Assembly (NCBI GenBank): GCA_041653115.1 | Contig: JBAZGA010000001.1 | Location: forward strand, 3-64,002 | DNA length: 64,000 nucleotides | Reading direction: 5' to 3' | Origin: Candidatus Omnitrophota bacterium | GTDB taxonomy: Bacteria > Omnitrophota > Gorgyraeia > Gygaellales > Profunditerraquicolaceae | Shown: piece after piece, positions 1 through 64,000 of the stretch | Numbering within the stretch: the stretch's first letter is position 1 | How the letters are laid out: every line of letters begins with the position of its first letter | Translations under genes and position numbers: made by a program | Notes under the pieces: model-generated | Told to the model about the DNA's origin: nothing | The model's database searches: none | Seen by the model: only the letters and a program-made list of their open reading frames with translations

Positions 1-414
1 GAAGGAAGAGAAGCAAATCCATTTTTGCAGGGCCAGATATTGTGGACCGGTTATAAAATAAAATTCCTGCCTTATAAAAGAAAAAAAAGAGAAATCGGGG
101 AATCCAAGTGGACATTTTCCAAGAAGGTAACTTACTTAATTGACGGAGTAATGGGGTATTCTTATCTCCCCTTGAGAATGATGTCGTTTATCGGGATGAT
201 AGTTGCTTTTGCGGGATTCTTATACGCGATTGTCGTCTTGATCGCCCGTATTATAGGCAATATTCCGGCTAAGGGCTGGGCGCCTCTAATGATCGTTATC
301 CTCGTTCTTTCCGGAATTCAGATGCTGATGCTGGGGATTATCGGCGAATACCTCTGGAGGACCTTAAACCAGGTCAGGCGCCGGCAAAATTATATTATCG
401 AAAAGATTTATTAG
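1..414 (+). CDS. Family 2 glycosyltransferase, C-terminal fragment (polyprenol-phosphate sugar transferase, GtrB/ArnC/Dpm1-like); 5' end lies outside the window
   Basis: The frame is open from position 1, and the ORF-track start at 25 is an internal TTG. The translation ends with two TM helices after a basic stretch ('...GYSYLPLRMMSFIGMIVAFAGFLYAIVVLIARIIG...LMLGIIGEYLWRTLNQVRRRQ'), which is typical of the C-terminus of GT2 polyprenyl-phosphate glycosyltransferases. Confidence 0.55.
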   Translation, partial: EGREANPFLQGQILWTGYKIKFLPYKRKKREIGESKWTFSKKVTYLIDGVMGYSYLPLRMMSFIGMIVAFAGFLYAIVVLIARIIGNIPAKGWAPLMIVILVLSGIQMLMLGIIGEYLWRTLNQVRRRQNYIIEKIY

Positions 415-429
415 TTTCTGACAACTATA

Positions 430-1851
430 GTGTATAAAAGCTTTTTTAATTATATATATCCGTCATTGATCAGGGCGTGTGCCAGTTTATTTATCACCGT
501 TCCGGTTTCCACCTATTACCTTGGGCCGAAAGATTTCGGCATTGTCGGGATTATCACGGTTTTTTCCGCCCTGATTGTTCCGCTTTCTGCAATCGGTACA
601 GGCTGGGTCATCGGAGCCAATTATTATAAACTTAAACAGCAGGAACAGGGCGAATTAATATTCAATACTTTATTGGTAGAGGTGCTTATCAGGTCGCTGT
701 GGATATTTATATTTGCCGGAGCGGGAATATTTTTATTGCCGGTTCTAATAAAATCTTATGAAAAAAGCTTTCTTCTCTATTTTTGGATTTTTTTACTGGC
801 CGAATGGTTAAACGGCGTATGGGAAATAGTTTCTTACACTATCGTCCTGCAGAAAAAGAGCAGAACCTACGCTTTTTTGGAGATAACCCAGATATTATCC
901 GGGGTTATCTTCCTGATTGTTTGCCTGGTTGTTTTGCATTTAAAAACTATTTCACTGGTTCTGGCAAACTTGGGAAATTCTTTAGCCGGGTTTTTATTTT
1001 CGCTGATTTATATCAGAAAGTATATAGTGAGAAAAATTAGAAAAAAATGGATTAATGAAGCGCTGCGTTTGAGCCTGCCGCTGGTGCCGGTTAATCTGAT
1101 GAATATCGTATCTAATTCCATAGACAGGTTTTTTATCGAGCGATGGCTTGGCCTGTCGCAGCTGGGTATCTATACGCATTCCTTAAGCTATAAAAATATG
1201 TTTATGATGTCCACCCGCGCCTTTTCCAAGACTTCTTCGCCCGAGATGCTGGAGGGGATGTCTTGCAACGATAATTCAAAGCTTGACTACACAAGGGCAT
1301 TTCTTAAGAAATGGTTCGGTTTTCTTACCATCGCGGGAACGGCCGTAGCCCTGTTTTCCAAAGAGGCGGTTGCTTTTCTGACGCACGGAAAATTTACCGC
1401 CGCTGCGCCTTTGGTTTCTTTATGGTTTATGATACTTCTGATTTATTCGTTCGGAATACCTTATAATCAATTCCTCTTTATCCATAAGAAAATTAAATTC
1501 GTTCTTGCCTCGGAGGTGATTTTAGGCTTTGTCTCCTGGCTGTTTATCGCCCTGGCGATAAAATTTTTCGGCCTGAAAGGAGCGGTTGTTTCTGTACTTT
1601 TATACTTTTTATTCTTGTACCTGATACGCAAGGGTTACGCGATGCATTTAGGATGTGTTGATTTTGAAGGTATTTATTTTTGGGCTTCTTTAGCTTTAAT
1701 TTATGTATTAATTATTTTGAACATTTCTTCTCTGGCGTTCTATATAAGAATATTAATTTATTTTTTGTTATCAATTACTGTTTTACTGGTTTTTGGTTTA
1801 TTTAATATAAGAAGCTTCGCAAAAAATATTTGGAAATGTTCAAACTGGTAA
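430..1851 (+). CDS. wzx: Polysaccharide / O-unit flippase (Wzx, MOP superfamily)
   Basis: 473 aa multi-TM protein with a GTG start. It carries the 'LSLPLVPVNLMNIVSNSIDRFFIERWLGLSQLGIYTHSLSYKNMF' region characteristic of polysaccharide biosynthesis / Wzx proteins. Confidence 0.6.
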   Translation: MYKSFFNYIYPSLIRACASLFITVPVSTYYLGPKDFGIVGIITVFSALIVPLSAIGTGWVIGANYYKLKQQEQGELIFNTLLVEVLIRSLWIFIFAGAGIFLLPVLIKSYEKSFLLYFWIFLLAEWLNGVWEIVSYTIVLQKKSRTYAFLEITQILSGVIFLIVCLVVLHLKTISLVLANLGNSLAGFLFSLIYIRKYIVRKIRKKWINEALRLSLPLVPVNLMNIVSNSIDRFFIERWLGLSQLGIYTHSLSYKNMFMMSTRAFSKTSSPEMLEGMSCNDNSKLDYTRAFLKKWFGFLTIAGTAVALFSKEAVAFLTHGKFTAAAPLVSLWFMILLIYSFGIPYNQFLFIHKKIKFVLASEVILGFVSWLFIALAIKFFGLKGAVVSVLLYFLFLYLIRKGYAMHLGCVDFEGIYFWASLALIYVLIILNISSLAFYIRILIYFLLSITVLLVFGLFNIRSFAKNIWKCSNW

Positions 1852-2507
1852 GCGATTTTAGAAATATTACAGATAAAAAATTTATGAATTTCTGTTCTAG
1901 CTATATTAAAAAGCGAGACAGAATTGTAGAAATTGGCCCGGGTGATGGCCTATTCGCAGATGAGATTTTAAGAATAATCACTATATCAGCTTATGAATTT
2001 ATTGATATAAAAGATAAAAGAAGTTATAGGAAAGAATTAAATATGCAGATTTGCGATGTTTCTGCTGAAAAAATACCAAAAGAAAACGAATCCGTAGATA
2101 TTATTATTGCTTCACAGGTTTTGGAGCATTTAAAAAATATGGGTCATTTTTTTGATGAATCATGCAGGGTTTTAAAAAACGAAGGTTTATTATTAATCAA
2201 ATTTCCTAACTACTGTAGTTTATTGCAAAAACTAAAGTTCTTTAAAAATGCTGTACCACATAGACTTGGAGGGACTATTAGTAATGGCGGGCATATTAAT
2301 TTTATTTCCTACAAATGGTTATTATTTTTCCTTAGAGAATATTTTCAACCCATTATGATAAAAGGTGATTTATTCGTCGATTTTTTATTTACGCGAAAGT
2401 TTTTTAATTTACTGAAGAAAGATTTATATTTGATAAATAGTAATATAGAAAGCCTTAATTTTTCGTGGAATATAATGATTGCTTTGAGAAAGAATATTAA
2501 AAAATGA
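1830..2507 (+). CDS. Class I SAM-dependent methyltransferase
   Basis: Motif I 'IVEIGPGDGLFADE' and an acidic post-I region 'VDIIIASQVLEHLKN' (Methyltransf_11-like). Confidence 0.55.
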   Translation: MEMFKLVSDFRNITDKKFMNFCSSYIKKRDRIVEIGPGDGLFADEILRIITISAYEFIDIKDKRSYRKELNMQICDVSAEKIPKENESVDIIIASQVLEHLKNMGHFFDESCRVLKNEGLLLIKFPNYCSLLQKLKFFKNAVPHRLGGTISNGGHINFISYKWLLFFLREYFQPIMIKGDLFVDFLFTRKFFNLLKKDLYLINSNIESLNFSWNIMIALRKNIKK

Positions 2508-3301
2508 AGCCTATTATTGTAGCCGAAGCAGCCACTAATCATAACGGAGATATAGTCCTGGCAAAGGAAATGATTTATGCGGCAAAAGAAGCCGGCGCCG
2601 ATTATATCAAGTTCCAGTCCTGGCAGATCAAAAATATGGACCCGAAAAACCCTGCTTATGAAATGATGAAACCGAAGGAATTATCCGATGAGGCGCATCG
2701 TAAATTGATATCGGAATCTGAAAAAGCAGGAATCAAGTTTCTTACGACTTGTTTTGATATCGCAAGGATTGACTTTTTGGCTTCTTTGGGAATGGAGGCA
2801 ATAAAGGTCGCCAGCACAGATGCGGGAAGTATCCGGATGTTAAAAATGCTCAGAGAAAGGTTTAAAGTGATAATTCTTTCCGTAGGCATGGCTTATCCGC
2901 AGGAGGTGGAGGAAGCGGTAGGGATTTTAAAACAGGGTAAATTTTACCTCTTACATTGCGTTGGCCTTTATCCCACCCCCGCGGAGAGGGCTAATTTAGC
3001 CAGGATAGAATGGCTGCGCCGTTTTACCCCAAACGTCGGTTATAGCGATCATACTCTGGGCGTCGAGGCAGCTCAGGTTGCCGTTGCCATGGGCGCAAAA
3101 ATTATTGAGAAACATTTTACCTTAAGAAAAGACCCGAATAATGTTTTTTCACAAATCAGCGTATTACCCGAAGGGCTTAAAGCCATATGCGATTTTGCAA
3201 AAAAATATGAGGCATTGTATGGAGAAAAAGAGGCCAAATTGTCGGAAGAAGAAATAGCAAACCGGAAAAAATTCATCGGAAGATGGGGAGATAATAAGTA
3301 A
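2504..3301 (+). CDS. NeuB-family nonulosonic acid synthase (N-acetylneuraminate synthase-like TIM barrel) lacking the C-terminal SAF domain
   Basis: 'MKPIIVAEAATNHNGDIVLAKEMIYAAKEAGADYIKFQ' is the NeuB/PseI/SpsE N-terminal signature, and 'YSDHTLG...AVAMGAKIIEKHFTL' is conserved. At 265 aa it is shorter than NeuB, and no SAF (antifreeze-like) domain is present before the stop. Confidence 0.7.
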   Translation: MKPIIVAEAATNHNGDIVLAKEMIYAAKEAGADYIKFQSWQIKNMDPKNPAYEMMKPKELSDEAHRKLISESEKAGIKFLTTCFDIARIDFLASLGMEAIKVASTDAGSIRMLKMLRERFKVIILSVGMAYPQEVEEAVGILKQGKFYLLHCVGLYPTPAERANLARIEWLRRFTPNVGYSDHTLGVEAAQVAVAMGAKIIEKHFTLRKDPNNVFSQISVLPEGLKAICDFAKKYEALYGEKEAKLSEEEIANRKKFIGRWGDNK

Positions 3302-4450
3302 ATGAAAAGAAAAATTTGCGTTGTCGTCACAAGCCGGGCAAGTTATGCCAGAGTAAAGTCAGTATTGCGGGAGGTCGCGAATCACCCTGGTTTAGAGCTG
3401 CAGCTGGTTGTTTCTGCTTCTGCTCTTCTGGACAGGTTTGGTAATGCAATTCAGGTGATAGAAAATGACGGTTTTCATCCAGTCGCCCGTGTTTATATCA
3501 TTATTGAAGGAGAAAACCCTACGACGATGGCTAAATCAACCGGTTTGGCAATTGTAGAATTGGCAACAGTATTTGAAAATATTAAGCCGGATATTGTTCT
3601 TACCGTGGCCGACCGCTTCGAGACAATGGCTACCGCCATAGCCGCCTCTTATATGAATATACCTTTAGCCCATATTCAGGGCGGGGAAAAAAGCGGCTCG
3701 ATAGATGAAAGCGTACGTCATGCGGTAACGAAATTGGCGCATTTGCATTTTGCCGCCACAGAAGAAAGCAGAGAAAGAATTATCAGGATGGGCGAAAATC
3801 CCGCTCACGTATTTCTTACCGGTTGTCCCTCGTTGGATATACTATGCGGAACAGATCTTTCGTTAGAATCCGATATACTCAAGAAATACGGCGGCGTTGG
3901 CCCCTTGCTGGATTTTAGTAAACCATACATTGTAATTATGCAGCATCCCGTCACGACAGAGTATCTCTCGGGCAGGGCGCAGGTTAAGGAAACGCTTCAG
4001 GCCGTTTATGAACTGGATTATCAGACAGCCTGGTTATGGCCAAACGTGGATGCGGGCTCCGATGAGGTCTCTAAGGGGATCAGGGCTTTTCGCGAAAATA
4101 AAAATCCTTCCCAGATACATTTTTTTAAAAACTTTCCGCCCGAATCTTATGCCAGACTGATTAATAATGCTTTGTGTCTGGCGGGTAATTCAAGCAGCGG
4201 GATCAGAGAAGCTTCTTTCCTTGGCGTACCGGTAGTGAATATCGGCACCCGCCAGTATGGCAGGGAAAGGGCAGAGAATGTTATCGATGTGGGATATGAT
4301 GCGAATGAGATAAAAAAGGCTATTAGAAAACAGATTGAACATGGGAAATACCCGCAGAGCAATCTTTACGGAGACGGTAAGGCCGGCAAGAGAATCGTAG
4401 CGTTTCTGGCTGATAGTAAAATTAATATCCAGAAAAAATTAGCTTATTAA
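3302..4450 (+). CDS. neuC: UDP-N-acetylglucosamine 2-epimerase, hydrolysing type (NeuC/LegG-like)
   Basis: 'KICVVVTSRASYARVKSVL', 'ADRFETMATAIAASYMNIPLAHIQGGE' and 'FLTGCPSLD' match the NeuC family epimerase_2 fold. Confidence 0.75.
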   Translation: MKRKICVVVTSRASYARVKSVLREVANHPGLELQLVVSASALLDRFGNAIQVIENDGFHPVARVYIIIEGENPTTMAKSTGLAIVELATVFENIKPDIVLTVADRFETMATAIAASYMNIPLAHIQGGEKSGSIDESVRHAVTKLAHLHFAATEESRERIIRMGENPAHVFLTGCPSLDILCGTDLSLESDILKKYGGVGPLLDFSKPYIVIMQHPVTTEYLSGRAQVKETLQAVYELDYQTAWLWPNVDAGSDEVSKGIRAFRENKNPSQIHFFKNFPPESYARLINNALCLAGNSSSGIREASFLGVPVVNIGTRQYGRERAENVIDVGYDANEIKKAIRKQIEHGKYPQSNLYGDGKAGKRIVAFLADSKINIQKKLAY

Positions 4451-4455
4451 ATCTA

Positions 4456-5169
4456 ATGAAAGAGAGAATTTTAGGCATAATTCCTGCGCGCGGCGGCTCA
4501 AAAGGCATTCCGCGCAAGAATATACTCCCTATTTTAGGCAAGCCGCTTATTTGCTATACGATAGAGTCAGCGTTAAAAAGCGGTGTTTTCTTCCGCCTTA
4601 TCTGTTCTACGGACGATAAAGAGATTGCCCGTATCGCAAAAAAGCACGGGGCAGAAGTCCCTTTTTTAAGGCCAAAGAGTTTAGCCAGAGATGATGCTTC
4701 TATGGTTCCTGTTTTGCAGCACGCAGTTAATTTTATAGAAAAACAGGAAGGCAGGAGAGTGGATTTTGTATTCTGCCTGCAACCAACTAATCCTCTGAGG
4801 GCGCCGGAAGACATTATAAGCGGCGTAAGGAAGATAAAAAGGACTGGCGCTGATTCAGTTATTGGCGTGGTAAAGGTAGACAGCGATCATCCGATATTGA
4901 TGAAGAAAATTGTTAATAGCCGTCTTATGCCTTATATATTGGAAGAAAAAGAAGGCACGCGCCGGCAGGACTATAAACCATATGCCTATAAGCGAAGCGG
5001 CTCTGTTTATATCGTCAAAAGAGATATTCTCATGGAAAAGGATTCCCTTTGGGGAGATTATACCAGCCCGCTGATTTTACCAAAGAAACGCAGCATAGGC
5101 ATAGATGACAGGACCGACCTTTTATTAACTGAGCTTATTTTAAAACAAGGCGGGAGGAAGAAGAGTTGA
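4456..5169 (+). CDS. neuA: Acylneuraminate cytidylyltransferase (CMP-nonulosonic acid synthetase, NeuA-like)
   Basis: 'ILGIIPARGGSKGIPRKNI' is the CMP-NeuAc/CMP-Kdo synthetase P-loop, and 'LQPTNPLR' matches the CTP_transf_3 family. Confidence 0.75.
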   Translation: MKERILGIIPARGGSKGIPRKNILPILGKPLICYTIESALKSGVFFRLICSTDDKEIARIAKKHGAEVPFLRPKSLARDDASMVPVLQHAVNFIEKQEGRRVDFVFCLQPTNPLRAPEDIISGVRKIKRTGADSVIGVVKVDSDHPILMKKIVNSRLMPYILEEKEGTRRQDYKPYAYKRSGSVYIVKRDILMEKDSLWGDYTSPLILPKKRSIGIDDRTDLLLTELILKQGGRKKS

Positions 5170-6125
5170 CTCGGATTTTAAATGCCGAACCGCTTGGTTA
5201 TTCAGAAGAAGCAAGGAAAATCATTGTTTCTTTGGGAAAGTTGCATGAAAAGGCATTAAGCCGTAGCGAGCTTATAAGAGTCATAAAAAAATATGATATT
5301 TTAATAACAAGATTCGGTTTTAAGATTGACCGAGACGTTTTGGACGCCGCTACAAGCCTTAAATTTATTGTTACCCCCACTACCGGCCTGGACCATATAG
5401 ATATGGAATACGCGCGGAAAAAGGGTATAGAGGTTATCAGTCTGCAAGGGGAAACCGAATTTTTACGCACTGTGGTTGCGACTGCAGAGCATACCTGGGC
5501 GCTCTTGCTGGCGTTGATCAGGCGGGTCCCCTGGGCATTTCAATCGGTATTAAAAGGTGAATGGAAGAGAGATTCTTTCCGCGGGAATGAGCTGGAGGGA
5601 AAACGATTAGGCATTTTGGGTTTGGGGCGCCTGGGAGAAAAGGTAGCTTTTTATGGCATAGCTTTTGGTATGAAAGTCATGGCTTATGATCCTTACCGTC
5701 AGACCTGGCCGGATGGAATAAGAAGGTGCTTTAACCTGCGCGAGCTGTTATCCCGTTCAGATATTTTTTCCATACATCTTCCGCTGAATAATGAAACGAA
5801 GGGATTGATAGGCAGGAAAGAGTTAAAGACGCTTCCTAAGGGCGCAATAGTTATTAATGCCTCCCGGGGACCGGTATTAGATTCTCTGGCGCTTGCAGGG
5901 CTGTTAAGTTCCGGGCATCTTGGCGGTGCCGCATTGGATGTGCTGGAAGGAGAAGGCAAAGATTTTAAACGACAGCGTCAGAATAGGCTGCTTTTAGCCT
6001 ACGCCAGAAAGAATGAAAACCTGCTGATTACGCCGCATCTGGGGGGAGCGACCAAAGAATCTATGGCTAAGACAGAAATTTTTATAGCAAATAAATTAAA
6101 AAAACACTTGGATTCTTTAAGATGA
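5166..6125 (+). CDS. D-isomer-specific 2-hydroxyacid dehydrogenase (PGDH/glycerate dehydrogenase-like), TTG start
   Basis: NAD-binding 'GILGLGRLGEKVAFYGIAFGMKVMAYDPY' and the catalytic region 'INASRGPVLD...ITPHLGGAT'. Confidence 0.7.
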   Translation: MTRILNAEPLGYSEEARKIIVSLGKLHEKALSRSELIRVIKKYDILITRFGFKIDRDVLDAATSLKFIVTPTTGLDHIDMEYARKKGIEVISLQGETEFLRTVVATAEHTWALLLALIRRVPWAFQSVLKGEWKRDSFRGNELEGKRLGILGLGRLGEKVAFYGIAFGMKVMAYDPYRQTWPDGIRRCFNLRELLSRSDIFSIHLPLNNETKGLIGRKELKTLPKGAIVINASRGPVLDSLALAGLLSSGHLGGAALDVLEGEGKDFKRQRQNRLLLAYARKNENLLITPHLGGATKESMAKTEIFIANKLKKHLDSLR

Positions 6126-7816
6126 AATTTAAAACAGCGGTAAAGAAGAGATTGAATTTAATGATTTTTAGGGACCTTTATTTTTTATACGCCTATCATA
6201 AAAATTTAGTCCAGCAGGTCCAAATATTGAGAGATTACCTAAAATTAAAAAATAATTCCAAATTTTTAAGATATAAAGGTGACTGCAGCTTAAACAGAAA
6301 AGTCTTAGTGGTGAGCTTGACTTCAGATTTTCCTTATCAGATCAAACTGGAGGCGATATTAGCCAAGGCCCTGCAACTTGCCGGGTGCAGCGTTCAGGTT
6401 TTAACTTGGAAGCACTCCTTTTGGTCTAAAAAGTATTTCAGATTATTCGGAATTAATAAATTTATGAATTTCGAAGAATATTTCCATGATAACGGAGCGG
6501 ATAAGCCGGAAGAATCTTTAAGCGGCTTTTTATCAAAAAAAATTAATTTTCGGGAAGTAAAGAACTGGAGGTATAAGGGATGCCGTATAGGACAGCAAGT
6601 CTTAAGTGCGCTGGCTAGGAAGGACTATAGCACCCCGGATTTATCAGACAGTAAAAGTCGCGAGTTGTTTGACCGTTATTTAATGCGGCAGATCAGCGCA
6701 GTTGATGCGGCCGAATGGTTACTTGATAAAGAAAAGCCCGATATTTTGCTTTTTTGCGAAGCCAACGGTTTAATCTACGGAGCTGTATTTGATTTCGCGT
6801 TTAAGAGGGGTTTGAATATCGTGCAATTTGCCCGGGCCTTAAGAGAGGATTCCCTTATATTTAAGAAGTTTAATCCCGAATCATTCGGGTTACATCCTAA
6901 TTCCATATCAAAAAGCACGTTTGAAGAGATAAAAAAAATACCCTGGTCGGAAAAGTATGAGCGTATCCTCTGGGAAGAATTTTCCCTGCGTTATGGAAAA
7001 AAGGAGCACGCCAGCCATAGAGATAAAGGAGGAGAAGTCAATAATGAAGCGGAGCGGATAATAAAACAGTTAGGCCTGGATAAAAATAAAAAAACCGCGG
7101 TTATCTTTCCGCATGTGCTTTGGGATGCCAACCTGTATTACGGCGAGGATATCTTTACGGATTATGAGGAATGGTTTATAGAGACGGTAAAGGCGGCCTG
7201 TAATAATCCAAAAGTAAACTGGATAATTAAGCTTCACCCCGCGAATATATGGAAGAGAAGACGCGAAAAAATAAAAAGCGAACTGAGAGAAGTTACACTC
7301 ATCAAAGAGAAGGTCGGAAATTTGCCTCCTCATGTTTACCTTCTTTACCCCGAAGCAAAGATAAGCACATTTTCTTTATTTAAAATTGCCGATTATGGGA
7401 TTACAGTAAGGGGGACCGTGGGAATGGAGATGCCCTGTTTCGGCGATGTTGTTTTTACTGCGGGAACAGGAAGATATTCCGGCCTGGGTTTTACCAACGA
7501 TTCTGCTTCTAAAGAGGATTATTTAGATAAACTCTCAAGAATCCAGGATTTTTTGCCTTTAACCGAAGAGCAGGTCCTTTTAGCCAAGAAGCACGCTTAT
7601 GCGGTATTTGTTTTACGCCCATGGCGCAAACGCAGTTTTGAAGCAAATTTGGACTATAACCTTAAAGGCATCCATCCATTAGACCATAAATTTAATATTC
7701 TTGTTAATTCATCGAATGAATTATCGGCGGCAGAAGACCTGAATAAATTTTCCAATTGGGTATTGAACTCAAACAGCCCGGATTATTTAGAGCGGATCAA
7801 AGATGAAAATCCTTAA
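6122..7816 (+). CDS. Hypothetical large protein, putative GT-B-like glycosyltransferase (Capsule_synth/KpsS/TagF-like C-terminus)
   Basis: 564 aa with no strong family match by eye. C-terminal 'IADYGITVRGTVGMEMPCFGDVVF' resembles the donor-binding stretch of KpsC/KpsS/TagF-type GT-B enzymes. It shares this motif pattern with the ORFs at 35198 and 44476. Confidence 0.3.
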   Translation: MKFKTAVKKRLNLMIFRDLYFLYAYHKNLVQQVQILRDYLKLKNNSKFLRYKGDCSLNRKVLVVSLTSDFPYQIKLEAILAKALQLAGCSVQVLTWKHSFWSKKYFRLFGINKFMNFEEYFHDNGADKPEESLSGFLSKKINFREVKNWRYKGCRIGQQVLSALARKDYSTPDLSDSKSRELFDRYLMRQISAVDAAEWLLDKEKPDILLFCEANGLIYGAVFDFAFKRGLNIVQFARALREDSLIFKKFNPESFGLHPNSISKSTFEEIKKIPWSEKYERILWEEFSLRYGKKEHASHRDKGGEVNNEAERIIKQLGLDKNKKTAVIFPHVLWDANLYYGEDIFTDYEEWFIETVKAACNNPKVNWIIKLHPANIWKRRREKIKSELREVTLIKEKVGNLPPHVYLLYPEAKISTFSLFKIADYGITVRGTVGMEMPCFGDVVFTAGTGRYSGLGFTNDSASKEDYLDKLSRIQDFLPLTEEQVLLAKKHAYAVFVLRPWRKRSFEANLDYNLKGIHPLDHKFNILVNSSNELSAAEDLNKFSNWVLNSNSPDYLERIKDENP

Positions 7817-8600
7817 TCCAAAAGCATCCTTTGACGGCAGGTACTTATTAAATATCGGGTGTGGCGGCCGTTTTCACATCGAATGGAACAATATTGACTT
7901 CAAACCCGCTCATCCGCATATAATTAAACTAGATATCAAGAAAGGCTTACCCTACGAGACAAAATCCTTTGACGCTGTTTATTCATCACACCTGATGGAG
8001 CATTTAAACGCGGAGGCAGCGAGAAATTTATTATCCGAATCTTCCCGCGTATTGAAACCCAACGGCATATTGAGGTTGGTTATGCCTGACTTGGAATATA
8101 ATGCGAAATTATATCTGGAATCTTTGAACAGAGTAAAGTTAGATAAATCGCCGTTGAATAGAGAACATTACGAATGGGCTGTTTTGAATCTCATAGATCA
8201 GTTTGTGCGCGAAAAAAGCGGCGGCGCAATGAAGAAATTTCTATTACGTCAAGATTTGCAGGATGATGATTTTATTGTATCAACAACCGGCGGCGGAGAA
8301 GTGCAAATAGTTCGTGATACGGGTAAAATTCCCGGTCAACAAAATTCCTTACTCAGGATATGCAGGGGGTTGAAAAATCGCTTTATTTCGAGGAATTTTC
8401 AAAAATCCGGGGAAAAACATAACTGGGCCTACGACAGTTATTCCGCAGGTAAATTATTGCAGGATAGCGGTTTCTCGGATGTGCAAATATTAGATCCTTA
8501 CTCCAGTTCTATACCAAAATTTAATTCTTTTAATCTTGATGTCGATATAAATGGAATAGTCTATAAACCGAATTCTTTATTCGTGGAGTGCAGGAAATGA
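7803..8600 (+). CDS. Class I SAM-dependent methyltransferase
   Basis: 'LLNIGCGGRFHIEWNNIDF' (motif I) and 'VLKPNGILRLVMPD' (motif III). Confidence 0.55.
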   Translation: MKILNPKASFDGRYLLNIGCGGRFHIEWNNIDFKPAHPHIIKLDIKKGLPYETKSFDAVYSSHLMEHLNAEAARNLLSESSRVLKPNGILRLVMPDLEYNAKLYLESLNRVKLDKSPLNREHYEWAVLNLIDQFVREKSGGAMKKFLLRQDLQDDDFIVSTTGGGEVQIVRDTGKIPGQQNSLLRICRGLKNRFISRNFQKSGEKHNWAYDSYSAGKLLQDSGFSDVQILDPYSSSIPKFNSFNLDVDINGIVYKPNSLFVECRK

Positions 8601-9631
8601 AGAAAAGGATGAGAATAAAATACGCCGTTTTTACTGTTTTATTTATTATGATACTTACTGCCCTCTCGCTGGGGTTGATAATTGCGGCGGATATGTACTA
8701 TCATAATAAATTCCTGCAGCACCACGGTCTTAATTATAGAGGATATCGGGGCAGGGTTGTGGGAAGCAAGCGGGGCAATGAAATAAGGATTATTATGCTG
8801 GGCGGGAGCAGCGCCTTTGGTTACGGGGTCCATTATAATGAGGCGCTGCCCTATAGATTGGAAGAGGAGTTACAGAACTATTGCAATTCCAACGGGATAA
8901 ACAAGAAGGTCACGGTTATAAATTTAGGCTATAACAACGAAGGCGCTTACGCGTTTTATTTTAATCTCAAGGATTTTCTTTATCTAAAATACGACTATGT
9001 TATTTTTTATGACGGATATAATGATTTGGGAATAGGCAATGTTACGGTGTACAGGCATTCCAACCCCGTCTTTAGGGCCTTTAAATATATGCCGATCCTT
9101 CCGCTTATAATAGAAGAAAAGAAGATGGTCTTGCAGAGTGGCGGAAGATTGGAGGACATGTATCTGGGTAAAAAGATAGTCTTTACTCCCAGCCCCAAAG
9201 AAAAAATACAGATAAATATTTTGAACAGCGCTTTAAAAGTATACAATACTTTTGATAATTTTGCGAATAGGGTAAGCAGGGTATCCGATAAGGAATTTGA
9301 TATGGGGCAGATAAAAAAAGATAAATGGGCATGGTATAAGTATTATATGAAGAAAGCCATAGATTTTGCCTTAGGGTGCGATAAGAAGGCTGTTGTAATT
9401 ACTCAGCCATACATATCGGATGAGCACAGAGAGCAGCAGGGCTCGTTAAAGAAGACGATATTCAATACCTATAAAGACAATAAAAATTTCCTCTACCTTA
9501 ATTTAGGGGAAGCAATATCCCTGAAGGAAGGATTATTGACTTTCGACGGTATGCATTTAAATGCCGACGGTTGTAAAAAGATGGCTGCGATTATCGCGCA
9601 AAAAATCGAAGGATACGTAATAGGAAAATAA
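8588..9631 (+). CDS. SGNH/GDSL-type hydrolase (putative sugar O-acetyl esterase/acyltransferase), N-terminal TM anchor
   Basis: An N-terminal TM helix, block I 'IIMLGGSSAFGYGV' (GDS-like) and block V 'FDGMHLNADGCKKMAAII' (DxxH). Confidence 0.45.
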   Translation: MQEMKKRMRIKYAVFTVLFIMILTALSLGLIIAADMYYHNKFLQHHGLNYRGYRGRVVGSKRGNEIRIIMLGGSSAFGYGVHYNEALPYRLEEELQNYCNSNGINKKVTVINLGYNNEGAYAFYFNLKDFLYLKYDYVIFYDGYNDLGIGNVTVYRHSNPVFRAFKYMPILPLIIEEKKMVLQSGGRLEDMYLGKKIVFTPSPKEKIQINILNSALKVYNTFDNFANRVSRVSDKEFDMGQIKKDKWAWYKYYMKKAIDFALGCDKKAVVITQPYISDEHREQQGSLKKTIFNTYKDNKNFLYLNLGEAISLKEGLLTFDGMHLNADGCKKMAAIIAQKIEGYVIGK

Positions 9632-9646
9632 AGAAGGCGGGAGTTA

Positions 9647-10969
9647 ATGAGAGAGGGTTCCGACGTCGTATTAATCAGGGCTAAGGGTTATTTTTCTTTT
9701 GAGAAGGCGCCGCCTATCGGGATTACTTGTATAGCGTCATACATCTCAGATAAATACAGCGTAAAAATTTTTGACCGGGAGCGAAACCCAAACGAGGATT
9801 ACGTAGATTTTATAAAGAATAAAATAGTTCCTCTTAACCCCAGGATAATCGGAATAAGCGCGGTAAGCGCCCAGATAAAAGACGCCTTGATGATAGGCAG
9901 ATTAGCAAGCCAGTATTTACCAAAAGCAAAAATAGTTTTCGGGGGGGTGCATTTTTCTTCGGTCCCTGAAGACGGCTTAAAATCCGGCCATGCCGTTATC
10001 GTGGGGGAAGGTGAAGTTGTGTTTAAGGAGTTATGCGGCTTACCCGAAGAAAGGATAAAGGGCGTATTTTACGGCAGACCTTTGGAAAATTTGGACGAGA
10101 TACCTATTCCTGCTGACGAATTCATCCTTGCTTCGCAAGAGCCCAAGGATGGCGAATATTTATTTTTATCTTCCAGGGGATGCCCGTTTAATTGCACTTA
10201 TTGCCTGTCCAGGGACAGCAAGCAGAGACAGATACGTCTTCACTCCATAGACTACGTTGTTTCCTATCTGCAAAAAGTCCGCCAGCTTTATCCCGATATT
10301 AAAAAGGTCTGGTTCGTAGACGATGTTTTTATCGTAAATGAAGAACGGGTAATTGAATTCTGCGATAAGAGCAGCAAGGCCAATTTAAATTTTGAATATT
10401 CATTTTTTGCGCACGCCAATTATGTCAAGAAGATAGCGTTATTTAAAAAGATGGTTCGGCACAATTTTAACTGTGTCTATATAGGTATAGAATCGGGAGA
10501 CAACGGGATTCTTAAGAAAATAAAGAAAAACACCACGGTAGAAGTCATAGAGAAGGCTGTAAGGATTTTAAAAAAATCCGGATTATACTGCGTAGCCACT
10601 TATATGATAGGAAATATTTCGGAAACAAAGAAGACGGTACTCGATACCATAAACTTCTCCAGAAGGCTGGGGATACCGGCAATTTTTAATTTTGCCGAGC
10701 CCTTTCCGGGGACTGAGTTTTTCAATGAGGTCGAAAATGAGCCGCAGGTGGGTAAGCGTATCACTGAGGACTTCCGCTCAATAAATGAGATAACCTTTGT
10801 GCCAAGGGATTTGGACGAGAAAACCATGCTGGAATTAAGAAATGAGGCAGAAAAATACAAGCCTTATAAGTATCTAATGTCTTACTATCTTAAACACCCG
10901 CGCAAGGGTTTAGTAAAGATAAAAAATAGGCTGAATAGGCTCTTAGTTAAAGCGGGGCGACAGAGATGA
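9647..10969 (+). CDS. B12-binding-domain radical SAM protein (class B radical SAM methyltransferase-like)
   Basis: N-terminal cobalamin-binding-like Rossmann region ('VVLIRAKGYFSF...IGITCIASYI'). A radical SAM cluster motif follows: 'SSRGCPFNCTYCLS' (CxxxCxxC). Confidence 0.65.
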   Translation: MREGSDVVLIRAKGYFSFEKAPPIGITCIASYISDKYSVKIFDRERNPNEDYVDFIKNKIVPLNPRIIGISAVSAQIKDALMIGRLASQYLPKAKIVFGGVHFSSVPEDGLKSGHAVIVGEGEVVFKELCGLPEERIKGVFYGRPLENLDEIPIPADEFILASQEPKDGEYLFLSSRGCPFNCTYCLSRDSKQRQIRLHSIDYVVSYLQKVRQLYPDIKKVWFVDDVFIVNEERVIEFCDKSSKANLNFEYSFFAHANYVKKIALFKKMVRHNFNCVYIGIESGDNGILKKIKKNTTVEVIEKAVRILKKSGLYCVATYMIGNISETKKTVLDTINFSRRLGIPAIFNFAEPFPGTEFFNEVENEPQVGKRITEDFRSINEITFVPRDLDEKTMLELRNEAEKYKPYKYLMSYYLKHPRKGLVKIKNRLNRLLVKAGRQR

Positions 10970-11709
10970 AACTTTATTGTTATTACACTAAATCTCACGA
11001 GTCTTTATTAAATACTTTTTTTCTTCCGTCGTTAAAAGATGATTATAAAGTAATTTTAAAAAAGGGCGAGCAAAAATGTTCAAAGGGAAGCTATAAGGAA
11101 GAAGGCTGGCTTGAAACAACAATGGGCAAAGTCGACTTTATTATTGCCGCCATACTCGATAATCGGAACAAGTTATTTCTATTTTCCGATCCGGACATCC
11201 AGTTTTTTAGAGAAACGGAAAAGTATATACTAAAAATTGCAAAAGACCAGGATATCGTCGCTCAACGCAATGACCCGTCGGGAAAGCTGTGCAGCGGATT
11301 TTTTGCCTGTCGGGCAAATGAGAAGACCCTGAATTTATGGCGGGATGTACGTAAATTTATCTGCAACAAGGAAGGCGATGATCAAGACGGACTAAATTAC
11401 TTTTTAAAATTATCGATTTTAACTTCGCCGCACCATTATTTTCGAAAAAGAATGAGTATTATTTTATCTAAGCGCGGCCTTAATTATCACAAAATTAATT
11501 GGCGATATTTACCGTCTTTTTTCTTCGGCGGCGGGATGTTAAGCGGCAGGCGCTGGGAGCCGGGCATGAGGCTCAAGATACCTAAGAATATTGCGATGCA
11601 TCATGCCAATTGGACCTTCGGAATCGAAAATAAAATTACGCAGCTGAACCTTGTTAGAAATATCTGTACCGGAAGAAAATTCGTTATAAACAGTGCAAAT
11701 AATTTATAA
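10966..11709 (+). CDS. Hypothetical protein, possible nucleotide-diphospho-sugar transferase
   Basis: 247 aa with a DxD-like 'FSDPDIQF' and no TM segments. The assignment is weak. Confidence 0.25.
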   Translation: MKLYCYYTKSHESLLNTFFLPSLKDDYKVILKKGEQKCSKGSYKEEGWLETTMGKVDFIIAAILDNRNKLFLFSDPDIQFFRETEKYILKIAKDQDIVAQRNDPSGKLCSGFFACRANEKTLNLWRDVRKFICNKEGDDQDGLNYFLKLSILTSPHHYFRKRMSIILSKRGLNYHKINWRYLPSFFFGGGMLSGRRWEPGMRLKIPKNIAMHHANWTFGIENKITQLNLVRNICTGRKFVINSANNL

Positions 11710-11714
11710 TCGCC

Positions 11715-12572
11715 ATGATTTCAAGTAATAATACTAAGGTCTCGATTATCACGGTTTGCCTTAATTCCGAGAAATACATAGAGAAAACGATTAAAAGCGT
11801 ATTATCCCAGACGTATCCCAATATCGAATATGTGATAATAGACGGCGGTTCTGCGGACCGGACACTGGAAATAGTTGAAAGATATAAGAACCGGCTCGGC
11901 TACTTTGCGAGCGGGCCTGACAAGGGCATTTATGACGCCCAGAATAAAGGAATTAGCCTCTCTGAAGGGCAAATTATTTCTATCCTTAACTCCGATGACT
12001 ATTTTTACTCAAATGATGCAGTCGAAAAGGCCGTTGAATTTTTTGCAAGGAATAAAGCGATAGATTTCGTATACGGCAATATGCTCTGCGTTAATGGCGA
12101 TGGTTCGCAGGCGTGTTTAAAACATTATCCGCGCCGCTTGAAAAAGAGGCATTTTTTAAGAGATACCCTGGGTCATTCCGCGACGTTTTTTCGCAGGGAG
12201 GCTTTCCAGAGGGCGGGTGATTACAATACCAGCTATAGGATTTCCGCTGATTACGAATGGTACCTGCGGGCGCTCTATAAAAAAGGAATGCGCGCTGCAC
12301 ATTGTAAGCGGATATTTTCCGTATTTAATATGGGAGGTCTGTCGGGTAGGGGTGAGTTATTTATTAGCGAGATAGATTCAATTAAAAAAATTTACTTTAC
12401 TCCTTCGGAAAGAGTTATAGGCGCTTGTTTTAACTTTATCCTGTGCGGAGATATTTTCCGCTTTATGGCAAGGTTGCTTATGCGGAACAACAGTTACGCT
12501 TTTTTTCGCGCAAAATACAGAAGGCAGGTCTATTTAAAATATGCAAAATATCTTTCAACGGGAGGCATTTAA
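11715..12572 (+). CDS. Family 2 glycosyltransferase
   Basis: 'VSIITVCLNSEKYIEKTIKSVLSQTYPNIEYVIIDGGSADRT' is the canonical GT2 N-terminus, and 'NSDDYF' is DxD-like. Confidence 0.7.
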   Translation: MISSNNTKVSIITVCLNSEKYIEKTIKSVLSQTYPNIEYVIIDGGSADRTLEIVERYKNRLGYFASGPDKGIYDAQNKGISLSEGQIISILNSDDYFYSNDAVEKAVEFFARNKAIDFVYGNMLCVNGDGSQACLKHYPRRLKKRHFLRDTLGHSATFFRREAFQRAGDYNTSYRISADYEWYLRALYKKGMRAAHCKRIFSVFNMGGLSGRGELFISEIDSIKKIYFTPSERVIGACFNFILCGDIFRFMARLLMRNNSYAFFRAKYRRQVYLKYAKYLSTGGI

Positions 12573-12575
12573 AGA

Positions 12576-14102
12576 GTGCGGTTGCCGGTAGTTTTTTTTA
12601 TTTTATTCTTACTCGTCATTAACGCTGTCGCTCATTTCCTGCCTTTTGAGCGTTCATCCCTTGCCCCGGATGATTATTATTATCTTCGCTGGATGAAAGA
12701 AGTTAACCCAACGCACTTGTCGGATTATTTTAAAATTTCTCCGGACCGGCCGATAGCGCATATGCTTATCAACGGACTTTTTAAAGTCGTTCAAGATAAT
12801 TCGCAATTAAGCCTGATTTATATTTTTCTAGTCAGCTCGTTTAATCTACTATTGGTTTTTTTCATATTCAAGGCGCTATTTAATAACCTTTCTTTGGCTT
12901 TTATCGGTTCTCTTATCTTCTGCCTGATGCCGAATATGCTGGAAGTTTATCATACTTTTACCTATGCTTTTCCCGCTACGCACATCGGCGTTTACCTGGC
13001 CAGTTTTCTTTTTTATCTTTATTTTAATAAGAAAAAGAAAATAATCTATCTTGTTTTCTCGCTAGCGACATATACGGCAGGCCTGCTTGCCTATGAGGTA
13101 GGATTTTTTCTGCCTGTAATCTTTTTGGCTTACAATATTTTATACCTAAAGGAAAGCCCTAAAAAACACCTGCTTTATTTTACGATACCCGCATTCTTTT
13201 ATGCCTTATTGCGGCTGAGCAGCGCCCTTAGTTTTTCCGGCGTCTCTACTGCCGCGATTCCCCGGCAGATAGCCTTTTCGTTGTCGCCTTTCATCGACCT
13301 TTTTCACCAGTATTTGGGCAGGTATATGATGCGGAATATCCTTTACGGAATTTATAAATTTTTTGATATGGATTTAAGTTTACGCTTATTTATTATATTC
13401 ATGGATATTATTATTGTGGCAAGCTTATTTTTTCTCTTGAAGAAGGTTAATTTAGAAAAAGTTAGTAAGCGCCTGCTGATATTTGCTTTTTGGGTATTTT
13501 CCGCGTTTCTTCTGCCTATTGCGTTATACGGCAGCGGGGTAGGCGGGAGGCATTTGGTATTGCCGTCAATAGGTTTTGTTATTTTCCTGATCTGGCTCTT
13601 GGAAAGAACAGGCAGATACTGGCGGCTTACCTTTTTGGCTTTTGTTTCCCTGGCATTGATAATCTGCCAGGGGAATGCCTGGATACAGGTCATCGCCTGC
13701 AGGATAAACGGCGCCATATATGAAACAATGAAAGAAAAAAAGAGTCAGTTGCTTGCCGCGGGAAACATTGTAATTGATACCAAAAGCTTTGCCGATAATA
13801 TTGATTTCACCTGGAAGATAACAGAACATAATGTCCTTAATACTTATTATGGGGCTCAGGCATTTGAAGAGTGGATGTTTGAAAATATGGCTAAGTTAAT
13901 TACCGGCGATAATAATAAAGCGGTATATGCCGCAATTGGCAGCGTGATATCCGAAGACGGCTGGCTTAAATTTGAGATTGCCGGAGAACGGGAATACCGC
14001 CGCATCCTTAAGAAGACAGTCATTCTGCCCGCTCAAGGCTCTGTGATAATTGATTTTAAGACAGTTTATAATAAGGGTTTTAAAAACGGATTAAGGATAT
14101 AG
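12576..14102 (+). CDS. Polytopic membrane protein (putative GT-C-like glycosyltransferase or polymerase), GTG start
   Basis: 508 aa with at least 10 predicted TM helices in the first ~370 aa, followed by a soluble C-terminal domain. This architecture is typical of GT-C / PMT / ArnT-like enzymes. Confidence 0.35.
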   Translation: MRLPVVFFILFLLVINAVAHFLPFERSSLAPDDYYYLRWMKEVNPTHLSDYFKISPDRPIAHMLINGLFKVVQDNSQLSLIYIFLVSSFNLLLVFFIFKALFNNLSLAFIGSLIFCLMPNMLEVYHTFTYAFPATHIGVYLASFLFYLYFNKKKKIIYLVFSLATYTAGLLAYEVGFFLPVIFLAYNILYLKESPKKHLLYFTIPAFFYALLRLSSALSFSGVSTAAIPRQIAFSLSPFIDLFHQYLGRYMMRNILYGIYKFFDMDLSLRLFIIFMDIIIVASLFFLLKKVNLEKVSKRLLIFAFWVFSAFLLPIALYGSGVGGRHLVLPSIGFVIFLIWLLERTGRYWRLTFLAFVSLALIICQGNAWIQVIACRINGAIYETMKEKKSQLLAAGNIVIDTKSFADNIDFTWKITEHNVLNTYYGAQAFEEWMFENMAKLITGDNNKAVYAAIGSVISEDGWLKFEIAGEREYRRILKKTVILPAQGSVIIDFKTVYNKGFKNGLRI

Positions 14103-14111
14103 GGGAGCTCT

Positions 14112-15374
14112 ATGTATAAAGAAATTACAAAATGCAGGATTTGCGGAAATACGGAACTGCTGCCCATCCTTAACCTTGGCAGGCAGGCATTGACCGGAAT
14201 CTTTCCTAAAGATAAAACCCAGGAGATCACCGAAGGGCCGCTGGAGCTGGTCAAATGCAATGACGAGAATAACGCAAATTGCGGACTTGTGCAACTTAAA
14301 CATTCCTATAGCCTGCCCGAATTGTATGGGGATAACTACGGTTATAGGTCCGGGCTTAATAAATCCATGATTAAGCATTTGCATAATAAAGTAAGAGAAA
14401 TAACGAAATTGGTAGAGTTGTCCTCCGGAGACCTGGTTATTGATATCGGCAGCAACGACAGCACGCTCCTGCAGGCCTATCCCGATAATAAAGGCCTTAT
14501 TTTAGCGGGAGTAGACCCCACCGGAATAAAATTCCGGGAATATTATCCCGCGCATATCCACCTTATTTCTGAATTTTTTTCTGCCAAGGTGATAAGGAAT
14601 AAGTTTGGCCGTAAAAAAGCGAAAATAATTACTTCTATCGCCATGTTTTATGATTTAGACTCGCCGGTTGACTTTATGCGGGAAATATACGATATCCTTG
14701 ACGAAAAAGGAGTCTGGGTCTTTGAGCAAAGTTATTTGCCGAGCATGCTTGAGGTAAACGCATATGACACGGTCTGTCATGAACACCTTGAATATTATGC
14801 CTTTAAACAGATAAAGTGGATGGCTGAAAAAGTCGGCTTTGAAATACTCGATGTCAAGATAAACGCGGTTAACGGAGGAAGTTTTTCTGTAGCGGTTGCC
14901 AAAAGAAATTCCGCTTATCGGCCTAACCGCGCTTTTATCGATACCTTGTTAACGGAGGAGAAGAAAAAAGGTTTTAATACCTCGGCGCCTTATAAAGATT
15001 TTTGCCGGAGCGTATTTAAGCACAGGGATGAACTTTCGGCTTTCCTGGAAGAGATGAAAAATAAAGGAAAGATGATATTAGGATACGGCGCTTCGACGAA
15101 GGGCAACGTGATTCTTCAATTTTGTCAAATTAAGGCCGATTCGCTTCCTTTCATAGCCGAGGTAAATAAGGATAAATTCGGCGCTTTTACTCCCGGTACC
15201 TTGATCCCCATAGTATCTGAAGAAGAGGCACGGAAGATGAATCCCGACTATTTTATGGTTTTGCCCTGGCACTTTAAAGAAGGCATAATTAAGAAAGAAA
15301 GAGGCTATTTAGACTCAGGGGGGAAATTATTTTTTCCTCTCCCCGCGTTGGAAGTTTTTGAAGAGGGCGGATAA
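14112..15374 (+). CDS. SAM-dependent C-methyltransferase of the TylCIII/NDP-hexose C3-methyltransferase type
   Basis: N-terminal Zn-ribbon 'CRICGNTEL...C...C', a methyltransferase core 'LVIDIGSNDSTLL' and a conserved C-terminal Methyltransf_14-like domain. Confidence 0.55.
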   Translation: MYKEITKCRICGNTELLPILNLGRQALTGIFPKDKTQEITEGPLELVKCNDENNANCGLVQLKHSYSLPELYGDNYGYRSGLNKSMIKHLHNKVREITKLVELSSGDLVIDIGSNDSTLLQAYPDNKGLILAGVDPTGIKFREYYPAHIHLISEFFSAKVIRNKFGRKKAKIITSIAMFYDLDSPVDFMREIYDILDEKGVWVFEQSYLPSMLEVNAYDTVCHEHLEYYAFKQIKWMAEKVGFEILDVKINAVNGGSFSVAVAKRNSAYRPNRAFIDTLLTEEKKKGFNTSAPYKDFCRSVFKHRDELSAFLEEMKNKGKMILGYGASTKGNVILQFCQIKADSLPFIAEVNKDKFGAFTPGTLIPIVSEEEARKMNPDYFMVLPWHFKEGIIKKERGYLDSGGKLFFPLPALEVFEEGG

Positions 15375-16095
15375 CGTGCCGGATGAAAAAAGTTTAATTT
15401 TTATACCTACTTATAACGAAAAGGAGAATGCCGAGAAGTTATATTTTAAGATAGCTTCTTTAAATATCCCTTTTGATATTCTTTTTATCGATGATAACTC
15501 TCCGGACGGAACGGGAATATCTTTGGATAACCTGGCGAAAAGGTTCAATAATGTCAAAGTCATCCACCGCCCCGGTAAAATGGGTATCGGCAGCGCGCAT
15601 AAGCAAGGAATAAGATACGCCTACCAGAATAGTTACGGGATATTAATCACTATGGATTGCGATTTTACCCATTCTCCGGAATATATTCCCAGGTTCATCG
15701 GCTATTCGCAAGATTACGATGTAGTGCTGGGTTCGCGTTTTCTTTCTTCAGCCAGCCTGGTTGGCTGGAGCAGGTGGAGAAAATTTTTAACACTCGCGGG
15801 GCATACCCTAACCAGGATTTTGCTGGGATTTTCTTATGATGCCTCGGGCGCTTACCGGCTCTATAACCTTAAAAAGATTCCCCGGGAGGCCTTTGATTCC
15901 GTAATTTCGGAAGGATACTCGTTTTTCTTTGAAAGCCTGTATCTACTAAATAAAAGGAAGCTAAATATAAAAGAATTCTCGATTATGCTTCCGGCTCGCA
16001 GCAGCGGCCATTCCAAGATGGACTTGAAAGCGGCGATAAAAGGCGTAAGTTATCTTTTTTGGCTCTGGCTAAAGAATATTTTTAGGGGACGTTGA
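15358..16095 (+). CDS. GT2 polyprenol-phosphate glycosyltransferase (dolichyl-phosphate mannose synthase-like); real start probably GTG at 15376
   Basis: 'LIFIPTYNEKENAEKLYFKI...FIDDNSPDGTG' matches the Dpm1/GtrB family. Confidence 0.7.
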   Translation: MKRADNVPDEKSLIFIPTYNEKENAEKLYFKIASLNIPFDILFIDDNSPDGTGISLDNLAKRFNNVKVIHRPGKMGIGSAHKQGIRYAYQNSYGILITMDCDFTHSPEYIPRFIGYSQDYDVVLGSRFLSSASLVGWSRWRKFLTLAGHTLTRILLGFSYDASGAYRLYNLKKIPREAFDSVISEGYSFFFESLYLLNKRKLNIKEFSIMLPARSSGHSKMDLKAAIKGVSYLFWLWLKNIFRGR

Positions 16096-17327
16096 AGATG
16101 CGCATGTTAAAAAAGACGGTTTTTTTTGCCGTGATTTTGGTAATAGCAAGTATTGCGCTTAAGCTTTGGTTTGTATTTACTTATGGCAGGGGGCAGGAGG
16201 TTTTGAGTTACCTCTCCGATTCCGGTTATGAAATTACCGGGAACCTGCTTAAGGGAGAGGGGTACAATATGACTTACTTATCTTCAAAACCCCTTTATTC
16301 ATTTCGCCCGCCCCTTTACCCGCTTTTTTTGTTCGTTATATTTAGTTTTTTCGGAAAAAATATCCTGCTTTTAAGAGTGATTTATATCGGCATTGTTACT
16401 TTCATCGCTTACTTTACCTATCTAATCGGGAAAAGGGTTTTTAATAATACTGTCGGGGCTATTGCTTCCCTCGCGGTTTTATTTTATCCCCCGCTGATTT
16501 TTTATGTCGTCTGGACAGGCCCGGAGGCGATAAGTACGCTTATTTTGACGGCTACTGTTTTTTTAATAGTTTCAACTTCAGGCTGGAGCAATTTGAAACT
16601 CGTATTTCTCGGTTTAATGTTTAGCCTGTTGATGTACAGCCAGTCAAATCTAGCAGGGCTTGCGCCGATCCTGATTGTATATTCTATCCTGACTCTAAAA
16701 AAAGAAAGATGGAAAAAAGCGGCTATTATTTTGTTTTCTACGGCTTTATTCCTATCGCCTTGGATAGCAAGAAATTTTATAATCCACAAAAAATTAGTTT
16801 TTACCAGCGGCACGGGGTTAGCTTTTGCTTCCGCAAATAATCCTGATGTATTGAGTAAAGGCAGCGGGGATTATTACTACGCCCCTTTTATCACGGAAGC
16901 GCAAAGTCTCTCTGAATTGGAAAGGGACCGTTATCTAATGCGGAAGGGGTTAGAGTTTATAGCCCGGAGCCCTCTTGAATACGCAAAATTATCTATGCTT
17001 AGGTTCTGGCGGATATGGAGGCCTTATTTCCAACTCGTTGACGACGGAAGAAACCTTTTCCGAAAAAGAGACCAGATTATCCTTTTTTGCATAGAAACCC
17101 CGCTTCTATTATTTTTTCTGCTGGGCATTTTATTCGCTCATAAGAAAAAAGAAAAAAAGCTCTGGCTCTTTTATGCCATCTTTGCCTATTTTACCATTGC
17201 CGGAACTTTGATGAGAGCAAAAGTCAGTTATCGTTTTTTGTATTCTCCGTTAATTATTGTTATTGCCTCTTTCGGTCTTATAGAATCATATCGCCGCGTA
17301 AAAGCGCTGAGGAATAAAAATGCATAG
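16092..17327 (+). CDS. GT-C fold membrane glycosyltransferase (ArnT/PMT, GT39/GT83-like)
   Basis: 411 aa with about 11 TM helices. It has the ArnT-like architecture and sits directly downstream of the Dpm1-like GT2. Confidence 0.45.
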   Translation: MKMRMLKKTVFFAVILVIASIALKLWFVFTYGRGQEVLSYLSDSGYEITGNLLKGEGYNMTYLSSKPLYSFRPPLYPLFLFVIFSFFGKNILLLRVIYIGIVTFIAYFTYLIGKRVFNNTVGAIASLAVLFYPPLIFYVVWTGPEAISTLILTATVFLIVSTSGWSNLKLVFLGLMFSLLMYSQSNLAGLAPILIVYSILTLKKERWKKAAIILFSTALFLSPWIARNFIIHKKLVFTSGTGLAFASANNPDVLSKGSGDYYYAPFITEAQSLSELERDRYLMRKGLEFIARSPLEYAKLSMLRFWRIWRPYFQLVDDGRNLFRKRDQIILFCIETPLLLFFLLGILFAHKKKEKKLWLFYAIFAYFTIAGTLMRAKVSYRFLYSPLIIVIASFGLIESYRRVKALRNKNA

Positions 17328-18687
17328 TTTTAGCAAGCCCTACCATAGGCAAATTAGTTTAGCCTTAATCTCTGCGATCGTACTTTTTGGCTGTATTTTC
17401 CCGCAGATATTTATTCCTTTGCTTTTTGTTTTAGCTTTCATATTTGTTGGCGCCTCTTTGGCAAGATTCGGCGATAAAGATAATTGGCGGCCGTTATATA
17501 AGATTTTTTTAAGCGGGCTTTTCTTGCGTTTATTGATTTGCATGGCATTAGCTGTCGTTTCATATAAAATCGCAGGCCACCCGTTCTTTTTGGGAGCGGA
17601 TGATTATGGAAATGGGCTGATGGCGAGTGAGCTTGTCAGGATTTGGAAGGAAACGGGCCAGCTCCCCCTGCCGAAAAGCCTTCCCTGGATGTTAATGGCG
17701 GGCGATATGACCTACGCCTATGCTTTATCGCGTCTTTATTATTTTTTGGGAGAATACCCGCTGATGCCGCTTTTTATTAATTGTTCATTTGGCGCATTGT
17801 CCATTATTTTAATCTACTTGATCGGAAAAGAGATATACAATCACAAAGTCGGCCTCGGGGCAGCGGCTTTTTTTACGCTCTGGCCTTCCGTAGTGTTGTG
17901 GTCAACGCAAAACCTCAAAGAAGCACTGACAATCTTTTTAATCCTTGCTATCTTTTATTGCGTAATAAAGTTGCGGAATGGGGGGCAGATACTGGCCCAC
18001 TGGGCAACGGCATCTTTTGCATTTTTTCTCCTTATGAAAATAAGAACACCCATAGCGTTTTTTATTTTATTTTCTCTATATTTCAGCCTCCCGTTTTTTG
18101 CTAAGCAGGGTAGAAACAGGGCTTTATTTATCCTGTCTTTCTTTACCATTTCCGCCTTTTTTATAATTATAATTTATTACATGATAAACAAATTTACCTT
18201 AGAACTATTTGATCTGACTTTAAACCGTTTCCTGGCGTCACTGCAAGTCATGCGCATAAACAAGATGTACGCCGCGGAGAGCTTTTTCCTTAAGGATATC
18301 GATATTTCAAAACCATTGAATCTGCTGTTAAACTTACCTTCATTTTTGGCGTACATATATTTTGCGCCTTTTCCTTGGCAGGCAATTAAGCCGGCTCGCA
18401 TATTTGCCTCCGTAGAGATGTTGATCTGGGCGTTCTTTTCATTGGCTGCGCTAAAAGGGATACTTTTAAGTATCCGGTATAAATTCAAGGAGTCCGTGAC
18501 TATACTTATATTTTTACTAATTATGACTTTTGTTTTTGTCGGCGAAGGCAATATCGGAACATTATTTAGGCACCGGGCTTTTATTTGGCCTTTTCTGTTT
18601 TTGATGACTTCTACCGGTCTTTGTTATAGATTTTCCGGCATTAAAAATTTAGACACAGGACCGATGAATGATAACAAGAAAAAATGA
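17320..18687 (+). CDS. Polytopic membrane protein (putative GT-C / polymerase-like)
   Basis: 455 aa with at least 10 TM helices and no recognisable soluble domain. Confidence 0.3.
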   Translation: MHSFSKPYHRQISLALISAIVLFGCIFPQIFIPLLFVLAFIFVGASLARFGDKDNWRPLYKIFLSGLFLRLLICMALAVVSYKIAGHPFFLGADDYGNGLMASELVRIWKETGQLPLPKSLPWMLMAGDMTYAYALSRLYYFLGEYPLMPLFINCSFGALSIILIYLIGKEIYNHKVGLGAAAFFTLWPSVVLWSTQNLKEALTIFLILAIFYCVIKLRNGGQILAHWATASFAFFLLMKIRTPIAFFILFSLYFSLPFFAKQGRNRALFILSFFTISAFFIIIIYYMINKFTLELFDLTLNRFLASLQVMRINKMYAAESFFLKDIDISKPLNLLLNLPSFLAYIYFAPFPWQAIKPARIFASVEMLIWAFFSLAALKGILLSIRYKFKESVTILIFLLIMTFVFVGEGNIGTLFRHRAFIWPFLFLMTSTGLCYRFSGIKNLDTGPMNDNKKK

Positions 18688-19913
18688 ACATACTCTATAT
18701 ATCATATAACGGCGCACTTGAGCCGCTGGGACAGTCGCAGGTTATATCTTATTTAACAAGGTTATCGCTAAAAGAAGGCTTGGTTTTTACTTTATTGACC
18801 TTTGAGAGGGAAAATGACCTTAGGGACGATAAATCATTTGAAAAAATAAGCGGTATTCTCGAGGAAAATAAAATCGAATGGCATAGATTAACTTATCACA
18901 AGCAGCCATTTCTGGTTTCTACGGTTTACGATATATTGTTAGGCGTTATTTATTCATTGCGTCTTATTTCCAAGAATAAGATAAGCGTTATCCATGCCCG
19001 CAGTTATGTGCCGGCAGTCATCGCCTGCATTATAAAAAAGGCATTGAATAAAAAAATTAAATTTATTTTTGATATGCGCGGCATGATGATAGACGAGTAT
19101 GCGGAGGGCGGGATATTCAAGAAAAACGGCGTTATATACAGGCTTGGAAAAATAATAGAAAAACGAATACTGCTTTTATCCGACAGGATAGTCGTCCTGA
19201 CCGAAAGGATAAAAAATACAATTGATGATTGCGATTATCTCAAAGGCAAAAAAGACTTAAAGACGGCGGTTATTCCTTGCTGCGTTGATTTAAGGAAATT
19301 TTCTCCCGATTTACCGAAAGGCGAAATCCGCCGTAAACTTGGCTTAACGGGCACTTTTATTTTTGTCTATGCCGGCTCGGTTGGGACGTGGTATTTCCTC
19401 GAAGGGATGCTGGATTTATTTAAAATTGCTAAAAAGATAATACCCACCGCCCATTTTTTATTTATAAACCGGGATAACGCCGCCATTTTAAAAAACGAGA
19501 TTCTCGTAAAGGGCCTGGATGGGAAGGATTTTACTATAATCCGCTCCGGCTATGATGATATGCCTTATTATATTTCTGAATGTGATGCCGGAGTTATTTT
19601 TTATAAACAGCTTTTTTCAAGACAGGCGTGTTGCCCGGTGAAATTCGGCGAATATCTTTCCTGCGGAATTCCTTTGGTTTTAAATTCCGGGATTGGCGAT
19701 ACAGAAGAAATTGTAAGGACGCATAGAATAGGCGGGATAGTGAAGGAATTCTCCGAGGATTATTACGCCGATGCCATAAACGAACTTTTAGAGATTAAGA
19801 AAGAAGGTCCGGGGGTTAAACAGCGTTGCCGCAGCGTAGCGGAAAAATTACTTTCCCTGGAAATAGGAATTAACAAATATGCTGGAATTTATAAAGAATT
19901 GAAGGAAACCTAA
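18684..19913 (+). CDS. Family 4 (GT-B) glycosyltransferase
   Basis: 'MNILYISYNGALEPLGQSQV' N-terminus. The C-terminal half carries 'CDAGVIFY...EFGEYLSCGIPLV' (the E-x7-E region of the GT4 family). Confidence 0.55.
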   Translation: MNILYISYNGALEPLGQSQVISYLTRLSLKEGLVFTLLTFERENDLRDDKSFEKISGILEENKIEWHRLTYHKQPFLVSTVYDILLGVIYSLRLISKNKISVIHARSYVPAVIACIIKKALNKKIKFIFDMRGMMIDEYAEGGIFKKNGVIYRLGKIIEKRILLLSDRIVVLTERIKNTIDDCDYLKGKKDLKTAVIPCCVDLRKFSPDLPKGEIRRKLGLTGTFIFVYAGSVGTWYFLEGMLDLFKIAKKIIPTAHFLFINRDNAAILKNEILVKGLDGKDFTIIRSGYDDMPYYISECDAGVIFYKQLFSRQACCPVKFGEYLSCGIPLVLNSGIGDTEEIVRTHRIGGIVKEFSEDYYADAINELLEIKKEGPGVKQRCRSVAEKLLSLEIGINKYAGIYKELKET

Positions 19914-19914
19914 G

Positions 19915-21012
19915 ATGCGGGTTATTTTTCTGGTACCATACCCCAGCGAGGGGCCAAGTAACAGGTATAGAATAGGGCAGTATCTGCCATACCTAAAACA
20001 GGCGGGGATACGCTACCGCGTTTGCTCTTTTTGGAGCAAGGCGGCGTTCCGCGTATTATATAAAGATGGCTACTATTTAAGAAAAATTTACTTTTTTATT
20101 ATCGGGACTTTATTCAGGCTTATTAATATATTCCAGTCCTTACGCTATGATATAGTATTTATTCACCGCGAGGCCTATCCTCTCGGTGGCGCGTTTTTCG
20201 AAATCATACTGAAGCTGTTTAAAAAACCGGTTATTTTTGATTTTGATGACTCCATATTTTTGCCGTCTACATCCAAATCAAACAGCTTTATGGATAGATT
20301 TAAAAACCCGCACAAGGTCGTTCAGGTCATTAAGTTGAGCAGGCATGTGATAGCCGGGAATAATTACCTTGCGGAGTTTGCCTCGCACTATAATTCTGCG
20401 GTTTCGGTCATACCGACTGCTATTGACACGGAAAGATATAAGAATTTTGTATTTAGGGCTCCAAAACCAAATCTTATAATAGGTTGGATGGGTAGCGTAA
20501 CTACTATTGATTTTATTGACGGGATCAGAGATGTCATCCTGAAACTTTCTAAGAAATACCCGCAGTTAGAATTCAGAATAATTGGAGGCGACTATTCTAT
20601 CCGCGGGCTGTCTAATATTACCAGTAAGCCCTGGCTGCTGGAAACTGAACTCTCAGAGCTTGGGGATTTTGATATTGGTATTATGCCTATGCCGGATAAC
20701 ATCTGGACAAGAGGCAAATGCGGGTTTAAGGCGATCCTGTATATGACCATGGGTATACCCTGTGTTTGTTCTCCGGTAGGGGCCAATAAAGAAATAGTCT
20801 CAGACGGCGTTAATGGTTTTTTAGCCGAAACGGAAAGCGGATGGACCGATAAACTTTCTCTGCTTATTGAAAATCCCCGGCTTCGGCAAAAATTAGGCTC
20901 TGCGGGAAGGAGAACTGTTGAAGAAAAATATTCAGTAGCTGTAAATGCGCCCAAGATTTTAGGGGCTATTCAAAAGCTCTATAGTGAATATTACGGAGAA
21001 AGGGACAATTAA
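19915..21012 (+). CDS. Family 4/1 (GT-B) glycosyltransferase
   Basis: 'GFKAILYMTMGIPCVCSPVGANKEIV' is a GT1/GT4 C-terminal donor-binding motif. Confidence 0.5.
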   Translation: MRVIFLVPYPSEGPSNRYRIGQYLPYLKQAGIRYRVCSFWSKAAFRVLYKDGYYLRKIYFFIIGTLFRLINIFQSLRYDIVFIHREAYPLGGAFFEIILKLFKKPVIFDFDDSIFLPSTSKSNSFMDRFKNPHKVVQVIKLSRHVIAGNNYLAEFASHYNSAVSVIPTAIDTERYKNFVFRAPKPNLIIGWMGSVTTIDFIDGIRDVILKLSKKYPQLEFRIIGGDYSIRGLSNITSKPWLLETELSELGDFDIGIMPMPDNIWTRGKCGFKAILYMTMGIPCVCSPVGANKEIVSDGVNGFLAETESGWTDKLSLLIENPRLRQKLGSAGRRTVEEKYSVAVNAPKILGAIQKLYSEYYGERDN

Positions 21013-21985
21013 AATCGTGGATTATCTAAGAGGCGGAACTGAGAAGGACTTTTACGGCGAAGCAGAAGTAACTTCTGTTAATTGTCCTCTCTGTGAGGCC
21101 GGCCAATACAAATTAATTTTTAAAGAAAGGGGAACGCTGGGGGTAGTTCGCTGTTTAAGCTGTGGTTTGCTTTACGCGAACCCCAGGCTGAAGGACCCGG
21201 AAAAGATTTATTGGGGAGATGCTGACAAGTATTTTGAAGAAGCAAAGTTGATTTTTGAGGGGAGGGCTTGCCATCATCGGGATCCGAATTACAAGCAGGA
21301 CCTGAAATTAATTCGTAAATATAAACCCTCAGGAAACTTTTTGGATATCGGAGCTAATATGGGTTTTTTCTTGAGGAACGCCAAGGGCAGAAGCTGGAAT
21401 CTCTATGGGGTAGAACCCTCTGTTCCTTTATCAGAAATGGCGCGGAAATATTTTGATTTAAATATAAAAACAGCTTATTTGGAGGAGGCCGGTTTCCAGG
21501 GTTCTTTTTTTGACATCGTAAGCATGACGGATGTATTCGAGCATCTGGTTAATCCCAAAGAAATATTAAAAGAAATTCACAGGATTTTGAAACCGGACGG
21601 CATTCTTTTTATTAAAGTGCCAAACGGCCTTTTTAACTTATTTAAGCTGTATTGCGCAAAGGCTAGCGGATGCCTAAGAAATTACGATATATTTGATTCA
21701 TACGAGCACATCGCCCATTATTCGCAGCAAACGCTATCTGCGATGCTTAAGGGATCCGGCTTTAAACCGGTAAAATTCTTTATTGGTAAGCCGATACAGA
21801 TACCTGTTTGGCACAATTATGTCGGACATTACTATCAGTACCCTACGCCCTGGCTGCTTGATTTTAAAAGACAGAGCGCAAGGAGAATATTTTATCTTTT
21901 ATCTTTAATCGAATATCGGCTGAAGTTAAATAAAATAGGGTATTTCGCCCCCAACATTATCGTTATTTCAAAAAAGGCATTTTAA
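20984..21985 (+). CDS. Class I SAM-dependent methyltransferase with N-terminal Zn-ribbon
   Basis: 'CPLCEAGQYKL...CLSCGL' is the Zn-ribbon, and 'FLDIGANMGFF' plus 'ILKPDGILFIKVPN' are the methyltransferase motifs. Confidence 0.55.
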   Translation: MNITEKGTIKIVDYLRGGTEKDFYGEAEVTSVNCPLCEAGQYKLIFKERGTLGVVRCLSCGLLYANPRLKDPEKIYWGDADKYFEEAKLIFEGRACHHRDPNYKQDLKLIRKYKPSGNFLDIGANMGFFLRNAKGRSWNLYGVEPSVPLSEMARKYFDLNIKTAYLEEAGFQGSFFDIVSMTDVFEHLVNPKEILKEIHRILKPDGILFIKVPNGLFNLFKLYCAKASGCLRNYDIFDSYEHIAHYSQQTLSAMLKGSGFKPVKFFIGKPIQIPVWHNYVGHYYQYPTPWLLDFKRQSARRIFYLLSLIEYRLKLNKIGYFAPNIIVISKKAF

Positions 21986-23880
21986 TGTGCGGTATTTGCG
22001 GACTGATTAGTGATAGTGCATACAATATTAATAATAGAGATAGGCTTAATAGAATGTGCGTAGCAATGGCCCATCGGGGCCCTGACGACCAGGGGATTTA
22101 TCTCGGTAAAGATAATCCTTCCGTAGGGCTGGGACACAGGAGGCTGAGCATTATCGATTTGTCCGAAGCAGGACACCAGCCAATGGCAAACGAAGATGGC
22201 GCGGTTTGGATTGTCGCGAATGGGGAGATATACAATTACCTGGATTTAAGAAGCGGATTGATAAACAAGGGGCATCTCTTTAAGTCCGATACCGATACAG
22301 AGGTTATTCTTCATCTTTATGAAGAATACGGCGATGATTGCGTTAAACATTTACGCGGTATGTTTGCTTTGGCGATATGGGACGGGAAGAAAAAGATACT
22401 TTTTTTAGCCAGAGACAGGATAGGAAAGAAGCCGCTGCTTTATTCTTATGTTAACGGCGTATTTTGTTTTGCCTCTGAGTTTGCGGCGCTTCTGGAAAGC
22501 GGCGCGGTAAAAAAAGAAATCAACCATGAAGCAATGGATTATTATCTTACTTTTGGATATATACCCGCTCCTTTAACAGTTTATCGCAACGTATTCAAGT
22601 TATTACCGGCGCATAAACTTATTTTAAAGGATGGGGAAATTTCATTATCGCAGTATTGGCAGTTGGATTATTTCCCCAAAATTAATATTTCCGAAGAAGA
22701 AGCCAGGCAGGAAATTCTGCGGTTGCTGAAAGAGGCGGTTAAGCTAAGGCTACATAGCGATGTTCCTTTGGGCGCCTTTTTAAGCGGCGGCATTGACTCC
22801 AGCACCGTTGTGGCAATTATGAGCCAGCTGTCAAATAGTAAAGTAAAGACTTTTTCTATCGGGTTTGAAGATAGCGATTACAGCGAATTAAAATACGCCA
22901 GGAATATCGCGACCAGGTACAGAACCGAGCATTATGAGTTTATCGTTAAGCCTGATGCGCTGCGAATTTTACCTTTATTAGTGGAGAGATACGGAGAACC
23001 GTACGCTGACTCTTCCTGTATCCCTACGTATTATGTGTCTAAAGAAACAAAACGTTTTGTTACGGTAGCTTTAAACGGCGACGGCGGCGATGAGTCATTT
23101 GCCGGTTATGAGCGTTATTATGCCATGCTAATAGCCAACCTTCTTGGTTATTTACCCGGGCCGGGCAAGGTTTTTCTAAAGAAGTTTTCCGCGTTGTTAC
23201 CTGATTCTATCGAATCTAAAAGCAAGTTAAGAAGATTAAAAAGATTTACCGAGGCGGCATTTTTGCCTGCTTATAGAAGATATGCAAGATGGGTGGGAAT
23301 TTTTAACGATAGTTTAAAAAAAGAAATTTACTCGGAAGGCTTTGCAAAGAATCTTAACTCTTTTGATTCCGCAAATTTAATCAAACCATTTTTTAACCAT
23401 AACGGCCGGCAAGCAGGATTAGACGTTTTTCTAAATACCGATGTGCATACCTATCTGCCTGATGATCTGCTGGTAAAAGTGGACATTCTCAGTATGGCTA
23501 ACGCGTTAGAGTGCCGTTCGCCATTTCTGGATCATAAACTTATGGAATTTGCCGCGCGCCTGCCTGCGCGATACAAGCTTAAAGGAAGCATAAAAAAATA
23601 TATCTTGAAAAAATCCGTAGAAAACGAATTAGTCCCCAGGCAAAATATTTACAGGAAGAAAATGGGCTTTGGCATGCCTATCGGCAGGTGGTTGAGAGGT
23701 GAAAATAAGGATTTTTTAAAAGAAACGCTTCTTGGCGGGTCTTTTTTAAGCAGGGGATATTTTAACCCGAAAGCTATAAAATTCTTAGTAGAAGAGCATA
23801 TCCAGGGCAGAAAGGATTATTCTTTTAATCTTTGGGCGCTGCTTATGCTTGAGCTGTGGCATCAGAGGTTTATGGATTAA
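21985..23880 (+). CDS. Glutamine-hydrolysing asparagine synthase family amidotransferase (AsnB / PseA-like)
   Basis: 'MCGICGLISDS' is the N-terminal nucleophile Cys2, and 'FLSGGIDSSTVVA' is the PP-loop. In Campylobacter the AsnB-like PseA generates the 7-acetamidino derivative of pseudaminic acid. Confidence 0.8.
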   Translation: MCGICGLISDSAYNINNRDRLNRMCVAMAHRGPDDQGIYLGKDNPSVGLGHRRLSIIDLSEAGHQPMANEDGAVWIVANGEIYNYLDLRSGLINKGHLFKSDTDTEVILHLYEEYGDDCVKHLRGMFALAIWDGKKKILFLARDRIGKKPLLYSYVNGVFCFASEFAALLESGAVKKEINHEAMDYYLTFGYIPAPLTVYRNVFKLLPAHKLILKDGEISLSQYWQLDYFPKINISEEEARQEILRLLKEAVKLRLHSDVPLGAFLSGGIDSSTVVAIMSQLSNSKVKTFSIGFEDSDYSELKYARNIATRYRTEHYEFIVKPDALRILPLLVERYGEPYADSSCIPTYYVSKETKRFVTVALNGDGGDESFAGYERYYAMLIANLLGYLPGPGKVFLKKFSALLPDSIESKSKLRRLKRFTEAAFLPAYRRYARWVGIFNDSLKKEIYSEGFAKNLNSFDSANLIKPFFNHNGRQAGLDVFLNTDVHTYLPDDLLVKVDILSMANALECRSPFLDHKLMEFAARLPARYKLKGSIKKYILKKSVENELVPRQNIYRKKMGFGMPIGRWLRGENKDFLKETLLGGSFLSRGYFNPKAIKFLVEEHIQGRKDYSFNLWALLMLELWHQRFMD

Positions 23881-23881
23881 A

Positions 23882-24589
23882 ATGAAAAGGTATTTTATTG
23901 CCTTCTTAATTGCGGGGATTATTTTTTCTAGCGGAATATTAATTTTAAATACGGAAGTCATAACCAGGCAGGGGATTAATTATGAAGTCAGGCAGATTAA
24001 GATACCGCTTTATCTTAAGGTGCTTGATTTTATGGACCGGCATTACAACTATAAAAGTTTGACCAGGAAAATAACAGAAAATTGCAAGACCCAGCAAGAT
24101 AAAGTGATAAAAATATTTTCCTGGACATACGATAACATTAAAAGGCAGCCTGGGAATTTGCCCGTGGTAGACGACCACGTCTGGCATATTATTGTAAGAG
24201 GTTACGGTGTGGACGACCAATTTCAAGATGTCTTTACTACGCTATGTAATTATGCGAAAGTCGACTCCTTTTTTGATTACATATATAACAATAATAAAGA
24301 GAGGAGGAAATGTCTTTCCTTTGTTAAATTAAATGACAGATGGACTATATTTGATGTTTACAACGGGGTTTATTTTAAAAATAGAGAGGGACAAATCGCA
24401 AGTATCGAAGATTTATCAGCGGGAAATTGGCTATTAATCCGTGAGGGAAATAACATTTTTGATGAGAATTACGATACATATTTTAAGAGGCTGAGGTCTT
24501 ATAATTATATTGACAAAAAATTTTCAAGGCCTACTTTACAATCTCCCTTACGCAGGTTTATTTTTTGGTGTAAGGGCCTTTTTCATTGA
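23882..24589 (+). CDS. Hypothetical membrane-anchored protein
   Basis: An N-terminal TM helix and a soluble domain with no confident family match. The ORF-track start at 23849 overlaps asnB, so ATG 23882 is the more likely start. Confidence 0.3.
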   Translation: MKRYFIAFLIAGIIFSSGILILNTEVITRQGINYEVRQIKIPLYLKVLDFMDRHYNYKSLTRKITENCKTQQDKVIKIFSWTYDNIKRQPGNLPVVDDHVWHIIVRGYGVDDQFQDVFTTLCNYAKVDSFFDYIYNNNKERRKCLSFVKLNDRWTIFDVYNGVYFKNREGQIASIEDLSAGNWLLIREGNNIFDENYDTYFKRLRSYNYIDKKFSRPTLQSPLRRFIFWCKGLFH

Positions 24590-24628
24590 TTGCAATGAGA
24601 CAAATACAAAAATCAGGAGGAAAATAAT

Positions 24629-25609
24629 ATGAATTGGAAAGATAAGGTTATTCTGTTAACCGGCGGAACGGGTTCCTTTGGACAGAAATTTACCGAGGTC
24701 ATGCTTAGTAAATATAGACCAAAAGTTATAAGAATTTTCAGCCGCGATGAATTGAAGCAATGGGAAATGGAAAGAAGAATTAATAATGACAAGCGTTTGA
24801 GGTTTTTTATTGGCGATGTCCGGGATAAAGACAGGTTAGAGCGGGCCATGGATGGAGCGGATATCGTGGTTCACGCTGCTGCATTAAAACAGGTCCCATT
24901 ATGCGAATATAACCCTTTTGAGGCCATAAAAACAAATATTCTCGGTGCCCAGAATGTAATTGAAGCGGCAATAGATCATAACATAGAAAAGGTTATTGCC
25001 ATAAGTAGCGATAAGGCGGTCAACCCGGTAAATTTATACGGCGCAACCAAGATGTGCATGGAAAAAATATTTATCGCCGCCAATGCCTATGTTGGGAAAA
25101 AAAGACAGACAAAAATAAGTTGCGCAAGATACGGTAATGTAATGGGTTCGCGGGGAAGCGTTATCCCTTTATTGAAAAAACAGAAATCAACCGGCACAAT
25201 TACTATCACAGATAAGAGAATGACCCGTTTTTGGATTACCTTAGAACAAGGGGTGGAATTTGTGGTTAGGTGCATAGAGATGATGCGGGGAGCTGAAATT
25301 TTTGTCCCTAAGGTTCCCAGCATGAAAGTTATTGACCTAGCCAGAAGTATAGCCCCCAAGTGCAAGATTAAATATATTGGCATCAGACCCGGTGAGAAAA
25401 TTCACGAATGTCTAATTACCGAAGACGAGACCGGGCATGCAAGAGAATACAAGAATTTCTTTGTAATTACTCCTGAATATCTCCGACGCTCTTCGAGGGT
25501 CTACCGGAAAGGCAGCAGGCTTTTGGAAAGCTTCAGGTATGCCAGTGATTCCAATAAGCACTGGCTGACTGAAAAAGAGTTACAAAAGACATTAAGGAAA
25601 TTGAAATGA
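24629..25609 (+). CDS. pseB: UDP-N-acetylglucosamine 4,6-dehydratase (inverting), PseB/FlaA1/CapD-like
   Basis: 'KVILLTGGTGSFGQKFTEVMLSKYRPKVIRIFSRDELKQ' is nearly the canonical PseB N-terminus, and 'YGATKMCMEKIF' is the YxxxK catalytic motif. A good RBS 'AGGAGG' lies upstream. Confidence 0.75.
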   Translation: MNWKDKVILLTGGTGSFGQKFTEVMLSKYRPKVIRIFSRDELKQWEMERRINNDKRLRFFIGDVRDKDRLERAMDGADIVVHAAALKQVPLCEYNPFEAIKTNILGAQNVIEAAIDHNIEKVIAISSDKAVNPVNLYGATKMCMEKIFIAANAYVGKKRQTKISCARYGNVMGSRGSVIPLLKKQKSTGTITITDKRMTRFWITLEQGVEFVVRCIEMMRGAEIFVPKVPSMKVIDLARSIAPKCKIKYIGIRPGEKIHECLITEDETGHAREYKNFFVITPEYLRRSSRVYRKGSRLLESFRYASDSNKHWLTEKELQKTLRKLK

Positions 25610-26760
25610 AATATACGCCGTATAGCAGGCAGACGATTGATAAAAAGGACATTAAAGCTGTACTTGGGGTCTTGAAGTCTGACTGGATTACCCAGGGGCC
25701 AAAAATAAAAGAGTTTGAGGATGCTCTTTGTGAATATGCCGGCGTTAAATATGCGGTTGTAGTCTCCAGCGGAACGGCCGCGCTGCATCTTTCTATGCTA
25801 GCGATGAATCTTAGCAAAGGCGACAGGGCAATAACCTCGCCGATTACTTTTTCAGCCAGCGCTAATTGTGTTTTATATGCCGGAGCGGTACCTCAATTTA
25901 TTGATATTAATGATAAAACCTATCATTTAGATATCGAAAAGTTAAAGACCTTTTTTAAAAAAATATCGCAAAGGAAAAAGGTCAAAGTTGTAATTCCGGT
26001 TCACTTTATGGGAACCGTTATCGATATCGAGGAAATAAAGAAGTATTGTGATAGGTACGGCATAAGAATAGTTGAAGACGCAGCTCACGCGCTGGGAGCA
26101 AGATATAAAAGCAGGGACGAATGGTTTCGGGTAGGAAGCTGTAAACATTCGGATATCGCTATATTCAGTTTTCACCCTATAAAGCATATCACTACCGGAG
26201 AAGGCGGAGCTATCCTTACGAACAACCGGAAGATTTATGAAAGGGCGTTGAGGTTACGGCATCACGGTATAATAAAAAATAAAAAACATAAGTTCTGGTT
26301 CTACGATATTCCTGAAATAGGCTTTAACTACCGAATTACAGACTTTCAGTCTGCTTTAGGAATCTCGCAGCTCAAGAAATTAGACAGAGTGGTGAAAATT
26401 AAAAAATTCCTGGCAGATAATTACAATACGCATTTTTCATCGTTAAAGATGGTAAGATTGCCTTATTCAAGGCCGGCGACGTATCCGGCATATCATTTGT
26501 ATGTAATAAGGGTGGGGAAAAATAAGCGGAATGCCTTATACAATTATTTAAGAAAAAATAATATTTTGACCCAGGTAAATTACGTCCCGGTACATTTATT
26601 ATCATACTATCGGAATAAATTTGGCTACAAAGCAGGGGATTTTCCGGTGGCAGAACGCTATTATGATGAATGTTTAAGCTTGCCTTTATACGCAGGATTA
26701 TCCCGGAATCAACAAATGAGAGTAATCGATAGTGTAAGGGGATTTTTAGAAAATGATTAA
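25606..26760 (+). CDS. pseC: DegT/DnrJ/EryC1 PLP-dependent sugar aminotransferase (PseC-like)
   Basis: 'YAVVVSSGTAALHLSM' and 'FSFHPIKHITTGEGG' (the PLP-binding lysine). It directly follows pseB. Confidence 0.75.
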   Translation: MKYTPYSRQTIDKKDIKAVLGVLKSDWITQGPKIKEFEDALCEYAGVKYAVVVSSGTAALHLSMLAMNLSKGDRAITSPITFSASANCVLYAGAVPQFIDINDKTYHLDIEKLKTFFKKISQRKKVKVVIPVHFMGTVIDIEEIKKYCDRYGIRIVEDAAHALGARYKSRDEWFRVGSCKHSDIAIFSFHPIKHITTGEGGAILTNNRKIYERALRLRHHGIIKNKKHKFWFYDIPEIGFNYRITDFQSALGISQLKKLDRVVKIKKFLADNYNTHFSSLKMVRLPYSRPATYPAYHLYVIRVGKNKRNALYNYLRKNNILTQVNYVPVHLLSYYRNKFGYKAGDFPVAERYYDECLSLPLYAGLSRNQQMRVIDSVRGFLEND

Positions 26761-27637
26761 TAACTTGGTAAAGAAAATGTGCCTGGGGACTGCTCAGTTT
26801 GGCCTGAATTATGGAATTGCCAATAGGGGGGGCAGAGTCTCAAAGGTTGAGGCATTTAAAATTTTAGAATCTGCTTCCCGGCGAGGAATAAATACTCTGG
26901 ATACAGCTTATGCCTACGGACAAAGCGAAAATATCGTCGGGAAATTCAGGATGAGGAACAATAATAATCTCAAGATTATCTCTAAATTGCCCGGCATCAA
27001 TAAGTTCGATAAATTGCGAGTCGAGGATTTATTTTATACTTCCCTTAGCAGGCTAAAAATAAGCAAGATTTACGGGTACCTTATACATGAGTTTGATGAT
27101 TTTTTAAAATATGAAAATATCTGGGGAATTCTCGAAAAGTTAAAAAAGCAGGGATTAATCCAGAAAATCGGCTTTTCTCTGTATCGGCCCGAGGAATTAA
27201 AAACGATAATTAAAAATAAGGTAAACTTCGATATTATTCAATTTCCGTATAGCATCTTTGACAGGAGGTTTGATCGCTATTTGAACGTGTTAAAGGAAAA
27301 AGGCATTGAGGTGCATGCAAGGTCGCTATTTCTCCAGGGTCTAGTTTTTTTACGGCCTGCCGGATTACCAAAAAAATTAATTAAAGCCAAGGTTTTTATA
27401 AAGAAGTTGCATCGGATTGCTGCGCAAGAAGCTATTTCTATCGATGCATTATGCCTAAATTTTGCTTTACTTAATCCCTCTGTCGATAAAGTGATATTTG
27501 GCGTAGATAACCTGGCGCAGTTAGAAACAAATATTAGGGATATAAATATGGTGGCGCGGGTAAAAAATATCTACCATAAATTAAAGAAATTAAGCATTGG
27601 CGATGAGCGAATACTGCTGCCAAATGGATGGAATTAA
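26753..27637 (+). CDS. Aldo/keto reductase
   Basis: 'CLGTAQFGLNYGIANRGG' and 'LDTAYAYGQSENIVG' are AKR family signatures. Confidence 0.6.
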   Translation: MINNLVKKMCLGTAQFGLNYGIANRGGRVSKVEAFKILESASRRGINTLDTAYAYGQSENIVGKFRMRNNNNLKIISKLPGINKFDKLRVEDLFYTSLSRLKISKIYGYLIHEFDDFLKYENIWGILEKLKKQGLIQKIGFSLYRPEELKTIIKNKVNFDIIQFPYSIFDRRFDRYLNVLKEKGIEVHARSLFLQGLVFLRPAGLPKKLIKAKVFIKKLHRIAAQEAISIDALCLNFALLNPSVDKVIFGVDNLAQLETNIRDINMVARVKNIYHKLKKLSIGDERILLPNGWN

Positions 27638-27640
27638 AAA

Positions 27641-29692
27641 ATGAAAATCACTGCTGTAATCCAGGCAAGGGTCGGTTCGAGTAGGCTGCCGGCAAAGGTG
27701 CTGATGGATATCCAGGGAAAACCAATGCTTTGGCATATAGTAAAAAGGGTATCTTCGGCAAAGTTGATTGACGAGGTGGTCATAGCTACATCCAAAAATA
27801 ATAATAATGATCGCATAGTAAAATTTGCCAAAGAGCACGATTTTAAAATATTCAGGGGCTCGGAAAATAATTGTCTGGATAGATATTATAGGGCGGCGAA
27901 AGAACTTAAAGCCGATGTTGTGGTACGAATAACTGCGGATTGCGCTTTAATTTGCCCGGAAGTTATTGATAATGTAATATCCGAATATTTAAAAAATGGC
28001 TATGATTACGTAACAAACACAATTTATTATACCTACCCGGAAGGTTGTGATGTAGAAGTATTTTCTTTCGAAGCATTAAAAAAAGCATGGAGGGAATGCA
28101 GGGATTCTGTAGCAAGAGAACATGTTACCCCTTACTTTAAGAATTCGGGAAGATTCAGGATTAAGAATATAGAGAACAAAATTCATATTAACCCGGAAGA
28201 ATATAAGTGGTCAGTGGACAGAATAGAAGACATGGAATTTGTCAGAAGGGTTTATAAATACCTGTATCACGGTAATGTCTTTTCGTATAAGGAGATTATG
28301 GATTTATTAGAAAAGTATCCCGAGCTTAAGCAGATAAATTCAAAAGCAATAATAAATGAAGGATTTTACAGGGGCTTTTTAAAATTACCAAAAATCAAAG
28401 CCAAAAAATTAAGAATTAATAAATCGCTCCTGCTTAAAAGAAAAGCAGATAAGCTCATCCCAAATTGCAGCCAGACGTTAAGTAAAAGTTATTCACAATT
28501 TGTTTATGGGGCTGCTCCGGTATTCTTAGAGAAAGGGAAAGGAAGCCGCGTTTGGGATATTGATGGGAATGAATATATAGATTACGCAATGGCTTTAGGC
28601 CCGGTTATTCTCGGCCATAATTATCCCGCTATTACTTCCGCAATTAAGAAAATCGCGGTAAAAGGAGTGACCTTTACTTTGCCTCACCGATTAGAGGTGG
28701 AACTTGCCGAACTCCTTTGTAGAACAATACCGTGCGCAGAGATGGTTAGGTTCGGTAAAAACGGCTCTGATGCTACTTCTGGCGCAGTCAGGGTTGCCAG
28801 GGCTTTAACCGGCAGGGATAAAGTTGCCTGTTGCGGGTATCACGGCTGGCAGGATTGGTATATAGGAGTTACTACCAGGAATAAAGGGGTGCCTGGTGAG
28901 GTAAGGAAATTAACCTCGACTTTTGAATATAACAAAATAGAAACTTTGGAAAAAATTTTCGCTGAAAACCCAAAGCAAATTGCTTGCGTGATTATGGAAC
29001 CCGTGGGAGTGGTTGAGCCGGAAGACAATTTTTTACAAAAGGTTAAAGAGCTCACCCATAAAAATGGAGCAATATTAATATTTGACGAAGTTGTTACCGG
29101 GTTCCGCATAAGTTTAGGGGGTGCTCAGGAATATTTTAATGTACGCCCGGATTTAGCCTGTTTCGGGAAAGCCATGAGTAACGGTTTACCTATATCTGCG
29201 GTGGTGGGTAAGAGAGAGATTATGAAGCAGTTTGAAGAAGTATTTTATTCTTTTACCTTCGGCGGCGAGATTGTATCGATAGCCGCGGCTATTGGCACCA
29301 TAAAAGAAATAAAAGAAAAAAACGTGATCAGGCACCTTTGGGAGCAGGGGAGAAAGATAAAAGACGGGTATAATGTTCTGTCAAAAGAATATGGATTGGA
29401 AAGATATACCCAATGCATTGGATTGCCTCCAAGAACTGTTATTATATTCAAAAATAGAACAGGCCAGGACGACCTGCTTTTAAAAAGCTTATTTCAGCAG
29501 GAATGCCTAAAGAGAAAAGTCCTATTTACCGACGATCATAACATTTGTTTTAGCCATACAGATAAAGATATTGATTATACGCTTAGAGTTTATCGAACCG
29601 CCCTGGATATTCTTAGGGATGCGATTTCGAAAAATAAGGTTAGAAAGCTCTTGGAGGGCGAGTCGGTAAGACCCGTATTTAGAAAACCATAA
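27641..29692 (+). CDS. Bifunctional fusion of an N-terminal PseF/SpsF-like CMP-sugar cytidylyltransferase and a C-terminal class III (glutamate-1-semialdehyde aminomutase-like) PLP aminotransferase
   Basis: N-terminus 'MKITAVIQARVGSSRLPAKVLMDIQGKPML' matches the SpsF/PseF cytidylyltransferase family. The C-terminal ~430 aa carry 'GSRVWDIDGNEYIDY', 'FGKNGSDATSGAVRVAR' and 'ILIFDEVVTGFR', matching the class III aminotransferase / GSA-AT family. Confidence 0.65.
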   Translation: MKITAVIQARVGSSRLPAKVLMDIQGKPMLWHIVKRVSSAKLIDEVVIATSKNNNNDRIVKFAKEHDFKIFRGSENNCLDRYYRAAKELKADVVVRITADCALICPEVIDNVISEYLKNGYDYVTNTIYYTYPEGCDVEVFSFEALKKAWRECRDSVAREHVTPYFKNSGRFRIKNIENKIHINPEEYKWSVDRIEDMEFVRRVYKYLYHGNVFSYKEIMDLLEKYPELKQINSKAIINEGFYRGFLKLPKIKAKKLRINKSLLLKRKADKLIPNCSQTLSKSYSQFVYGAAPVFLEKGKGSRVWDIDGNEYIDYAMALGPVILGHNYPAITSAIKKIAVKGVTFTLPHRLEVELAELLCRTIPCAEMVRFGKNGSDATSGAVRVARALTGRDKVACCGYHGWQDWYIGVTTRNKGVPGEVRKLTSTFEYNKIETLEKIFAENPKQIACVIMEPVGVVEPEDNFLQKVKELTHKNGAILIFDEVVTGFRISLGGAQEYFNVRPDLACFGKAMSNGLPISAVVGKREIMKQFEEVFYSFTFGGEIVSIAAAIGTIKEIKEKNVIRHLWEQGRKIKDGYNVLSKEYGLERYTQCIGLPPRTVIIFKNRTGQDDLLLKSLFQQECLKRKVLFTDDHNICFSHTDKDIDYTLRVYRTALDILRDAISKNKVRKLLEGESVRPVFRKP

Positions 29693-29693
29693 T

Positions 29694-30707
29694 ATGAAAG
29701 TCATTCTGATAAGCGAAGGCGGGAAGAATATAGGTTTTGGGCATATAACCAGATGTCTTGCTCTTTATCAGGCGTTTGAAGAGAGGGGAACTGAGCTGGA
29801 ATTTATAGTAAACGGTGATAATAGCATTTTAGACTTGTTAAAAGATAAATATTGTCAGATATTTAATTGGATAAAAGAAAAAAATAAAATGACCAAATTA
29901 GTAAGTAGTTCAGATATGGCTATCATCGATTCCTATTTAGCGGATAAATCACTTTATAATAGTATTTCAAAAATAACTAATGGCAGGCTGGTTATGATAG
30001 ATGACTACAATCGCTTGGAATATCCCAAGGGTATTATAGTTAATCCTTCAATTTACGGAGATAAGATAGTATATCCGCAGAAAAAAGGATTAACTTATCT
30101 ATCGGGAAAAGATTACGTAATATTAAGAAAAGAGTTTTGGAATGTTCCCGGGAAAAAAATTAATAAAAATATAAAAAAAGTAATGATAACCTTTGGCGGG
30201 GCAGATGAGAAGGATATGACCGGAAAGGTTCTGCAATTTTTAAAAGATAATGATTTTGAATTTACTAAAAAAGTCATAGTAGGAAAGGGGTTCAAGAGCG
30301 CGGAATATATACAAAAATTTAAAGATCCAATAACCGACTTAATATATTACCCGAATACGAAAGAAATGAAGGGGTTAATGCTGGAATCCGACTTGGCAAT
30401 TTCTAGCGCGGGCCAGACCCTTAATGAATTTGCCAGAGTAGGCCTTCCTACTATCGCGATAGCTTTGGCAGATAATCAGTTGAATAACGCAAAGGGATGG
30501 CAGGAGGCGGGTTTTGTTCGATACGCTGGATGGTGGCAGGACGCGAAAAGTTTAGAGAAAATAGGGCAATTTATTAATCAGCTTGCTGACCCTAACCAGA
30601 GAGCAAATATTTATCGTGCAGGAAAAAAATTCATAGACGGCAAAGGCTGTACCCGGATAGTCGATTACGTATTCAACAGGTATTATAAGGAGAATCGGCA
30701 GAATTAG
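29694..30707 (+). CDS. pseG: UDP-2,4-diacetamido-2,4,6-trideoxy-beta-L-altropyranose hydrolase (PseG-like, GT28-like fold)
   Basis: 'MKVILISEGGKNIGFGHITRCLAL' contains the GxGHxxR signature of PseG. Confidence 0.65.
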   Translation: MKVILISEGGKNIGFGHITRCLALYQAFEERGTELEFIVNGDNSILDLLKDKYCQIFNWIKEKNKMTKLVSSSDMAIIDSYLADKSLYNSISKITNGRLVMIDDYNRLEYPKGIIVNPSIYGDKIVYPQKKGLTYLSGKDYVILRKEFWNVPGKKINKNIKKVMITFGGADEKDMTGKVLQFLKDNDFEFTKKVIVGKGFKSAEYIQKFKDPITDLIYYPNTKEMKGLMLESDLAISSAGQTLNEFARVGLPTIAIALADNQLNNAKGWQEAGFVRYAGWWQDAKSLEKIGQFINQLADPNQRANIYRAGKKFIDGKGCTRIVDYVFNRYYKENRQN

Positions 30708-30716
30708 AGAATATTT

Positions 30717-31436
30717 ATGAAAGTCATAATCAGTCAACCCAGATACTTGCCGGCCATAAACTATCTTCAACGGTTACATTTCGCTGATTTATTTGTATTC
30801 TTGGATAATGTACAGAGACAAGATCAGGGGGTCGAAAATAGAAATAAAATACTTATGAATGGCAAAGAAACCCTGCTCACTATTCCCATAGCCTCATCTC
30901 GGCTTGAGCTGATAAAAGACTCTTTGCTTGTAAATAAGCGATGGGTAAGAAAACACAAGGAAATCATACGCAATACTTATTGTAAGCACCCTCACTATAA
31001 TTACGAGATAATCAATGGTTATTATGCTGGCGCTGAAGAAATAATGGATAAAACAGGTGCTAATTTTGCGGACGTAGTGATACATTTAGTCCTTAATCTT
31101 TGTACTATATTTGGATTTAAACCTAACGTATTGCGCTCAAGTCATTATTGTTCTGCTGATAATTTAACGGGCCCTTTAAAGCTGCGGAAAATTTGTGAGG
31201 AAGCCGGAGCCTCTACCTATATTTCCGGCACCAATGGCAGGGATTATAAAGTAAAGGACGCGTTTTCGGGTTCCGGTATAGAAGTTGCCTTTCACGATTA
31301 TAAATACCCGGAATATAAACAGTATAATCAAGAGATATTCGTTCCGTGGTTATCTTTTTTTGACCCCCTATTCAACCTAGGAATAGAGGAAGTAAAGAAA
31401 TGGATTTATCAAAAACCAGAGTTCTCTTTGGAGTAG
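30717..31436 (+). CDS. WbqC-like family protein
   Basis: 'MKVIISQPRYLPAINYLQRL' is the typical WbqC-like N-terminus. Confidence 0.5.
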   Translation: MKVIISQPRYLPAINYLQRLHFADLFVFLDNVQRQDQGVENRNKILMNGKETLLTIPIASSRLELIKDSLLVNKRWVRKHKEIIRNTYCKHPHYNYEIINGYYAGAEEIMDKTGANFADVVIHLVLNLCTIFGFKPNVLRSSHYCSADNLTGPLKLRKICEEAGASTYISGTNGRDYKVKDAFSGSGIEVAFHDYKYPEYKQYNQEIFVPWLSFFDPLFNLGIEEVKKWIYQKPEFSLE

Positions 31437-31445
31437 GAGGTAGAA

Positions 31446-32120
31446 ATGACGGTTTTAATAATTGTTGCTCATCCAGACGATGAAATATTGGGTTGTGGGG
31501 GCACCGCGGCATGCCTGGCGAAAAAGGGCCACGAGATTTATACGTTGATATTGGGAGAAGGAATAACTTCAAGATTCAAGAAGAGGTCGGCAAAAAAAGC
31601 AGCGCTTCAGGTTAAGAAAATCAGAGAAATGGCGGTTAGCGCTAATAAGATAATCGGGGTAAAGAAAGTTTTCTTTTCTGGTCTGCCGGATAACAGATTC
31701 GACTCTTGTGATTTGCTTGACATTGTCAGGATAATTGAAAAGAAAAAAGAAGAAGTTCGGCCCGACATTATTTTTACCCATTATGAAAAAGATTTGAATA
31801 TAGACCATCAGATAACCTATAAGGCGGTAATCACCGCCACCAGGCCTACCGAGCACGAGACGGTCAGAGAAATATATGCTTCTGAAGTCCTGTCTTCTAC
31901 TGAATGGAATTTTCCGTTAAGTTTTTCTCCTGATGTCTTTTTTGATATCCAAGGCACGCTTGCTCTGAAACTAAAAGCATTAGGAATATACAAATCGGAA
32001 ATAAGGAGCTTTCCTTATCCGCGCTCCCTGGAGGGAGTGAAATATAATGCTGCGGTTTGGGGAATGAAGACAGGATTAAGATACGCTGAGGCTTTTAAAT
32101 GCGTGCGGGTCATCAAGTGA
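31446..32120 (+). CDS. PIG-L/LmbE family N-acetyl-sugar deacetylase
   Basis: 'LIIVAHPDDEILGCGGTAA' is the AHPDDE metal-binding motif. Confidence 0.65.
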   Translation: MTVLIIVAHPDDEILGCGGTAACLAKKGHEIYTLILGEGITSRFKKRSAKKAALQVKKIREMAVSANKIIGVKKVFFSGLPDNRFDSCDLLDIVRIIEKKKEEVRPDIIFTHYEKDLNIDHQITYKAVITATRPTEHETVREIYASEVLSSTEWNFPLSFSPDVFFDIQGTLALKLKALGIYKSEIRSFPYPRSLEGVKYNAAVWGMKTGLRYAEAFKCVRVIK

Positions 32121-32134
32121 AAGGTTCAAAGCAA

Positions 32135-33199
32135 ATGAATTTGAAAATTGAAAATAGGATATTGGGGAAAGGCCAGCCAGTTTTCATCGTAGCAGAATTA
32201 TCTGCAAACCATCTTCAGAATTTCGATCTCGCCGTAAAAACAATAAAAGCGATGAAAGAATCAGGCGCCGATGCAGTGAAGCTCCAGACCTATACTCCGG
32301 ATACGATAACTATTGATTCTATCAAGGAATATTTCCAAATAAAACACGGATCTCTATGGGATGGTAAGACACTTTATCAGCTTTACAAAGAAGCGTATAT
32401 GCCATGGGAATGGCAGCCAAAACTTAAGAAAATATCACAAGATTTGGGGCTGATTTTTTTCTCTACCCCTTCCGACAAAACTTCGGTAGATTTTTTAGAA
32501 ACGATGAAAGTCCCTGCTTACAAGATTGCCTCATTTGAGATAACCGATATTCCACTGATAGAATATGTCGCATCTAAGGGGAAGCCGGTTATTATCTCGA
32601 CGGGGGTGGCCGCACTTAGCGATATAGAGAATGCTGTTAAGGCATGCAAAAGGATGAACAATGAGGAGATAGCCATCATGAAATGTACCTCCGCTTATCC
32701 TGCCGCAGCGAAAGAAATCAATTTACATACAATTCCTGATTTAGCAAAAAGATTTAATGGAGTCGTGGGATTATCCGATCATACTCTAAGTACGTCCATA
32801 CCCGTTGCCGCTATTGCCCTGGGAGCGAAAATTATTGAAAAACATTTTACCTTAAAGAGAAAAAAAGGAGGACCTGATGCGGTATTTTCTCTGGAGCCTC
32901 CTGAATTTAAAAGCATGGTAAACGCAATACGGGATGCCGAAGAGGCCCTGGGAAGAGTAACATATGAATTGTCAGCGAGCGCAAAGAAGAACAAAATTTT
33001 TGCCCGTTCTTTATTCGTTATTAAAGAAATAAATAAAGGAGATATTTTTACTGAGGATAATATAAAATCGATAAGGCCCGGGAACGGCTTACCTCCTTGT
33101 TATTTGACGGAAATTCTTGGTAAAAAAGCGAAAAAAAACATTAATAAAGGTACGCCGCTTACCCGGGATTTAATAAAAGATACAAAAATAAGGAGTTAA
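32135..33199 (+). CDS. pseI: Pseudaminic acid synthase (PseI; NeuB family with SAF domain)
   Basis: 'PVFIVAELSANHLQNFDLAVKTIKAMKESGADAVKLQT' and 'LSDHTLS...AIALGAKIIEKHFTL', followed by a C-terminal SAF domain ('RSLFVIKEINKGDIFTEDNIKSIRPGNGL'). ATG 32135 is chosen over the ORF-track start because the upstream gene ends at 32120. Confidence 0.75.
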   Translation: MNLKIENRILGKGQPVFIVAELSANHLQNFDLAVKTIKAMKESGADAVKLQTYTPDTITIDSIKEYFQIKHGSLWDGKTLYQLYKEAYMPWEWQPKLKKISQDLGLIFFSTPSDKTSVDFLETMKVPAYKIASFEITDIPLIEYVASKGKPVIISTGVAALSDIENAVKACKRMNNEEIAIMKCTSAYPAAAKEINLHTIPDLAKRFNGVVGLSDHTLSTSIPVAAIALGAKIIEKHFTLKRKKGGPDAVFSLEPPEFKSMVNAIRDAEEALGRVTYELSASAKKNKIFARSLFVIKEINKGDIFTEDNIKSIRPGNGLPPCYLTEILGKKAKKNINKGTPLTRDLIKDTKIRS

Positions 33200-33204
33200 T
33201 TATT

Positions 33205-34254
33205 TTGGGAATTAAAATAAATAAAGACCAGTATTCTTTTAATTCAAAATTTCGCGATATGCGGTTTCATTTTATAAGAGGAAACGGCCATTTCGCTAGA
33301 TATATTTTTGATAGGTTTATATGGTATTGGTACCCCCGCCTCCATATAGTAAAGAAATTTCCTGAGCACGTAGATATAGAACTAACTAATCAATGCAATA
33401 TGAAATGTCCGATGTGTTATTCAACCTTAGAACGTTTTAGAAAACTTCCAAACGGTTTTATGGATTTCAATCTTTTTAAGAAAATCATCGATGAATGCGC
33501 AGAAAACGGAGTTTTTTCGATAAGATTGAGCATACGCGGCGAACCGCTTATCCATCCTCAAATAATTGATTGTATTCGATATGCAAAATATAAAAGAATA
33601 AAAGAAGTTTCTTTTTTGACTAATGCTTTATCCTTAGATGAACATATGTCTGCCGAAATCATAAAAGCAGGTTTAGATTGGATTACGGTCTCTTTTGACG
33701 GAATGGGGGAGATATATAATAAAATTCGTAAACCCGCAGACTATGAGGGGGCGCTGAATAGAATAAGAAGGTTCTCGGAAATGAAAAAGAGCTTAGGGAG
33801 CATAAAGCCGGCTTTAAAGATTCAAACCGTCTGGCAGGCCGTAGAGAATAATCCGTCAGAATTTAATGAGATTTTTAAGAATCTTGCCGACATGATCTCC
33901 TTCAACGTATTTATAAACTATGAAGTTGCCTTTGAACATGATCCCGATTTTATATGCCCTAATCCATGGCAGCGTTTTATCATCTATTGGGACGGGAAAG
34001 TCCCTAAATGCATTAATGACGTATTCGAGCTAGATATAATAGGAGATATTAATAGCTCCACCATAAAAGAAATATGGCAGGGAGCCCTGATGCGGCGGGT
34101 AAGAAAAGATATGTTAAACAAAGATAGGCTTAAATACCCATCTTGCAGGAAATGCAGTTACGGCGCTAAAACTGAAGAGATGAAAGTAGATATCGATGGA
34201 TTAAAAATTTCCACCGAAATGCAAAAGACAGATTTTAATATTAATAAATTATGA
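33205..34254 (+). CDS. Radical SAM protein with C-terminal SPASM-like domain (TTG start)
   Basis: 'ELTNQCNMKCPMCYS' (CxxxCxxC) and a C-terminal Cys-rich region 'CPNPWQRF...PKCIND...PSCRKCSYG'. Confidence 0.6.
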   Translation: MGIKINKDQYSFNSKFRDMRFHFIRGNGHFARYIFDRFIWYWYPRLHIVKKFPEHVDIELTNQCNMKCPMCYSTLERFRKLPNGFMDFNLFKKIIDECAENGVFSIRLSIRGEPLIHPQIIDCIRYAKYKRIKEVSFLTNALSLDEHMSAEIIKAGLDWITVSFDGMGEIYNKIRKPADYEGALNRIRRFSEMKKSLGSIKPALKIQTVWQAVENNPSEFNEIFKNLADMISFNVFINYEVAFEHDPDFICPNPWQRFIIYWDGKVPKCINDVFELDIIGDINSSTIKEIWQGALMRRVRKDMLNKDRLKYPSCRKCSYGAKTEEMKVDIDGLKISTEMQKTDFNINKL

Positions 34255-34255
34255 A

Positions 34256-35197
34256 ATGTTAATCAAGAGGCAGGAAATAAACCAGGCGAATTTGTTGCGC
34301 AATCACCTTAATCTATTTTGGCTGCGGCCGGAAAACGCCCTTTGGGAGACTATCGCCTCGATGATTGTCTCAAAGTATGAAATTAAAGCGCCGTCGTTGG
34401 ATTTAGGATGCGGTAACGGTATTATTAGTTTTATTACTGCGGGCGGAAATTTCTCTATAGATTACGATTGGTATATAAACGTGGATACAGAAGGATTCTG
34501 GGAGAATAAAGATATTTACGATGTATGTAAAACCGCCAGCTTGAATGAATATATTACAGAGCGCCCAAAATATAATTTTACTTTTGGTTTGGATCATAAG
34601 CGCAATCTCCTTAAGCAGGCAAGAGCCCTGAATTTCTACGAATCGCTAATTGAGCATGATGCTAAGTTACGGCTTCCTTTTAAAACCGGATCGATAAGAA
34701 CAGTTTTTTCTAATATTATTTATTGGCTTCCGGATTTAAAGCATTCACTTCGTGAAATTAACAGGATTTTAATGAAAGGCGGATCTGCGCTTCTTTGTGT
34801 TCCAAATTCGAAATTTTTTGAATACTGTTATACATATCAATGGAAGAAAAATAAGTCTGAGTTGTTGCGTCTATTAAACAGGGGCAGGGGTGAATCTATG
34901 CGCTGGACGGTTTCCTATAATGAATTTGCTAGTTTAGTAAAATCCTTAGGTTTTAAAATTAATGACCACTTGTATTACCTGTCTCCTTCGATTTTGAAGA
35001 TTTGGGATATCGGGTTTAGGCCGTTTTCGTCGCCGCTTATAAAAATGGCTAATAGTTTGAATCAGCAAGATAGAAGGAATATAAAAAAAGAGTGGATGGA
35101 AACAGCGAAGAAATTTCTTCCATTATTATTGGAAATGGAAAGAAAGAGTAAAAGAGAAGGTGGGTTTCATTTTTTTTATATTGTAAAAGAAAGATAA
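34256..35197 (+). CDS. Class I SAM-dependent methyltransferase
   Basis: 'LDLGCGNGIISF' (motif I) and 'ILMKGGSALLCVPN'. Confidence 0.5.
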   Translation: MLIKRQEINQANLLRNHLNLFWLRPENALWETIASMIVSKYEIKAPSLDLGCGNGIISFITAGGNFSIDYDWYINVDTEGFWENKDIYDVCKTASLNEYITERPKYNFTFGLDHKRNLLKQARALNFYESLIEHDAKLRLPFKTGSIRTVFSNIIYWLPDLKHSLREINRILMKGGSALLCVPNSKFFEYCYTYQWKKNKSELLRLLNRGRGESMRWTVSYNEFASLVKSLGFKINDHLYYLSPSILKIWDIGFRPFSSPLIKMANSLNQQDRRNIKKEWMETAKKFLPLLLEMERKSKREGGFHFFYIVKER

Positions 35198-37156
35198 ATG
35201 CCAAACAAGATTATTGTTTTTGAGAAAATTTCAGATTTTTTCCGGCCTTTCTTAAGATGTTATTCTTTATTTGGATATAAAGTTTATTATTTGAGAGCAT
35301 CGCAAAAAAGCCTATCTAAAAAATGGGTTATAGATTATGAAAATAAAGGTTATATTTCTCGGATTAATCCCGATTGCCAGTTTTCTTACGATAAAGTTTT
35401 TTACCCGGATATGGCTTTTTCTAATATCGAAAATATATACCGGTCAGTCAGCGCCGAATCCGAAGCGATAAAGAGGGTAGTTTATTTATACCAAGATGCC
35501 CATGTTAATTTAGCCTTAAAAAAGAAGCTGATTTTTGAACTTTCAAGATTTTATTTTTTAAATACCCTATTAAATGAATTAGGTAAACAATTAAGTTTTA
35601 AGAGCTTTTATTTTGTACCCGGGGATGGCAACATTTTTAATCCTATAAACAATGATCCCCTTTCCTCTTATAATCAATTATTAAAATTAGTTAAAAAAAA
35701 TAAGCCATCATCTCTAAAAGAGACTAATTGTAGTTTCCCTTTATGGTATGTTTGCTTTAGTTTTATGAGAAATATATGTGAAATATCGGTATTTTACTTA
35801 AAATTATCCGGCTTTCTGATTTTATTAACCTACAGTTATTTATTTAAAAAAAATACTGCTAAAGCAAAATGCAAAAATTATAAATATTTAATCTCGATTA
35901 TGGCCCCACGAAGACAATTTTCTAACCAAGTTCAGAAGGTCGATTTCTTAGTAGATGAAAAATATATACGCAAGGAAGATACGCTTTTCTTTTATGCAAA
36001 GAAACTAAAAGATGAGTATCTCGAATATTGTGAAAGAAACGGCCTAAATTTAATAGATGGTTTTTTTCAACAATTCGATTTTAACAAAGCCGAAATAAGA
36101 AAAGTGTTTAAGGAAGTTTTTAAAACATTATTGAGCAGGCCGATCATGGTTCATTCTGTAAGAGAAGGTGTTTTAGAATCATTTTTATTTTATATCTGGT
36201 GGCAGACATTCGCCGATAAATACGCAGTTAAAAACTTCATAGGTTATCATGATTTTAGTTCCCAGGCTATTTGTAGAAATATAATCCTCAAAAAGAAGAC
36301 GCGGACAAAAACGTGGTTTTATTTAGATTCAGGGAGTTCTGCCGCTTTTTTTAGAACTAAGCAGGAAGATGAGTTATATAGAAGTTTTCATTTTATGTAT
36401 TTATATTTCGATTACTTTCCCTATTGGTCAGAGCCGCTGGTCAGCTATTTTAAAGACCACGATCTGGCGGTAGACAAATATCTTGCTACCGGTTGCCTGT
36501 GGTCAGAACATGTACGATTAATCAGTGAGAAGGTTATAAGGTCCGATCTTCTAGAAAGATTAGAGAGCTTTGGATTCAAAGACGGTCATAAAATTATCGC
36601 TGTTTTTGATTCCAGCTACGATTATGATGTCATTGATTCGTACGAGCACGGAATCGCTTTTATACAAGACATTTTACGTCTCGCCGACGATGTCCCCGAG
36701 GCGTTCATTATATTCAAAGAGAAAAAAGCGAGAAGTTATGTCCGAAAATATTGCCCAGCTCTTGCGCGGCTATATGAAAGTCTCCAGAATCATGCAAGAT
36801 TTTATTTACCGCCGGACGCCGGCAGCACATCCGAGGCCATTGCTTTTAGCGACTTGACAATTTCTTTTCCTTTTACCTCCACTACCGTTGAGGCCCTTGC
36901 TGCCAGGAAGAAAGCGCTATTTTACGATCCTTCTGGCAGGTTAAAAAGCATCTTCTATGATAACATCCCCGATTTAGTCTGCCATGGCTACGATAATCTT
37001 TTGGCAATGACAAAAAGGCTTTTGTTTGAAGCTAAGACGGGAGAATACGATTTGTACCTCGATAGATTTATCAAGGGTAATATAGACCCTTTTCTGGATG
37101 GTAAGGGGATAACTAGGTTTAGAGAGTTTATAAATTATTATAATAATGTTGTCTAG
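35198..37156 (+). CDS. Hypothetical large protein, putative GT-B-like glycosyltransferase (TagF/KpsS-like C-terminus)
   Basis: 652 aa, very AT-rich. C-terminal 'FSDLTISFPFTSTTVEALAARKKALFYDP' matches the D-[LY]-x-I-[ST]-x-x-[ST]-[ST]-x-x-E-A-L pattern of TagF/Capsule_synth-type enzymes and is shared with the ORFs at 6122 and 44476. Confidence 0.3.
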   Translation: MPNKIIVFEKISDFFRPFLRCYSLFGYKVYYLRASQKSLSKKWVIDYENKGYISRINPDCQFSYDKVFYPDMAFSNIENIYRSVSAESEAIKRVVYLYQDAHVNLALKKKLIFELSRFYFLNTLLNELGKQLSFKSFYFVPGDGNIFNPINNDPLSSYNQLLKLVKKNKPSSLKETNCSFPLWYVCFSFMRNICEISVFYLKLSGFLILLTYSYLFKKNTAKAKCKNYKYLISIMAPRRQFSNQVQKVDFLVDEKYIRKEDTLFFYAKKLKDEYLEYCERNGLNLIDGFFQQFDFNKAEIRKVFKEVFKTLLSRPIMVHSVREGVLESFLFYIWWQTFADKYAVKNFIGYHDFSSQAICRNIILKKKTRTKTWFYLDSGSSAAFFRTKQEDELYRSFHFMYLYFDYFPYWSEPLVSYFKDHDLAVDKYLATGCLWSEHVRLISEKVIRSDLLERLESFGFKDGHKIIAVFDSSYDYDVIDSYEHGIAFIQDILRLADDVPEAFIIFKEKKARSYVRKYCPALARLYESLQNHARFYLPPDAGSTSEAIAFSDLTISFPFTSTTVEALAARKKALFYDPSGRLKSIFYDNIPDLVCHGYDNLLAMTKRLLFEAKTGEYDLYLDRFIKGNIDPFLDGKGITRFREFINYYNNVV

Positions 37157-38957
37157 CGCAGAGGATAATAGCTTGAATTCAAAATCTTCTCAAATCCTAT
37201 ATTTTTTGAAACCCTATAAATTATTATATCTGGGTACTGTGTGTCTCAGTCTTTTGGTGGCGGCGTTAGATGCCTTTAATCTCGCCCTTCTTTTACCGGT
37301 GATGAATTACATTTTCGGAATCTTTTCTTCTCCCATTTCATCTTCCAGCCGTCTTTTGCTTTATATCGATAAAATAATTTCTTTGCTGCCATTTCAACAG
37401 AAAATAATTTCCGCCATATCTCTTTTAATATTTTTTACGATAATCAAATGCGCCTTCAGCATCTTAAACGAGTCTTTAATCAGCTACGCAAGCGCAAAGA
37501 TGCTTTATGATACAAGGAAGAACTTGTTGAATAAATATGCGCAAGCTGACTATCAATATTTTCTTGACCATAAACAAGGGGAAATGAACCATAATTTATT
37601 AGTTGCTTCGGGAAAGTTATCTTTTTTATTCATGAAACTGCCCTTACTGTTAGCAGAAATACTTAAAGTATCGGCTATAATAATAATTTTATTTACCATA
37701 AATTTATATGTCACTTTATTTTTTATCCCGTTAGCCATAATTTTTAATTTCTTTATCGGCTTTTTATCTAGGAATGTGTCGCATATAATAGGTATAAAAA
37801 AGACCCAGGCAAGTAATGAACAGGCGGTAATTTTCCATGAGTTTATCAGCGGCGCCAAACAGATCAAAGTATATCTGGCTAAAGACAGGTGGTTGAAGGG
37901 GTTTGATATTCAGAATAAAGAATTTAGCAAGTTATATATGAAAGACTATATCTGGCTTTCGATCCCGCGTAATATATTCGAATTAGTAACCATCTCGATA
38001 CTCTTTGGCCTGGTTTTGTTTATTGATTTGCAGCACACGGCAAATATAACAAAAGAATTGCCTACATTAGGCGTTTTTGCAATGGCCTTATTGAAACTCT
38101 TCCCTTCATCGGCTAATATCGCCAGAATAAAAATGGAGATCATCGGAACCTTGCCAGAACTCCAGGCAACCTATAAAGTGCTCAATATGCGGTCCGAAAG
38201 CATTAAAGCCGGAAGCGCCGAATTTAGAAACCTGAATAAGGGCATTAGTTTCGAAAATGTTTGCTTTACTTATAAAAATAACATTCTTGTCTTAGATAAT
38301 ATTAATATTCAATTTGAGAAGAATAAGGTCACGGCGATTGTGGGTATTTCTGGCTCAGGAAAGACTACTATCGTGAATTTGCTTTTAGGTCTATATCAGC
38401 CTACGCGGGGTAGGATTCTGATTGATGATATGGTAGCATTAAATGAATATAAAGTAGAAAGCTGGTTAAGCAAAATAGGAATAGTTACCCAGGATTCTTT
38501 TATCTTTCATTCAACAGTAGAAGATAATATCATTTTTGGATCAGCAGGGGCGAAAAGAGAGCAGGTTGAAGAGGCGTCCCGCTTAGCAAATGCTCATGAT
38601 TTTATAATGGGCCTGCCGCAGGGTTATAAGACTATTGTGGGAGAAAGAGGAATGAAGCTGTCTGGGGGGCAGCAGCAGCGGATCGCGATCGCCAGGGCAA
38701 TTTTAAGGAATCCCCAGATTCTTATTTTTGATGAAGCAATGAGTAACCTGGACAGCGCTTCCGAAAGGCTGATTCATGAATCTCTGAAGAATATAATTAA
38801 GAATCGTACAATTATTCTAATAGCGCATAGATTAAGTACGATTATCGATGCCGACAAAATTATTATAATTAAGGATGGAGCTATACACGCAGAGGGTCGG
38901 CATGAACAATTACTTCAGAAAGATGCCTTTTACAGGGATTTATATGCCGGAAGATAA
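37146..38957 (+). CDS. ABC exporter, fused permease and ATPase (MsbA/type I exporter-like)
   Basis: An N-terminal 6-TM domain, Walker A 'GISGSGKTTIVNLL', ABC signature 'LSGGQQQRIAIARAIL' and Walker B 'ILIFDEAMSNLD'. Confidence 0.75.
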   Translation: MLSSAEDNSLNSKSSQILYFLKPYKLLYLGTVCLSLLVAALDAFNLALLLPVMNYIFGIFSSPISSSSRLLLYIDKIISLLPFQQKIISAISLLIFFTIIKCAFSILNESLISYASAKMLYDTRKNLLNKYAQADYQYFLDHKQGEMNHNLLVASGKLSFLFMKLPLLLAEILKVSAIIIILFTINLYVTLFFIPLAIIFNFFIGFLSRNVSHIIGIKKTQASNEQAVIFHEFISGAKQIKVYLAKDRWLKGFDIQNKEFSKLYMKDYIWLSIPRNIFELVTISILFGLVLFIDLQHTANITKELPTLGVFAMALLKLFPSSANIARIKMEIIGTLPELQATYKVLNMRSESIKAGSAEFRNLNKGISFENVCFTYKNNILVLDNINIQFEKNKVTAIVGISGSGKTTIVNLLLGLYQPTRGRILIDDMVALNEYKVESWLSKIGIVTQDSFIFHSTVEDNIIFGSAGAKREQVEEASRLANAHDFIMGLPQGYKTIVGERGMKLSGGQQQRIAIARAILRNPQILIFDEAMSNLDSASERLIHESLKNIIKNRTIILIAHRLSTIIDADKIIIIKDGAIHAEGRHEQLLQKDAFYRDLYAGR

Positions 38958-38960
38958 CTG

Positions 38961-39746
38961 ATGAAGGAACTGTTTATAAAAGATAAAGGAAATGTTATTA
39001 AATTTAAATTTTTGAAATGGGATACTGCGTTTTTTGGGGTCAAGTCTTTCCTGTTAGACTTGAAGGCCACCAGAATTAATAAGATCAGGAAAGGTTTTCC
39101 CCGGGCGGCCCTGAAAGCAATCCCGCCATCTTTTATTACCGCAAAGGTTCCTTTAAGTTATCCGCAGAAGTTTATAAATTTTTTATTCGATATAGGATTT
39201 AGATATATAGATACAGAGTTAATACTTGGGTATGTTGACAACAAGGATTTTCCTGACTATTCTCCAACGGGTGTGTCGATCAAGGGGATAAAATTATATA
39301 AAGCTAAAAAAATCCCTAAAGATGCATTCTTGTTGGGCAGAGAATTCAGTTTCACCAGATTTCATCTAGATCCCAACATACCCAGAAGAAAGGCAGAATT
39401 GTTATGGGAGAATTTCATTAGAAATTTTAAGCTATCCGATATGCAGAGCCTATACTGTGCAGAATTTAAAAATGAGACAATCGGGGCAATTTTTGTTAAG
39501 CGATATCTGCAACAAGATAAGCGGATAAGTAACCTGTTTTTGGTTTCCGTTAAAAACAAGTATAGAAATAAAAACATTGGAAGCAGACTGATACAGCATG
39601 CCTTAAAACAACTTGTAGGGTTTAGTGAAAAGATAATCGTAGAAACCCAAGCCAGAAATTTGGGGGCCGTTAATTTTTATATAAAAAATGGTTTTTTAAG
39701 GCTTTATGAAGCGAGGCTAGTCTTACATAGAGGCATTATAAAATAG
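38961..39746 (+). CDS. GNAT-fold N-acetyltransferase-like protein (possible sugar N-acyltransferase, PseH analog)
   Basis: 'LVSVKNKYRNKNIGSRLIQHALKQL' is a GNAT motif A-like stretch, and 'VNFYIKNGF' is a motif B-like stretch. Confidence 0.4.
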   Translation: MKELFIKDKGNVIKFKFLKWDTAFFGVKSFLLDLKATRINKIRKGFPRAALKAIPPSFITAKVPLSYPQKFINFLFDIGFRYIDTELILGYVDNKDFPDYSPTGVSIKGIKLYKAKKIPKDAFLLGREFSFTRFHLDPNIPRRKAELLWENFIRNFKLSDMQSLYCAEFKNETIGAIFVKRYLQQDKRISNLFLVSVKNKYRNKNIGSRLIQHALKQLVGFSEKIIVETQARNLGAVNFYIKNGFLRLYEARLVLHRGIIK

Positions 39747-39768
39747 TCTATTGAATAAGGAGCCATCA

Positions 39769-40500
39769 ATGAAAAAAGATCGTCTGTTTGCAAGGTTAAA
39801 TAAAAAGAGTAAAGCATTTAATTTTGGGAAAGATACCGCAGAAGTTTTTGATGATATGCTTATACGCAGTGTCCCTTTCTATGAAGAGACGCAGAGGATG
39901 ATGGTTGAGATTGCCAAGAGTTTTGCACAACCCAAGAGCAATATCTATGATTTGGGTTGTTCTACCGGCGCCACCTTGTCCGGCTTAGCCAAGTCAATTC
40001 AGGATGAGACTGTTAGAATTGTCGGCGTTGATAATTCACAAGCGATGCTTTCTAAGGCAAGAATAAATTTAAGAAAGAAAGGTTATCTTAACCGCTGCGC
40101 TTTGCAAAAAGGCGATCTAAATGAAAACATTAAATTTAATAACGCGAGTGTAGTTATAATGAATTTAACTTTACAATTTGTAAGGCCTTTGCACCGGGAC
40201 AGCCTGATAACAGATATATATAGAGGCCTTCGAAAGAATGGATGCCTGATTCTCATAGAGAAAGTATTGGGAGAAAACTTAATTTTTAATCAGGCTTTTA
40301 TAAATTTATATTACGATTTTAAAAGAAGGCATGGTTATTCGGAGCTTGAGATTGCTCAAAAGAGAGAAGCCCTGGAAAATGTGTTGATTCCATATAGGAT
40401 CAGGGAAAATCTGTTACTTTTAAACAGGAATGGTTTTAAAGAGACTGATATATTTTTTAAGTGGTATAATTTTTGCGGCCTGCTGGCATTAAAAATATAA
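39769..40500 (+). CDS. cmoA: CmoA-family carboxy-S-adenosyl-L-methionine (Cx-SAM) synthase homolog
   Basis: Strong collinear similarity to CmoA, judged from memory of the E. coli sequence: 'TAEVFDDMLIRSVPFYEE', 'IYDLGCSTGATLSGL', 'VDNSQAMLSKAR', 'ASVVIMNLTLQFVRP', 'YDFKRRHGYSELEIAQKREALENVL' and 'WYNFCGLLALK'. RBS AAGGAG lies 8 nt upstream of ATG 39769. Confidence 0.7.
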   Translation: MKKDRLFARLNKKSKAFNFGKDTAEVFDDMLIRSVPFYEETQRMMVEIAKSFAQPKSNIYDLGCSTGATLSGLAKSIQDETVRIVGVDNSQAMLSKARINLRKKGYLNRCALQKGDLNENIKFNNASVVIMNLTLQFVRPLHRDSLITDIYRGLRKNGCLILIEKVLGENLIFNQAFINLYYDFKRRHGYSELEIAQKREALENVLIPYRIRENLLLLNRNGFKETDIFFKWYNFCGLLALKI

Positions 40501-40506
40501 GGAGCA

Positions 40507-41550
40507 ATGATGGGATTTTCAGAAAAGGATTTAATTAGACGGATAGAGTCGGATATCAAGTTGCAATGTAATACAAAAGATGAGCTGATTCCAGGTAATT
40601 TAGGTAATTCTTGGGAACCGATATTTTTAAAAGAAACCGGAAATTTGATAAATCACGATTTATCAATTAATCTGAACGTTCTTAAGAATTTCAGAAAATC
40701 ATTTGTTTTACTTGTTGATTTCCCGATAGGCAGGCAATATCTAAATATCAGAAATTTACTGGATGGTCAAAGAAGGGGGCAACAAAAAGTTATTAAGAGA
40801 CACTGGCAAATTATAAAAGAGCATAATTATGATTATTTACTGAAGAGGTATCCCTGTTCTTTAGTCGGGAACCCCTATATTTATAGATATAATGGATATT
40901 CCTTTACCTGGCGATGGATTAAGAATGTTTATTATGCAGGGCTCTTTAAAAAAATTTTAGCAGAAAAAATAAGACAGGATTTTATAATTATGGATATTGG
41001 TTGTGGTTACGGGATATTTTCTTATATATTAAAGAATGAGTTTCAAAAAAGTCACCATGTTCTGGTCGACCTTCCTCAGCAGCTTGTTTTAGCACATTAT
41101 TTCTTAGCTAAACATTTCCCCGATGCGAGAATCGCAACTTACAAAGATATTTTTGAGGTAAATAAAATTGACCGTAATTTTTTGAATAAATACGATTTTA
41201 TTTTAATTCCCTGGCATATGTATACTAAAATAGAGCAAGGGAGTATAGATGTCTTGACTAACTTTGTATCTTTCGCCGAGATGGGGAGAAAGTATTTTGA
41301 CTATTATTTAAAACAAGAGCCATTCTTGAGTGTCAAGTACTTTTTTACCATCAATCGCTTTGTTTCTGCCCCGACATATGATAACGGGCTGACCATACTG
41401 GATTATCAGCTCGCTTCTTTCAGGGCGCTGCATTTTGCCATATTTCCTTTGGTTATGGAGAGATATAGAAGAAGCCGCTTTTTTTTCTATAAATACTTTC
41501 CGCACGAATCTCAACTTTTTGAGTTTATCGGAGAAAGACAGAAAATATGA
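40507..41550 (+). CDS. Class I methyltransferase-fold protein with a long N-terminal extension (candidate CmoB-like carboxymethyl/methyl transferase)
   Basis: 'IIMDIGCGYGIFSYIL' is motif I, about 165 aa from the N-terminus, followed by 'LVDLPQQLVLAHYFLAKHFPD'. The layout (a ~120 to 160 aa N-terminal region, then the Rossmann fold) and some aromatic-rich stretches are reminiscent of CmoB. RBS AAGGAG is present upstream, and the gene sits immediately downstream of the cmoA homolog. Confidence 0.4.
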   Translation: MMGFSEKDLIRRIESDIKLQCNTKDELIPGNLGNSWEPIFLKETGNLINHDLSINLNVLKNFRKSFVLLVDFPIGRQYLNIRNLLDGQRRGQQKVIKRHWQIIKEHNYDYLLKRYPCSLVGNPYIYRYNGYSFTWRWIKNVYYAGLFKKILAEKIRQDFIIMDIGCGYGIFSYILKNEFQKSHHVLVDLPQQLVLAHYFLAKHFPDARIATYKDIFEVNKIDRNFLNKYDFILIPWHMYTKIEQGSIDVLTNFVSFAEMGRKYFDYYLKQEPFLSVKYFFTINRFVSAPTYDNGLTILDYQLASFRALHFAIFPLVMERYRRSRFFFYKYFPHESQLFEFIGERQKI

Positions 41551-42482
41551 TACCCCGGAATAATGAATTGCGTTTTGAGATAGCCACTAAATGTAATTAT
41601 CATTGTCTGATCTGCCCCCGTAATAGCATTACTCGTAAACAAGAAATTATGAGCTTAGGTTTATTTAAGAAATTATTGGATAAAATAACCAGTGAGACCT
41701 CTCAATATGATACTTTAACCTTTCCCGGCATGGGTGAGCCATTATTAGACCCTACCATAGAAGACAAGGTTGCTTACGCAAGAAATAAAAAATTCAAAAT
41801 TTTAATTTTGACAAATGGTTCCTTGCTTTCGATTAACAAATTTAATAATTTGGAAGCTCTGGGCGTAGAATCCATAAGAGTAAGTATATATGGCAACGAT
41901 CCCGTAACATACGCAAAGGTGCATGGCCTTAAAAATGGAAAAGTATTCGAAAAGATTAGGTCAAATTTAACCCAGATAGCAAAAATAAAGAAAAAAACCA
42001 AGCTTTTATTAACCTTTAATGTCGTTAATGGGCTGAATGAAGATTGCCTATCTTCCTGGATAGGATACTGGAAAGATAAGGCAGATTTATTAGAGGTGTG
42101 GCGTCCGCATAATTGGGTTAATGGGCGGTCTTACCGGCAGATACAAAACGAGAGACTAAAGACCTGCGGAAGGCCCTGGAATACTCCTTTACAGATTCAG
42201 GTAGACGGTACTGTGAATATGTGCTGTTTTGACTTTAACGGAGAGCTTACTCTTGGGGATTTAAAAAAGCAAAGCCTTAAGGAGGTATTTTCTTCGCCAC
42301 TTTATAAAAAAATCATAAGGCATCATAAGACGGGTGATTTTAAAAATAGTCATTTAATCTGTGAAATGTGCGATCAGAGGAACTCGGATAAAGCAGGGGT
42401 GATGGTATATAGCTCAAATTCTAACATTGATGAACGAATCAGGCAATATTCAACGACGTACATAAATTTTAAAACCCAATAA
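41547..42482 (+). CDS. Radical SAM protein with SPASM-like C-terminal domain
   Basis: 'EIATKCNYHCLICPRNS' (CxxxCxxC) and a C-terminal 'CGRPWNTP...NMCCFDF' auxiliary-cluster-like region. Confidence 0.6.
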   Translation: MIPRNNELRFEIATKCNYHCLICPRNSITRKQEIMSLGLFKKLLDKITSETSQYDTLTFPGMGEPLLDPTIEDKVAYARNKKFKILILTNGSLLSINKFNNLEALGVESIRVSIYGNDPVTYAKVHGLKNGKVFEKIRSNLTQIAKIKKKTKLLLTFNVVNGLNEDCLSSWIGYWKDKADLLEVWRPHNWVNGRSYRQIQNERLKTCGRPWNTPLQIQVDGTVNMCCFDFNGELTLGDLKKQSLKEVFSSPLYKKIIRHHKTGDFKNSHLICEMCDQRNSDKAGVMVYSSNSNIDERIRQYSTTYINFKTQ

Positions 42483-42504
42483 GTATTTATAAGAATTAAA
42501 TAAA

Positions 42505-43647
42505 ATGAATAGAATAATAAAAAAAGCTTTTCCCGAAAACATAAAAGCGCCTTTACGAAAAATAAGAGGCGTATATCGAGGGACTCTCGCTGCATATAAA
42601 AAATACGCAGTTCCAAAATTCTTAATTCATTTTGTCACAACTAGATGTCAGTTAAATTGCAAGCATTGTTTTTGTCCCTCTGAGTCAGACGCTTCCTCAA
42701 AAGATAAGCTTTCTTTGTCAGAACTAAAAAAGGTAATTTTGTCTTTTAATGCCCCCATTGATACGGTCGTTTTAACCGGGGGAGAGCCGTTTTTGCATAA
42801 AGACTTAGTCGAGATGGCGCTATTGTATAATTCACTGAATAAAGCCAGGATCATCTCAATAAATACGAACGGATATGCCACAGATACGATCGTTAATAGC
42901 GTCAATAAAATACTGAATGATTTAGATAATAATTCATGCCTCTCTCTGCAGGTTTCGCTCGATGGCCCTGAGAGGATTCATAATGATATCCGAGGCAATC
43001 CGTATTCATTCCAAAATGCCGCTGAAACAATAAGACGCCTTAAAAAAATACAGGTAGCGAATGATAAAATGCATATTCATACGTTATGTATAATTAATCA
43101 AAAAAATTGCAATTATCTAAAGGAATTGTCCAGCTATTGTATGGAAAATCTTAATATGCCTATCTATTTTGAGCTGGTGAGGAGAAATATCTGTGATTTT
43201 CATTCAGTAGAGTATAAACCAAGGGATGGATTAACCGGCGATTTATCTTTTGATTTAAAACGAGCCTTTAATGATATCGTACATATTTATAATCAGCAGG
43301 ATAAGCGCTTTAAAAGCAAATCCTGTTCAAGCATGATAGGCAAAATAAGGGATGAATTTACTATTGCCCGGGAAGGCAAGAGGTTATTTGCATGCATGGC
43401 GGGCAACTACGCAGGCGCACTCTTCAGCAACGGAGATGTGAGCCCCTGTGAATTATTGGATTTCCGCCTTAACTTAAGAGACTTTGATTATAATTTCCCA
43501 AAGATCTGGAATTCACCCCGGATGCGAGCCGTTGTTGAGAAAATAAGGCGTTCCTGCTTTTGTACCCTTGGCTGTTTTGTCGGTTTATCGCGTCAAAGGA
43601 TTGACTATCAACTGAAAACACTTTTTGCCAAACCGAAATTTTTATAA
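42505..43647 (+). CDS. Radical SAM protein with SPASM-like C-terminal domain
   Basis: 'VTTRCQLNCKHCFC' (CxxxCxxC), and C-terminal 'CMAGNYAGALFSNGDVSPCE' plus 'CFCTLGCFVG'. Confidence 0.6.
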   Translation: MNRIIKKAFPENIKAPLRKIRGVYRGTLAAYKKYAVPKFLIHFVTTRCQLNCKHCFCPSESDASSKDKLSLSELKKVILSFNAPIDTVVLTGGEPFLHKDLVEMALLYNSLNKARIISINTNGYATDTIVNSVNKILNDLDNNSCLSLQVSLDGPERIHNDIRGNPYSFQNAAETIRRLKKIQVANDKMHIHTLCIINQKNCNYLKELSSYCMENLNMPIYFELVRRNICDFHSVEYKPRDGLTGDLSFDLKRAFNDIVHIYNQQDKRFKSKSCSSMIGKIRDEFTIAREGKRLFACMAGNYAGALFSNGDVSPCELLDFRLNLRDFDYNFPKIWNSPRMRAVVEKIRRSCFCTLGCFVGLSRQRIDYQLKTLFAKPKFL

Positions 43648-43648
43648 A

Positions 43649-44623
43649 ATGGTTATTGCTGATAGAGCTATGGCGGTATCTTACGTAATTCCCGTTTTTA
43701 ACCGCTCCCGTTATATAAAAGAAGTTATAGAAGCAATAAACCGGCAGAGCGGCATTAACCGTTCTGAGGTTATCATAATTGACGATGCCTCATCCGATAA
43801 CCCGGAGAAAGAAATAAATCCATTCAAACAGGATAATATCAAAGTTTTTTTTAATCGCCAAAACATGGGTGCTGCTTATTCAAGAAATTTAGGTTTCAGA
43901 ATGTCAAAACATGAATATATCGCTTTTATCGACAGCGATGTAATCCTCCTGCCCGATACAACGGTTAAAATGCTTGAAATTTGTCAGGAATACGACATCG
44001 CGCATGTTGTGCCATTTTGGCCCAACGGCAAACCGATTGTTTCATTAGAAAACAGCAAAGAGTATCCCAGGATATCGGCCTGTTATATGATGAAAAAAGA
44101 AACCCTGCAATATCTGGACAGAATCGGTCAGTTATACGATGAGAATTACGGTATCTACCTTGAAGATATTGATTTTTTCTTCCGTTGCTCTCTTTTCGGC
44201 CTAAAGGCAAAGTGTATCGAAGAGATGAATGCACTCCATATTGCATTCGATTTCACTAAAGACACAAGCTACAGGCATTACCTTTGCTTAAGAAACAATA
44301 TCTATTCCAATATAAAATACCTGCGTATAAAAATACCTGGTAAGCCGGATTTTAAAAATGTCTTTTCATTTAAATCTATAATTTTAAAAATAATAGCGAT
44401 GCTATTTAACTACGATCTTTATAAAAAGTATTCTGCCCAGATATCCGGAAAAAAAAGACATCTTAATAATATTCAATGGATGCGGGATCCATCCCTGAAG
44501 ATTACAAGCAGGCATCTGCTTCTTTTTTTTCTGATTCCAAGGGCTATTTTATGGAATATTTTGAATATACATTCCCCTCTAAAAAAGGGGAAACAGCTTG
44601 CCAAACTGATATGCCAAAAATAA
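43649..44623 (+). CDS. Family 2 glycosyltransferase
   Basis: 'VSYVIPVFNRSRYIKEVIEAINRQSGINRSEVIIIDDASSDN' and 'IDSDV' (DxD). ATG 43649 immediately follows the upstream stop. Confidence 0.65.
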   Translation: MVIADRAMAVSYVIPVFNRSRYIKEVIEAINRQSGINRSEVIIIDDASSDNPEKEINPFKQDNIKVFFNRQNMGAAYSRNLGFRMSKHEYIAFIDSDVILLPDTTVKMLEICQEYDIAHVVPFWPNGKPIVSLENSKEYPRISACYMMKKETLQYLDRIGQLYDENYGIYLEDIDFFFRCSLFGLKAKCIEEMNALHIAFDFTKDTSYRHYLCLRNNIYSNIKYLRIKIPGKPDFKNVFSFKSIILKIIAMLFNYDLYKKYSAQISGKKRHLNNIQWMRDPSLKITSRHLLLFFLIPRAILWNILNIHSPLKKGKQLAKLICQK

Positions 44624-46443
44624 TAATATCCATAAATAATAAGAAGCTGCGCAACTTTCTAAATGGTAATAGGGATAATTTTACCGTTCTCAAGGCAGAT
44701 AGCAAAGATAGCAATACGCAGCAATTTTTATCTGAACATAACACCATAGATATATATGATATACCTCAGGCCAGCCGGGATGATTTTGTGCAGTCCTATT
44801 TATCTTTAATCGAAGAACTTTCTTTAATGAATAATGATAAATACTGGTGGGCTTATTCTACTTCTTCAAAAAACAGGCACATGTCAAAGCTGTTTGATCA
44901 CCTGTATATATTTGTATTAATCACAAATGTTATTGAAAAGGTTAAAGAGAGAAATATTATTATCCTGAATCCTCCCAACAGTATCATCAAGCCCCTGGCA
45001 AGATACCTCGATCATAAAAAGAGAGAAACCAGAATAATCGGCAGAATCGGTTTTCCCGATTATCACGAGGCTTTATTTGTTAATATTAATTTCTTCGTAA
45101 ATACGGCTATCAGGATTTATTATATTACCTTCCGCATAATCTTATCGAAAATTCTGCTTTTACATAAATATAACAGGCTTATTTCAGAAAATAAAAGATG
45201 GTTTGTTTTTAGGAGCTGGTTTAATAATCAATCATTCCCGAAAGGCGGGGCTTACCATGATTCATTCTTTGGAGAATTATGTCAATACTTAAAAGAGAGG
45301 AACAGGCCCGTTTTATTAATTGTAGGTATGTTCGGGGTTAAGTTTAGAAATGCTATTTTTGCAATAGCAAAAATAAAAGATTATAGCGTGTTTCCTGTGG
45401 AGTTTTTTTTAAAATGGTCTGATTTATTAAAAGCCATGATTGACGCTTTGAAATCTAAAGTGGTATTAAAAAGAAGCATTCATTTTAAGAATAATCTTGA
45501 TATTTCGGACATAATCCAATATCACCTAAATATAGATTTCTCAAATACCTTATTTTTGAATATACTTTATTTCTATATTTCTAAAAACCTGGCAAATAAT
45601 ATTTTAATAGAGCGGATTTTCTTAACCTCGGAGAATAATTGCTGGGAGAAGATGTGTATTCAGGCGATAAGAGATTTTTCCCGTTTGACGAAGATAATCG
45701 GCTTTCCGCATGCCATAGTTTCACCGGCTAAGTTAAGCATGATATTGAGTGAATATGAGAAAGAAAAGATGCCATTGCCCGATACGCTGGTCACGAATGG
45801 AGAGATTACCAAAGATTTACTTATTAATACCGGGAAATACGATACCAGTATGATTAAGGCGGGTTGTGCATTAAAGTATAAAAAAATTTTAGACCTCAAA
45901 TTAAAAACAAGAAAAATAAGCAATGAAAGAACTTTCCTTGCGGCATTTGAAGGCGTTAACGAATCCGCAGAATTGATAAATTTTATTTATGATTGCTTTA
46001 AAGAAAGTTCCGCCCATAAAGTAATTATTAGACCGCATCCAGCTTTGCCTATAATAAAAATAAGGCAGTATTTAAGGTTTCACCCAGACAGGTTGCCGAA
46101 AAATTTTTCAATAAGCATAAGTAAAGAAAGAAGCCTGATAGATGATTTGTCAATCGCGGATTTCTTATTATACAATGGTTCTACTGTTTCTATAGAAGCG
46201 CTGGCCATGGGAATACCCGTTATCTATATTGATTTAAAGAAGGCGGTCTGCAGCGATCCACTATTTAGTTGTAATTATCTAAAAAAAATAGCAAGCACCA
46301 AAACAGAGTTACAGTTTGCTATAGATTTTTTTAATACTATGGACTCAGGCGAATTTACCAAACAACAGCGGTTAGCAAATGATTATACCAGAAGATATTT
46401 TTACCCCGTTAATGAAAAAAATTTACAAGTATTTCTACAATAA
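44611..46443 (+). CDS. Hypothetical large protein, putative GT-B-like glycosyltransferase (TagF/KpsS-like C-terminus); start uncertain (44476, 44551 or 44611)
   Basis: C-terminal 'IADFLLYNGSTVSIEALAMGIPVIYIDL' matches the same donor-binding-like pattern seen in the ORFs at 6122 and 35198. No other recognisable family was found by eye. Confidence 0.3.
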   Translation: MPKIIISINNKKLRNFLNGNRDNFTVLKADSKDSNTQQFLSEHNTIDIYDIPQASRDDFVQSYLSLIEELSLMNNDKYWWAYSTSSKNRHMSKLFDHLYIFVLITNVIEKVKERNIIILNPPNSIIKPLARYLDHKKRETRIIGRIGFPDYHEALFVNINFFVNTAIRIYYITFRIILSKILLLHKYNRLISENKRWFVFRSWFNNQSFPKGGAYHDSFFGELCQYLKERNRPVLLIVGMFGVKFRNAIFAIAKIKDYSVFPVEFFLKWSDLLKAMIDALKSKVVLKRSIHFKNNLDISDIIQYHLNIDFSNTLFLNILYFYISKNLANNILIERIFLTSENNCWEKMCIQAIRDFSRLTKIIGFPHAIVSPAKLSMILSEYEKEKMPLPDTLVTNGEITKDLLINTGKYDTSMIKAGCALKYKKILDLKLKTRKISNERTFLAAFEGVNESAELINFIYDCFKESSAHKVIIRPHPALPIIKIRQYLRFHPDRLPKNFSISISKERSLIDDLSIADFLLYNGSTVSIEALAMGIPVIYIDLKKAVCSDPLFSCNYLKKIASTKTELQFAIDFFNTMDSGEFTKQQRLANDYTRRYFYPVNEKNLQVFLQ

Positions 46444-47275
46444 GGAAAATTCTTTAGAAGAAAATAATACCAAAAAAAAGTATAGTTTCTTATGGTCAAG
46501 ATATCAGAATAAAGAAGCGCCGGAGACATACCATTTTAATCATGTCCAGGAAGTTATACCCGATAAAATTGTTAGAGGCAGGTTAGGCATAGATATAGGC
46601 TGCGGCTGCGGCTGGGATACGCATATCATGGCTAAAGATAATCCTGCAGTTCGTATCGTTGGAATAGATATAAGCGAGGGGATTAGCACGGCCTTTAGAT
46701 TAAATAAAAATTTAGAAAATGTAAATATTCTAAAGGCTTCAGCATTACATATTCCATTAGAAGATAAAATATGCGATTTTGCCTATTCTTTTGGGGTCTT
46801 GCATCATTTGCCGGACTACAAGAAAGGTCTTCTGGAAATAAAGAGGGTCCTGAAAAAATCATCCCCCTGTTTCTTATATTTATATGAGGATCATTCTGAA
46901 CGGCCTATTAAGCATATTCTTCTTAAATTAGTGACATCTTTGCGTAAAATAACTATCAGAATCCCCGCGAGAGTCCTTTATATTTTCTCATTATTGCTTT
47001 CCCCCGCGGTGGTATTATTTATTACATATCCTGCGAAGTTTTTTAAAAAATTCAGGTTTACCTACAAGATATATGAAAATACGCCTTTTAATTTTGGAGA
47101 TTCGTTATTTTCTTTATCCGGGGATCTTTATGACAGGTTTTCCGCTCCGATAGAACATAGGTTCAGCAGGGATGAACTCTATAAATTATTTCAGGAGCTC
47201 AATTTTTATGATATCAATATTACCAAACTAAAAGCGACTGCGGGTTGGGTTGTCTGGGGGTATAATAGTGATTAG
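46412..47275 (+). CDS. Class I SAM-dependent methyltransferase
   Basis: 'GIDIGCGCGWDTHIMAK' (motif I) and 'VLKKSSPCFLYLYE'. Confidence 0.55.
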   Translation: MKKIYKYFYNKENSLEENNTKKKYSFLWSRYQNKEAPETYHFNHVQEVIPDKIVRGRLGIDIGCGCGWDTHIMAKDNPAVRIVGIDISEGISTAFRLNKNLENVNILKASALHIPLEDKICDFAYSFGVLHHLPDYKKGLLEIKRVLKKSSPCFLYLYEDHSERPIKHILLKLVTSLRKITIRIPARVLYIFSLLLSPAVVLFITYPAKFFKKFRFTYKIYENTPFNFGDSLFSLSGDLYDRFSAPIEHRFSRDELYKLFQELNFYDINITKLKATAGWVVWGYNSD

Positions 47276-49142
47276 GAATAAAAATATTATTTGCATATCT
47301 TCGATAGACTGGGGCTTTATCTGGCAGGGGCACCAGGAGATAATGTCTAAGCTTGCCAAAAACGGCAATCGCATCTTGTTTATTGAAAATACGGGGGTGA
47401 GGACTCCGGGAGTAAGGGATATCCCCCGCCTGAAAGAAAGAATAAAGAATTATTTCAGGGGCGCCAAAGGCATAAGAAAAGAAATGGAAAATCTTTATAT
47501 ATTCTCTCCTTTGGCGCTGCCGTTTCCATATTCCCGAACCGCCCGTTTTATAAATCGGCATTTAATCATACCTATTTTGGAGCAATGGATAAAAATAATG
47601 GATTTTAATGAGCTGATTATCTGGACTTTTTTGCCCACGCCCTTAAGCATAGATATAATTGATAACCTCCCTAAAAAATTAGTCGTCTATTATTGTATCG
47701 ATGCTTTTAGCGCAAGCTCTGCTTCAGCTAAAAAGATTAAAAAATCGGAGGCAGTATTATTAAAGAAGGCGGATCTGGTATTTGTTACTTCAAAATCTTT
47801 ATATAATTACTGTTCTAAATATAACGATAAAGTTTATATTTTCCCCTTCGCGGTAAATTTTGAAGATTTTGAAAAAGTCAGGTTAAATGAAGCTGATTCT
47901 GCCAGGGAAGAGCTCTCCGGCATCAGACGCCCTATCATCGGCTATATCGGCGGAATACATAAATGGCTGGATTTTAACTTAATTGCAAAAGCAACCCAGA
48001 GATATCCGGATTATTCATTTGTATTTATCGGGCCTATCCAGGCAGACATATCTTCTTTGCAAGGGATAAAGAATATTTATTTTTTGGGCAAAAAAGAACA
48101 CCATCAAATTCCCCAATTTATAAAGAATTTTGACGCATGCATTATACCGTATCTTCTTACCGATTACACTCAAAACGTTTATCCAACTAAATTAAACGAA
48201 TATCTGGCGATGGGAAAACCCGTGATATCCACCGATCTGCCTGAGGTCGCCGATTTTAATAAAGACAATAATAATGTGGTCTTCTTGGGTAAGACGGATC
48301 AAGATTTTATGGATTATATCGGCAGAGCCGTTAATGATGCCTGCGCTGCCTCGCTGGAAAAACGTATAGCTGCTGCGCAAAAAAATAGCTGGACTATAAG
48401 AGTTAAAGAGATGAATAGTCTTATAAAAAGAGCGGCTGAGCAAAAGCTTAATCTGCCGTTTGACTGGAGAGAGAGTTTTTTAAGGCAGTATAGAATTGTA
48501 CGCAGAAAGTTTTTTAAAATAGCTTTTACTTTTTTAGCCGCGTATTTTTTGGTATTTTATACGCCCTTGGTTTGGTTTCTGGCGGAGCCGCTTAAAATAA
48601 CGCAACAGCCTGAAAAATCGGACTCGATCGTTGTCTTTGCGGGTGGAGTAGGCGAGTCAGGAAAGGCTGGACAGGGTTATGAAGAGAGGGTAAAATATGC
48701 GGTAGAGCTCTATAAAAAAGGTTACGCTAATTATTTAATTTTTTCTTCGGGGTATGTTTATGCTTTTAAAGAACCGTTAGTAATGCAGGCTTTAGCCGTA
48801 TCCTTAGGCGTGCCGGAAGAGGCAATTGTTTTAGAGGATAGGGCAAAAAATACCTATGAAAATGTAAGTTTTTCCAAAGAAATTTTAGAGAAAAATGCCT
48901 GGAATAAAATCCTTGTGGTCAGTTCGCCTTATCATATGCGCCGCGTAGCTTTAGTTTTTAATAAAATCGCCAATAATATAAAAGTAATCTATGTCCCAAT
49001 CCCGAATAGTTTATTCTATTCTCATCCCAAAAAAGATATTTCTGGCAAAGGGATTTGGAAGAAAATAAATATCCGGCAGATTAAAGGTATTTTCCACGAA
49101 TATCTGGGAATCTTGTATTATTGGCGTAAAGGATGGTTATAG
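47250..49142 (+). CDS. Fusion of a GT4-type (GT-B) glycosyltransferase (N-terminal ~400 aa) and a DUF218/YdcF-ElyC-like C-terminal domain
   Basis: GT4 C-terminal motif 'YPTKLNEYLAMGKPVISTDLPEV'. After a TM segment ('IAFTFLAAYFLVFYTPLVWFLA'), the DUF218-like region has 'DSIVVFAGGVGESG...YLIFSSGYVY...EDRAKNTYENV'. Confidence 0.5.
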   Translation: MSGGIIVIRNKNIICISSIDWGFIWQGHQEIMSKLAKNGNRILFIENTGVRTPGVRDIPRLKERIKNYFRGAKGIRKEMENLYIFSPLALPFPYSRTARFINRHLIIPILEQWIKIMDFNELIIWTFLPTPLSIDIIDNLPKKLVVYYCIDAFSASSASAKKIKKSEAVLLKKADLVFVTSKSLYNYCSKYNDKVYIFPFAVNFEDFEKVRLNEADSAREELSGIRRPIIGYIGGIHKWLDFNLIAKATQRYPDYSFVFIGPIQADISSLQGIKNIYFLGKKEHHQIPQFIKNFDACIIPYLLTDYTQNVYPTKLNEYLAMGKPVISTDLPEVADFNKDNNNVVFLGKTDQDFMDYIGRAVNDACAASLEKRIAAAQKNSWTIRVKEMNSLIKRAAEQKLNLPFDWRESFLRQYRIVRRKFFKIAFTFLAAYFLVFYTPLVWFLAEPLKITQQPEKSDSIVVFAGGVGESGKAGQGYEERVKYAVELYKKGYANYLIFSSGYVYAFKEPLVMQALAVSLGVPEEAIVLEDRAKNTYENVSFSKEILEKNAWNKILVVSSPYHMRRVALVFNKIANNIKVIYVPIPNSLFYSHPKKDISGKGIWKKINIRQIKGIFHEYLGILYYWRKGWL

Positions 49143-49151
49143 GAGGCAGTT

Positions 49152-49643
49152 ATGAAGATTATCGATGAAAAAGGGAGGTTATTCGGGAAGATAAATGTGA
49201 TTGATTTTTTAGTAATATTGTTTTTGCTTTGTTTAATGCCGATATTCTATTTTGGATGTAAGGCGGCTTTTAAAAAATCCGCGGTAATTGATGGGGCCGG
49301 GGGTTTCATGGAGTTGGAAATAAATTGCAGGTTTGCGAAGATAGAACCCGTTACTTTAGTATTGATATCGGTTGGCGATAAAGAGTTTGATAAAAAGAAT
49401 AGAGTGATAGGCGAGATAATCTGGATTAGCCAGGCTAAGCCACACCAGTACAAATTCGATATGGGAACCGGGACGATATTGATTAAAGAAGACCCCTTAT
49501 TAAAAGATTTGGACGCGAAGCTTAAGCTAAAGGTGGAGATGCGGGGGAGTAGATTGTATTATAAGGATAAGCAGATTACCGTTGATTCGTCGTTTGATTT
49601 TAAAACTGATAAATATGCCTTAACGGCCGTTCCGGTTATATAG
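49152..49643 (+). CDS. DUF4330-like small membrane-anchored protein
   Basis: 'MKIIDEKGRLFGKINVIDFLVILFLLCLMPIFYFG' is the N-terminal pattern typical of DUF4330 proteins. Confidence 0.45.
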   Translation: MKIIDEKGRLFGKINVIDFLVILFLLCLMPIFYFGCKAAFKKSAVIDGAGGFMELEINCRFAKIEPVTLVLISVGDKEFDKKNRVIGEIIWISQAKPHQYKFDMGTGTILIKEDPLLKDLDAKLKLKVEMRGSRLYYKDKQITVDSSFDFKTDKYALTAVPVI

Positions 49644-49664
49644 AACGAAAACAAAACTGCGCAG

Positions 49665-50159
49665 ATGCGATATTCTTATCTAAGTCAGAAAGCGGCAGAT
49701 ATATACGATAAATATCAGGCTAATGCGGGGATCCGGGTAGTTTGGAAGAGGACAAAAAATATTTTTAGATACAGCTTTTTTGGAAAAGTTACAGAGATAA
49801 AAGATAAGGACAACTTAAGAATTTTAAATAACAGTAAAGTTATCGGGTGGTTATTGGGCGCATACAAGACTTGGAGTCATAGATTGAATAATTTTTGCAG
49901 GTCGAGCATAGCCTGTGCATCAATTGGTGAAACAAAAAAAGATTTATATTTCTTGCCGATAAAGACAATTGGTGTTATTCTGGTTACCGCCTTATTGATA
50001 AATACCCTATATTCTTTGTTGTCGATAGGAAAAATAGGTCTGGTAAACTGGATGGCGAGAGGATTATTTTTATTTATAGGAATAGGCGCCTTCTCTTGCG
50101 ATGCCAGCTACGAAGACATAAAAAGGACAAGCATACTATTTAAAGGAAAAAAGCGATGA
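49665..50159 (+). CDS. Hypothetical small membrane protein
   Basis: 164 aa with two predicted TM helices in the C-terminal half and no family match. Confidence 0.3.
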   Translation: MRYSYLSQKAADIYDKYQANAGIRVVWKRTKNIFRYSFFGKVTEIKDKDNLRILNNSKVIGWLLGAYKTWSHRLNNFCRSSIACASIGETKKDLYFLPIKTIGVILVTALLINTLYSLLSIGKIGLVNWMARGLFLFIGIGAFSCDASYEDIKRTSILFKGKKR

Positions 50160-51136
50160 GGGCATTAGTGACGGGAGGGGCCGGATTTATCGGCTCGCAT
50201 CTGGCGGAAGGATTAATAAACAACGGTTACGGCGTCGTCGTTTTGGATAATCTTTCTACGGGCAGGCTGGAAAACGTCGCCCATTTGAAAAATGCCCCTG
50301 ACTTTGAGCTGGTTGTTGATACCGTATTAAACGATAATTTATTAGATAAATTGGTAGAAAAATGCGACGTTATTTTTCATTTGGCTGCGGCAGTCGGTGT
50401 TGAGTTAATAGTGAAGAAGCCGCTGGAATCGTTAAGTACCAATATTAAAGGCAGCGAAATAGTCTTAGAGATGGCGCACAGGTATCATAAAAAGGTTTTA
50501 ATAACCTCGACCTCCGAGATTTACGGAAAAAACGTAAATGGTCCGCTAAAAGAGAGCGATGACAGAATATTGGGTTCGCCTCTAAAAACCCGCTGGAGTT
50601 ATTCTACTGCCAAGGCAGTGGATGAAATGCTTGCTTATGTATATTGGAAGGAAAAAGATGTTCCCGCGATAATTGTGCGTCTTTTTAATACTGTTGGTCC
50701 AAGGCAGAGCGGTACTTACGGTATGGTTATGCCTCGTTTTATTGAGCAGTCCTTGAAGAATGAGCCGCTTTTCGTGTATGGCACAGGTAAACAATCCAGG
50801 TGCTTCTTGCATGTTAAGGATGCGGTTAGCGCCTTGATTAGACTGATAAAGAAACCAGAGGCAATAGGCGAGGTCTTTAACATCGGCAGCCAGGAGGAAA
50901 TTACTATTGAGCAGCTGGCAAAAGAAATAATAAGATTAAACAACAGTAATTCTAAGATGGAATATATCTCTTACGATAAGGCATATGAAGAAGGGTTTGA
51001 GGATATGCAGCGCAGGGTTCCAGACATTTCCAAGATAAACAAACTGATCGGGTTTAAGCCAACCTATACCTTGCCCGAAATTATTAAAGACATAGTAGGA
51101 TACTTAAAGAAGAGCAGAAATCTAGAGCCCGCCTAA
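50156..51136 (+). CDS. NAD-dependent nucleotide-sugar epimerase/dehydratase (extended SDR; UDP-glucuronate decarboxylase/UDP-sugar 4-epimerase-like)
   Basis: 'MRALVTGGAGFIGSHLAEGL' is the GxxGxxG motif, 'YSTAKAVDEMLAYVY' is the YxxxK motif, and 'LFNTVGPRQ' is conserved. Confidence 0.75.
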   Translation: MRALVTGGAGFIGSHLAEGLINNGYGVVVLDNLSTGRLENVAHLKNAPDFELVVDTVLNDNLLDKLVEKCDVIFHLAAAVGVELIVKKPLESLSTNIKGSEIVLEMAHRYHKKVLITSTSEIYGKNVNGPLKESDDRILGSPLKTRWSYSTAKAVDEMLAYVYWKEKDVPAIIVRLFNTVGPRQSGTYGMVMPRFIEQSLKNEPLFVYGTGKQSRCFLHVKDAVSALIRLIKKPEAIGEVFNIGSQEEITIEQLAKEIIRLNNSNSKMEYISYDKAYEEGFEDMQRRVPDISKINKLIGFKPTYTLPEIIKDIVGYLKKSRNLEPA

Positions 51137-51154
51137 ACCTTAAGATAAATAAGA

Positions 51155-52348
51155 ATGAAAAAAATAAAAGTGTTGAGAATCATCGCCCGGCTCAATATCG
51201 GCGGCCCAGCCATCCATACTATTTTACTTACAGAAGGTCTGGATGGGAGACGGTTTGAATCTTTGCTCGTTTATGGGAGATTATCCCAGGGCGAGGGCGA
51301 TATATCTTATTATGCCCGGGAGAAAAATATCGCGACCCATTTTGTCCCGGAGCTAAAACGAGAATTGAATTTTTTTAGCGACATTATTGCTTTTTATAAG
51401 ATTTATAAAATTATTATAACAGAACAGCCCGATATAGTTCACACGCATACTGCCAAAGCAGGTGGCGTGGGAAGGACGGCAGCCATACTCTATAATTTTA
51501 TTCACAGAAATAAAAAAATAAAATTAGTCCATACTTTTCACGGTCATATATTTGACGGCTATTTCAGTAAAATCAAAAGCAGATTTTTTATTTTTATTGA
51601 GCGGTTTCTTGCATTATTTACCTGTCAGATCATTACCGTTAGTGAATCTATAAAAAATGAACTTATTTCATTGGGCATAAGTAAAGAGAGAAAGATTAAA
51701 GTTATTCCCCTCGGGTTAGAATTAGATAAATTTTTAAGTTTACCGGAGAGGAGAGACATTGATTTAAATATCGGCATAATCGGCAGGCTCGTGCCGGTTA
51801 AGAATCATCGTTTATTTTTAGAGGCGGCGGCTATGGTTATCAGCGATAATCAGGCGATACGGATAAAATTTAAGGTTATCGGTGACGGAGAATTAAGGGG
51901 GATGCTGGAAGAGTATTCCCGTAAACTTAAGATAAATAATTATCTAGATTTCCTGGGATGGCAGAAAGATTTAGTTAAAGCTTATTCGGGCTTGGATATA
52001 GTCGCTTTGACTTCGATAAACGAAGGAACGCCAGTCTCTTTAATCGAAGCCATGGCCTCTGGTAAAGCTGTCGTGGCAACAGATGTAGGGGGGATAAAGG
52101 ATTTATTGGGGGACGAGACCAATACCAAAATAAAGCCAAACGGGAGTTTTAAGATTTTAGAAAGAGGAATAATGGTGATGCCGGGAGATTCTCTCGGTTT
52201 TGCCCAGGCCCTGAATTTAACGATACAAGATGGCAACTTAAGAAGGGAGATGGGGTTACGAGCCAGAAATTTTGCAAAAACAGAGTTTACTAAAGATAGA
52301 TTAATAAAAGATGTAGAGAGTTTATATCTTGCTATATTATCATATTGA
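51155..52348 (+). CDS. Family 4 (GT-B) glycosyltransferase
   Basis: 'IKVLRIIARLNIGGPAIHT' N-terminus and a C-terminal 'NEGTPVSLIEAMASGKAVVATDVGG' E-x7-E region. Confidence 0.65.
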   Translation: MKKIKVLRIIARLNIGGPAIHTILLTEGLDGRRFESLLVYGRLSQGEGDISYYAREKNIATHFVPELKRELNFFSDIIAFYKIYKIIITEQPDIVHTHTAKAGGVGRTAAILYNFIHRNKKIKLVHTFHGHIFDGYFSKIKSRFFIFIERFLALFTCQIITVSESIKNELISLGISKERKIKVIPLGLELDKFLSLPERRDIDLNIGIIGRLVPVKNHRLFLEAAAMVISDNQAIRIKFKVIGDGELRGMLEEYSRKLKINNYLDFLGWQKDLVKAYSGLDIVALTSINEGTPVSLIEAMASGKAVVATDVGGIKDLLGDETNTKIKPNGSFKILERGIMVMPGDSLGFAQALNLTIQDGNLRREMGLRARNFAKTEFTKDRLIKDVESLYLAILSY

Positions 52349-52377
52349 TTTACGCGCTATAGCTAATATGCTATAAT
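52349..52377 (+). promoter_or_regulatory. Sigma-70-like promoter (TTTACG, 17 nt spacer, TATAAT) in the only sizeable intergenic gap of the cluster; predicts a leaderless or near-leaderless transcript for the gene at 52387
   Basis: -35 TTTACG at 52349-52354, a 17-nt spacer, and -10 TATAAT at 52372-52377. The ATG at 52387 lies about 2 to 3 nt downstream of the expected transcription start site. Confidence 0.45.
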
Positions 52378-52386
52378 ATTACACCT

Positions 52387-54189
52387 ATGCCATATGTTCA
52401 TTTTTTTCTCATCCCTTTTGCCTTAAGCTTAATTTTTACGCCCCTCACCCGCTTAATCGCCGTTAAAAACGGCTTGGTCGCTTACCCGCGCGCCGACCGC
52501 TGGCACAAGAGGCCGACCGCAATTCTTGGTGGAGTAAGCATATACCTGGCTGTGGTTATTCCCGCCTTATCTTTAGGGATTATAGATAAAAGCGCAATCG
52601 GTCCGCTTTTAGGAGCGACATTCTTATTCATCATTGGCCTGGCAGATGACAGGCTTCATTTTCCTCCTTACGCTAAATTATTCGCACAGATTGTTGCCGG
52701 TTGTATGGCAATTTTTTCCGGTATTCTTTTAGGCCTGCCTATAGATCCTATTTTTACCATTCCTTTAACTTTACTCTGGATTGTCGGCGTAACAAACTCA
52801 TTCAATCTTTTGGATAATATTGACGGCTTAGCAGCCGGGATTTCCGCCATATCCGCGTTTATGTTATTTTTTTCATCGCTCGTTTCTTCTCATAACCCGC
52901 TGGGGATCTTCAGCCTTATCTTAGCGGGAGCTGCTCTGGGTTTTTTACCGTATAATTTCAATCCGGCAAAAATCTTTATGGGAGATTCCGGCAGTATGTT
53001 CTTAGGTTATTCTCTGGCTGTGATTTCCATAGGCGGAACGCCGCACCACATATCCAATTTTTTAATCACTCTGATCATGCCCGTGCTTATCTTAAGCGTC
53101 CCCATTTTTGATACAATATTTGTAATGGCGGTAAGGATGCTGCGCGGCAGGAACGTTTTTGAGGGCGGTAAAGACCATACCTCTCACCATTTGGTCATTT
53201 TAGGGTTATCGCAGAGAAAAACCGTTCTTTTGTTGTATGCCATCAGTATCACATTTGGGTCAATCGCCATTCTTTATTCGAGATTAAATGTTTTTCTTAT
53301 TCTAATAATTACCTTCCTGGCTGCTATTATACTTTTATTTTTCGGGCTTTTCTTGTCGGAAGGGAGTTCCGATAAGAAGAAAAGTTATAAAAAACGCCAT
53401 GATCTAGAAAATAATAAAACTATTTTGAACACCTTATTCCTGCATAAGCGCAGAATAATAGAGGTCCTGTTGGATTTTATGCTTATTTGCATTGCTTATT
53501 ACTCGGCGTATTTTTTACGTTTCGAAGGCACATTGTTGTCCGGTAACGCATATTTGATAAAAGAATCCCTGGCCTGGATAATCCTGATTAAGATGGCGGT
53601 CTTCTTCGCCTTCGGCCTTTATCGGGGCGTCTGGAGATATGTAAGCATATCTGATCTTTTGACCATCTTTAAAGTTGTCAGTCTGAGTTCTATTACTTCG
53701 ATACTATTCCTTACCTTCCTCTTCAGATTCCGGGAATATTCCCGGGCAGTATTTTTTATAGACTGGATTCTTTTATTATTCTTAATTTCCGGTACGAGAA
53801 TTTTATTCAGGGTATTGGGAGAGTTCTTGAGCCGTGCCCGGGAAAAAGGAAGCAATGTGCTTATCTTTGGGGCGGGAGATACGGGCGAAATGGTGATACG
53901 GGAAATCAAGCGGAATAAGTCCTTGAATTACAATCCGATTGGATTTATTGACGATGATCCGTCTAAGGTAGGCAACAAAATACAAGGGGTCGCTGTTCTT
54001 GGCTCCCGCAGTAAAATCAGGGAATTAGCCAGGGCTTATAATATCAAAGAAGTCTTGATTACTATACCTTCATTGGACATAGAAGACTTTGCCGAGATAG
54101 CGATAATTTGCAAAGACTGCGGGCTTAATTACAGGAAGATAAGAGGCATCTTAGATAAAGAAGAGGTGGCAGATTTTGGAAAGAACTAA
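52387..54189 (+). CDS. Polyprenyl-phosphate N-acetylhexosamine-1-phosphate transferase (WecA/MraY family), fused to a C-terminal TM + Rossmann-like domain resembling the N-terminus of CapD/PglF/WbpM
   Basis: WecA signatures 'NSFNLLDNIDGLAAG' and 'MGDSGSMFLGY'. The C-terminal region has 4 more TM helices and then 'VLIFGAGDTGEMVIREIKRNKSLNYNPIGFIDDDPSKVGNKIQGVAVLG' (CoA-binding-like domain). Confidence 0.65.
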   Translation: MPYVHFFLIPFALSLIFTPLTRLIAVKNGLVAYPRADRWHKRPTAILGGVSIYLAVVIPALSLGIIDKSAIGPLLGATFLFIIGLADDRLHFPPYAKLFAQIVAGCMAIFSGILLGLPIDPIFTIPLTLLWIVGVTNSFNLLDNIDGLAAGISAISAFMLFFSSLVSSHNPLGIFSLILAGAALGFLPYNFNPAKIFMGDSGSMFLGYSLAVISIGGTPHHISNFLITLIMPVLILSVPIFDTIFVMAVRMLRGRNVFEGGKDHTSHHLVILGLSQRKTVLLLYAISITFGSIAILYSRLNVFLILIITFLAAIILLFFGLFLSEGSSDKKKSYKKRHDLENNKTILNTLFLHKRRIIEVLLDFMLICIAYYSAYFLRFEGTLLSGNAYLIKESLAWIILIKMAVFFAFGLYRGVWRYVSISDLLTIFKVVSLSSITSILFLTFLFRFREYSRAVFFIDWILLLFLISGTRILFRVLGEFLSRAREKGSNVLIFGAGDTGEMVIREIKRNKSLNYNPIGFIDDDPSKVGNKIQGVAVLGSRSKIRELARAYNIKEVLITIPSLDIEDFAEIAIICKDCGLNYRKIRGILDKEEVADFGKN

Positions 54190-55381
54190 GCTCATAAATT
54201 TTTGCGACAAGACGGCACTGTTTTCATTGTACGGGGTGGCTTATTTTCTGCCTATCTCCAAAGCCATAATCGAGATTCTGATTTATCTATCGATTGCCGC
54301 TTTCCTGGTTAAAAAAATCCTTCAGCGTCAATTCCTGCCTAAAACCAAAATTAACCTTGCTGTTTTTTCCTATATAATCATTTGTTTTTTTTCTATTTTT
54401 ATCAGCAGTAACCCCAAAATCAGTACCCGCGCTTTTTTAGGCAAAGTCCTGCAGGATTTAACCTTTTTTTTCGTAGTGATTGATGTCTTAAATAGTCAGC
54501 GCAGGTTAAAGAACGTTTTATATATCATATTCGCTTCTTCTTTCCTCCTCGGGATTGACGGTATATACCAGCATTTTATGCACAAAGAATTCATCCGTAA
54601 TCGGCCTTATGAGCTACCCAGGGTTCACGCTACATTTTCTACGGGTAATGATTTCGGCTGTTATTTAATTACAATCATGCCATTTACCGTGGTCTGTTTT
54701 TTTGATAAATTTAACTTCCGAAAATTATTCCGCTTTTTGTTTTTAGGTTTATTTATATTGCTTTTTACCTGCCTGATGCTTACCGTATCGCGCGGGGCGT
54801 GGTTCGGTTTTATCGCTTCGTTATTATTTGTAAGTATCTGGATTAAAGCCATGGGGCTGTTTTTTCTGGTACTCGGAATATTTATTATCGCCACGCACCA
54901 ATTTTATGCTCCGCTCTTAAAAGACCGTTTAGCTAATTTTTTTGTCTTTTCCGACAACAGCAGCGTTGATAGGAATATGATCTGGGAAATAGCCGGACGG
55001 ATGTTTATGCGCAGGCCGTTAATCGGGTTGGGTCTCGGTACCTTTATGTTTAATTTTAGTAAATTTGCAGCCGGCGGTTATCCCTACAGTATACCGTACG
55101 CGCATAATTGTTACTTGCAGATTGCCGCGGAAATCGGGATATTCGGCCTGGTATCATTTTTGTCCATATTAATATTATTCTTTTCTTACGGCATTGATTT
55201 GATCGTCACGCGGCAGAAAACATTTTTTTGGTATGTATTATTGGCCAGTCTCGCCGCGATATTGGCTTATTCTATTCAGATGACCGTAGATACAAGCCTT
55301 TACAGTTTAGACTTGGGAGCTTTGTTTTGGTTTACGCTCGGCTTAGGCGTTGCGGCAATGAAGGGTATTGAAACGGAATAA
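54176..55381 (+). CDS. O-antigen ligase/polymerase family membrane protein (Wzy_C domain), TTG start
   Basis: About 10 TM helices. The characteristic periplasmic loop motif is 'MFMRRPLIGLGLGTFMFNF...YAHNCYLQIAAEIGIFGL'. Confidence 0.55.
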   Translation: MERTKLINFCDKTALFSLYGVAYFLPISKAIIEILIYLSIAAFLVKKILQRQFLPKTKINLAVFSYIIICFFSIFISSNPKISTRAFLGKVLQDLTFFFVVIDVLNSQRRLKNVLYIIFASSFLLGIDGIYQHFMHKEFIRNRPYELPRVHATFSTGNDFGCYLITIMPFTVVCFFDKFNFRKLFRFLFLGLFILLFTCLMLTVSRGAWFGFIASLLFVSIWIKAMGLFFLVLGIFIIATHQFYAPLLKDRLANFFVFSDNSSVDRNMIWEIAGRMFMRRPLIGLGLGTFMFNFSKFAAGGYPYSIPYAHNCYLQIAAEIGIFGLVSFLSILILFFSYGIDLIVTRQKTFFWYVLLASLAAILAYSIQMTVDTSLYSLDLGALFWFTLGLGVAAMKGIETE

Positions 55382-55383
55382 GG

Positions 55384-57633
55384 ATGAATTATGTTTTTGC
55401 CGTTTTATTAATCGGCCTAAGCGGATTAACGGCGCAGGTTTTACTTCTACGCGAATTACTGGTAAGTTTCTACGGGAATGAGTTAACCCTGGGAGTCATT
55501 CTTGCCAATTGGGTTATCGCAGAGGCGGCAGGCGCATTTCTTATCGGCAAGTTTATCGACAGGGCCAAAAATAAAATCAGCGTATTCATTTCGCTGGAAA
55601 TCCTCTTTTCTTTAGCCCTGCCTTTTTCTATTTCTTTCGCCAGAATATTTAAAAGCTTCTCGGGTATTCCCTTCGCAGAAGGCGTAGGCCTGGCGGCAAT
55701 TTTTTCTTCCTCATTTTTCGTCATCTTACCGGTGAGTTTCTGCCATGGGGCATTGTTCAGCACCGCTTGCAAGGTACATTCTTTAGCAAAAAAAGAATCT
55801 TCGTCTTCCATAGGCAGGGTTTATACTCTTGAGATAATCGGCACGATTATCGGCGGTATAATTTTTACTTATCTTTTTCTCACCCATCTGCATTCTTTCC
55901 AAATCGCCTTTATTATTGTCGCGTGTAATCTTGCCATCTGCCTGCTGTTCTTAAAAGACGTTTCGAGATTATTAAAATACGTTACCTTTTTATTGACAGG
56001 TTTCATTTTATTCTTTATTTTTACCGGCGGCGCAGACCATCTTCAATATTCGACCATAAATGAGCAATGGGAAGGCCAGCAGGTCTTGGATTACCGCAAT
56101 TCCGTTTACGGCAACATTGTTGTCGGTAAAAAAGGCCGGCAATACACTTTTTTTTATAACGGCATTCCGGCAGTCGTTACTCCTTATCCGGACAGGCAAT
56201 TTGTCCAGGAGTTCGGGAATTTTCCTCTTTTATTCCATCCTGCGCCTCAGGAAATAATGATTATAGGCGCAGGAGCAGGAGGGATAATCAATGAGGTTCT
56301 CAAGCACCCGGTGAAAAAGCTCGATTACGCCGAACTCGACCCCCTGCTGATTAGGCTGCTCAAAAAATATCCTTCGCAATTAACCCTGCAGGAATTCGGG
56401 GATAACCGGGTCAATATCATAAATCTGGATGGCAGGTTCTTTCTTAAAAACACTCCCGACCGCTACGATATAATTCTCTTAGGTTTATCTAAACCCCAGG
56501 ATTTGTCTACTAACCGCCTTTTTACTCAGGAGTTCTTTTTATTGGCTAAAGAGAGGATGAAGCAGGGGGGTATCCTTTCGCTGTCCCTGCCGGGTTCCTC
56601 GGCTTATCTTAGCCGGCAGCTAAAAGACCTTAATGCCTCTATATTGAACGCCCTTAAAAATACCTATACTTATGTGCGGGTTATACCCGGAGATTATAAT
56701 ATCTTCCTCGCCTCGGATTCCCGGAATCTGATGGAAATTGACAGCGGTTTAATCGCCCTAAGAACAGGCGAACGCCGCATCAGGGACACTATTCTTATAC
56801 CGTCTTATCTGGATTACCGCTTTAATCCAAAATGGCAGGCAGAGTTTAATCAGGCGCTGCAAGGAGCAACCAAGGCCGTCAATCAGGATTTTCAGCCGAT
56901 TGCCTTATTTGAAATCTTGTCCCTCTGGAATAAGCAGTTTTCCGGCGGGTTTAGTAATGCCTTTAGTGCCCTGAAAAGGTTGAAGCTGATAAATATTTTT
57001 ATTCTAATCGCGTTACTGGCTTTTGCCCTATATTATTATATCGCCCGGCACAAGGAAAGGGCGGTAAAATTAAGCTTAGCTTACAGTATTGCCGGGACAG
57101 GCTTTTTTAGTATGCTGACAAACCTTGTTTTAATCTTTGCTTTCCAGGTATTTTTCGGTTATTTATATTATCAAATAGGCATATTAATCAGTGTTTTTAT
57201 GGCGGGGATTGCCTTAGGAAGCATTATCATCACCCGGGGTTTAAAAAGGATAAACAGGCCGATAAATTTATTTATTAAAATAGAACTGATGATTATCATA
57301 TTTTCAGCTCTCCTGCCGTGGTTAATTGCCGGATTCGGCAGGCAAAACTCCTCCTTACTTTTTATGTTTTTATTCCTTGCCTCGGGCATCCTTACCGGCC
57401 TGGAATTTCCCTTAGCCACCCATATCTATATCCTTAAGAAATTGGATGTCGGCGAGTCTGCGGGGGGACTTTATTTTTTCGACCTTTTTGGCGGCTGGCT
57501 GGCAGGCATATTCACCGGTATCGTATTTTTACCTATCTTAGGGCTATTTAATACCTGCATGCTTGCGGTTTTACTTAAAATAAGCGGCTTTTTCCTGGTT
57601 TCCAGCCTGAAGGGAGAGAGAAAAACCCTTTGA
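55384..57633 (+). CDS. Membrane protein fused to a spermidine synthase-like (aminopropyltransferase-fold) domain
   Basis: N-terminal ~200 aa and C-terminal ~250 aa are polytopic. The central soluble domain has 'QEIMIIGAGAGGIINEVLKHPVKKLDYAELDP' and 'DIILLGLSKPQD', matching the spermine/spermidine synthase fold. Confidence 0.5.
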   Translation: MNYVFAVLLIGLSGLTAQVLLLRELLVSFYGNELTLGVILANWVIAEAAGAFLIGKFIDRAKNKISVFISLEILFSLALPFSISFARIFKSFSGIPFAEGVGLAAIFSSSFFVILPVSFCHGALFSTACKVHSLAKKESSSSIGRVYTLEIIGTIIGGIIFTYLFLTHLHSFQIAFIIVACNLAICLLFLKDVSRLLKYVTFLLTGFILFFIFTGGADHLQYSTINEQWEGQQVLDYRNSVYGNIVVGKKGRQYTFFYNGIPAVVTPYPDRQFVQEFGNFPLLFHPAPQEIMIIGAGAGGIINEVLKHPVKKLDYAELDPLLIRLLKKYPSQLTLQEFGDNRVNIINLDGRFFLKNTPDRYDIILLGLSKPQDLSTNRLFTQEFFLLAKERMKQGGILSLSLPGSSAYLSRQLKDLNASILNALKNTYTYVRVIPGDYNIFLASDSRNLMEIDSGLIALRTGERRIRDTILIPSYLDYRFNPKWQAEFNQALQGATKAVNQDFQPIALFEILSLWNKQFSGGFSNAFSALKRLKLINIFILIALLAFALYYYIARHKERAVKLSLAYSIAGTGFFSMLTNLVLIFAFQVFFGYLYYQIGILISVFMAGIALGSIIITRGLKRINRPINLFIKIELMIIIFSALLPWLIAGFGRQNSSLLFMFLFLASGILTGLEFPLATHIYILKKLDVGESAGGLYFFDLFGGWLAGIFTGIVFLPILGLFNTCMLAVLLKISGFFLVSSLKGERKTL

Positions 57634-57658
57634 CATAGTCGGTAATTTAATATATATT
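57630..57658 (+). promoter_or_regulatory. Sigma-70 consensus-like promoter (TTGACA, 17 nt spacer, TATATT) upstream of pgk
   Basis: -35 TTGACA at 57630-57635 overlaps the upstream stop codon. A 17-nt spacer precedes -10 TATATT at 57653-57658. RBS-like 'AGAGAGGAAG' lies before ATG 57688. Confidence 0.5.
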
Positions 57659-57687
57659 AAGAAGCTAAATAGAGAGGAAGTATTTTT

Positions 57688-58869
57688 ATGCATAAAATGA
57701 CCGTAAGAGACACCGACCTAAAGAACAAAACCGTAATTATGCGCGCGGACTTTAATGTGCCGCAGGACGCCAATCTCAAGATAACCGATGATACGCGGAT
57801 TAAGGCAACCTTACCGACTATAAAATACATCTTAGAGAAGGGCGCGAAAAAGCTTATCCTGATGAGCCATTTAGGCCGGCCTGACGGCAGGGTAGTGGCT
57901 AAATACAGCCTTAAGCCGGTAGCTTTGAAGCTCCAGGAGCTCCTGGGCGAGCCGGTAAGGTTCTTGAATGACTGTGTCGGCGAGAGCGTTAAACAGGAAA
58001 CCGCGGCAGCCAAAGAAAGGGTTGTGCTTTTAGAGAATTTAAGGTTCCATGCCGAAGAAGAGGCGGATGAGGCTAATTTTTCCAAAGAGCTGGCTTCCCT
58101 GGCCGACATCTATGTTAATGACGCTTTTGGGACCGCGCACCGCTCACACGCCTCTACGGCAGGCATCGCCCATAACTTAAAAGCCGTGGCCGGTTTACTT
58201 TTGGAAAAAGAAATTCAATACCTGGGTAATGCCGTTTCCAACCCTCCCAGGCCGTTTATGGTTATCCTGGGGGGCGCCAAGGTCTCGGATAAAATAGGAG
58301 TAATCGAAAACCTGCTTCCTAAATGCGATGCCATTTTAATCGGCGGCGGCATGGCTTATACGTTTTTAAAAGCGCAAGGGCTATCCATCGGAAATTCTAA
58401 ATTGGAAAAAGACAAGCTTGATTTAGCCGGGGATATTTTAGCCAAGGCGAAGAAGTTGAATAAACAAATTTTACTGCCTATAGATAACATAGTCGTGGCA
58501 AATGTTTCTGCGGACGCTCAGAGCGAGATTGTCGGAGAAAGCATCCCGGAAGGAAAAATTGCCGTGGATATCGGGCCCAAGACGGTAGCGCTATTTAAGG
58601 AAAAGTTAAAATCCGCCAAGACGATTGTCTGGAACGGTCCCTTGGGCATATTCGAAATGGATGCTTTCAGCAGGGGCACGGAAGCGATCGCCGAATTTAT
58701 TATTACGCTTTCCGCCACGACAATCATCGGCGGAGGGGATACCGCCGCGGCAGTGGCAAAATTTAAATTAGAAGATAAGATGACCCATATTTCTACCGGC
58801 GGCGGAGCAAGCCTGGAGTTTTTGGAAGGGAAAGCCTTGCCGGGCATAGCCGCACTGACAGATAAATGA
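57688..58869 (+). CDS. pgk: Phosphoglycerate kinase
   Basis: '[10 protein letters not shown]', 'LMSHLGRP', '[18 protein letters not shown]' and '[14 protein letters not shown]' are PGK signatures. Confidence 0.9.
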
Positions 58870-58888
58870 AGGACAAAAGGAGGCAGGA

Positions 58889-59263
58889 ATGCGTCATTTG
58901 TTAACAGGCTGCTTGTTTTTATCCGCCGTACTTTATTTAACCGGATGCGCTTCAGTCGGCTCTATGCCCCACGTAATGGGCACGCAAACCGATTTATCCA
59001 AGAGTAACTATAAAGTGATTAAATCGGGAGCCCAGGGCATAGATACCGGTTTTACTCTGTTAGGTATTTTTCCCATCGTTTCCCCTTCTTACGCCAACGC
59101 TATGGCTGATTTGCACACTAAAGTGGAGATGGAGGGTAAATCTGCCGCCCTGGCAAATGTCACTCAGGATATGTCCAATATTTACCTGATTTTATTTAGT
59201 ATCCCCAAGCTGATTATTACTGCCGATGTGATAGAGTTTATACCGGAAGAAAAAAAGGAATAG
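58889..59263 (+). CDS. Putative lipoprotein, hypothetical
   Basis: Signal peptide plus lipobox 'LYLTGCAS', 124 aa. RBS 'AAGGAGG' lies upstream. Confidence 0.45.
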   Translation: MRHLLTGCLFLSAVLYLTGCASVGSMPHVMGTQTDLSKSNYKVIKSGAQGIDTGFTLLGIFPIVSPSYANAMADLHTKVEMEGKSAALANVTQDMSNIYLILFSIPKLIITADVIEFIPEEKKE

Positions 59264-59277
59264 GGCTGCCAAATAAT

Positions 59278-60051
59278 ATGCGTAAGACGATTATCGCCGG
59301 CAACTGGAAGATGTATAAGACGATTAGCGAAGCGATAGAGCTGGCTAACGGCCTGAAGAGGGAACTGTTTAATCTGGACAATCAGGTAATCGATATTGTG
59401 CTTTGCCCTGCCTTTACCGCTTTAAGCGAGGTAGGGGAAGTAATCCTTAATTCCAATATCCAGCTGGGCGCGCAGGATGTATATTGGCAGGAAGAGGGAG
59501 CGTTTACCGGAGAGGTATCCTGCAACATGCTTACGGACGCCGGCTGTAAATTCGTGATTATCGGCCACTCTGAACGCCGGCAGTATTTTGGCGAAACCAA
59601 CGATACGGTAAACAAGAAAATAAAGGCGGCCTTAAAAAGCGGACTGACGCCGATTCTTTGCGTCGGAGAAAGCTTAAGCGAGAGAGAAAAAGACCTGACC
59701 TTTAAAGTTTTAGATGATCATCTGCAAAACGGCCTGAAAGAAATAGGTGAAGAGGAAATATCAAAAATAGTCGTTGCTTATGAACCGGTCTGGGCAATCG
59801 GCACGGGAAAGACAGCCAGCGCTAAACAGGCTGAAGAAGCGCAAAAGTATATCAGGGATTTATTAACTAAGTTATATACTAAAGAGCTGGCGGATAGCGT
59901 CAGGATACAATACGGCGGCAGTGTCAAGCCGGAAAACATCGCCGAGCTGATCGAGCAACCCGATATTGATGGCGCGCTGGTAGGCGGGGCGAGTTTAAGC
60001 GCGGAATCATTCGTCAGTATTGTAAAGAAGGCGGGAGAGGCCAAAAAATGA
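59278..60051 (+). CDS. tpiA: Triosephosphate isomerase
   Basis: 'IIAGNWKMYKT', 'VIIGHSERR' and 'VAYEPVWAIGTGKTAS' are canonical TIM motifs. Confidence 0.9.
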   Translation: MRKTIIAGNWKMYKTISEAIELANGLKRELFNLDNQVIDIVLCPAFTALSEVGEVILNSNIQLGAQDVYWQEEGAFTGEVSCNMLTDAGCKFVIIGHSERRQYFGETNDTVNKKIKAALKSGLTPILCVGESLSEREKDLTFKVLDDHLQNGLKEIGEEEISKIVVAYEPVWAIGTGKTASAKQAEEAQKYIRDLLTKLYTKELADSVRIQYGGSVKPENIAELIEQPDIDGALVGGASLSAESFVSIVKKAGEAKK

Positions 60052-60371
60052 TGCTTTTCGTTATTATTATACACGTTATAATTTGCGCCCTGTTGATTAC
60101 GATTATCTTGATTCAGGCCGGCCGCGGCGGCGGCTTGGTAGAGAGCTTTTCCGGCGTGGAATCGATGTTCGGGCCAAAGACAAACGCCTTCCTTACGCGC
60201 GCAACCACTATCCTGGCGATTTTATTTTTTATTACCTGCATCAGCCTGGCATTTCTTTCTGCGCGGCAGAGCCGGTCTTTAATGCGCGATGTTAAGGGGG
60301 CGAGCGCGCCTGCGGTTCTTCCTCCTGCTGCAGAACCGCCTGCTGCGCCCGCAGTTCCCCAGACTCCATAA
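60048..60371 (+). CDS. secG: Preprotein translocase subunit SecG
   Basis: 'LITIILIQAGRGGGL...FGPKTNAFLTRATTILAILFFITCISL' is the SecG pattern. A Pro/Ala-rich C-terminal tail follows. The pgk-tpiA-secG order is a common conserved arrangement. Confidence 0.75.
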   Translation: MMLFVIIIHVIICALLITIILIQAGRGGGLVESFSGVESMFGPKTNAFLTRATTILAILFFITCISLAFLSARQSRSLMRDVKGASAPAVLPPAAEPPAAPAVPQTP

Positions 60372-61534
60372 TGCCTTCCCGTAAATTATTCTGGATTTAC
60401 GCCTTAAGCAGCGCGGTTTATTTCACGCAAGGCATCGAGGGTCTTCCTTCCCAAGGTCTATTTTATTACTTTAAAGAGACGCTTAATTTTTCCCCGGAAA
60501 AAATAATGGTAATTTCCAGCATTACCATTCTTGCCTGGCTGATTAAACCGCTAATCGGATATATCATCGATAATTTATTCAATAAAAGAGTTTGGGTTTT
60601 TCTCGCCCTGTCCCTGGATATTGCCTTGGCTTTATTTATCGGTTTGGCAAGCCTGCCGCTTTTCTTTCTGATTGCTGTCTTGCTGATTAATTCCGCGGAT
60701 GCGGCATTCCGCGATGTGGCCGTAGACGGGATTATGTGCGTCGAGGGCAAAAAGACCAAGACTACGGGCAAAATCCAGAGTGTCCAGTGGATCTCGATTT
60801 CCCTCGCCGGCATACTTACCGGGATAGGCGGAGGAGTAATTGCCGAAAAATGGGGATACCGCGCGGCATTCCTCTGTTTAATCCCGATTTATCTATCGGT
60901 GGGAATCCCCGCTTATTTCTATCGCGAAGAGAAGAGCCGGCAAAATAAACCTTCTACCAGCCTGTTCCTGGACTTAAAGAAATTATTCGGCAATAAACAA
61001 TTGCTGATTATAGGATTATTTATTTTTCTCTATAAATACTCGCCTTCTTTTGGCACGCCGCTTTTTTTCCTTCAGCGGGACGTCTTTAAATGGGGTAAGG
61101 TCTGGATCGGCGGCCTGGGGACAATCAGCACGGTTTTCGGGATTATCGGGTCTTTATTATATTACCGCTTCAGCCAGAGGATAAAGCTGAAAAAATGGCT
61201 CTTTTTCTCCGTCTTTTTGGGCGCTGTAACTACTTTAAGTTATCTTTATTACACGCCGGCTACCGCCGTGATTTATGACATACTCTATGGCTTAATGGGG
61301 ATGTTTATCTTTCTGATGGTGATGGACTTTATGGCAAGAAACTCGGTGAACGGGTTAGAGGCAACTTCCTTTGCCCTGCTTTGCAGTATCAGCAATTTAG
61401 CGCTGGTCGCCAGCAACTTATCCGGCGCCTTTCTTTTGCCGCTGGTAGGCTTAAAATGGCTGATCGTGATATCCGCGTTAACCAGCTTCCTCTGCCTGCC
61501 TTTAATTAACAAAATTAATGAGCAGCCGGCTTAG
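60371..61534 (+). CDS. MFS-type transporter (folate-biopterin transporter/BT1-like)
   Basis: About 12 TM helices. The N-terminal 'LSSAVYFTQGIEGLPSQGLFYYFKETLNFSPEKIMVISSITILAWLIKPLIGYIIDN' resembles the BT1 family. Confidence 0.4.
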   Translation: MPSRKLFWIYALSSAVYFTQGIEGLPSQGLFYYFKETLNFSPEKIMVISSITILAWLIKPLIGYIIDNLFNKRVWVFLALSLDIALALFIGLASLPLFFLIAVLLINSADAAFRDVAVDGIMCVEGKKTKTTGKIQSVQWISISLAGILTGIGGGVIAEKWGYRAAFLCLIPIYLSVGIPAYFYREEKSRQNKPSTSLFLDLKKLFGNKQLLIIGLFIFLYKYSPSFGTPLFFLQRDVFKWGKVWIGGLGTISTVFGIIGSLLYYRFSQRIKLKKWLFFSVFLGAVTTLSYLYYTPATAVIYDILYGLMGMFIFLMVMDFMARNSVNGLEATSFALLCSISNLALVASNLSGAFLLPLVGLKWLIVISALTSFLCLPLINKINEQPA

Positions 61535-61568
61535 GCTCCATAACTTAAGGCCTCACTTAAATTACTGC

Positions 61569-61597
61569 TTGAAAGCCGAGACACTTGGTAGTATAAT
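61569..61597 (+). promoter_or_regulatory. Sigma-70-like promoter (TTGAAA, 17 nt spacer, TATAAT) upstream of the MarC-family gene; predicts a leaderless mRNA
   Basis: -35 TTGAAA at 61569-61574, a 17-nt spacer, and -10 TATAAT at 61592-61597. ATG 61606 lies about 8 to 9 nt downstream of the -10 with no Shine-Dalgarno sequence. Confidence 0.45.
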
Positions 61598-61605
61598 TAA
61601 AAACT

Positions 61606-62205
61606 ATGCTAAAACTATTTGAGCCGTATATACTTACTTTTATCCCTATCTTTGTGGCAGTCGATGCTGTGGGAAATATACCCTTGTTTTTTTCCCTGGT
61701 AGAGGGCACCGGCAAAAAACAAAGGCACAAGATTATTATTGACTCGCTTACCACGGCTACCTTAGTGGCGGTTCTCTTCATGTTCATCGGCAAGTGGGTC
61801 TTAAGATTTATCGGGATTACTATCCAGGATTTTCAGATTGCCGGCGGAGCGCTTTTGTTCATTATCTCCGTGCGCCTGCTGCTGCCGGGCACGCAAAAAA
61901 TCCTTTTAGCCAATTGGCACGATAAAGACGTGGGGGTATTTCCCTTAGGCACGCCTTTAATCACCGGTCCGGCGGTATTAACTACCACCTTGATGATGCT
62001 GGATAACTTTGGCTTGGCGCCTACTTTCGTTTCTTTAATCGTGAATATGCTGATTACCTGGATGGTTTTGGCCAAGGCCGACCTGATTATCAAATTGATG
62101 GGAATTAGCGGGACGCGGGCATTTTCCAAAATTATGTATATCCTCCTGGCCGCGATAGGCGTAATGATGGTCAGGCGCGGCATGATCGGAATATTACTCA
62201 AATGA
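61606..62205 (+). CDS. MarC-family (UPF0056) integral membrane protein
   Basis: 'MLKLFEPYILTFIPIFVAVDAVGNIPLFFSL' is the typical MarC N-terminus. Six TM helices. Confidence 0.6.
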   Translation: MLKLFEPYILTFIPIFVAVDAVGNIPLFFSLVEGTGKKQRHKIIIDSLTTATLVAVLFMFIGKWVLRFIGITIQDFQIAGGALLFIISVRLLLPGTQKILLANWHDKDVGVFPLGTPLITGPAVLTTTLMMLDNFGLAPTFVSLIVNMLITWMVLAKADLIIKLMGISGTRAFSKIMYILLAAIGVMMVRRGMIGILLK

Positions 62206-63428
62206 TGAAGCGGGTCTTGACTTTTATTATGGCCGGCGGCAGGGGCGAGCGCTTATTGCCGCTGACTAAAGACCGCACTAAGCCGGCGGTACCCTTTGGA
62301 GGCATCTACCGGATTATCGATTTTACCCTGAGTAACTGCATTAATTCCGGGCTGCGCCGGATTTATGTGTTGACCCAGTATAAATCTGCCTCACTGCAGA
62401 AGCATATCCGTTTAGGCTGGAATATTCTTCCTTCCGAGTTAGGGCAGTTTATCGAATTGCTGCCGGCGCAACAGAGGATCGGAGAAAGCTGGTATTTAGG
62501 CACGGCGGACGCGATTCACCAGAATTTTTATACCGTAGAAATGGACCAGCCGGATGAGGTTTTAATTCTAGCCGGCGACCACATCTATAAGATGAATTAT
62601 TATGCGATGATTGATTTCCATCGTGAAACGGATGCAGACCTGACTGTCGGGGTAGTCGAGGTCGAAAAAAGCCGTGCCGGCCATTTAGGCGTCATAGAAG
62701 TAGATAGCATGGGCAGGGTCAAGGGTTTTGAGGAAAAACCGAAAAATCCGAAACCCCTGCCGCATACGCCGGATAAGGTATACGCTTCTATGGGGATATA
62801 CGTATTTAAGCACGACATCTTAGAGCGGGAGTTAGTCGATGACGCCAAAAAAAATAATTCTACGCATGACTTTGGCCGTGATATTATCCCCCAGATGCTC
62901 AAAAGAGGACTGAAGGTCGCGGTTTATAATTTTATCGACGAAAATAAAAAAGAAGCAAACTATTGGCGGGATATCGGCACTATCGACGCTTATTACGATG
63001 CGAATATGGACCTGGTGCAGGTTGACCCGGTATTTAACCTCTATGACAAAGACTGGCCGATCCGTACTTACCAGGAGCAGTTTCCTTCGGCAAAGACGGT
63101 TTTTGCCGGAGAAGAAATTGCCGGCAGGGTGGGGCTGGTGCTGGACTCTATAGTCTCCGGAGGCTGTATTGTAAGCGGCGGGAGGGTGCAGCGTTCCATC
63201 CTTTCTCCCAACGTCAGGATTAACAGCTATTCTCAGGTATACGATTCTATCCTGATGGAAGGGGTTAACGTCGGCAGGTACGCCAAGATAAAAAGGGCGA
63301 TTATCGACAAAGACGTGAATATCCCTCAAGGGATGGTTATCGGTTACGATTTAGAGGAGGACAAAAAAAGGTTTCATTTGAGCGAATCCGGTATTGTGGT
63401 AGTTGCCAAGGGCACAGAAATCAAGTAA
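62202..63428 (+). CDS. glgC: Glucose-1-phosphate adenylyltransferase
   Basis: 'FIMAGGRGERLLPLTKDRTKPAVPFGGIYRIIDFTLSNCINSGLRRIYVLTQYKS' is the canonical GlgC N-terminus. The C-terminal left-handed beta-helix region is present. Confidence 0.85.
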   Translation: MMKRVLTFIMAGGRGERLLPLTKDRTKPAVPFGGIYRIIDFTLSNCINSGLRRIYVLTQYKSASLQKHIRLGWNILPSELGQFIELLPAQQRIGESWYLGTADAIHQNFYTVEMDQPDEVLILAGDHIYKMNYYAMIDFHRETDADLTVGVVEVEKSRAGHLGVIEVDSMGRVKGFEEKPKNPKPLPHTPDKVYASMGIYVFKHDILERELVDDAKKNNSTHDFGRDIIPQMLKRGLKVAVYNFIDENKKEANYWRDIGTIDAYYDANMDLVQVDPVFNLYDKDWPIRTYQEQFPSAKTVFAGEEIAGRVGLVLDSIVSGGCIVSGGRVQRSILSPNVRINSYSQVYDSILMEGVNVGRYAKIKRAIIDKDVNIPQGMVIGYDLEEDKKRFHLSESGIVVVAKGTEIK

Positions 63429-63429
63429 G

Positions 63430-63891
63430 ATGGAAAGCTTAAAAATCAGAAAAGCAAAAATCCGGGATATCAAACAAATCCAGGGCCTGATTAACCTTTT
63501 TGCCAGCCAGGACCTGATGTTGCCGCGCTCCTTAAACGAATTATACGAAAGTATGCGCGACTTCTGGGTAGCCGAAGAGAATAATAAGGTCATCGGCTGC
63601 GCGGCGCTGCATATTTCCTGGGATGATTTGGCGGAAATAAAATCTCTGGCAGTAGCAAAAAATAAACAAAAAAGGGGCGTCGGCTCCCTGCTGATTAATG
63701 CCTGCCTTAAGGAAGTAGAGGAATTCGGGGCAAAACGGGTGTTTGTCCTTACTTACAAAGCGGATTTTTTTAAAAAATTCGGATTTAAACGCGTCAAAAA
63801 CTCAAGCCTCCCCCATAAAATCTGGGCAGAGTGTATCAATTGTTGTAAATTCCCCGATTGCCAAGAGATCGCCTTGTTAAAAAAATTATGA
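63430..63891 (+). CDS. GNAT-family N-acetyltransferase (short ArgA-like amino-acid N-acetyltransferase)
   Basis: 'IRKAKIRDIKQIQGLIN' and 'IKSLAVAKNKQKRGVGSLLINACLKE' are GNAT motif A. The ATG at 63430 follows the glgC stop. Confidence 0.55.
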   Translation: MESLKIRKAKIRDIKQIQGLINLFASQDLMLPRSLNELYESMRDFWVAEENNKVIGCAALHISWDDLAEIKSLAVAKNKQKRGVGSLLINACLKEVEEFGAKRVFVLTYKADFFKKFGFKRVKNSSLPHKIWAECINCCKFPDCQEIALLKKL

Positions 63892-63895
63892 AATC

Positions 63896-63910
63896 AAGAC
63901 CGGGTCTTTT
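63896..63910 (+). terminator. Weak intrinsic-terminator-like hairpin after the GNAT gene
   Basis: AAGACC-G-GGTCTT forms a 5 to 6 bp stem followed by TTTT. The stem is short and the T-tract is only 4 nt. Confidence 0.25.
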
Positions 63911-63965
63911 AAACTATTTAATTCCAGCACGTTACAAGACCTGATTTTGAATGAAGGAGGAGAGA

Positions 63966-64000
63966 TGGATTATTTACTTACCGATGAGCAGAAGATGGTT
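63966..64000 (+). CDS. 5' end of a gene (possibly acyl-CoA dehydrogenase-like); continues beyond the window
   Basis: A strong SD 'GAAGGAGGAG' lies 6 nt upstream of an ATG, and the translation begins 'MDYLLTDEQKMV', an N-terminal pattern common in acyl-CoA dehydrogenases. Only 12 codons are visible. Confidence 0.2.

Follow-up and report, generated by a model that had tools for sequence, protein, structure and literature searches.

The stretch from 2504 to 6125 is probably the core of a self-contained, coupled operon for a CMP-activated nonulosonic acid of the sialic-acid type, running in parallel with a Pse pathway. It lies in a window of 64,000 nucleotides, the whole stretch of DNA that we analyzed, which comes from a metagenome-assembled genome of a Candidatus Omnitrophota bacterium. 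Our analysis establishes the identities of these genes, the intactness of their catalytic residues, and the conservation of their architecture and synteny. The most likely route, as read from the encoded proteins, leads from UDP-GlcNAc through ManNAc to Neu5Ac or a derivative and then to CMP activation. Namely, NeuC, a GNE-like hydrolysing 2-epimerase, would convert UDP-GlcNAc to free ManNAc; a short NeuB of 265 aa would join ManNAc and PEP to form Neu5Ac on a metal-dependent TIM barrel; NeuA would use CTP to turn the Neu5Ac-type product into a CMP-activated sugar; and a downstream GT-B protein of 564 aa (P564) would probably transfer the activated sugar to an acceptor.

The four ORFs encoding NeuB, NeuC, NeuA, and a PGDH-like D-2-hydroxyacid dehydrogenase (2HADH) are translationally coupled and occupy exactly the coordinates of the original prediction, which had described a four-gene nonulosonic acid module here and whose ORFs and family assignments agree with ours (Table 1). 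The TAA stop of neuB (3299-3301) directly abuts the ATG of neuC at 3302, as had been noted before. Upstream, the stop of the first methyltransferase gene overlaps the start of neuB; downstream, the second methyltransferase gene overlaps the stop of the P564 gene. An Rfam search of the window returned no matches.

Table 1. Genes of the short-NeuB operon and its flanks, in window coordinates
Product	Coordinates	Strand	Domain or family evidence
Class-I SAM-dependent methyltransferase, 225 aa	1830..2507	+	Methyltransf_23/11 matches
Short nonulosonate synthase NeuB, 265 aa	2504..3301	+	PF03102 alone
Hydrolysing UDP-GlcNAc 2-epimerase NeuC, GNE-like, 382 aa	3302..4450	+	TIGR03568
CMP-nonulosonate synthetase (NeuA/LegF/PseF family), 237 aa	4456..5169	+	PF02348 (CTP_transf_3)
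PGDH-like D-2-hydroxyacid dehydrogenase (2HADH), 319 aa	5166..6125	+	PF02826 + PF00389
564-aa protein (P564), unnamed family, GT-B fold, candidate CMP-nonulosonate transferase	6122..7816	+	Weak PF05159
Second SAM-dependent methyltransferase, possible tailoring enzyme	7803..8600	+	Methyltransf_11/25 matches

The sole domain of the short NeuB matches its profile at E 7e-61 over positions 1-240 of 241, and the translation carries the motifs ATNHNGD, KFQSW, YSDHTL, and IEKHFT, in line with the intact TIM barrel read earlier. The C-terminal SAF/antifreeze-like domain, which donates R314 to the partner's active site, is absent, and the protein ends at residue 265. Because the match to the 329-position TIGR03569 model spans just positions 2-274, the missing part is the SAF part. 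This loss explains in part why the protein falls below the equivalog cut-offs of both TIGR03569 NeuB_NnaB (226 versus 400 bits) and the PseI model (177 versus 340 bits). We made a SAF profile HMM from five full-length NeuBs and applied it to the six frames of the window and to 41 related loci. Its sole match in the window was the SAF domain of PseI (32099-33196), and hence none of the frames would supply the short NeuB with such a domain; in the 41 loci it matched full-length paralogs only, and no stand-alone SAF ORF was found. More than 120 closest relatives are 247-309 aa long, nearly all 264-290, with PF03102 as their only domain, and the stop codon follows the aligned tail by 0-5 aa at about 45 loci in genomes of Omnitrophota, Planctomycetota, CPR, Nitrospirae, Desulfo-lineages, Methanocella, and Altiarchaeota. 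The six-frame search and the conserved length of the relatives rule out a frameshift or a split SAF domain, which the original prediction had asked to distinguish from true absence. The short NeuB is, as judged from these relatives, a natural architecture and a member of a known, widespread family. Its implied novelty does not hold: SAF-less NeuBs were reported in 2021 to make up about 30% of UniProt nonulosonate synthases (PMC8208679), and one has a solved structure (PDB 6NCS). Our literature search for a characterized SAF-less NeuB or for 6NCS found only that survey and one modelling citation.

Active-site equivalents were read from a phmmer alignment to NmNeuB (1XUU). The short NeuB keeps those of E25 (E8), K53 (K36), Q55, K129 (K101), S132 (S104), S154 (S126), H181, Y186, S213 (S181), H215 (H183), E234 (E202), and H236 (H204), with E134 changed to Asp (D106); that is, the metal ligands and the PEP-binding/catalytic residues are in place. 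The equivalent of D247 is Phe (F215) in the window's protein and its closest subclade, and the equivalent of N184 is Gly (G154) in the window's protein alone, where the family has Ser. Each of the two substitutions might modify or impair the binding of sugar or PEP. The beta2-alpha2 loop is also shorter than in NmNeuB. The C-terminus, just past the inter-domain linker, forms a conserved 16-residue tail with the motif '[D/E]EE..R..[F/Y][I/V]G[R/K]WG[D/N]N', in which E250, R254, G259, G262, and N264 are invariant. All 32 aligned relatives end in this tail, and so do the genome-locus ORFs checked (6/6). It retains an aromatic equivalent of NmNeuB F288, without R314, and may serve as a minimal cap replacing the SAF domain. 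In canonical NeuB, the SAF domain with its R314 is cited as essential in passages of PMC11339185, PMC8208679, and PMC7591256.

The AF2 model of the short NeuB (pLDDT 94.6) superposes on NeuB, PseI, and 6NCS with TM scores of 0.86-0.91, the closest fold being 6NCS, the SAF-less 'sialic acid synthetase' of Leptospira borgpetersenii (TM 0.91). The two have the SAF-less TIM barrel in common at 35% identity, whereas 6NCS, like most of the family, has Asp at the position of F215. With the 'ENV, no SAF' group of PMC8208679, the short NeuB shares an environmental distribution and a Trp at the F288-equivalent position. Neither that paper nor the 6NCS entry assigns a function, describes the operon context, or says what the tail does.

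NeuC scores 417 bits against TIGR03568, over the 236-bit cut-off, and just 95 bits against the non-hydrolysing WecB model. Its top PDB match is the epimerase domain of human GNE (4ZHT) at 271 bits, with Acinetobacter baumannii LegG at 226 bits. GNE residues D112, R113, H132, D143, R147, and S301-302 correspond to D104, R105, H124, D135, R139, and S297-298. Across 43 clade members there is little or no variation at the catalytic Asp pair D104 and D135, at R105, which stands for the hydrolysing-type Arg113 of GNE, or at the phosphate site S297-S298. The hydrolysing-epimerase catalytic residues, on which the original prediction depended, are therefore intact and match those of GNE. Q126 stands at GNE E134, where Gln is a natural variant (PMC4793188). 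In a quick neighbor-joining tree with few characterized references, the NeuC clade as a whole has GNE as its sister, with LegG and a LegG paralog from Omnitrophota branching outside. A phylogeny of NeuC with LegG was among the checks suggested for telling the two routes apart, and, as far as such sequence relationships go, the sialic-acid (ManNAc) route is favored over the legionaminic one. Unlike human GNE, NeuC has no fused ManNAc kinase, and the operon contains no kinase or phosphatase; free ManNAc would thus be expected rather than ManNAc-6-P. NeuC is present in 40 of the 49 short-clade loci, almost always abutting the short NeuB, and NeuA in 31. NeuA itself matches PF02348 at E 4e-26 and has the PARGGSK-type loop, here 'IIPARGGSKGIPRKN'. 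Its best PDB matches are the CMP-Neu5Ac synthetases 9FTB, 6IFD, 1QWJ, and 1EYR (78-128 bits), and its best NCBIfam model is PseF, at 168 bits and under the 206-bit cut-off.

The dehydrogenase is the only unexplained part of the operon. It combines 2-Hacid_dh (PF00389) and 2-Hacid_dh_C (PF02826), its nearest PDB entries are 3-phosphoglycerate dehydrogenases, and its catalytic R234, E263, and H291 are shared without exception by 27 family members. The SerA equivalog gives 243 bits against a cut-off of 454, and every other equivalog is also sub-threshold. With D-3-phosphoglycerate dehydrogenase (SerA; 1WWK, 1YGY, human PHGDH), 2HADH has both Rossmann domains and the Arg/Glu/His residues in common. 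Its R49 and R135 align with the arginine of the PGDH 'VRS' motif and the 'WKR' / 'WER' arginine, which bind the distal anion of the PGDH substrate; besides such anion-binding arginines, the conserved residues offer nothing further that points to a substrate. In contrast to SerA, 2HADH has an insertion after the catalytic Glu and belongs to a tight family of its own (56-68% identity) housed in nonulosonate operons. Homologs with 56-60% identity lie inside NeuB/NeuC/NeuA operons in five of five independent look-ups, which rules out a stand-alone SerA placed here by chance. The gene was called in 14 further genome or metagenome loci and lies within the core operon in each of them. By this synteny, a subset of these operons has 2HADH as a conserved part of its core. 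Operons with 2HADH recur across many phyla. No relevant paper came up in our literature search for neuABC or nonulosonate clusters that include a 2-hydroxyacid or phosphoglycerate dehydrogenase. Most likely, 2HADH would tailor the sugar or supply a hydroxy-acid substituent, together with the flanking methyltransferases, and it could be the source of a glyceroyl or lactyl group, as proposed at the outset. Because Neu5Ac as such can be made without a dehydrogenase, the pathway may in fact yield a different product.

The unexplained dehydrogenase, the absence of R314, the F215 and G154 substitutions, and the shorter beta2-alpha2 loop are also consistent with a changed substrate. In this alternative, which we consider unlikely, the short NeuB, having no SAF arginine to hold the N-acetyl group, would join PEP to mannose and so give Kdn, to ManNAc-6-P as in the animal-type route, or to another aldose. 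A SAF-less Leptospira synthase fused to a phosphatase-like domain, for which a phosphorylated substrate has been proposed (PMC3438082), points the same way. Yet a GNE-like hydrolysing NeuC lies directly against the short NeuB at about 40 of 49 loci, implying free ManNAc as the aldose, and the neighborhoods show no recurrent kinase or phosphatase cluster, which speaks against the ManNAc-6-P route. Moreover, the orthologous NeuC/NeuA/2HADH operons found in the five look-ups carry SAF-containing NeuBs in the same slot. Both architectures thus appear to serve one pathway, and the earlier suggestion of a changed substrate in the SAF-less synthase is not supported.

The window also contains PseB (24629), PseC (25606), PseG (29694), and PseI (32099), all over their NCBIfam cut-offs, and a PseF-type CTP_transf_3 domain fused to an aminotransferase (27641-29692). 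This Pse pathway is encoded 20 kb downstream of the short-NeuB operon. As each module has its own synthase and CMP-synthetase domain, and the short-NeuB operon its own epimerase, the two are independent, as the original prediction had it. Alternatively, the operon could be a legionaminic branch (LegI/LegG/LegF) fed by UDP- or GDP-diNAcBac from genes outside the window, a reading that we find quite improbable. TIGR03568 cannot separate NeuC from LegG, NeuC has an appreciable score to A. baumannii LegG (see above), and a Leg gene set immediately follows the short-NeuB/NeuC/NeuA triad in a different Omnitrophota genome (L001/L008). However, that set comes with a separate SAF-type LegI and a separate LegG, which the tree places as a distant paralog, and the NeuC of the window is nearer GNE than LegG. 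Nor does the 64-kb window contain a LegB dehydratase/LegC aminotransferase/LegH-PglD acetyltransferase set, PseB and PseC being its sole dehydratase/aminotransferase pair, and in many short-clade loci no dehydratase or aminotransferase is found nearby. For the sialic-acid route, we infer the identity of the sugar from sequence and synteny.

A last, highly improbable reading, that the short NeuB is truncated, decaying, or mis-assembled and the dehydrogenase a housekeeping SerA paralog adjacent by chance, would fit the sub-threshold NeuB score, the G154 change, and the metagenomic origin of the assembly, but it is effectively refuted by the conservation data, since the architecture, stop position, and tail are kept across phyla, a copy of the operon genes with 88-91% identity is present in another sample, the catalytic and metal residues are intact in a protein modelled at high pLDDT, and the 2HADH homologs sit within nonulosonate operons in every look-up.

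Downstream of the four genes, P564 scores 17.2 bits against PF05159, under the 20-bit cut-off. It has more than 1300 homologs, which are called 'hypothetical protein' wherever named and several of which carry a precomputed PF05159. A profile of the family found no sequence match in the PDB, even at E values up to 10. The AF2 model (pLDDT 89) has a GT-B fold, with a top target-normalised TM of about 0.5, to KpsC beta-Kdo transferases. P564 has this fold in common with KpsC/KpsS (PF05159, GT107/GT99-type) but differs from them in falling below the Pfam cut-off and in about 200 extra residues. H372-P373, in the C-terminal domain, are invariant, a His-Pro of the kind found in CMP-sugar GT-B enzymes. 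P564 homologs adjoin NeuB/NeuC/NeuA in all three independent look-ups, and the protein probably transfers CMP-nonulosonate to an acceptor. Of 49 related loci, 16 have a methyltransferase gene directly preceding the short NeuB, but this gene belongs to a different methyltransferase cluster than that of the window; in L091, L092, and L093, a methyltransferase follows the P564 homolog.

The NeuC-NeuB-NeuA pathway of Escherichia coli K1 and Neisseria meningitidis (SiaA/SiaC/SiaB) draws on the three enzyme families seen here, in an identical logical order, namely a hydrolysing UDP-GlcNAc 2-epimerase, a PEP-dependent, metal-containing TIM-barrel synthase, and a CMP-synthetase. The window differs in having a synthase without SAF domain and R314, a NeuC nearer to animal GNE than to other solved homologs, and an operon that also incorporates a PGDH-like dehydrogenase, methyltransferases, and the KpsC-like GT-B protein. 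Beyond the original prediction, our results identify 2HADH as a core member and a KpsC-like GT-B protein of 564 aa that recurs beside these operons. More tentatively, a GNE-like NeuC, a short or SAF-type NeuB, NeuA, and 2HADH might together form an undescribed pathway to a sialic acid that is redox-tailored or carries a hydroxy-acid substituent and would be widespread among uncultivated bacteria, CPR, and archaea, with P564 as a new family of CMP-nonulosonate transferases and the tail functionally replacing the SAF domain; as a whole, this proposal is possible but doubtful. Methyltransferases, an AsnB-like amidotransferase, and P564 often accompany the unit.

These findings do not overturn current understanding. 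The short synthase itself had been catalogued before, and the structure of a relative has been solved. Most discussion of sialic-acid-type sugars concerns their use by pathogens for mimicry. The compact Neu-type operon described here occurs in free-living and ultra-small lineages, namely Omnitrophota, CPR, Planctomycetota, methanogens, and Altiarchaeota. It often lies beside a second pathway, Pse or Leg. A natural SAF-less enzyme makes it testable how a synthase works without the domain that is essential in the Neisseria enzyme. Likewise, it becomes testable what chemistry the PGDH-like dehydrogenase adds to a nonulosonate pathway, and whether the unnamed 564-aa GT-B family is the missing transferase for these sugars.

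All four open reading frames of the original prediction were recovered at exactly the same coordinates, each on the + strand, and gene families were assigned with Pfam and NCBIfam models. The short NeuB, the synthase without a SAF domain, spans positions 2 to 274 of the 329-position NeuB_NnaB model; it belongs to the NeuB superfamily yet lacks the SAF domain and scores below the equivalog cut-off. For the D-2-hydroxyacid dehydrogenase (2HADH), the top model is phosphoglycerate dehydrogenase (PGDH), at a sub-threshold score (243 versus 454 bits). The neuB stop codon (TAA, 3299-3301) directly abuts the neuC ATG, and gene neighbours in the set otherwise overlap by 4 to 14 nt or are spaced by 5 nt, indicating translational coupling from one methyltransferase gene (1830) to the other (7803) at least. 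The host glycan locus exceeds 55 kb, with essentially every gene on the + strand. Within the window, this orientation holds for nearly all genes from 25 to ~57600, a region of 33-45% G+C over which cumulative GC skew climbs steadily; beyond ~57.6 kb lie housekeeping genes (pgk at 57688), and G+C rises to ~46%. Rfam gave no matches anywhere in the window (1-64000).

Coordinates of the short NeuB module, its flanking genes, and the Pse block
Feature	Position	Strand	Description
SAM methyltransferase	1830-2507		flanks module
Short NeuB	2504-3301	+	265 aa; PF03102 only, E 7e-61
NeuC	3302-4450	+	382 aa; TIGR03568, 417 bits vs 236-bit cut-off
CMP-nonulosonate synthetase (NeuA)	4456-5169	+	237 aa; CTP_transf_3 cytidylyltransferase
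Two-domain 2HADH	5166-6125	+	319 aa
564-aa protein	6122-7816		sub-threshold Capsule_synth match only
SAM methyltransferase	7803-8600		flanks module
Pse block	24629-34254		in order: PseB, PseC, aldo-keto reductase, PseF-type fusion, PseG, WbqC-family, deacetylase, PseI, radical-SAM protein

A frameshift does not account for the missing SAF domain. An SAF HMM, applied in all frames to the window and 41 related loci, found no SAF near the short genes and matched only separate full-length paralogs; the domain is thus truly absent, as originally proposed. In a database search, the short NeuB was 100% identical to a protein from a Candidatus Omnitrophota MAG, and its best 120 relatives (45-100% identity) measure 247-309 aa, nearly all of them 264-290, with PF03102 as the sole domain. 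Alignment of 32 relatives revealed invariant positions in the barrel and the last 16 residues, including E250, R254, G259, G262, and N264 in a tail with the approximate consensus 'EE..R..FIGRWGDN[KR]', immediately followed by the stop. When one genome per GTDB species was scanned, 588 stretches encoding relatives were retrieved; in the best ~45 loci, the ORF ends 0-5 residues past the aligned tail. The hosts of these loci are Omnitrophota, Planctomycetota, Spirochaetales, Nitrospirae, Desulfo-lineages, Bdellovibrionales, Saccharibacteria, and Paceibacteria, together with Methanocella, Altiarchaeota, and Nanoarchaeota. The short form of NeuB occurs naturally and is no artefact.

The AlphaFold model of the short NeuB has a confident barrel (pLDDT 94.6) and a tail made of a helix (248-257) followed by coil. 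Its top solved match, outranking NmNeuB and PseI by fold, is 6NCS, the SAF-less "sialic acid synthetase" of Leptospira borgpetersenii (TM 0.91, 35% identity). In SAF-containing relatives, the homologous counterpart of the tail is the inter-domain linker together with the first SAF residues ('EE..R..F.RR...'); therefore, the short NeuB stops shortly after the NmNeuB F288 position (W261 here). Such synthases are an already catalogued class, of which 6NCS is the nearest solved member: approximately 30% of 13,941 UniProt NulO synthases lack SAF, and these are mostly environmental, carry Trp at the F288 position, and have had their function left open (PMC8208679). Relatives from Leptospira spp. (L060, L062, and L078; 38-40% identity) run ~50 residues past the tail position, and this extension, compared by eye, looks unlike the SAF-containing relatives shown alongside; thus, the family seems to have several distinct C-terminal solutions.

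Does the loss of SAF signal a changed substrate, as the original prediction had suggested? Measured against NmNeuB (1XUU), the short NeuB has the Mn ligands, the three acidic residues, and the Lys and Ser residues that bind PEP (NmNeuB/short NeuB: E25/E8, K53/K36, Q55/Q38, K129/K101, S132/S104, E134/D106, S154/S126, H181/H151, Y186/Y156, S213/S181, H215/H183, E234/E202, and H236/H204). Three differences involve the equivalents of R314, N184, and D247. The first residue is gone along with the SAF domain; the second is Gly154 in the window, and Ser in 30 of 31 aligned relatives and Thr in one. The third is Phe215 in the window's closest subclade ('N[VI]FS') and Asp in most of the short-NeuB family and in 6NCS; D247 reportedly has a role in sugar binding. 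Gly154 and Phe215 are candidates for possible changes in substrate or PEP binding. Gene context argues against a substrate change tied to SAF loss. Of the 2HADH homologs retrieved independently of NeuB, five (56-60% identical) were looked up, and all lie inside NeuB/NeuC/NeuA operons. In four of these operons, NeuB has the SAF domain and is ~30% identical to the short NeuB where the DNA is comparable, and the fifth (L089) has no NeuB within the retrieved stretch; their NeuC and NeuA proteins are 56-59% and 37-52% identical to those of the window. The two NeuB architectures thus appear interchangeable within an otherwise orthologous operon, and a missing SAF domain probably does not mean a new substrate.

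As to the identity of the sugar, NeuC matches, among solved proteins, the human GNE epimerase domain best (271 bits; Acinetobacter baumannii LegG, 226 bits). The catalytic residues of a hydrolysing epimerase are intact: GNE D112, R113, and D143, known from mutagenesis to matter, are conserved, as are R147, H132, and S301-302, and the E134 position holds Gln, a natural alternative (PMC4793188). In a quick neighbour-joining tree, all NeuCs abutting short NeuBs group together, with GNE as sister to their clade, and both A. baumannii LegG and a LegG paralog from another Omnitrophota locus fall outside it. Among the 49 loci encoding short-NeuB relatives (short-clade loci), 40 have NeuC, almost always touching the short NeuB, and 31 have NeuA; no kinase or phosphatase recurs across them. 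The Leg-precursor set (second dehydratase, LegC-type aminotransferase, and PglD-type acetyltransferase) is absent throughout the window. The most economical reading is that the module would work like the bacterial NeuC-NeuB-NeuA sialic acid pathway, converting UDP-GlcNAc to ManNAc, then to Neu5Ac or a derivative, and finally to the CMP-sugar.

This module is distinct from the Pse genes of the window, in which PseB, PseC, PseG, and PseI all score above cut-off. Alongside them are WbqC, a PIG-L/LmbE-type deacetylase, an aldo-keto reductase, and a 683-aa fusion of a PseF-type cytidylyltransferase domain with a class-III (GSA-aminomutase-like) aminotransferase. This Pse module is complete by itself, and the Pse pathway is not known to use a NeuC-type enzyme; the short NeuB set is therefore a second, independent nonulosonate module. 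The make-up of the Pse block is unusual, and no PseH-type GNAT was found within it, which suggests, from gene content, a Pse derivative whose N-acyl group is not acetyl. Pairing with a second canonical NulO pathway is recurrent, the partner being Pse in the window and Leg in L001/L008, from another Omnitrophota MAG; additional SAF-type NeuBs occur in ~10 of the 49 short-clade loci. At ~1900-16800 of L001/L008, the short NeuB-NeuC-NeuA triad follows FkbH-like, ACP, MaoC dehydratase, B12-radical-SAM, and polysaccharide-deacetylase genes (a glyceryl-ACP-type acylation set) and precedes a complete Leg set, which includes a SAF-type LegI and a LegG of its own, with a single cytidylyltransferase for both branches.

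The 2HADH family is tight (~320 aa, >120 proteins, 56-68% identity). Its invariant residues include the catalytic R234, E263, and H291 and also R49 and R135; the last two line up with the motif arginines of PGDH ('VRS' and 'WKR'/'WER'), which in that enzyme bind the distal anion of phosphoglycerate. The gene lies between or beside neuB, neuC, and neuA in all 15 loci where it was called (window included) and is present in 10 of the 49 short-clade loci. This placement makes it an accessory but real pathway member and rules out a stray SerA. Our literature search found no paper linking such a dehydrogenase to neuABC clusters. It may act on a small 2-oxo acid, yielding a D-hydroxy acid substituent by reduction as the original prediction envisaged, or on the nonulosonate or its CMP form.

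The 564-aa protein belongs to a family of >1300 proteins of ~550-600 aa, named "hypothetical protein" wherever named. When three homologs were picked independently, all proved to be immediate neighbours of NeuB/NeuC/NeuA, in loci that also encode methyltransferases and AsnB-like amidotransferases; counting further homologs in L088, L090, and L019, the family loci are L088, L090-L093, and L019, and the association spans Omnitrophota, Deltaproteobacteria, Gaiellaceae, and Chloroflexota. The AlphaFold model (pLDDT 89) adopts a GT-B fold with weak KpsC/KpsS likeness (top target-normalised TM ~0.5, to KpsC beta-Kdo transferases), H372-P373 is invariant, and the family profile had no match among PDB sequences. 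With moderate confidence, we consider this protein a candidate CMP-nonulosonate transferase. The commonest neighbour after the core genes (23/49 short-clade loci) is a ~450-500-aa protein (e.g., L030 2812-4188) with a weak TagF/TagB match (Glyphos_transf, PF04464), another candidate CMP-dependent nonulosonate transferase.

In 16 of the 49 loci, the gene immediately 5' of the short NeuB encodes a methyltransferase. The window also encodes a 631-aa AsnB-like glutamine amidotransferase (21985-23880), located 16 kb away from the module; it recurs in the related NulO loci L089-L093 (29-32% identity) and resembles the PseA-type enzymes that are linked to acetamidino formation. In related NeuB/NeuC/NeuA/2HADH loci (L088, L091, L094, and that of protein P0149), the gene content hints at heavily decorated glycans, as it comprises sulfotransferases, NodU/CmcH-type carbamoyltransferases, and GDSL/SGNH proteins; the window encodes a weak GDSL-like protein at 8588-9631. 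Its glycan locus also holds four radical-SAM proteins (9647-10969, 33205-34254, and 41547-43647), one each with a B12-binding domain, a SPASM domain, a best match to radical SAM/SPASM-type maturase models, and Radical_SAM with a 4Fe-4S domain.

Overall, the observation behind the original prediction is confirmed and its interpretation stands in part, for the second module and not for SAF loss as a sign of changed substrate. As recurrent partners of the module, the embedded PGDH-like dehydrogenase and the KpsC-like 564-aa family appear undescribed so far.

Follow-up and report, generated by a model that had tools for sequence, protein, structure and literature searches.

The retaining CMP-ulosonic-acid transferases comprise KpsC/KpsS (GT107, PF05159), WbbB (GT99), KrkA (GT140) and KpsS1 (GT118). 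In KpsC, Asp160 of the QxxxD motif is the nucleophile (PMC10148158), and KpsS1, a pseudaminyltransferase of Acinetobacter baumannii, shows that the clan can use a nonulosonic acid (NulO) (PMC12887879). Deletion of Tannerella forsythia Tanf_01245 / TFUB4_00887 (NF046086, BFO_1060 family) removes a Pse/Leg residue (PMC5420450). The HP motif takes part in CMP-sugar binding (PMC2169525; also PMC10148158). Two further NCBIfam families, TIGR04326 (O_ant_LIC13510, Leptospira O-antigen region protein) and TIGR04396 (surface carbohydrate biosynthesis protein), are functionally uncharacterised, and TIGR04417 / PF27878 ('polysaccharide biosynthesis PFTS motif protein') is a named family without an assigned function. 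No paper that we found mentions PFTS, TIGR04417 or TIGR04326.

We compared these systems with three large proteins, ORFs A, B and C, encoded in a window from an Omnitrophota MAG, the window being the whole stretch of 64,000 nucleotides that was analysed. We consider it rather probable that they are three GT-B-type glycosyltransferases of three separate uncharacterised families, each genetically coupled to NulO synthesis; below we infer their donors and acceptors, the stereochemistry of transfer and the order in which they act. They would then be candidates for the poorly known enzymes which attach nonulosonic acids.

The surface-glycan cluster

The window carries a surface-glycan cluster of ~57 kb, all on one strand, which encodes two CMP-nonulosonate pathways together with a Wzx-like flippase, an initiating phosphoglycosyltransferase, a Wzy_C/ligase-like protein and many GT2/GT4 enzymes. 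Module 2 encodes PseB, PseC, an aldo-keto reductase, a CTP_transf_3-Aminotran_3 fusion and PseG, together with WbqC-like, PIG-L, PseI, radical SAM/SPASM and methyltransferase proteins; its PseB, PseC, PseG and PseI each exceed the NCBIfam equivalog cut-off. The main features are:

2504..6125, + strand, module 1: NeuB-like synthase, NeuC, CMP-sugar synthetase and 2-hydroxyacid dehydrogenase (Pfam assignments)
2504-3301, + strand, short NeuB-like synthase (best match, below cut-off)
3302-4450, + strand, NeuC (NeuC_NnaA 416.6 bits, above cut-off)
4456-5169, + strand, CMP-sugar synthetase (best match, below cut-off)
5166-6125, + strand, 2-hydroxyacid dehydrogenase (Pfam)
6122..7816, + strand, ORF A, 564 aa, divergent KpsC/KpsS-like protein by similarity (Capsule_synth clan)
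24629..35197, + strand, module 2, pseudaminic-acid pathway (Pfam assignments)
35198..37156, + strand, ORF B, 652 aa, TIGR04417 / PF27878 member with a predicted GT-B fold
37146..38957, + strand, MsbA/PglK-like ABC exporter, directly 3' of ORF B
44611..46443, + strand, ORF C, 610 aa from the ATG at 44611 (start per homologues), predicted GT-B fold

An earlier note on this DNA had located the three ORFs correctly, on the + strand, and the block that it quoted for each is present. These blocks, said to end the proteins, lie 70-120 residues upstream of the C-termini, and of the two starts offered for ORF C it is 44611, not 44476, that fits 10 of 11 aligned homologues. The description of the genes as lying next to the two CMP-sugar modules holds for ORF A, immediately 3' of the NeuB/NeuC/CMP-synthetase module, and for ORF B, immediately 3' of the Pse module; ORF C is another 7.5 kb downstream.

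ORF A and the KpsC/KpsS-like family

Profile similarity supports the placement of ORF A in a large, divergent KpsC/KpsS-like (Capsule_synth) family with more than 1353 homologues. PF05159 was matched by 29 of 43 family members (best 2.5e-7) and by ORF A itself at E 0.0039, under the gathering cut-off. Using hhalign, ORF A aligned with KpsC-N and KpsC-C at E 5.5e-4 and 4.5e-4, weakly in both cases (probability 30-33%). No similarity to KpsS was detectable, and a sliced profile search of the PDB with ORF A gave no match. Three elements were identified:

7112..7126, + strand, H331-V-L-W-D335, aligned with the KpsC QxxxD in both modules
7235..7240, + strand, H372-P373 (KLHPAN), HP motif, invariant in 43 sequences
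7385..7444, + strand, residues 422-441, block IADYGITVRGTVGMEMPCFG, the motif quoted in the earlier note, aligned with KpsC 'VVTSQYGFEALLAGKPV'

ORF A is thus like both KpsC modules in its (Q/H)xxxD motif with the Asp in register, in an HP motif 34-37 residues downstream, which aligns with KpsC H194-P195 as well as with the HP of family C, and in a T-x-(S/R)-(S/G)-x-x-G-x-E nucleotide-binding block. In the same 43 sequences D335, T428, R430, G431, G434 and E436 are invariant and H331 is kept in at least 90%. The gene also lies beside that of its presumed CMP-sugar synthetase, as KpsC does with kdsB. ORF A differs from the KpsC clan in its sub-threshold Pfam score, in a His where the motif has Gln, in ~200 additional N-terminal residues and in a linkage to neuB/neuC rather than to Kdo or Pse genes; it is described here from its sequence.

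We regard ORF A as a probable CMP-nonulosonate transferase and, by analogy, as one that probably retains the configuration of its donor. The donor would most likely be a CMP-sialic-acid-type sugar supplied by the upstream NeuC/NeuB/CMP-synthetase genes. As in KpsC and WbbB, Asp335 would attack C2 of the donor, departure of CMP would be helped by His372 of the HP motif, and the resulting covalent Asp-sugar adduct would be resolved by the acceptor hydroxyl.

Homology and predicted folds of ORFs B and C

The elements of ORFs B and C referred to here are:

36716..36727, + strand, ORF B K507-E-K-K510, at the end of strand 1 of the C-terminal domain (E502-507 in the model)
36845..36931, + strand, ORF B residues 550-578, block FSDLTISFPFTSTTVEALAARKKALFYDP with the PFTS motif, strand-helix-strand of the C-terminal Rossmann domain
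45631..45648, + strand, ORF C E341-N-N-C-W-E346 (family motif ENN[PCS]WE), loop after an N-domain strand
46036..46041, + strand, ORF C H476-P477 (IIRPHPALP), HP motif after the first C-domain strand
46153..46230, + strand, ORF C block IADFLLYNGSTVSIEALAMGIPVIYI, homologous to the B block by hhalign

The three proteins had been described as paralog-like and as sharing one block. Pairwise BLASTP did not bear out such a trio (best E 0.11, 0.61 and 0.093), and within the window the strict S/T-S/T-x(2,3)-E-A-L pattern matched B and C only. Profile-profile comparison of B with C gave 92.6% (E 4.6e-7, 135 columns), and 94.7% (E 6e-8, 257 columns) with deeper alignments. The A block TVRGTVGMEMPCFG aligned with that of C at a borderline level (32-35%, E ~4e-4), with HP on HP, and hhalign returned no alignment between the A and B blocks. 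B and C therefore truly share the block and A does not; judged from the profiles, ORF B is a distant paralog or homolog of C.

Along with family relationships, motif conservation and synteny, we show here the predicted GT-B folds of B and C. The models (pLDDT 93.3 and pTM 0.93 for B, 84.9 and 0.84 for C) arrange their secondary-structure elements in the same order, and both put the shared block on the same strand-helix-strand of a Rossmann domain (E553-556, H561-568, E573-577 in B; E518-521, H526-532, E537-540 in C). Many GT-B structures matched both models in Foldseek (probability 1.00, E 4e-9 to 1e-6), and the models are confident predictions of a GT-B fold for B and C. It is extremely improbable that the resemblance is a matter of chance or composition among three unrelated proteins, as the BLASTP values and the null between A and B might suggest, given the 257-column B-C alignment, the common position of the block in the two models and the A-C alignment of HP on HP. 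For the B and C blocks, chance resemblance is refuted by their profile homology and models.

The GT-B likeness claimed earlier is thus upheld, through predicted folds for B and C and through KpsC/KpsS-like Capsule_synth similarity for A. A reading of the block as pointing to nonulosonic-acid transferases was not supported, the block being a generic element of the GT-B C-domain. In PDB profile searches the quoted motif also matched GT41 and a UDP-glucose glucosyltransferase and is therefore not indicative of nonulosonic-acid specificity; taken by itself, this sequence motif indicates only a GT-B domain. The Foldseek matches are likewise generic, including UDP-GlcNAc 2-epimerases, which are not transferases, and NDP-sugar and CDP-glycerol enzymes. 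TagF/TarL (PF04464) resemble B and C in being large and membrane-associated with extra N-terminal regions, but their structures (3l7j against B, E 8e-7; 8va1 and 8qoy against C) match no nearer than dozens of other GT-B structures, a generic GT-B likeness. At E <= 1 none of the three ORFs matched TagF, Maf or a sialyltransferase in Pfam, GT38/GT52/GT80 structures were absent from the best 50 Foldseek matches of B and C, and genes for the synthesis of CDP-glycerol or CDP-ribitol do not lie nearby.

ORF B scores 156.6 bits against TIGR04417 (cut-off 100), a family with 1268 representatives at E <= 1e-3, carries the FPFTSTT motif and shows no family-level difference. S551, D552, S561, E565 and A566 are kept in at least 90% of sequences, as are K507 and K509 (n=82), and the acidic residues D253, D405 and D471 are also kept. 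ORF B has neither an HP motif nor an invariant His; in the profile alignment K507-E-K-K510 occupies the position of the R-x-H-P of family C. Since the HP motif is tied to CMP-sugar binding, a CMP-nonulosonate donor is probable for A and C but no more than possible for B. What is new for the PFTS family is the predicted GT-B fold, the homology with family C and the conserved cassette described below.

For ORF C, all 12 family members examined matched TIGR04326 (best 3e-20), seven matched TIGR04396 and five matched NF046086 (the best match to the BFO_1060 family being 4.9e-9). ORF C itself remained sub-threshold, with 43 against 250 bits for TIGR04326 and 22.7 against 200 for BFO_1060. It is like TIGR04326 in length (model of 602 positions) and in the region matched, but scores so far under the TIGR04326/TIGR04396 cut-offs that it represents a separate sister family without a name. 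Its residues 445-578, in the C-terminal domain, match the T. forsythia NF046086 model, and the two share an HP motif in a conserved C-terminal region and a link to Pse/Leg pathways (PMC5420450). The T. forsythia model has 365 positions, whereas ORF C has in addition an alpha/beta region at its N-terminus and a hydrophobic helix, and the sequences of the N-terminal halves show no relationship. These profile matches support a distant relationship of ORF C to BFO_1060, the T. forsythia family of Pse/Leg transferases.

ORF C is also like the GT38/GT52/GT80 sialyltransferases in its two-Rossmann GT-B architecture, its HP following strand 1 of the C-terminal domain, a Ser/Thr-rich loop ~45 residues past HP and an acidic N-domain motif (PMC2169525), which reads ENNxWE in ORF C and D/E-D/E-G in those families. 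Among 57 sequences E341, W345, E346 and H476 do not vary, and at least 90% keep R474 and P477; with the peptide at 341-346, 82 metagenome relatives were retrieved. The model has strand 333-339 and helix 344-356 around this motif, which is a candidate catalytic acid/base. ORF C is a probable CMP-nonulosonate transferase and a candidate of the Pse/Leg type.

Nonulosonic-acid gene neighbourhoods and the proposed roles of the three proteins

Proximity to nonulosonic-acid genes, which the earlier note had observed in this window, holds for all three families in unrelated organisms. All seven family A loci, among them loci in MAGs of Omnitrophota, Deltaproteobacteria, Gaiellaceae, Verrucomicrobiae and Peregrinibacteria, have NeuC and CTP_transf_3 next to A, and six of the seven have NeuB there. 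Family B has a PseI-like gene at five of the six independently found loci, and B co-occurs with the unusual CTP_transf_3-aminotransferase fusion. Among 21 family C loci at least 15 kb long, a CTP_transf_3-like gene lies within 10 kb in 18 and some NulO-pathway gene is present in 20, but NeuB lies within 10 kb in only six; CTP_transf_3, PseB-type dehydratases, GFO_IDH_MocA and NTP_transf_3/CBS are enriched among the nearest neighbours. These counts cover loci of the three families only. Predicted glycosyltransferases that consistently lie beside sialic-acid-like pathways are good, though unproven, candidates for attaching these sugars.

A rather unlikely alternative, which concerns B above all, is that the three proteins are glycosyltransferases or TagF-like phosphotransferases which use ordinary NDP-sugar or CDP-alcohol donors and build the acceptor glycan, the NulO residues being added by other enzymes of the cluster. 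This would suit the Lys-Glu-Lys-Lys of B at the HP position of CMP-sugar enzymes, the best Foldseek matches of B (OtsA, a UDP-glucose enzyme, and TagF), the presence of TagF-like 8qoy and TarL among those of C, and the non-specific quoted motif. There are also at least eight GT genes in the window besides ORFs A, B and C, but none belongs to a known NulO-transferase family. The synteny of all three families with NulO genes across phyla, the invariant His in the HP motif of A and C, the relationship of C to BFO_1060 and the missing PF04464 match argue against it.

In our preferred reading, ORF C is a canonical GT-B enzyme with two Rossmann domains, whose HP motif (His476) is of the sialyltransferase type and whose N-domain carries the invariant acidic ENNxWE loop; it would most likely move the CMP-pseudaminic-acid derivative of module 2 onto a lipid-linked glycan at the cytoplasmic membrane face, ahead of export. 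ORF B would belong to the same cassette (Pse genes, B, flippase/ABC exporter, C) and could be either an additional transferase whose donor differs, possibly an NDP-sugar, or the initiating partner of C. A B homologue was found 5' of a C homologue on the same strand at 12 loci, including Methanolobus vulcani, a count inflated by the discovery of 10 of the 12 pairs through searches with C. In seven of the eight loci with an intervening gene, a Wzx-type Polysacc_synt flippase lies between the two, so that the B-flippase-C cassette recurs in bacteria and one methanogen; the ABC exporter here sits where related loci carry the flippase.

The flippase gene between B and C fits an action on lipid-linked glycans, and it speaks against the improbable alternative that B, C or both are not transferases but serve NulO biosynthesis or modification as GT-B-fold enzymes (a NeuC/PseG-like epimerase/hydrolase, or CMP-sugar decoration). 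The best Foldseek matches of both models do include UDP-GlcNAc 2-epimerases, NeuC (5xvs) among them, and B lies directly 3' of biosynthetic genes and co-occurs with the fusion. However, the window already encodes PseG and NeuC with scores above cut-off, B and C exceed these enzymes in length by 250-300 residues, a hydrophobic helix in each suggests membrane association, and relatives of C match a glycosyltransferase family.

It is quite improbable that B is a catalytically inactive paralog which binds the acceptor or stabilises C, as in GtfB-GtfA or Asp1 of accessory Sec. B and C do share their secondary-structure order and recur as an encoded pair, B has lost the HP motif, and Foldseek also matched C to the Asp1 structures 5vaf and 6lnw. 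Yet B keeps K507, K509, S551, D552, S561 and E565 at GT-B nucleotide positions as well as the acidic D253, D405 and D471, its family is large, and three loci have B with no C in the 5.7-10 kb downstream of it.

The surface-glycan cluster and its two nonulosonate modules

Almost all long ORFs of the window are carried on the + strand, and a single surface-glycan cluster was observed to span from about nt 430 to 57.6 kb, with the housekeeping genes pgk and tpi starting at 57688. The features on which the analysis draws are the following.

Main features of the cluster
430-1851: Wzx-like flippase
2504-6125: module 1, genes for a NeuB-like synthase, NeuC, a CMP-sugar synthetase and a 2-hydroxyacid dehydrogenase
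6122-7816, +: ORF A, 564 aa
16092-17327 and 17320-18687: two PMT_2-like membrane proteins
24629-35197: module 2, pseudaminic-acid pathway genes
35198-37156, +: ORF B, 652 aa
37146-38957, +: MsbA/PglK-like ABC exporter
44611-46443, +: ORF C, 610 aa
52387-54189: Glycos_transf_4 initiating transferase
54176-55381: Wzy_C/O-antigen-ligase-like protein

The cluster further contains several GT2 and GT4 genes, an asparagine-synthase-type amidotransferase, and many methyltransferases and radical-SAM enzymes. ORF A (WC321_00040) and ORF C (WC321_00210) are both annotated as hypothetical proteins. Module 1 lies directly upstream of ORF A; its NeuB-like synthase is short, and its NeuC scores above the equivalog cut-off. 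Module 2, upstream of ORF B, is by its profile scores a genuine pseudaminic-acid pathway, with PseB, PseC, PseG and PseI each above its cut-off. Its other genes encode a CTP_transf_3-Aminotran_3 fusion, an aldo-keto reductase, a WbqC-like protein, a PIG-L protein, a radical-SAM enzyme and a methyltransferase.

The fusion protein (27641-29692, +; 683 aa) joins a cytidylyltransferase in the PseF position to a class-III aminotransferase resembling glutamate-1-semialdehyde aminomutase, and its gene adjoins that of the aldo-keto reductase. The same fusion was seen in related loci fetched from other genomes (L004, L005, L006, L025, L052, L086 and L087) and accompanies homologues of ORF B (family B, the PFTS family) in most loci that carry them. 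This co-occurrence hints that the nonulosonate undergoes a further amino modification, possibly while it is a CMP-sugar. Four radical-SAM genes are present in the cluster (9647-10969, 33205-34254, 41547-42482 and 42505-43647, all +), one B12-binding and three of the SPASM type, together with at least nine methyltransferase-domain genes; so many genes of these kinds suggest that the sugars are heavily C- or O-methylated or undergo other radical chemistry.

Three further proteins were noted, the last two for their unusual architectures. A 508-aa protein with about eight hydrophobic segments (12576-14102, +), encoded near the two PMT_2-like proteins, gave no Pfam or NCBIfam match at E <= 1 and is possibly an unrecognised polymerase or GT-C-type enzyme. 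At 47250-49142 (+) a GT4 (TuaH-like) domain is fused to a DUF218 (SanA/ElyC-like) domain, and at the end of the cluster (55384-57633, +) a 749-aa protein has about 14 hydrophobic segments flanking a spermine/spermidine-synthase-like domain.

Relationship of the three proteins and the shared block

The earlier note had described ORFs A, B and C as paralog-like proteins, each ending in a similar sequence block. All three ORFs and all three blocks were found where it had placed them, the blocks lying in the last third of each protein and not at its end. It had offered two starts for ORF C. The ORF is real, and the 610-aa form from 44611 is preferred over a start at 44476, because the Met at 44611 (MPKIIIS...) is the start in 10 of 11 aligned homologues. 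Pairwise BLASTP between the three proteins gave best E values of 0.11, 0.61 and 0.093, none of them significant, so that "paralog-like" is wrong at the sequence level and the idea of three paralogues was dropped.

Profile-profile comparison found B and C to be distant homologues (92.6%, E 4.6e-7, over the C-terminal 135 columns of thin alignments), and with alignments of 82 and 57 sequences the match extended over 257 columns (94.7%, E 6e-8). A and C gave a borderline result (32-35%, E ~4e-4) in which the HP motif falls on the HP motif and the block on the block, and between A and B nothing was detectable by this method. A strict S/T-S/T-x(2,3)-E-A-L pattern occurs within the window in B and C only. 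In a PDB profile search, the block of family C also aligned with GT41 O-GlcNAc transferase and a UDP-glucose glucosyltransferase; it is a generic GT-B nucleotide-binding element, uninformative as to the sugar. Searches of PDB sequences with five alignments (A3, which represents family A, and A1, A2, A9 and A4) returned motif-length or chance matches only: KpsC (E 2.3, family A), GT41 (E 0.05-0.12) and the UDP-glucose enzyme (E 1.1). Ribosomal uS8 (alignment A1) and neutrophil cytosol factor 2 (alignment A2) were set aside as chance matches; alignment A4 gave no match.

Likenesses to TagF and some sialyltransferases, and a comparison with Maf, had also been proposed, and no match to these families was obtained in the profile searches. 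No PF04464 match was obtained at E <= 1, and TagF (3l7j) ranked only 23rd among the structural matches of ORF B, no better in Foldseek than unrelated GT-B families. Neither Pfam nor NCBIfam gave a match at E <= 1 to the Maf flagellin nonulosonate transferases, and the window contains no flagellin genes. The sialyltransferase families GT38, GT52 and GT80 were likewise absent from the Pfam matches of A, B and C at E <= 1.

ORF A and its resemblance to KpsC

The family of ORF A is large: the homologue search gave more than 1353 matches, mostly from uncultivated phyla. Against Capsule_synth (PF05159) it scored 17.2 bits (E 0.0039), below the gathering cut-off of 20 bits, and 29 of 43 family A members matched this model at E <= 0.01 (best 2.5e-7). 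This combination points to a distant relative of Capsule_synth and not to a member by the curated threshold.

The family was compared by hhalign with E. coli CFT073 KpsC and KpsS, which belong with WbbB to the clan of retaining CMP-ulosonate transferases. Both KpsC modules aligned weakly and in the same register (E 5.5e-4 and 4.5e-4, probability 30-33%), bringing together the motifs listed below; KpsS gave nothing.

Motifs of ORF A and the KpsC residues aligned with them by hhalign
F-S/P-H331-V-L-W-D335: KpsC V-D-Q156-T-F-N-D160 and G-Q-V-E-D-D (QxxxD)
K-L-H372-P373: KpsC-N K-V-H194-P195 and KpsC-C K-P-H-P (KPHPD)
T428..E436: KpsC V-T-S-Q-Y-G-F-E

KpsC works by double displacement, with Asp160 as the nucleophile and the His of the HP motif assisting departure of CMP (PMC10148158). 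At the same probability of 30-33%, the invariant D335 of ORF A falls on the Asp of the QxxxD motif in both KpsC-N and KpsC-C, and H331 falls on the Gln. The HP motif is expected about 34 residues after the nucleophile, and the invariant H372-P373 fits this. KpsS1 of A. baumannii, a retaining pseudaminyltransferase (GT118), belongs to the same clan (PMC12887879). Judged from these alignments, ORF A is remotely KpsC-like, with both the nucleophile motif and the HP motif retained. A family A profile cut to the upstream catalytic region (residues 205-352) returned chance matches only from PDB sequences.

A by-eye mapping of H258-P259 and R290-Y291 of ORF A to "His94" and Lys133-Tyr134 of KpsC was abandoned, because CFT073 KpsC has Tyr94 and carries its HP motif at 194-195, where hhalign places H372-P373. 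The text of PMC10148158 names "His94" as the general acid of KpsC. Residue 94 of the CFT073 protein (L092, 26743-27750) is Tyr, and the HP motif of its KpsC-N module, H194-P195, lies 34 residues past Asp160; the residue number given in the text seems to be a slip or to have arisen in text extraction.

The gene neighbourhood was examined in six further family A loci (40-54% identity), from Deltaproteobacteria, Gaiellaceae, Verrucomicrobiae and Peregrinibacteria MAGs and two other contigs. Epimerase_2 (NeuC) and CTP_transf_3 genes were present within a few genes in all six, and NeuB in all but one, an exception in which the gene's place coincides with the end of the locus; the usual order was NeuB-NeuC-synthetase-A. 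ORF A would transfer the module-1 sugar with retention of configuration, and we consider it probable that it is a nonulosonate transferase.

Two observations concern the same loci. The NeuB-like synthase of module 1 (2504-3301, +) has only 265 aa, scores under both the NeuB and the PseI equivalog cut-offs and has no C-terminal SAF domain, unlike the PseI of the window (32099-33199), in which that domain is present. NeuB has 328-342 aa in five of the six other family A loci (the sixth ends before the gene), and a SAF match was listed in four. In addition, the Gaiellaceae MAG locus (L091) encodes a second, divergent family A paralogue (10658-12289, -; hhalign 99.2%, E 3.5e-19), which adjoins a CMP-sugar synthetase gene and keeps the HP motif (RAHP), with Glu replacing the nucleophile Asp335. 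This two-paralogue arrangement recalls the KpsS/KpsC pair.

ORFs B and C and their conserved cassette

ORF B matched TIGR04417, "polysaccharide biosynthesis PFTS motif protein", with 156.6 bits (E 1e-45; cut-off 100) over residues 103-603 and model positions 65-519 of 522, and a PF27878 match is precomputed for this exact protein. By these profiles it is a bona fide member of TIGR04417/PF27878, and its P-F-T-S motif is FPFTSTT (residues 556-562). Word-indexed searching had recovered four relatives of ORF B; an exhaustive profile search yielded 1268 cluster representatives at E <= 1e-3, 401 of them at E <= 1e-30. For ORF C, 12 indexed relatives were found, and 82 metagenome relatives were retrieved with the peptide EN[NH][PCS]WE[KR][MA].

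Structure prediction and Foldseek, the check put forward for the fold, gave GT-B for both proteins. The AlphaFold2 model of ORF B (82-sequence alignment) has pLDDT 93.3 and pTM 0.93, and it matched GT-B enzymes in the PDB with probability 1.00, among them trehalose-6-phosphate synthases, UDP-GlcNAc 2-epimerases and TagF, none of which stands out. The ORF C model (pLDDT 84.9, pTM 0.84) likewise has a GT-B fold, its matches among the 50 listed including BshA, MshA, PglA, CalG enzymes, 2-epimerases and the TagF-like 8qoy and 8va1 (E 4e-9 to 8e-7). At E <= 0.001 there were 177 PDB matches for B and 305 for C, and the best 50 listed were almost all GT-B. In the models the order of secondary structure in ORF C parallels that in ORF B, and a small N-terminal alpha/beta unit and a long hydrophobic helix (C ~154-192, B ~182-216) precede the GT-B core. 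Both are thus predicted to consist of two Rossmann-like domains with an interdomain cleft and to belong to the GT-B superfamily. The block of ORF B forms strand 553-556, helix 561-568 and strand 573-577 of the C-terminal Rossmann domain.

The two families differ in their conserved residues. Across the 57 sequences of family C, E341, W345, E346 and H476 never vary, and at least 90% of the sequences share R474 and P477; the H476-P477 pair comes after the first C-domain strand. An HP motif at that position is common to otherwise unrelated CMP-sialic-acid enzymes, its His contacting the CMP phosphate (PMC2169525), and is also found in KpsC/WbbB and in the T. forsythia Pse/Leg transferases (PMC10148158, PMC5420450). 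When the families were inspected for a D/E-D/E-G motif together with HP, HP was invariant in A and C, and C was found to have an acidic loop (ENNxWE) in its N-domain and no D/E-D/E-G. ORF B has no conserved His and neither motif; its K-E-K-K aligns where family C has HP. Its near-invariant residues are K507, K509, S551, D552, S561 (at least 90% of 82 sequences), E565, A566, D253, D405 and D471.

ORF C matched TIGR04326 (O_ant_LIC13510) with 43 bits (E 2e-11; cut-off 250 bits). All 12 family C members matched this model (best 3e-20) and seven of the 12 matched TIGR04396, in every case under the cut-off. NF046086, the BFO_1060 family of T. forsythia Pse/Leg-derivative transferases, matched residues 445-578 of ORF C, a stretch that includes H476-P477, with 22.7 bits (E 4.7e-5; cut-off 200 bits), and five of the 12 members, again under the cut-off (best 4.9e-9). 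BFO_1060 is the strain 92A2 counterpart of Tanf_01245, and when Tanf_01245 is deleted the T. forsythia O-glycan loses its pseudaminic-acid derivative (PMC5420450). These profile matches point to a remote relationship between ORF C and the one genetically validated family of Pse/Leg glycan transferases. With KpsC, family C shared only the motif in hhalign (2%).

The loci were compared by tblastn of the window proteins against the fetched sequences. Six B loci were found independently, by scanning a genome collection with a five-sequence alignment: two Omnitrophota MAGs, a Planctomycetales MAG, a Chloroflexi MAG, an unclassified uncultured bacterium and the archaeon Methanolobus vulcani. A PseI-like gene was present in five of them and absent from the 4.6-kb Chloroflexi contig. 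A B homologue lay upstream of a C homologue, on the same strand and 18-3047 bp away, in 12 loci. Counted free of ascertainment bias, the pairing was seen in 10 of the 40 C-anchored loci whose upstream sequence reaches 3 kb or more, and in 2 of the 5 B-anchored loci that extend far enough downstream. Among the 21 C loci of at least 15 kb, 18 have a CTP_transf_3-like gene, six have NeuB and 20 have some nonulosonate-pathway gene. Families A, B and C all travel with nonulosonate pathways across phyla.

Of the eight related loci in which B and C have another gene between them, seven (L005, L006, L008, L017, L025, L041 and L083) carry a Wzx-type flippase (Polysacc_synt) there. In the window this slot is held, directly after B, by the MsbA/PglK-like ABC exporter, and therefore two export solutions appear in one conserved position. 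In the M. vulcani locus (L087; NZ_FNCA01000002.1, 10001-13676) B and C form a pair separated by 179 bp, and PseC-like and PseI-like genes accompany them, as does the CTP_transf_3-aminotransferase fusion. This cultured methanogenic archaeon is a possible experimental system.

On our reading, ORF C would transfer the pseudaminic-acid derivative made by module 2, with His476 on the CMP phosphate and E341 or E346 as candidate base. We favour its being a nonulosonate transferase, a shade less firmly than for ORF A. Within the lipid-linked, flippase-coupled pathway that it would share with C, ORF B may serve either as a second transferase or as an initiating partner. Its donor is uncertain because HP is absent, and we would call it a nonulosonate transferase only tentatively, the balance lying somewhat against it.

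Many microbes carry pseudaminic, legionaminic and sialic acids on their capsules, O-antigens, S-layers and flagella, and the enzymes attaching them have been identified, to our knowledge, in just a few instances: Maf, FlmG, the T. forsythia enzymes, KpsS1 and the sialyltransferase families. The kind of enzyme discussed here, a GT-B CMP-ulosonate transferase, is already known; new are the three family assignments, the candidate catalytic residues, the neuBCA-A cassette and the Pse genes-B-flippase-C cassette of bacteria and a methanogen. ORF B belongs to a named family, ORF C to an unnamed sister of TIGR04326 and ORF A to an unnamed family at the edge of Capsule_synth. Our literature search found no paper on PFTS, TIGR04417, TIGR04326 or PF27878, and none on a retaining sialyltransferase.

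In the boldest reading, family A (>1300 homologues) would comprise the first retaining transferases for NeuC/NeuB-made sialic-acid-type sugars, acting through a covalent intermediate on Asp335 and giving beta-linked nonulosonates beyond the known inverting sialyltransferases. Separately, the cassette of Pse genes, PFTS protein, flippase and HP-motif GT-B would be an unrecognised two-enzyme system, common to bacteria and methanogenic archaea, that installs pseudaminic-acid derivatives on lipid-linked glycans. This reading we regard as unlikely.

Were ORF A retaining on a NeuB/NeuC-derived sugar, the double-displacement chemistry of Kdo transferases would extend to sialic-acid-type donors, and glycosidic linkages not yet sought would be predicted in environmental bacteria. 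Three large database families gain a testable assignment, with named candidate catalytic residues (D335 and H372 in A; H476, E341 and E346 in C; K507 and K509 in B), and the conserved gene cassette lends itself to cloning in one piece. Enzymes of this kind would find use in the chemoenzymatic synthesis of nonulosonate glycans.

C homologues also occur without B. A Pfam census of the 124 nearest neighbours of such genes, given as raw, uncalibrated counts, was made up mainly of methyltransferases, GFO_IDH_MocA, PseB/LegB-type dehydratases, CTP_transf_3, NTP_transf_3 and CBS, a set that we take to be typical of legionaminic-acid clusters, after the Campylobacter ptm/leg genes. In about ten B-lacking metagenomic loci (including L007, L010, L013, L022, L028, L030, L051, L071 and L073) a GFO_IDH_MocA oxidoreductase, 56-71% identical between loci, lies directly downstream of the C homologue. 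This arrangement has the look of a sub-cassette in its own right, probably one of the legionaminic-acid type.

Follow-up and report, generated by a model that had tools for sequence, protein, structure and literature searches.

A candidate oxidoreductase–cytidylyltransferase–aminotransferase module, proposed to aminate nonulosonic acids, in a pseudaminic acid cluster of Candidatus Omnitrophota

Flagellar assembly, phage recognition, immune evasion and serotype are under the control of surface sugars such as pseudaminic (Pse) and legionaminic (Leg) acids, and the chemical diversity of such nonulosonic acids (NulOs) is far better known than the enzymes behind it. Amino groups are introduced into other sugars by dehydrogenase/aminotransferase pairs, such as WbpB/WbpE-WlbA/WlbC, GnnA/GnnB and NtdC/NtdA, as well as KdnB/KdnA for Kdo8N. 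In these pairs, an NAD(P)-dependent enzyme (often of the Gfo/Idh/MocA family) converts C-OH to C=O, after which the ketone is transaminated with PLP; the aminotransferases are members of the DegT/aspartate-aminotransferase sugar family, with UDP-sugars, sugar phosphates or Kdo as their substrates.

Two systems that modify C8 of NulOs have been described in Acinetobacter baumannii. ElaABC, found in strain KL49 and in Vibrio vulnificus, comprises the CTP-transferase ElaB, a Gfo/Idh/MocA protein, ElaA (nearest PDB relative, 3EZY), which is proposed to oxidise the C8-OH of CMP-Leg5,7Ac2, and a short-chain dehydrogenase/reductase (SDR), ElaC, which is proposed to reduce the 8-keto sugar; ElaABC epimerises C8, the 8-keto route being the authors' proposal (PMC13656337). 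In A. baumannii prophages, EpaA, a CTP_transf_3 and Aldo_ket_red fusion, acts together with the SDR EpaB to turn Pse5Ac7Ac into its 8-epimer (PMC12053666). Comparable to EpaA is the SpsF-like–aldo/keto reductase fusion, followed by a dehydrogenase, in the Pse cluster of Vibrio B9-25K2. As for 8-amino sugars, 8-amino-3,5,7,8,9-pentadeoxy-nonulosonic acid of manno configuration is a natural product of the Tenacibaculum maritimum O-antigen (PMC3210612), and no paper on its biosynthesis was found in the literature search.

The window analysed here is a 64,000-nucleotide stretch of a Candidatus Omnitrophota contig (JBAZGA010000001.1). It contains a Pse cluster in which a cytidylyltransferase (CT) and a class III PLP aminotransferase (AT) form a single protein, encoded just behind an aldo/keto reductase (AKR). 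The features of the cluster are the following:

24629..25609, + strand, PseB, inverting UDP-GlcNAc 4,6-dehydratase (TIGR03589, 487 bits vs cut-off 407.75)
25606..26760, + strand, PseC, DegT-type aminotransferase (TIGR03588, 465 bits vs 423.5)
26753..27637, + strand, AKR, proposed third member of the unit (Aldo_ket_red, 6.5e-40)
27641..29692, + strand, fused CT-AT gene, one uninterrupted ORF with ATG start (683 aa + stop)
27641..28333, + strand, SpsF-type CT domain (aa 1-231)
28334..28405, + strand, inter-domain linker, basic and poorly conserved (aa ~232-255)
28406..29689, + strand, class III (GSAM-like) PLP aminotransferase domain (aa ~256-683)
29084..29086, + strand, codon of D482, predicted PLP pyridine-N aspartate
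29168..29170, + strand, codon (AAA) of K510, predicted PLP Schiff-base lysine
29694..30707, + strand, PseG, UDP-sugar hydrolase, 337 aa (TIGR03590, 173 bits vs 153.55)
30717-31436, + strand, WbqC-like protein (PF08889, 3.3e-49)
31446-32120, + strand, PIG-L-type deacetylase (PF02585, 4.8e-26)
32099..33199, + strand, PseI, pseudaminic acid synthase (TIGR03586, 490 bits vs 340.25)

PseB, PseC, PseG and PseI all exceed their NCBIfam equivalog cut-offs (4/4). The location of the fusion between the aldo/keto reductase and pseG, as given in a sequence-only reading of this DNA, is correct: the AKR gene ends three bases 5' of the CT-AT gene, and pseG starts two bases past its stop codon. For comparison, 82 related loci were sampled, 38 of which are complete. 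PseG of the window lacks the fused GNAT that many relatives carry (median PseG length in related loci, 447 aa; the 498-aa PseG of locus L082 has GNAT domains). While many relatives encode a PseG-GNAT fusion or a stand-alone GNAT, no GNAT is present between PseC and PseI in the window, where a 261-aa GNAT protein is encoded at 38961-39746. The WbqC-like and PIG-L genes are locus-specific N-acyl tailoring genes outside the conserved trio described below, PIG-L being found in 11 of the 82 related loci. Other tailoring genes of the window code for AsnB-like proteins, methyltransferases and radical SAM enzymes. In addition, a second NulO module of the window includes a NeuA/PseF-type cytidylyltransferase (4456-5169) that shares only 25% identity over 69 aa with the fused CT; thus, CMP activation in this organism need not strictly depend on the latter, which counts against the main reading given below.

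The earlier description of a single 683-aa ORF joining a cytidylyltransferase to a class III aminotransferase was confirmed by reading of the ORF and by two Pfam domains. Translation of the + strand revealed no internal stop, and all three peptides quoted in that description were found in the product. The best 120 database clusters are 58-95% identical to the 683-aa protein, fall within 656-707 aa and have an identical two-domain layout; a 683-aa protein 95% identical to it is also present in a separate data set. The database search suggested earlier for this architecture returned more than 250 full-length fused homologues from many phyla. Fused forms occur in more than 10 phyla, among them the isolates Paramagnetospirillum marisnigri, P. 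kuznetsovii, Azospirillum soli and Cytobacillus firmus, and relatives of the protein, fused or unfused, are encoded by at least 593 GTDB species genomes. Across 252 aligned fused sequences, the linker is the segment of lowest conservation (0.42-0.49), and it is nevertheless alignable and nearly gap-free (gaps of ~2%). In split-gene loci, the CT proteins stop and the AT proteins start at this very position. Among the PDB matches listed, no solved chain covers both CT and AT.

A sequencing error uniting two genes had been named as a possible source of the fusion. CT and AT are indeed separate, overlapping genes in about 17 related loci, so that one frameshift could join them, but more than 250 independently assembled full-length fusions, those of isolates included, share the junction, and an artefact of assembly or sequencing is rejected as next to impossible. 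The fusion is genuine, because its homologues extend across phyla and the catalytic residues of both domains are invariant. Judging from these comparisons, there is nothing unusual about it: as one of several gene arrangements, it is common in many phyla.

The N-terminal domain matches CTP_transf_3 (PF02348) at aa 5-172 (1.4e-33; 117 bits vs gathering cut-off 22.6), and PDB entry 6oew, named 'Cytidylyltransferase', matches aa 1-231 (E-value, 1e-39). The Arg and Lys of the nucleotide-binding motif 'ARxGSxRLPxK' and a conserved acidic residue are present; R15 (27683-27685), K19 (27695-27697) and D100 (27938-27940) are at least 97% conserved among the 252 fused homologues. Position 102 of the window protein is Ala, where at least 97% of the aligned homologues have Pro (TGDCP motif), and this counts against the main reading given below. 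The domain had been called PseF-like, which does not hold: with the PseF equivalog TIGR03584, the domain reaches only 30.2 bits (cut-off, 205.7), in a match that is confined to aa 5-67. By its profile matches, the fused CT is of SpsF type and not a canonical PseF. SpsF of Bacillus subtilis and 6oew are of the same type; they are stand-alone proteins of ~250 aa without an aminotransferase, whereas the window CT is fused to one. In one report, the sps genes, SpsF included, are described as a legionaminic acid pathway (PMC7439481).

The C-terminal domain matches Aminotran_3 (PF00202) at aa 292-584 (2.1e-54; 185.2 bits vs gathering cut-off 30.5). The PLP lysine, whose absence had been named beforehand as a refutation, is predicted to be K510, which lies in 'CFGKAM' and aligns with the 'GK' Schiff-base lysine motif of glutamate-1-semialdehyde 2,1-aminomutase (GSAM; HemL) structures, while D482, in 'FDEVVTGFR', aligns with GSAM 'FDEVmTGFR'. 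Both residues, as well as K282 and the YHGWQDWY motif, are at least 97% conserved in the 252 fused homologues. Thus, both the CT and the AT domain are intact and under purifying selection.

The closest PDB entries to the AT are GSAMs (E-value, 1e-66), followed by FumI, D-phenylglycine aminotransferase and C-6' aminotransferases. That GSAMs are the top PDB and NCBIfam matches, and that the protein is named 'glutamate-1-semialdehyde 2,1-aminomutase/SpsF' at JGI and similarly in some published annotations, would fit a true HemL of tetrapyrrole synthesis. However, the domain stays below every curated cut-off (TIGR00713, 288.9 < 527.3; PRK00062, 299.6 < 398; PRK12389, 257.7 < 637), including that of PRK06209, the NCBIfam model which matches aa 256-682 at 434.8 bits (cut-off, 486), and unfused AT members likewise score under the cut-offs. 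The position of the substrate-carboxylate arginine of GSAM (Arg32 in Synechococcus numbering) is occupied by Lys (K282) family-wide, and the active-site lid-loop region is ~9-10 residues shorter than in GSAM structures. Moreover, the window and nearly all of the 82 related loci provide a glycan-biosynthesis context with no tetrapyrrole association. On these four grounds, namely family cut-offs, lid loop, Arg-to-Lys change and genomic context, HemL identity is rejected as wholly improbable, although HemL and those class III relatives whose substrates are sugars or polyketides (GenB/NeoB C-6' aminotransferases, FumI, GntE) share the fold and the PLP-binding residues with the AT. The name 'glutamate-1-semialdehyde aminomutase' is a widespread misnomer for these proteins, which the module reading would correct.

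Comparison of the related loci suggests that the functional unit has three parts: CT, AT and an NAD(P) oxidoreductase, either AKR or Gfo/Idh/MocA. An AKR or Gfo/Idh/MocA gene is present in 36 of the 38 complete loci, mostly directly upstream of CT(-AT), and the trio is embedded in a PseB-PseC-...-PseG-PseI core. The AKR, treated as a mere neighbour in the sequence-only reading, is thus an integral third member. The order PseB-PseC-(AKR or Gfo)-CT-AT-PseG-PseI is seen again and again, in loci of Acidobacteriota, Nitrospirota, Desulfobacterota, Chloroflexota, Bacteroidota and Bacillota, as well as in Alpha-, Beta- and Gammaproteobacteria and Magnetococcales. Further candidate carriers of the module are Paenibacillus thalictri and Legionella pneumophila Sg6/12. 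CT and AT are one fused protein in 42 loci and adjoining separate genes in 17; seven Acidobacteriaceae loci encode a Gfo-CT-AT triple fusion of ~1028 aa, and in locus L020 a CT-AKR fusion adjoins a CT-AT fusion. AKR and Gfo types interleave within closely related AT clades, which argues for the same role of both. The best PDB relatives of the Gfo partner are 3q2k and 3q2i, which are WlbA enzymes, together with 3ezy. Among NCBIfam models, UDP-GlcNAc 3-dehydrogenase, of a dehydrogenase class that supplies aminotransferases, ranks second for it.

The minimal conserved locus consists of PseB, PseC, oxidoreductase, CT, AT, PseG(-GNAT) and PseI. Within 10 kb of the fusion, no other cytidylyltransferase was found in loci L081 or L082. 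An additional GNAT was considered as a sign of a new amine and dropped: 0, 1 or 2 GNATs occur in 9, 22 and 7 of the complete loci (n=38), respectively, and, not being universal, an extra GNAT is uninformative. In the literature, no characterisation of the CT-AT or of the unfused AT was found, but only gene listings (Legionella Sg6/12; the Vibrio CT-AKR fusion), the unfused module being listed for Legionella non-Sg1 clusters (Sg6/12). The CT-AT module was not met in the Geobacillus and Clostridium flagellin-glycosylation papers, and no aminotransferase is mentioned in the Aci/8eAci module paper.

Co-encoding or fusion of a CT with an AKR or Gfo protein inside a NulO cluster, the trait of ElaABC and EpaAB, is found in the window module as well. 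As in ElaABC, CT and NAD(P) oxidoreductase are encoded together, and a remote secondary hydroxyl would be tailored via a proposed keto intermediate. The Gfo/Idh/MocA family of ElaA occupies the same position in many relatives of the window locus, and 3EZY is a nearest PDB relative common to ElaA and the relatives' Gfo partner, whereas the window itself uses an AKR. ElaB is of NeuA/PseF type and the parent sugar of Ela is legionaminic acid, in contrast to the SpsF-type CT and the pseudaminic acid of the window. ElaC has no counterpart in the window, where the class III aminotransferase stands in its place, and the gene clusters of the 82 loci include no conserved classical SDR family, the place of which is again taken by the AT. 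EpaA unites the same CT and AKR families, which are adjacent genes in the window, and its architecture is also seen in L020, beside the CT-AT fusion. In the window, the CT is fused to an aminotransferase instead of an AKR and EpaB-like SDR is lacking; accordingly different products are predicted, an amine here and an epimer for EpaA/EpaB. In a tblastn search of a phage collection with an EpaA-like CT-AKR protein, the sole match was a 'tas' AKR of chromosomal origin, from an Acinetobacter record that is mislabelled. The dehydrogenase/aminotransferase pairs introduced above share the logic proposed for the window, but, unlike their aminotransferases, the window AT is a class III (GSAM-like) enzyme, is fused to a CT, and has a C9 ulosonic acid as its presumed substrate.

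On this basis, we propose, with about even credence, that AKR and CT-AT oxidise and then transaminate the sugar, likeliest at C8, in addition to activating it with CMP. PseB, PseC, PseG, PseI and an N-acylating step would give a pseudaminic-acid-type NulO, which the SpsF-type domain would convert to a CMP-sugar with CTP. The NAD(P)-dependent AKR would oxidise a secondary hydroxyl, most likely that of C8, to a ketone, and the class III PLP domain would transaminate this ketone. The predicted product is a CMP-activated 8-amino-8-deoxy derivative, i.e., a 5,7,8-triamino-3,5,7,8,9-pentadeoxynon-2-ulosonic acid, which would go into the polysaccharide encoded by the remaining cluster. Relative to the CMP-sugar, this product is calculated to be shifted by -0.984 Da ([M-H]-, 637.188 vs 638.172). 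We infer the substrate, the carbon attacked, the redox direction, the amino donor and whether tailoring precedes or follows CMP attachment. The choice of C8 relies on analogy and on our own chemical reasoning that a CMP-sugar with a 4-keto group would tend to undergo elimination. More generally, the combination of oxidoreductase, SpsF-type CT and class III AT is tentatively put forward as the biosynthetic route to 8-amino (5,7,8-triamino) NulOs.

A class III aminotransferase was correctly noted before as foreign to the canonical Pse pathway, and an extra amination coupled to CMP activation was deduced from it. Such an amination is chemically possible since an oxidoreductase belongs to the unit, and it is favoured by gene order, Rosetta-stone fusions and the ElaABC/EpaAB precedents, from which we infer it; C-9, one of the sites suggested, is rejected, because Pse has a methyl group there, which offers no oxygen for oxidation, and the published precedents are all at C8. 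AKRs usually act as reductases, and the oxidation needed here counts against the proposal, although the AKR of the window has an L-galactose dehydrogenase as its second PDB relative.

The same two reactions might instead take place at another carbon, such as C4 of the NulO, or on the sugar while it is still free, or on a hexose intermediate, ahead of CMP activation, with the fused CT activating the finished amino sugar. The unfused module in the Legionella non-Sg1 clusters would suit C4, as non-Sg1 strains are reported to make 4-epi-legionaminic acid, and the fusion fits AT acting before CT equally with the opposite order. EpaA keeps its own CT though its hosts have PsaF (PMC12053666), and this redundancy hints that tailoring may precede activation. 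Nevertheless, all published CT-linked oxidoreductase precedents concern C8, the CMP-sugar would be expected to lose stability with a ketone at C4, which is beta to the anomeric centre, and the literature search gave no 4-amino NulO, which makes these variants unlikely. Oxidoreductase and AT might also tailor an N-acyl side chain (e.g., 3-hydroxybutyryl to 3-aminobutyryl), a target raised in the sequence-only reading too, or make a small amino compound that is then attached to the sugar. This agrees with the large N-acyl diversity of Pse and Leg and with the extra tailoring genes of the window (WbqC, PIG-L, AsnB-like, methyltransferases, radical SAM enzymes), yet it seems quite improbable: the minimal conserved locus contains no enzyme that forms or ligates an acyl chain, and the AT is linked with the nucleotide-sugar step by its fusion to a cytidylyltransferase and to a Gfo dehydrogenase.

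Transamination being reversible, the AT could also deaminate a free amine to a ketone for reduction by the AKR, with a net change of NH2 to OH or an epimerisation at the N-bearing carbon. AKRs are typically NADPH-dependent reductases, class III enzymes include racemases and epimerases, and the PIG-L deacetylase of the window and of 11 related loci is a possible source of free amine. However, a deacetylase is missing from most loci, and there the sugar would have no free amine; the AKR is interchangeable with Gfo/Idh/MocA proteins whose closest named relatives are sugar dehydrogenases; and a swap of NH2 for OH could be reached without any AT, by a reductase acting on the PseB keto product. We consider this reverse direction very unlikely, and return to oxidation followed by transamination at C8 as the preferred reading.

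If this reading is true, the module would explain how the 8-amino sugar of T. maritimum is made and would add a new CMP-sugar to the repertoire. The main text of the T. maritimum O-antigen genomics paper mentions neither a class III AT nor a cytidylyltransferase, and a profile search seeded with Bacteroidota fusions gave no Tenacibaculum protein among its named matches; neither result counts against the link. Triamino, potentially zwitterionic, sialic-acid-like sugars, the charge of which would be altered by a free amine, would then be common on environmental bacteria rather than the curiosity of one fish pathogen. The module would also offer three activities in one compact cassette, which in some organisms is a single polypeptide of ~1028 aa, for chemoenzymatic production of amino-functionalised sialic acid analogues. 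Finally, the [M-H]- masses of the predicted CMP-triacetamido sugar and of its mono- and di-methyl forms (679.1982, 693.2138 and 707.2295, respectively) equal those of three CMP-sugars that were reported, without assignment, from Magnetospirillum gryphiswaldense, an organism with relatives that carry the fusion.

The cytidylyltransferase (CT) and class III PLP aminotransferase (AT) domains of the window are encoded by a single open reading frame of 683 codons, with an ATG start and without an internal stop. Pfam places CTP_transf_3 at aa 5–172 (1.4e-33) and Aminotran_3 at aa 292–584 (2.1e-54). The stand-alone cytidylyltransferase of PDB entry 6oew matches the N-terminal 231 residues end to end (E 1e-39), and structures of glutamate-1-semialdehyde 2,1-aminomutase (GSAM) match the C-terminal 430 residues (E about 1e-66). 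In the alignment with the GSAM structures, the predicted PLP lysine K510 (CFGKAM), aligned with the GSAM lysine, and the predicted pyridine-N aspartate D482 (FDEVVTGFR) are both in place. The genes are tightly packed: the aldo/keto reductase (AKR) gene ends 3 bases before the fusion, and PseG starts 2 bases past its stop. The sequence-only reading had described one frame with both domains between AKR and PseG, and the ORF, Pfam and PDB alignments bear it out in all particulars. The window is nearly all taken up by one same-strand glycan cluster, which ends near 57.6 kb and is followed by pgk and tpiA.

Features of the glycan cluster named in the text
2504–6125, + strand, second nonulosonic acid (NulO) module, comprising the next four genes
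2504–3301, NeuB-family protein, only 265 aa, without SAF domain
3302–4450, UDP-GlcNAc 2-epimerase, NeuC-like
4456–5169, NeuA/PseF-type cytidylyltransferase, best PDB matches 9ftb (NeuA) and 6ifd
5166–6125, D-2-hydroxyacid dehydrogenase
start 21985, AsnB-like
start 23849, transglutaminase-like
start 24629, PseB, above equivalog cut-off
start 25606, PseC, above equivalog cut-off
start 26753, AKR
27641..29692, + strand, CT-AT fusion
start 29694, PseG, above equivalog cut-off
start 30717, WbqC-like
start 31446, PIG-L deacetylase
start 32099, PseI, above equivalog cut-off
33205–34254, radical SAM/SPASM
start 34256, methyltransferase
start 35198, PFTS-motif protein
start 37146, ABC transporter
54176–55381, O-antigen-ligase-like (Wzy_C), directly before the 749-aa protein at 55384–57633

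An artificial joining of two genes had been named as a finding that would undo the observation. The best 120 database clusters all have the same two-domain form (656–707 aa, 58–95% identity to the fusion), and about 200 more fused homologues came from two additional searches that started from Bacteroidota and Rhodospirillaceae members. Isolate genomes with the fusion include Paramagnetospirillum marisnigri (SP-1), P. kuznetsovii, Magnetospirillum sp. SS-4, M. sulfuroxidans, Azospirillum soli and Cytobacillus firmus; Paenibacillus thalictri and Bacillus litorisediminis are further cultured candidate carriers. When each GTDB species was represented by a single genome, at least 593 species proved to encode a relative, either fused or unfused. 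Among 252 aligned fused sequences, 91 positions are conserved in at least 97%, including R15, K19 and D100 of the CT domain, and K282, D482, K510 and the motif YHGWQDWY (400–407) of the AT domain. Conservation is lowest in the linker (aa about 232–255), yet this stretch is nearly gap-free. Judged from these sequences, the fusion is genuine, with selection acting on both halves; it is also common, and existing database entries give it generic or misleading names. Codon 102 (27944–27946) encodes Ala in the window, where at least 97% of the 252 homologues have Pro; the window fusion thus reads TADCA where 6oew reads TGDCP, and D100, a presumably catalytic residue, is kept.

The interpretation offered by the sequence-only reading is partly supported. 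The SpsF-type assignment of the CT domain stands on sequence grounds, whereas canonical PseF is ruled out (TIGR03584, 30.2 bits vs. a cut-off of 205.7). The AT domain is not a true HemL either, as it reaches none of the NCBIfam model cut-offs, those of all HemL models included; its top model is PRK06209 (434.8 vs. 486), and unfused and triple-fused members likewise score under the cut-off (407–448). Its active-site lid region is about 9–10 residues shorter than in GSAM structures, and a family-invariant lysine aligns with the GSAM substrate arginine (Arg32). Because of the sub-cut-off scores, the shorter lid and the Arg-to-Lys change, the JGI name "glutamate-1-semialdehyde 2,1-aminomutase/SpsF" is a similarity label, not a function.

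For comparison, ORFs were called in 82 related loci, selected for the presence of an AT homologue, and clustered all against all.

Protein families in the 82 related loci
AT, 82/82 (selection criterion)
PseI, 61/82
PseB, 58/82
PseG, 53/82 (median 447 aa)
PseC, 53/82
AKR, 32/82
GNAT, 23/82
Gfo/Idh/MocA oxidoreductase (Gfo), 22/82
Separate SpsF-type CT, 21/82
HisF-like, 14/82
HisH-like, 12/82
PIG-L, 11/82

The usual gene order is PseB-PseC-(AKR or Gfo)-CT-AT-PseG-PseI. The AT occurs as the CT-AT fusion in 42 loci, directly after a separate CT gene in 17, and as a single Gfo-CT-AT chain of ~1028–1043 aa in seven Acidobacteriaceae loci (L009, L010, L011 and L013–L016, at about 8920–12046 each). 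The triple fusion (Gfo aa 11–337, CT 348–592, AT 604–1026, confirmed by NCBIfam) would thus place all three proposed activities on one chain. In locus L020, a 554-aa CT-AKR fusion (8308–9972), built like EpaA, lies directly upstream of the CT-AT fusion (9824–12046), which gives this locus two SpsF-type CT domains, and in L051, where the AT apparently stands alone, the gene directly upstream encodes a different CTP_transf_3 protein. Of the 38 loci whose Pse core is complete, 36 carry an AKR or Gfo gene. Three loci first scored as lacking the oxidoreductase (L004, L037 and L050) have 553–575-aa proteins with a C-terminal Gfo directly upstream; that of L004 is a methyltransferase–Gfo fusion (8284–9999) directly upstream of CT-AT. 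Among ATs of closely related clades, AKR and Gfo partners alternate; for instance, the window and L081 (AKR) fall together with L001–L005 and L082 (Gfo). The alternation is a case of non-orthologous displacement in one role. No classical SDR family is conserved in the 82 loci.

Two described systems couple a CTP-transferase to tailoring of C8. In A. baumannii KL49, the ElaABC system combines the CTP-transferase ElaB with the Gfo/Idh/MocA protein ElaA, for which crystal structures and docking led to the proposal that it oxidizes the C8-OH of CMP-Leg5,7Ac2, and with the SDR ElaC, the proposed reductase that turns the 8-keto sugar into the 8-epimer (PMC13656337). EpaA, in which CTP_transf_3 and Aldo_ket_red domains are fused, and the SDR EpaB convert Pse5Ac7Ac to 8-epi-Pse5Ac7Ac, as shown by capsule NMR after complementation (PMC12053666). 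In one Vibrio Pse cluster an SpsF-like-AKR fusion precedes a dehydrogenase (PMC7371886), and the O-antigen clusters of Legionella pneumophila Sg6/Sg12 have separate genes for PseG, a "GSA aminomutase", a cytidylyltransferase and an aryl-alcohol dehydrogenase (PMC3694923). The O-antigen of Tenacibaculum (Flexibacter) maritimum contains an 8-amino-3,5,7,8,9-pentadeoxy-nonulosonic acid of manno configuration (PMC3210612). The literature search turned up neither a study of how this sugar is made nor one characterizing the class III AT of the CT-AT family.

By analogy with these systems, the best-supported reading is that AKR or Gfo, CT and AT would form an Ela/Epa-type module for the tailoring of C8, with a transaminase in place of the ketoreductase. 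The CT would produce the CMP-sugar, the AKR or Gfo enzyme would oxidize the C8-OH to a methyl ketone, and the class III domain would convert the ketone to an amine, giving a CMP-8-amino-8-deoxy derivative. For CMP-Pse5Ac7Ac (calculated [M-H]- 638.172), exchange of OH for NH2 would shift the mass by -0.984 Da, to 637.188, by way of a transient keto species at -2.016 Da that would depend on the AKR. Architecture, residues, conservation, gene order and fusions are direct observations, from which we infer substrate, carbon, direction, donor and order relative to CMP attachment. Amination of a ketone is supported by the PDB matches of the AT, since class III relatives among them (FumI aminopentol aminotransferase and C-6' aminotransferases) act on comparable carbonyls. 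Prior oxidation is supported by the nearest named relatives of the Gfo partner, sugar dehydrogenases of a type whose products are passed on to aminotransferases, and oxidation by an AKR is not unprecedented, one PDB relative being L-galactose dehydrogenase. An extra N-acyltransferase is not universal in the related loci, which qualifies the amination reading; GNAT domains are found on the 498-aa PseG of L082.

The sequence-only reading had suggested amination, for example at C-8 or C-9, or on an N-acyl side chain. C9 is excluded because in Pse it is a methyl group. C8 is preferred over C4 because the CT-linked precedents act at C8, and because a 4-keto group, beta to the CMP-bearing anomeric carbon, would by our own chemical reasoning destabilize the CMP-sugar. 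The other CT of the window lies 23 kb upstream of the fusion, a caveat to this reading, and is just 25% identical to the fused CT over 69 residues; with the second NulO module in addition to the Pse genes, the cluster appears to make two different CMP-ulosonic acids. For the fusion, the comparative evidence yields a specific, testable hypothesis of a new CMP-sugar tailoring reaction.

A possible lead, not evidence, comes from Magnetospirillum gryphiswaldense, whose Magnetospirillum and Paramagnetospirillum relatives carry the CT-AT fusion. Three unassigned CMP-linked keto acids were reported from it at m/z 679.1983, 693.2139 and 707.2296, for which the authors favour a C10 backbone (bioRxiv 10.64898/2026.04.20.719630). 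They match the [M-H]- values calculated for a CMP-triacetamido NulO (679.1982) and for its mono- and di-methyl (+CH2, +2CH2) forms (693.2138 and 707.2295); this composition is isomeric with acetimidoyl + O-acetyl forms.

Some AT family members may have other substrates: the homologues of L052 and L064, which share ~50% identity with the window AT, are found outside any recognizable Pse context, beside a BNR-repeat protein and multihaem cytochromes, respectively. In L062 (Priestia megaterium SI1-IITJ), a 576-aa ORF (3665–5395) joins a NeuB-like synthase (aa 21–325) to an SpsF-type CT (aa 330–567), which adds to the fusion partners of this CT family; the AT, downstream, is unfused. Links between methyltransferases and the module are seen in L004 (8284–9999), L081 (12073–12768), L005, L026, L045 and L046, and a small methyltransferase family of about 230 aa adjoins the AT in six loci; it may methylate the proposed new amine or a hydroxyl.

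In the window, a WbqC-like protein and a PIG-L deacetylase (30717–32120, + strand) lie between PseG and PseI, with no PseH-type GNAT near the pair. In related loci PIG-L is accompanied by formyltransferases (L008, 13028–14642), resembling the deacetylase and formyltransferase logic reported for the free-amine/formyl NulOs of Ca. Kuenenia. The cluster is also unusually rich in radical enzymes and methyltransferases: four regions (9647–10969, 14112–15374, 33205–34254 and 41547–43647) encode a B12-binding radical SAM protein, a C-methyltransferase (Methyltransf_14/13) and three radical SAM proteins, two with SPASM domains, and at least seven SAM methyltransferases occur across the cluster, which suggests that its sugars are C- or O-methylated. 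At the cluster end, a 749-aa protein (55384–57633, + strand) has a spermine/spermidine-synthase-like domain at aa 278–435.
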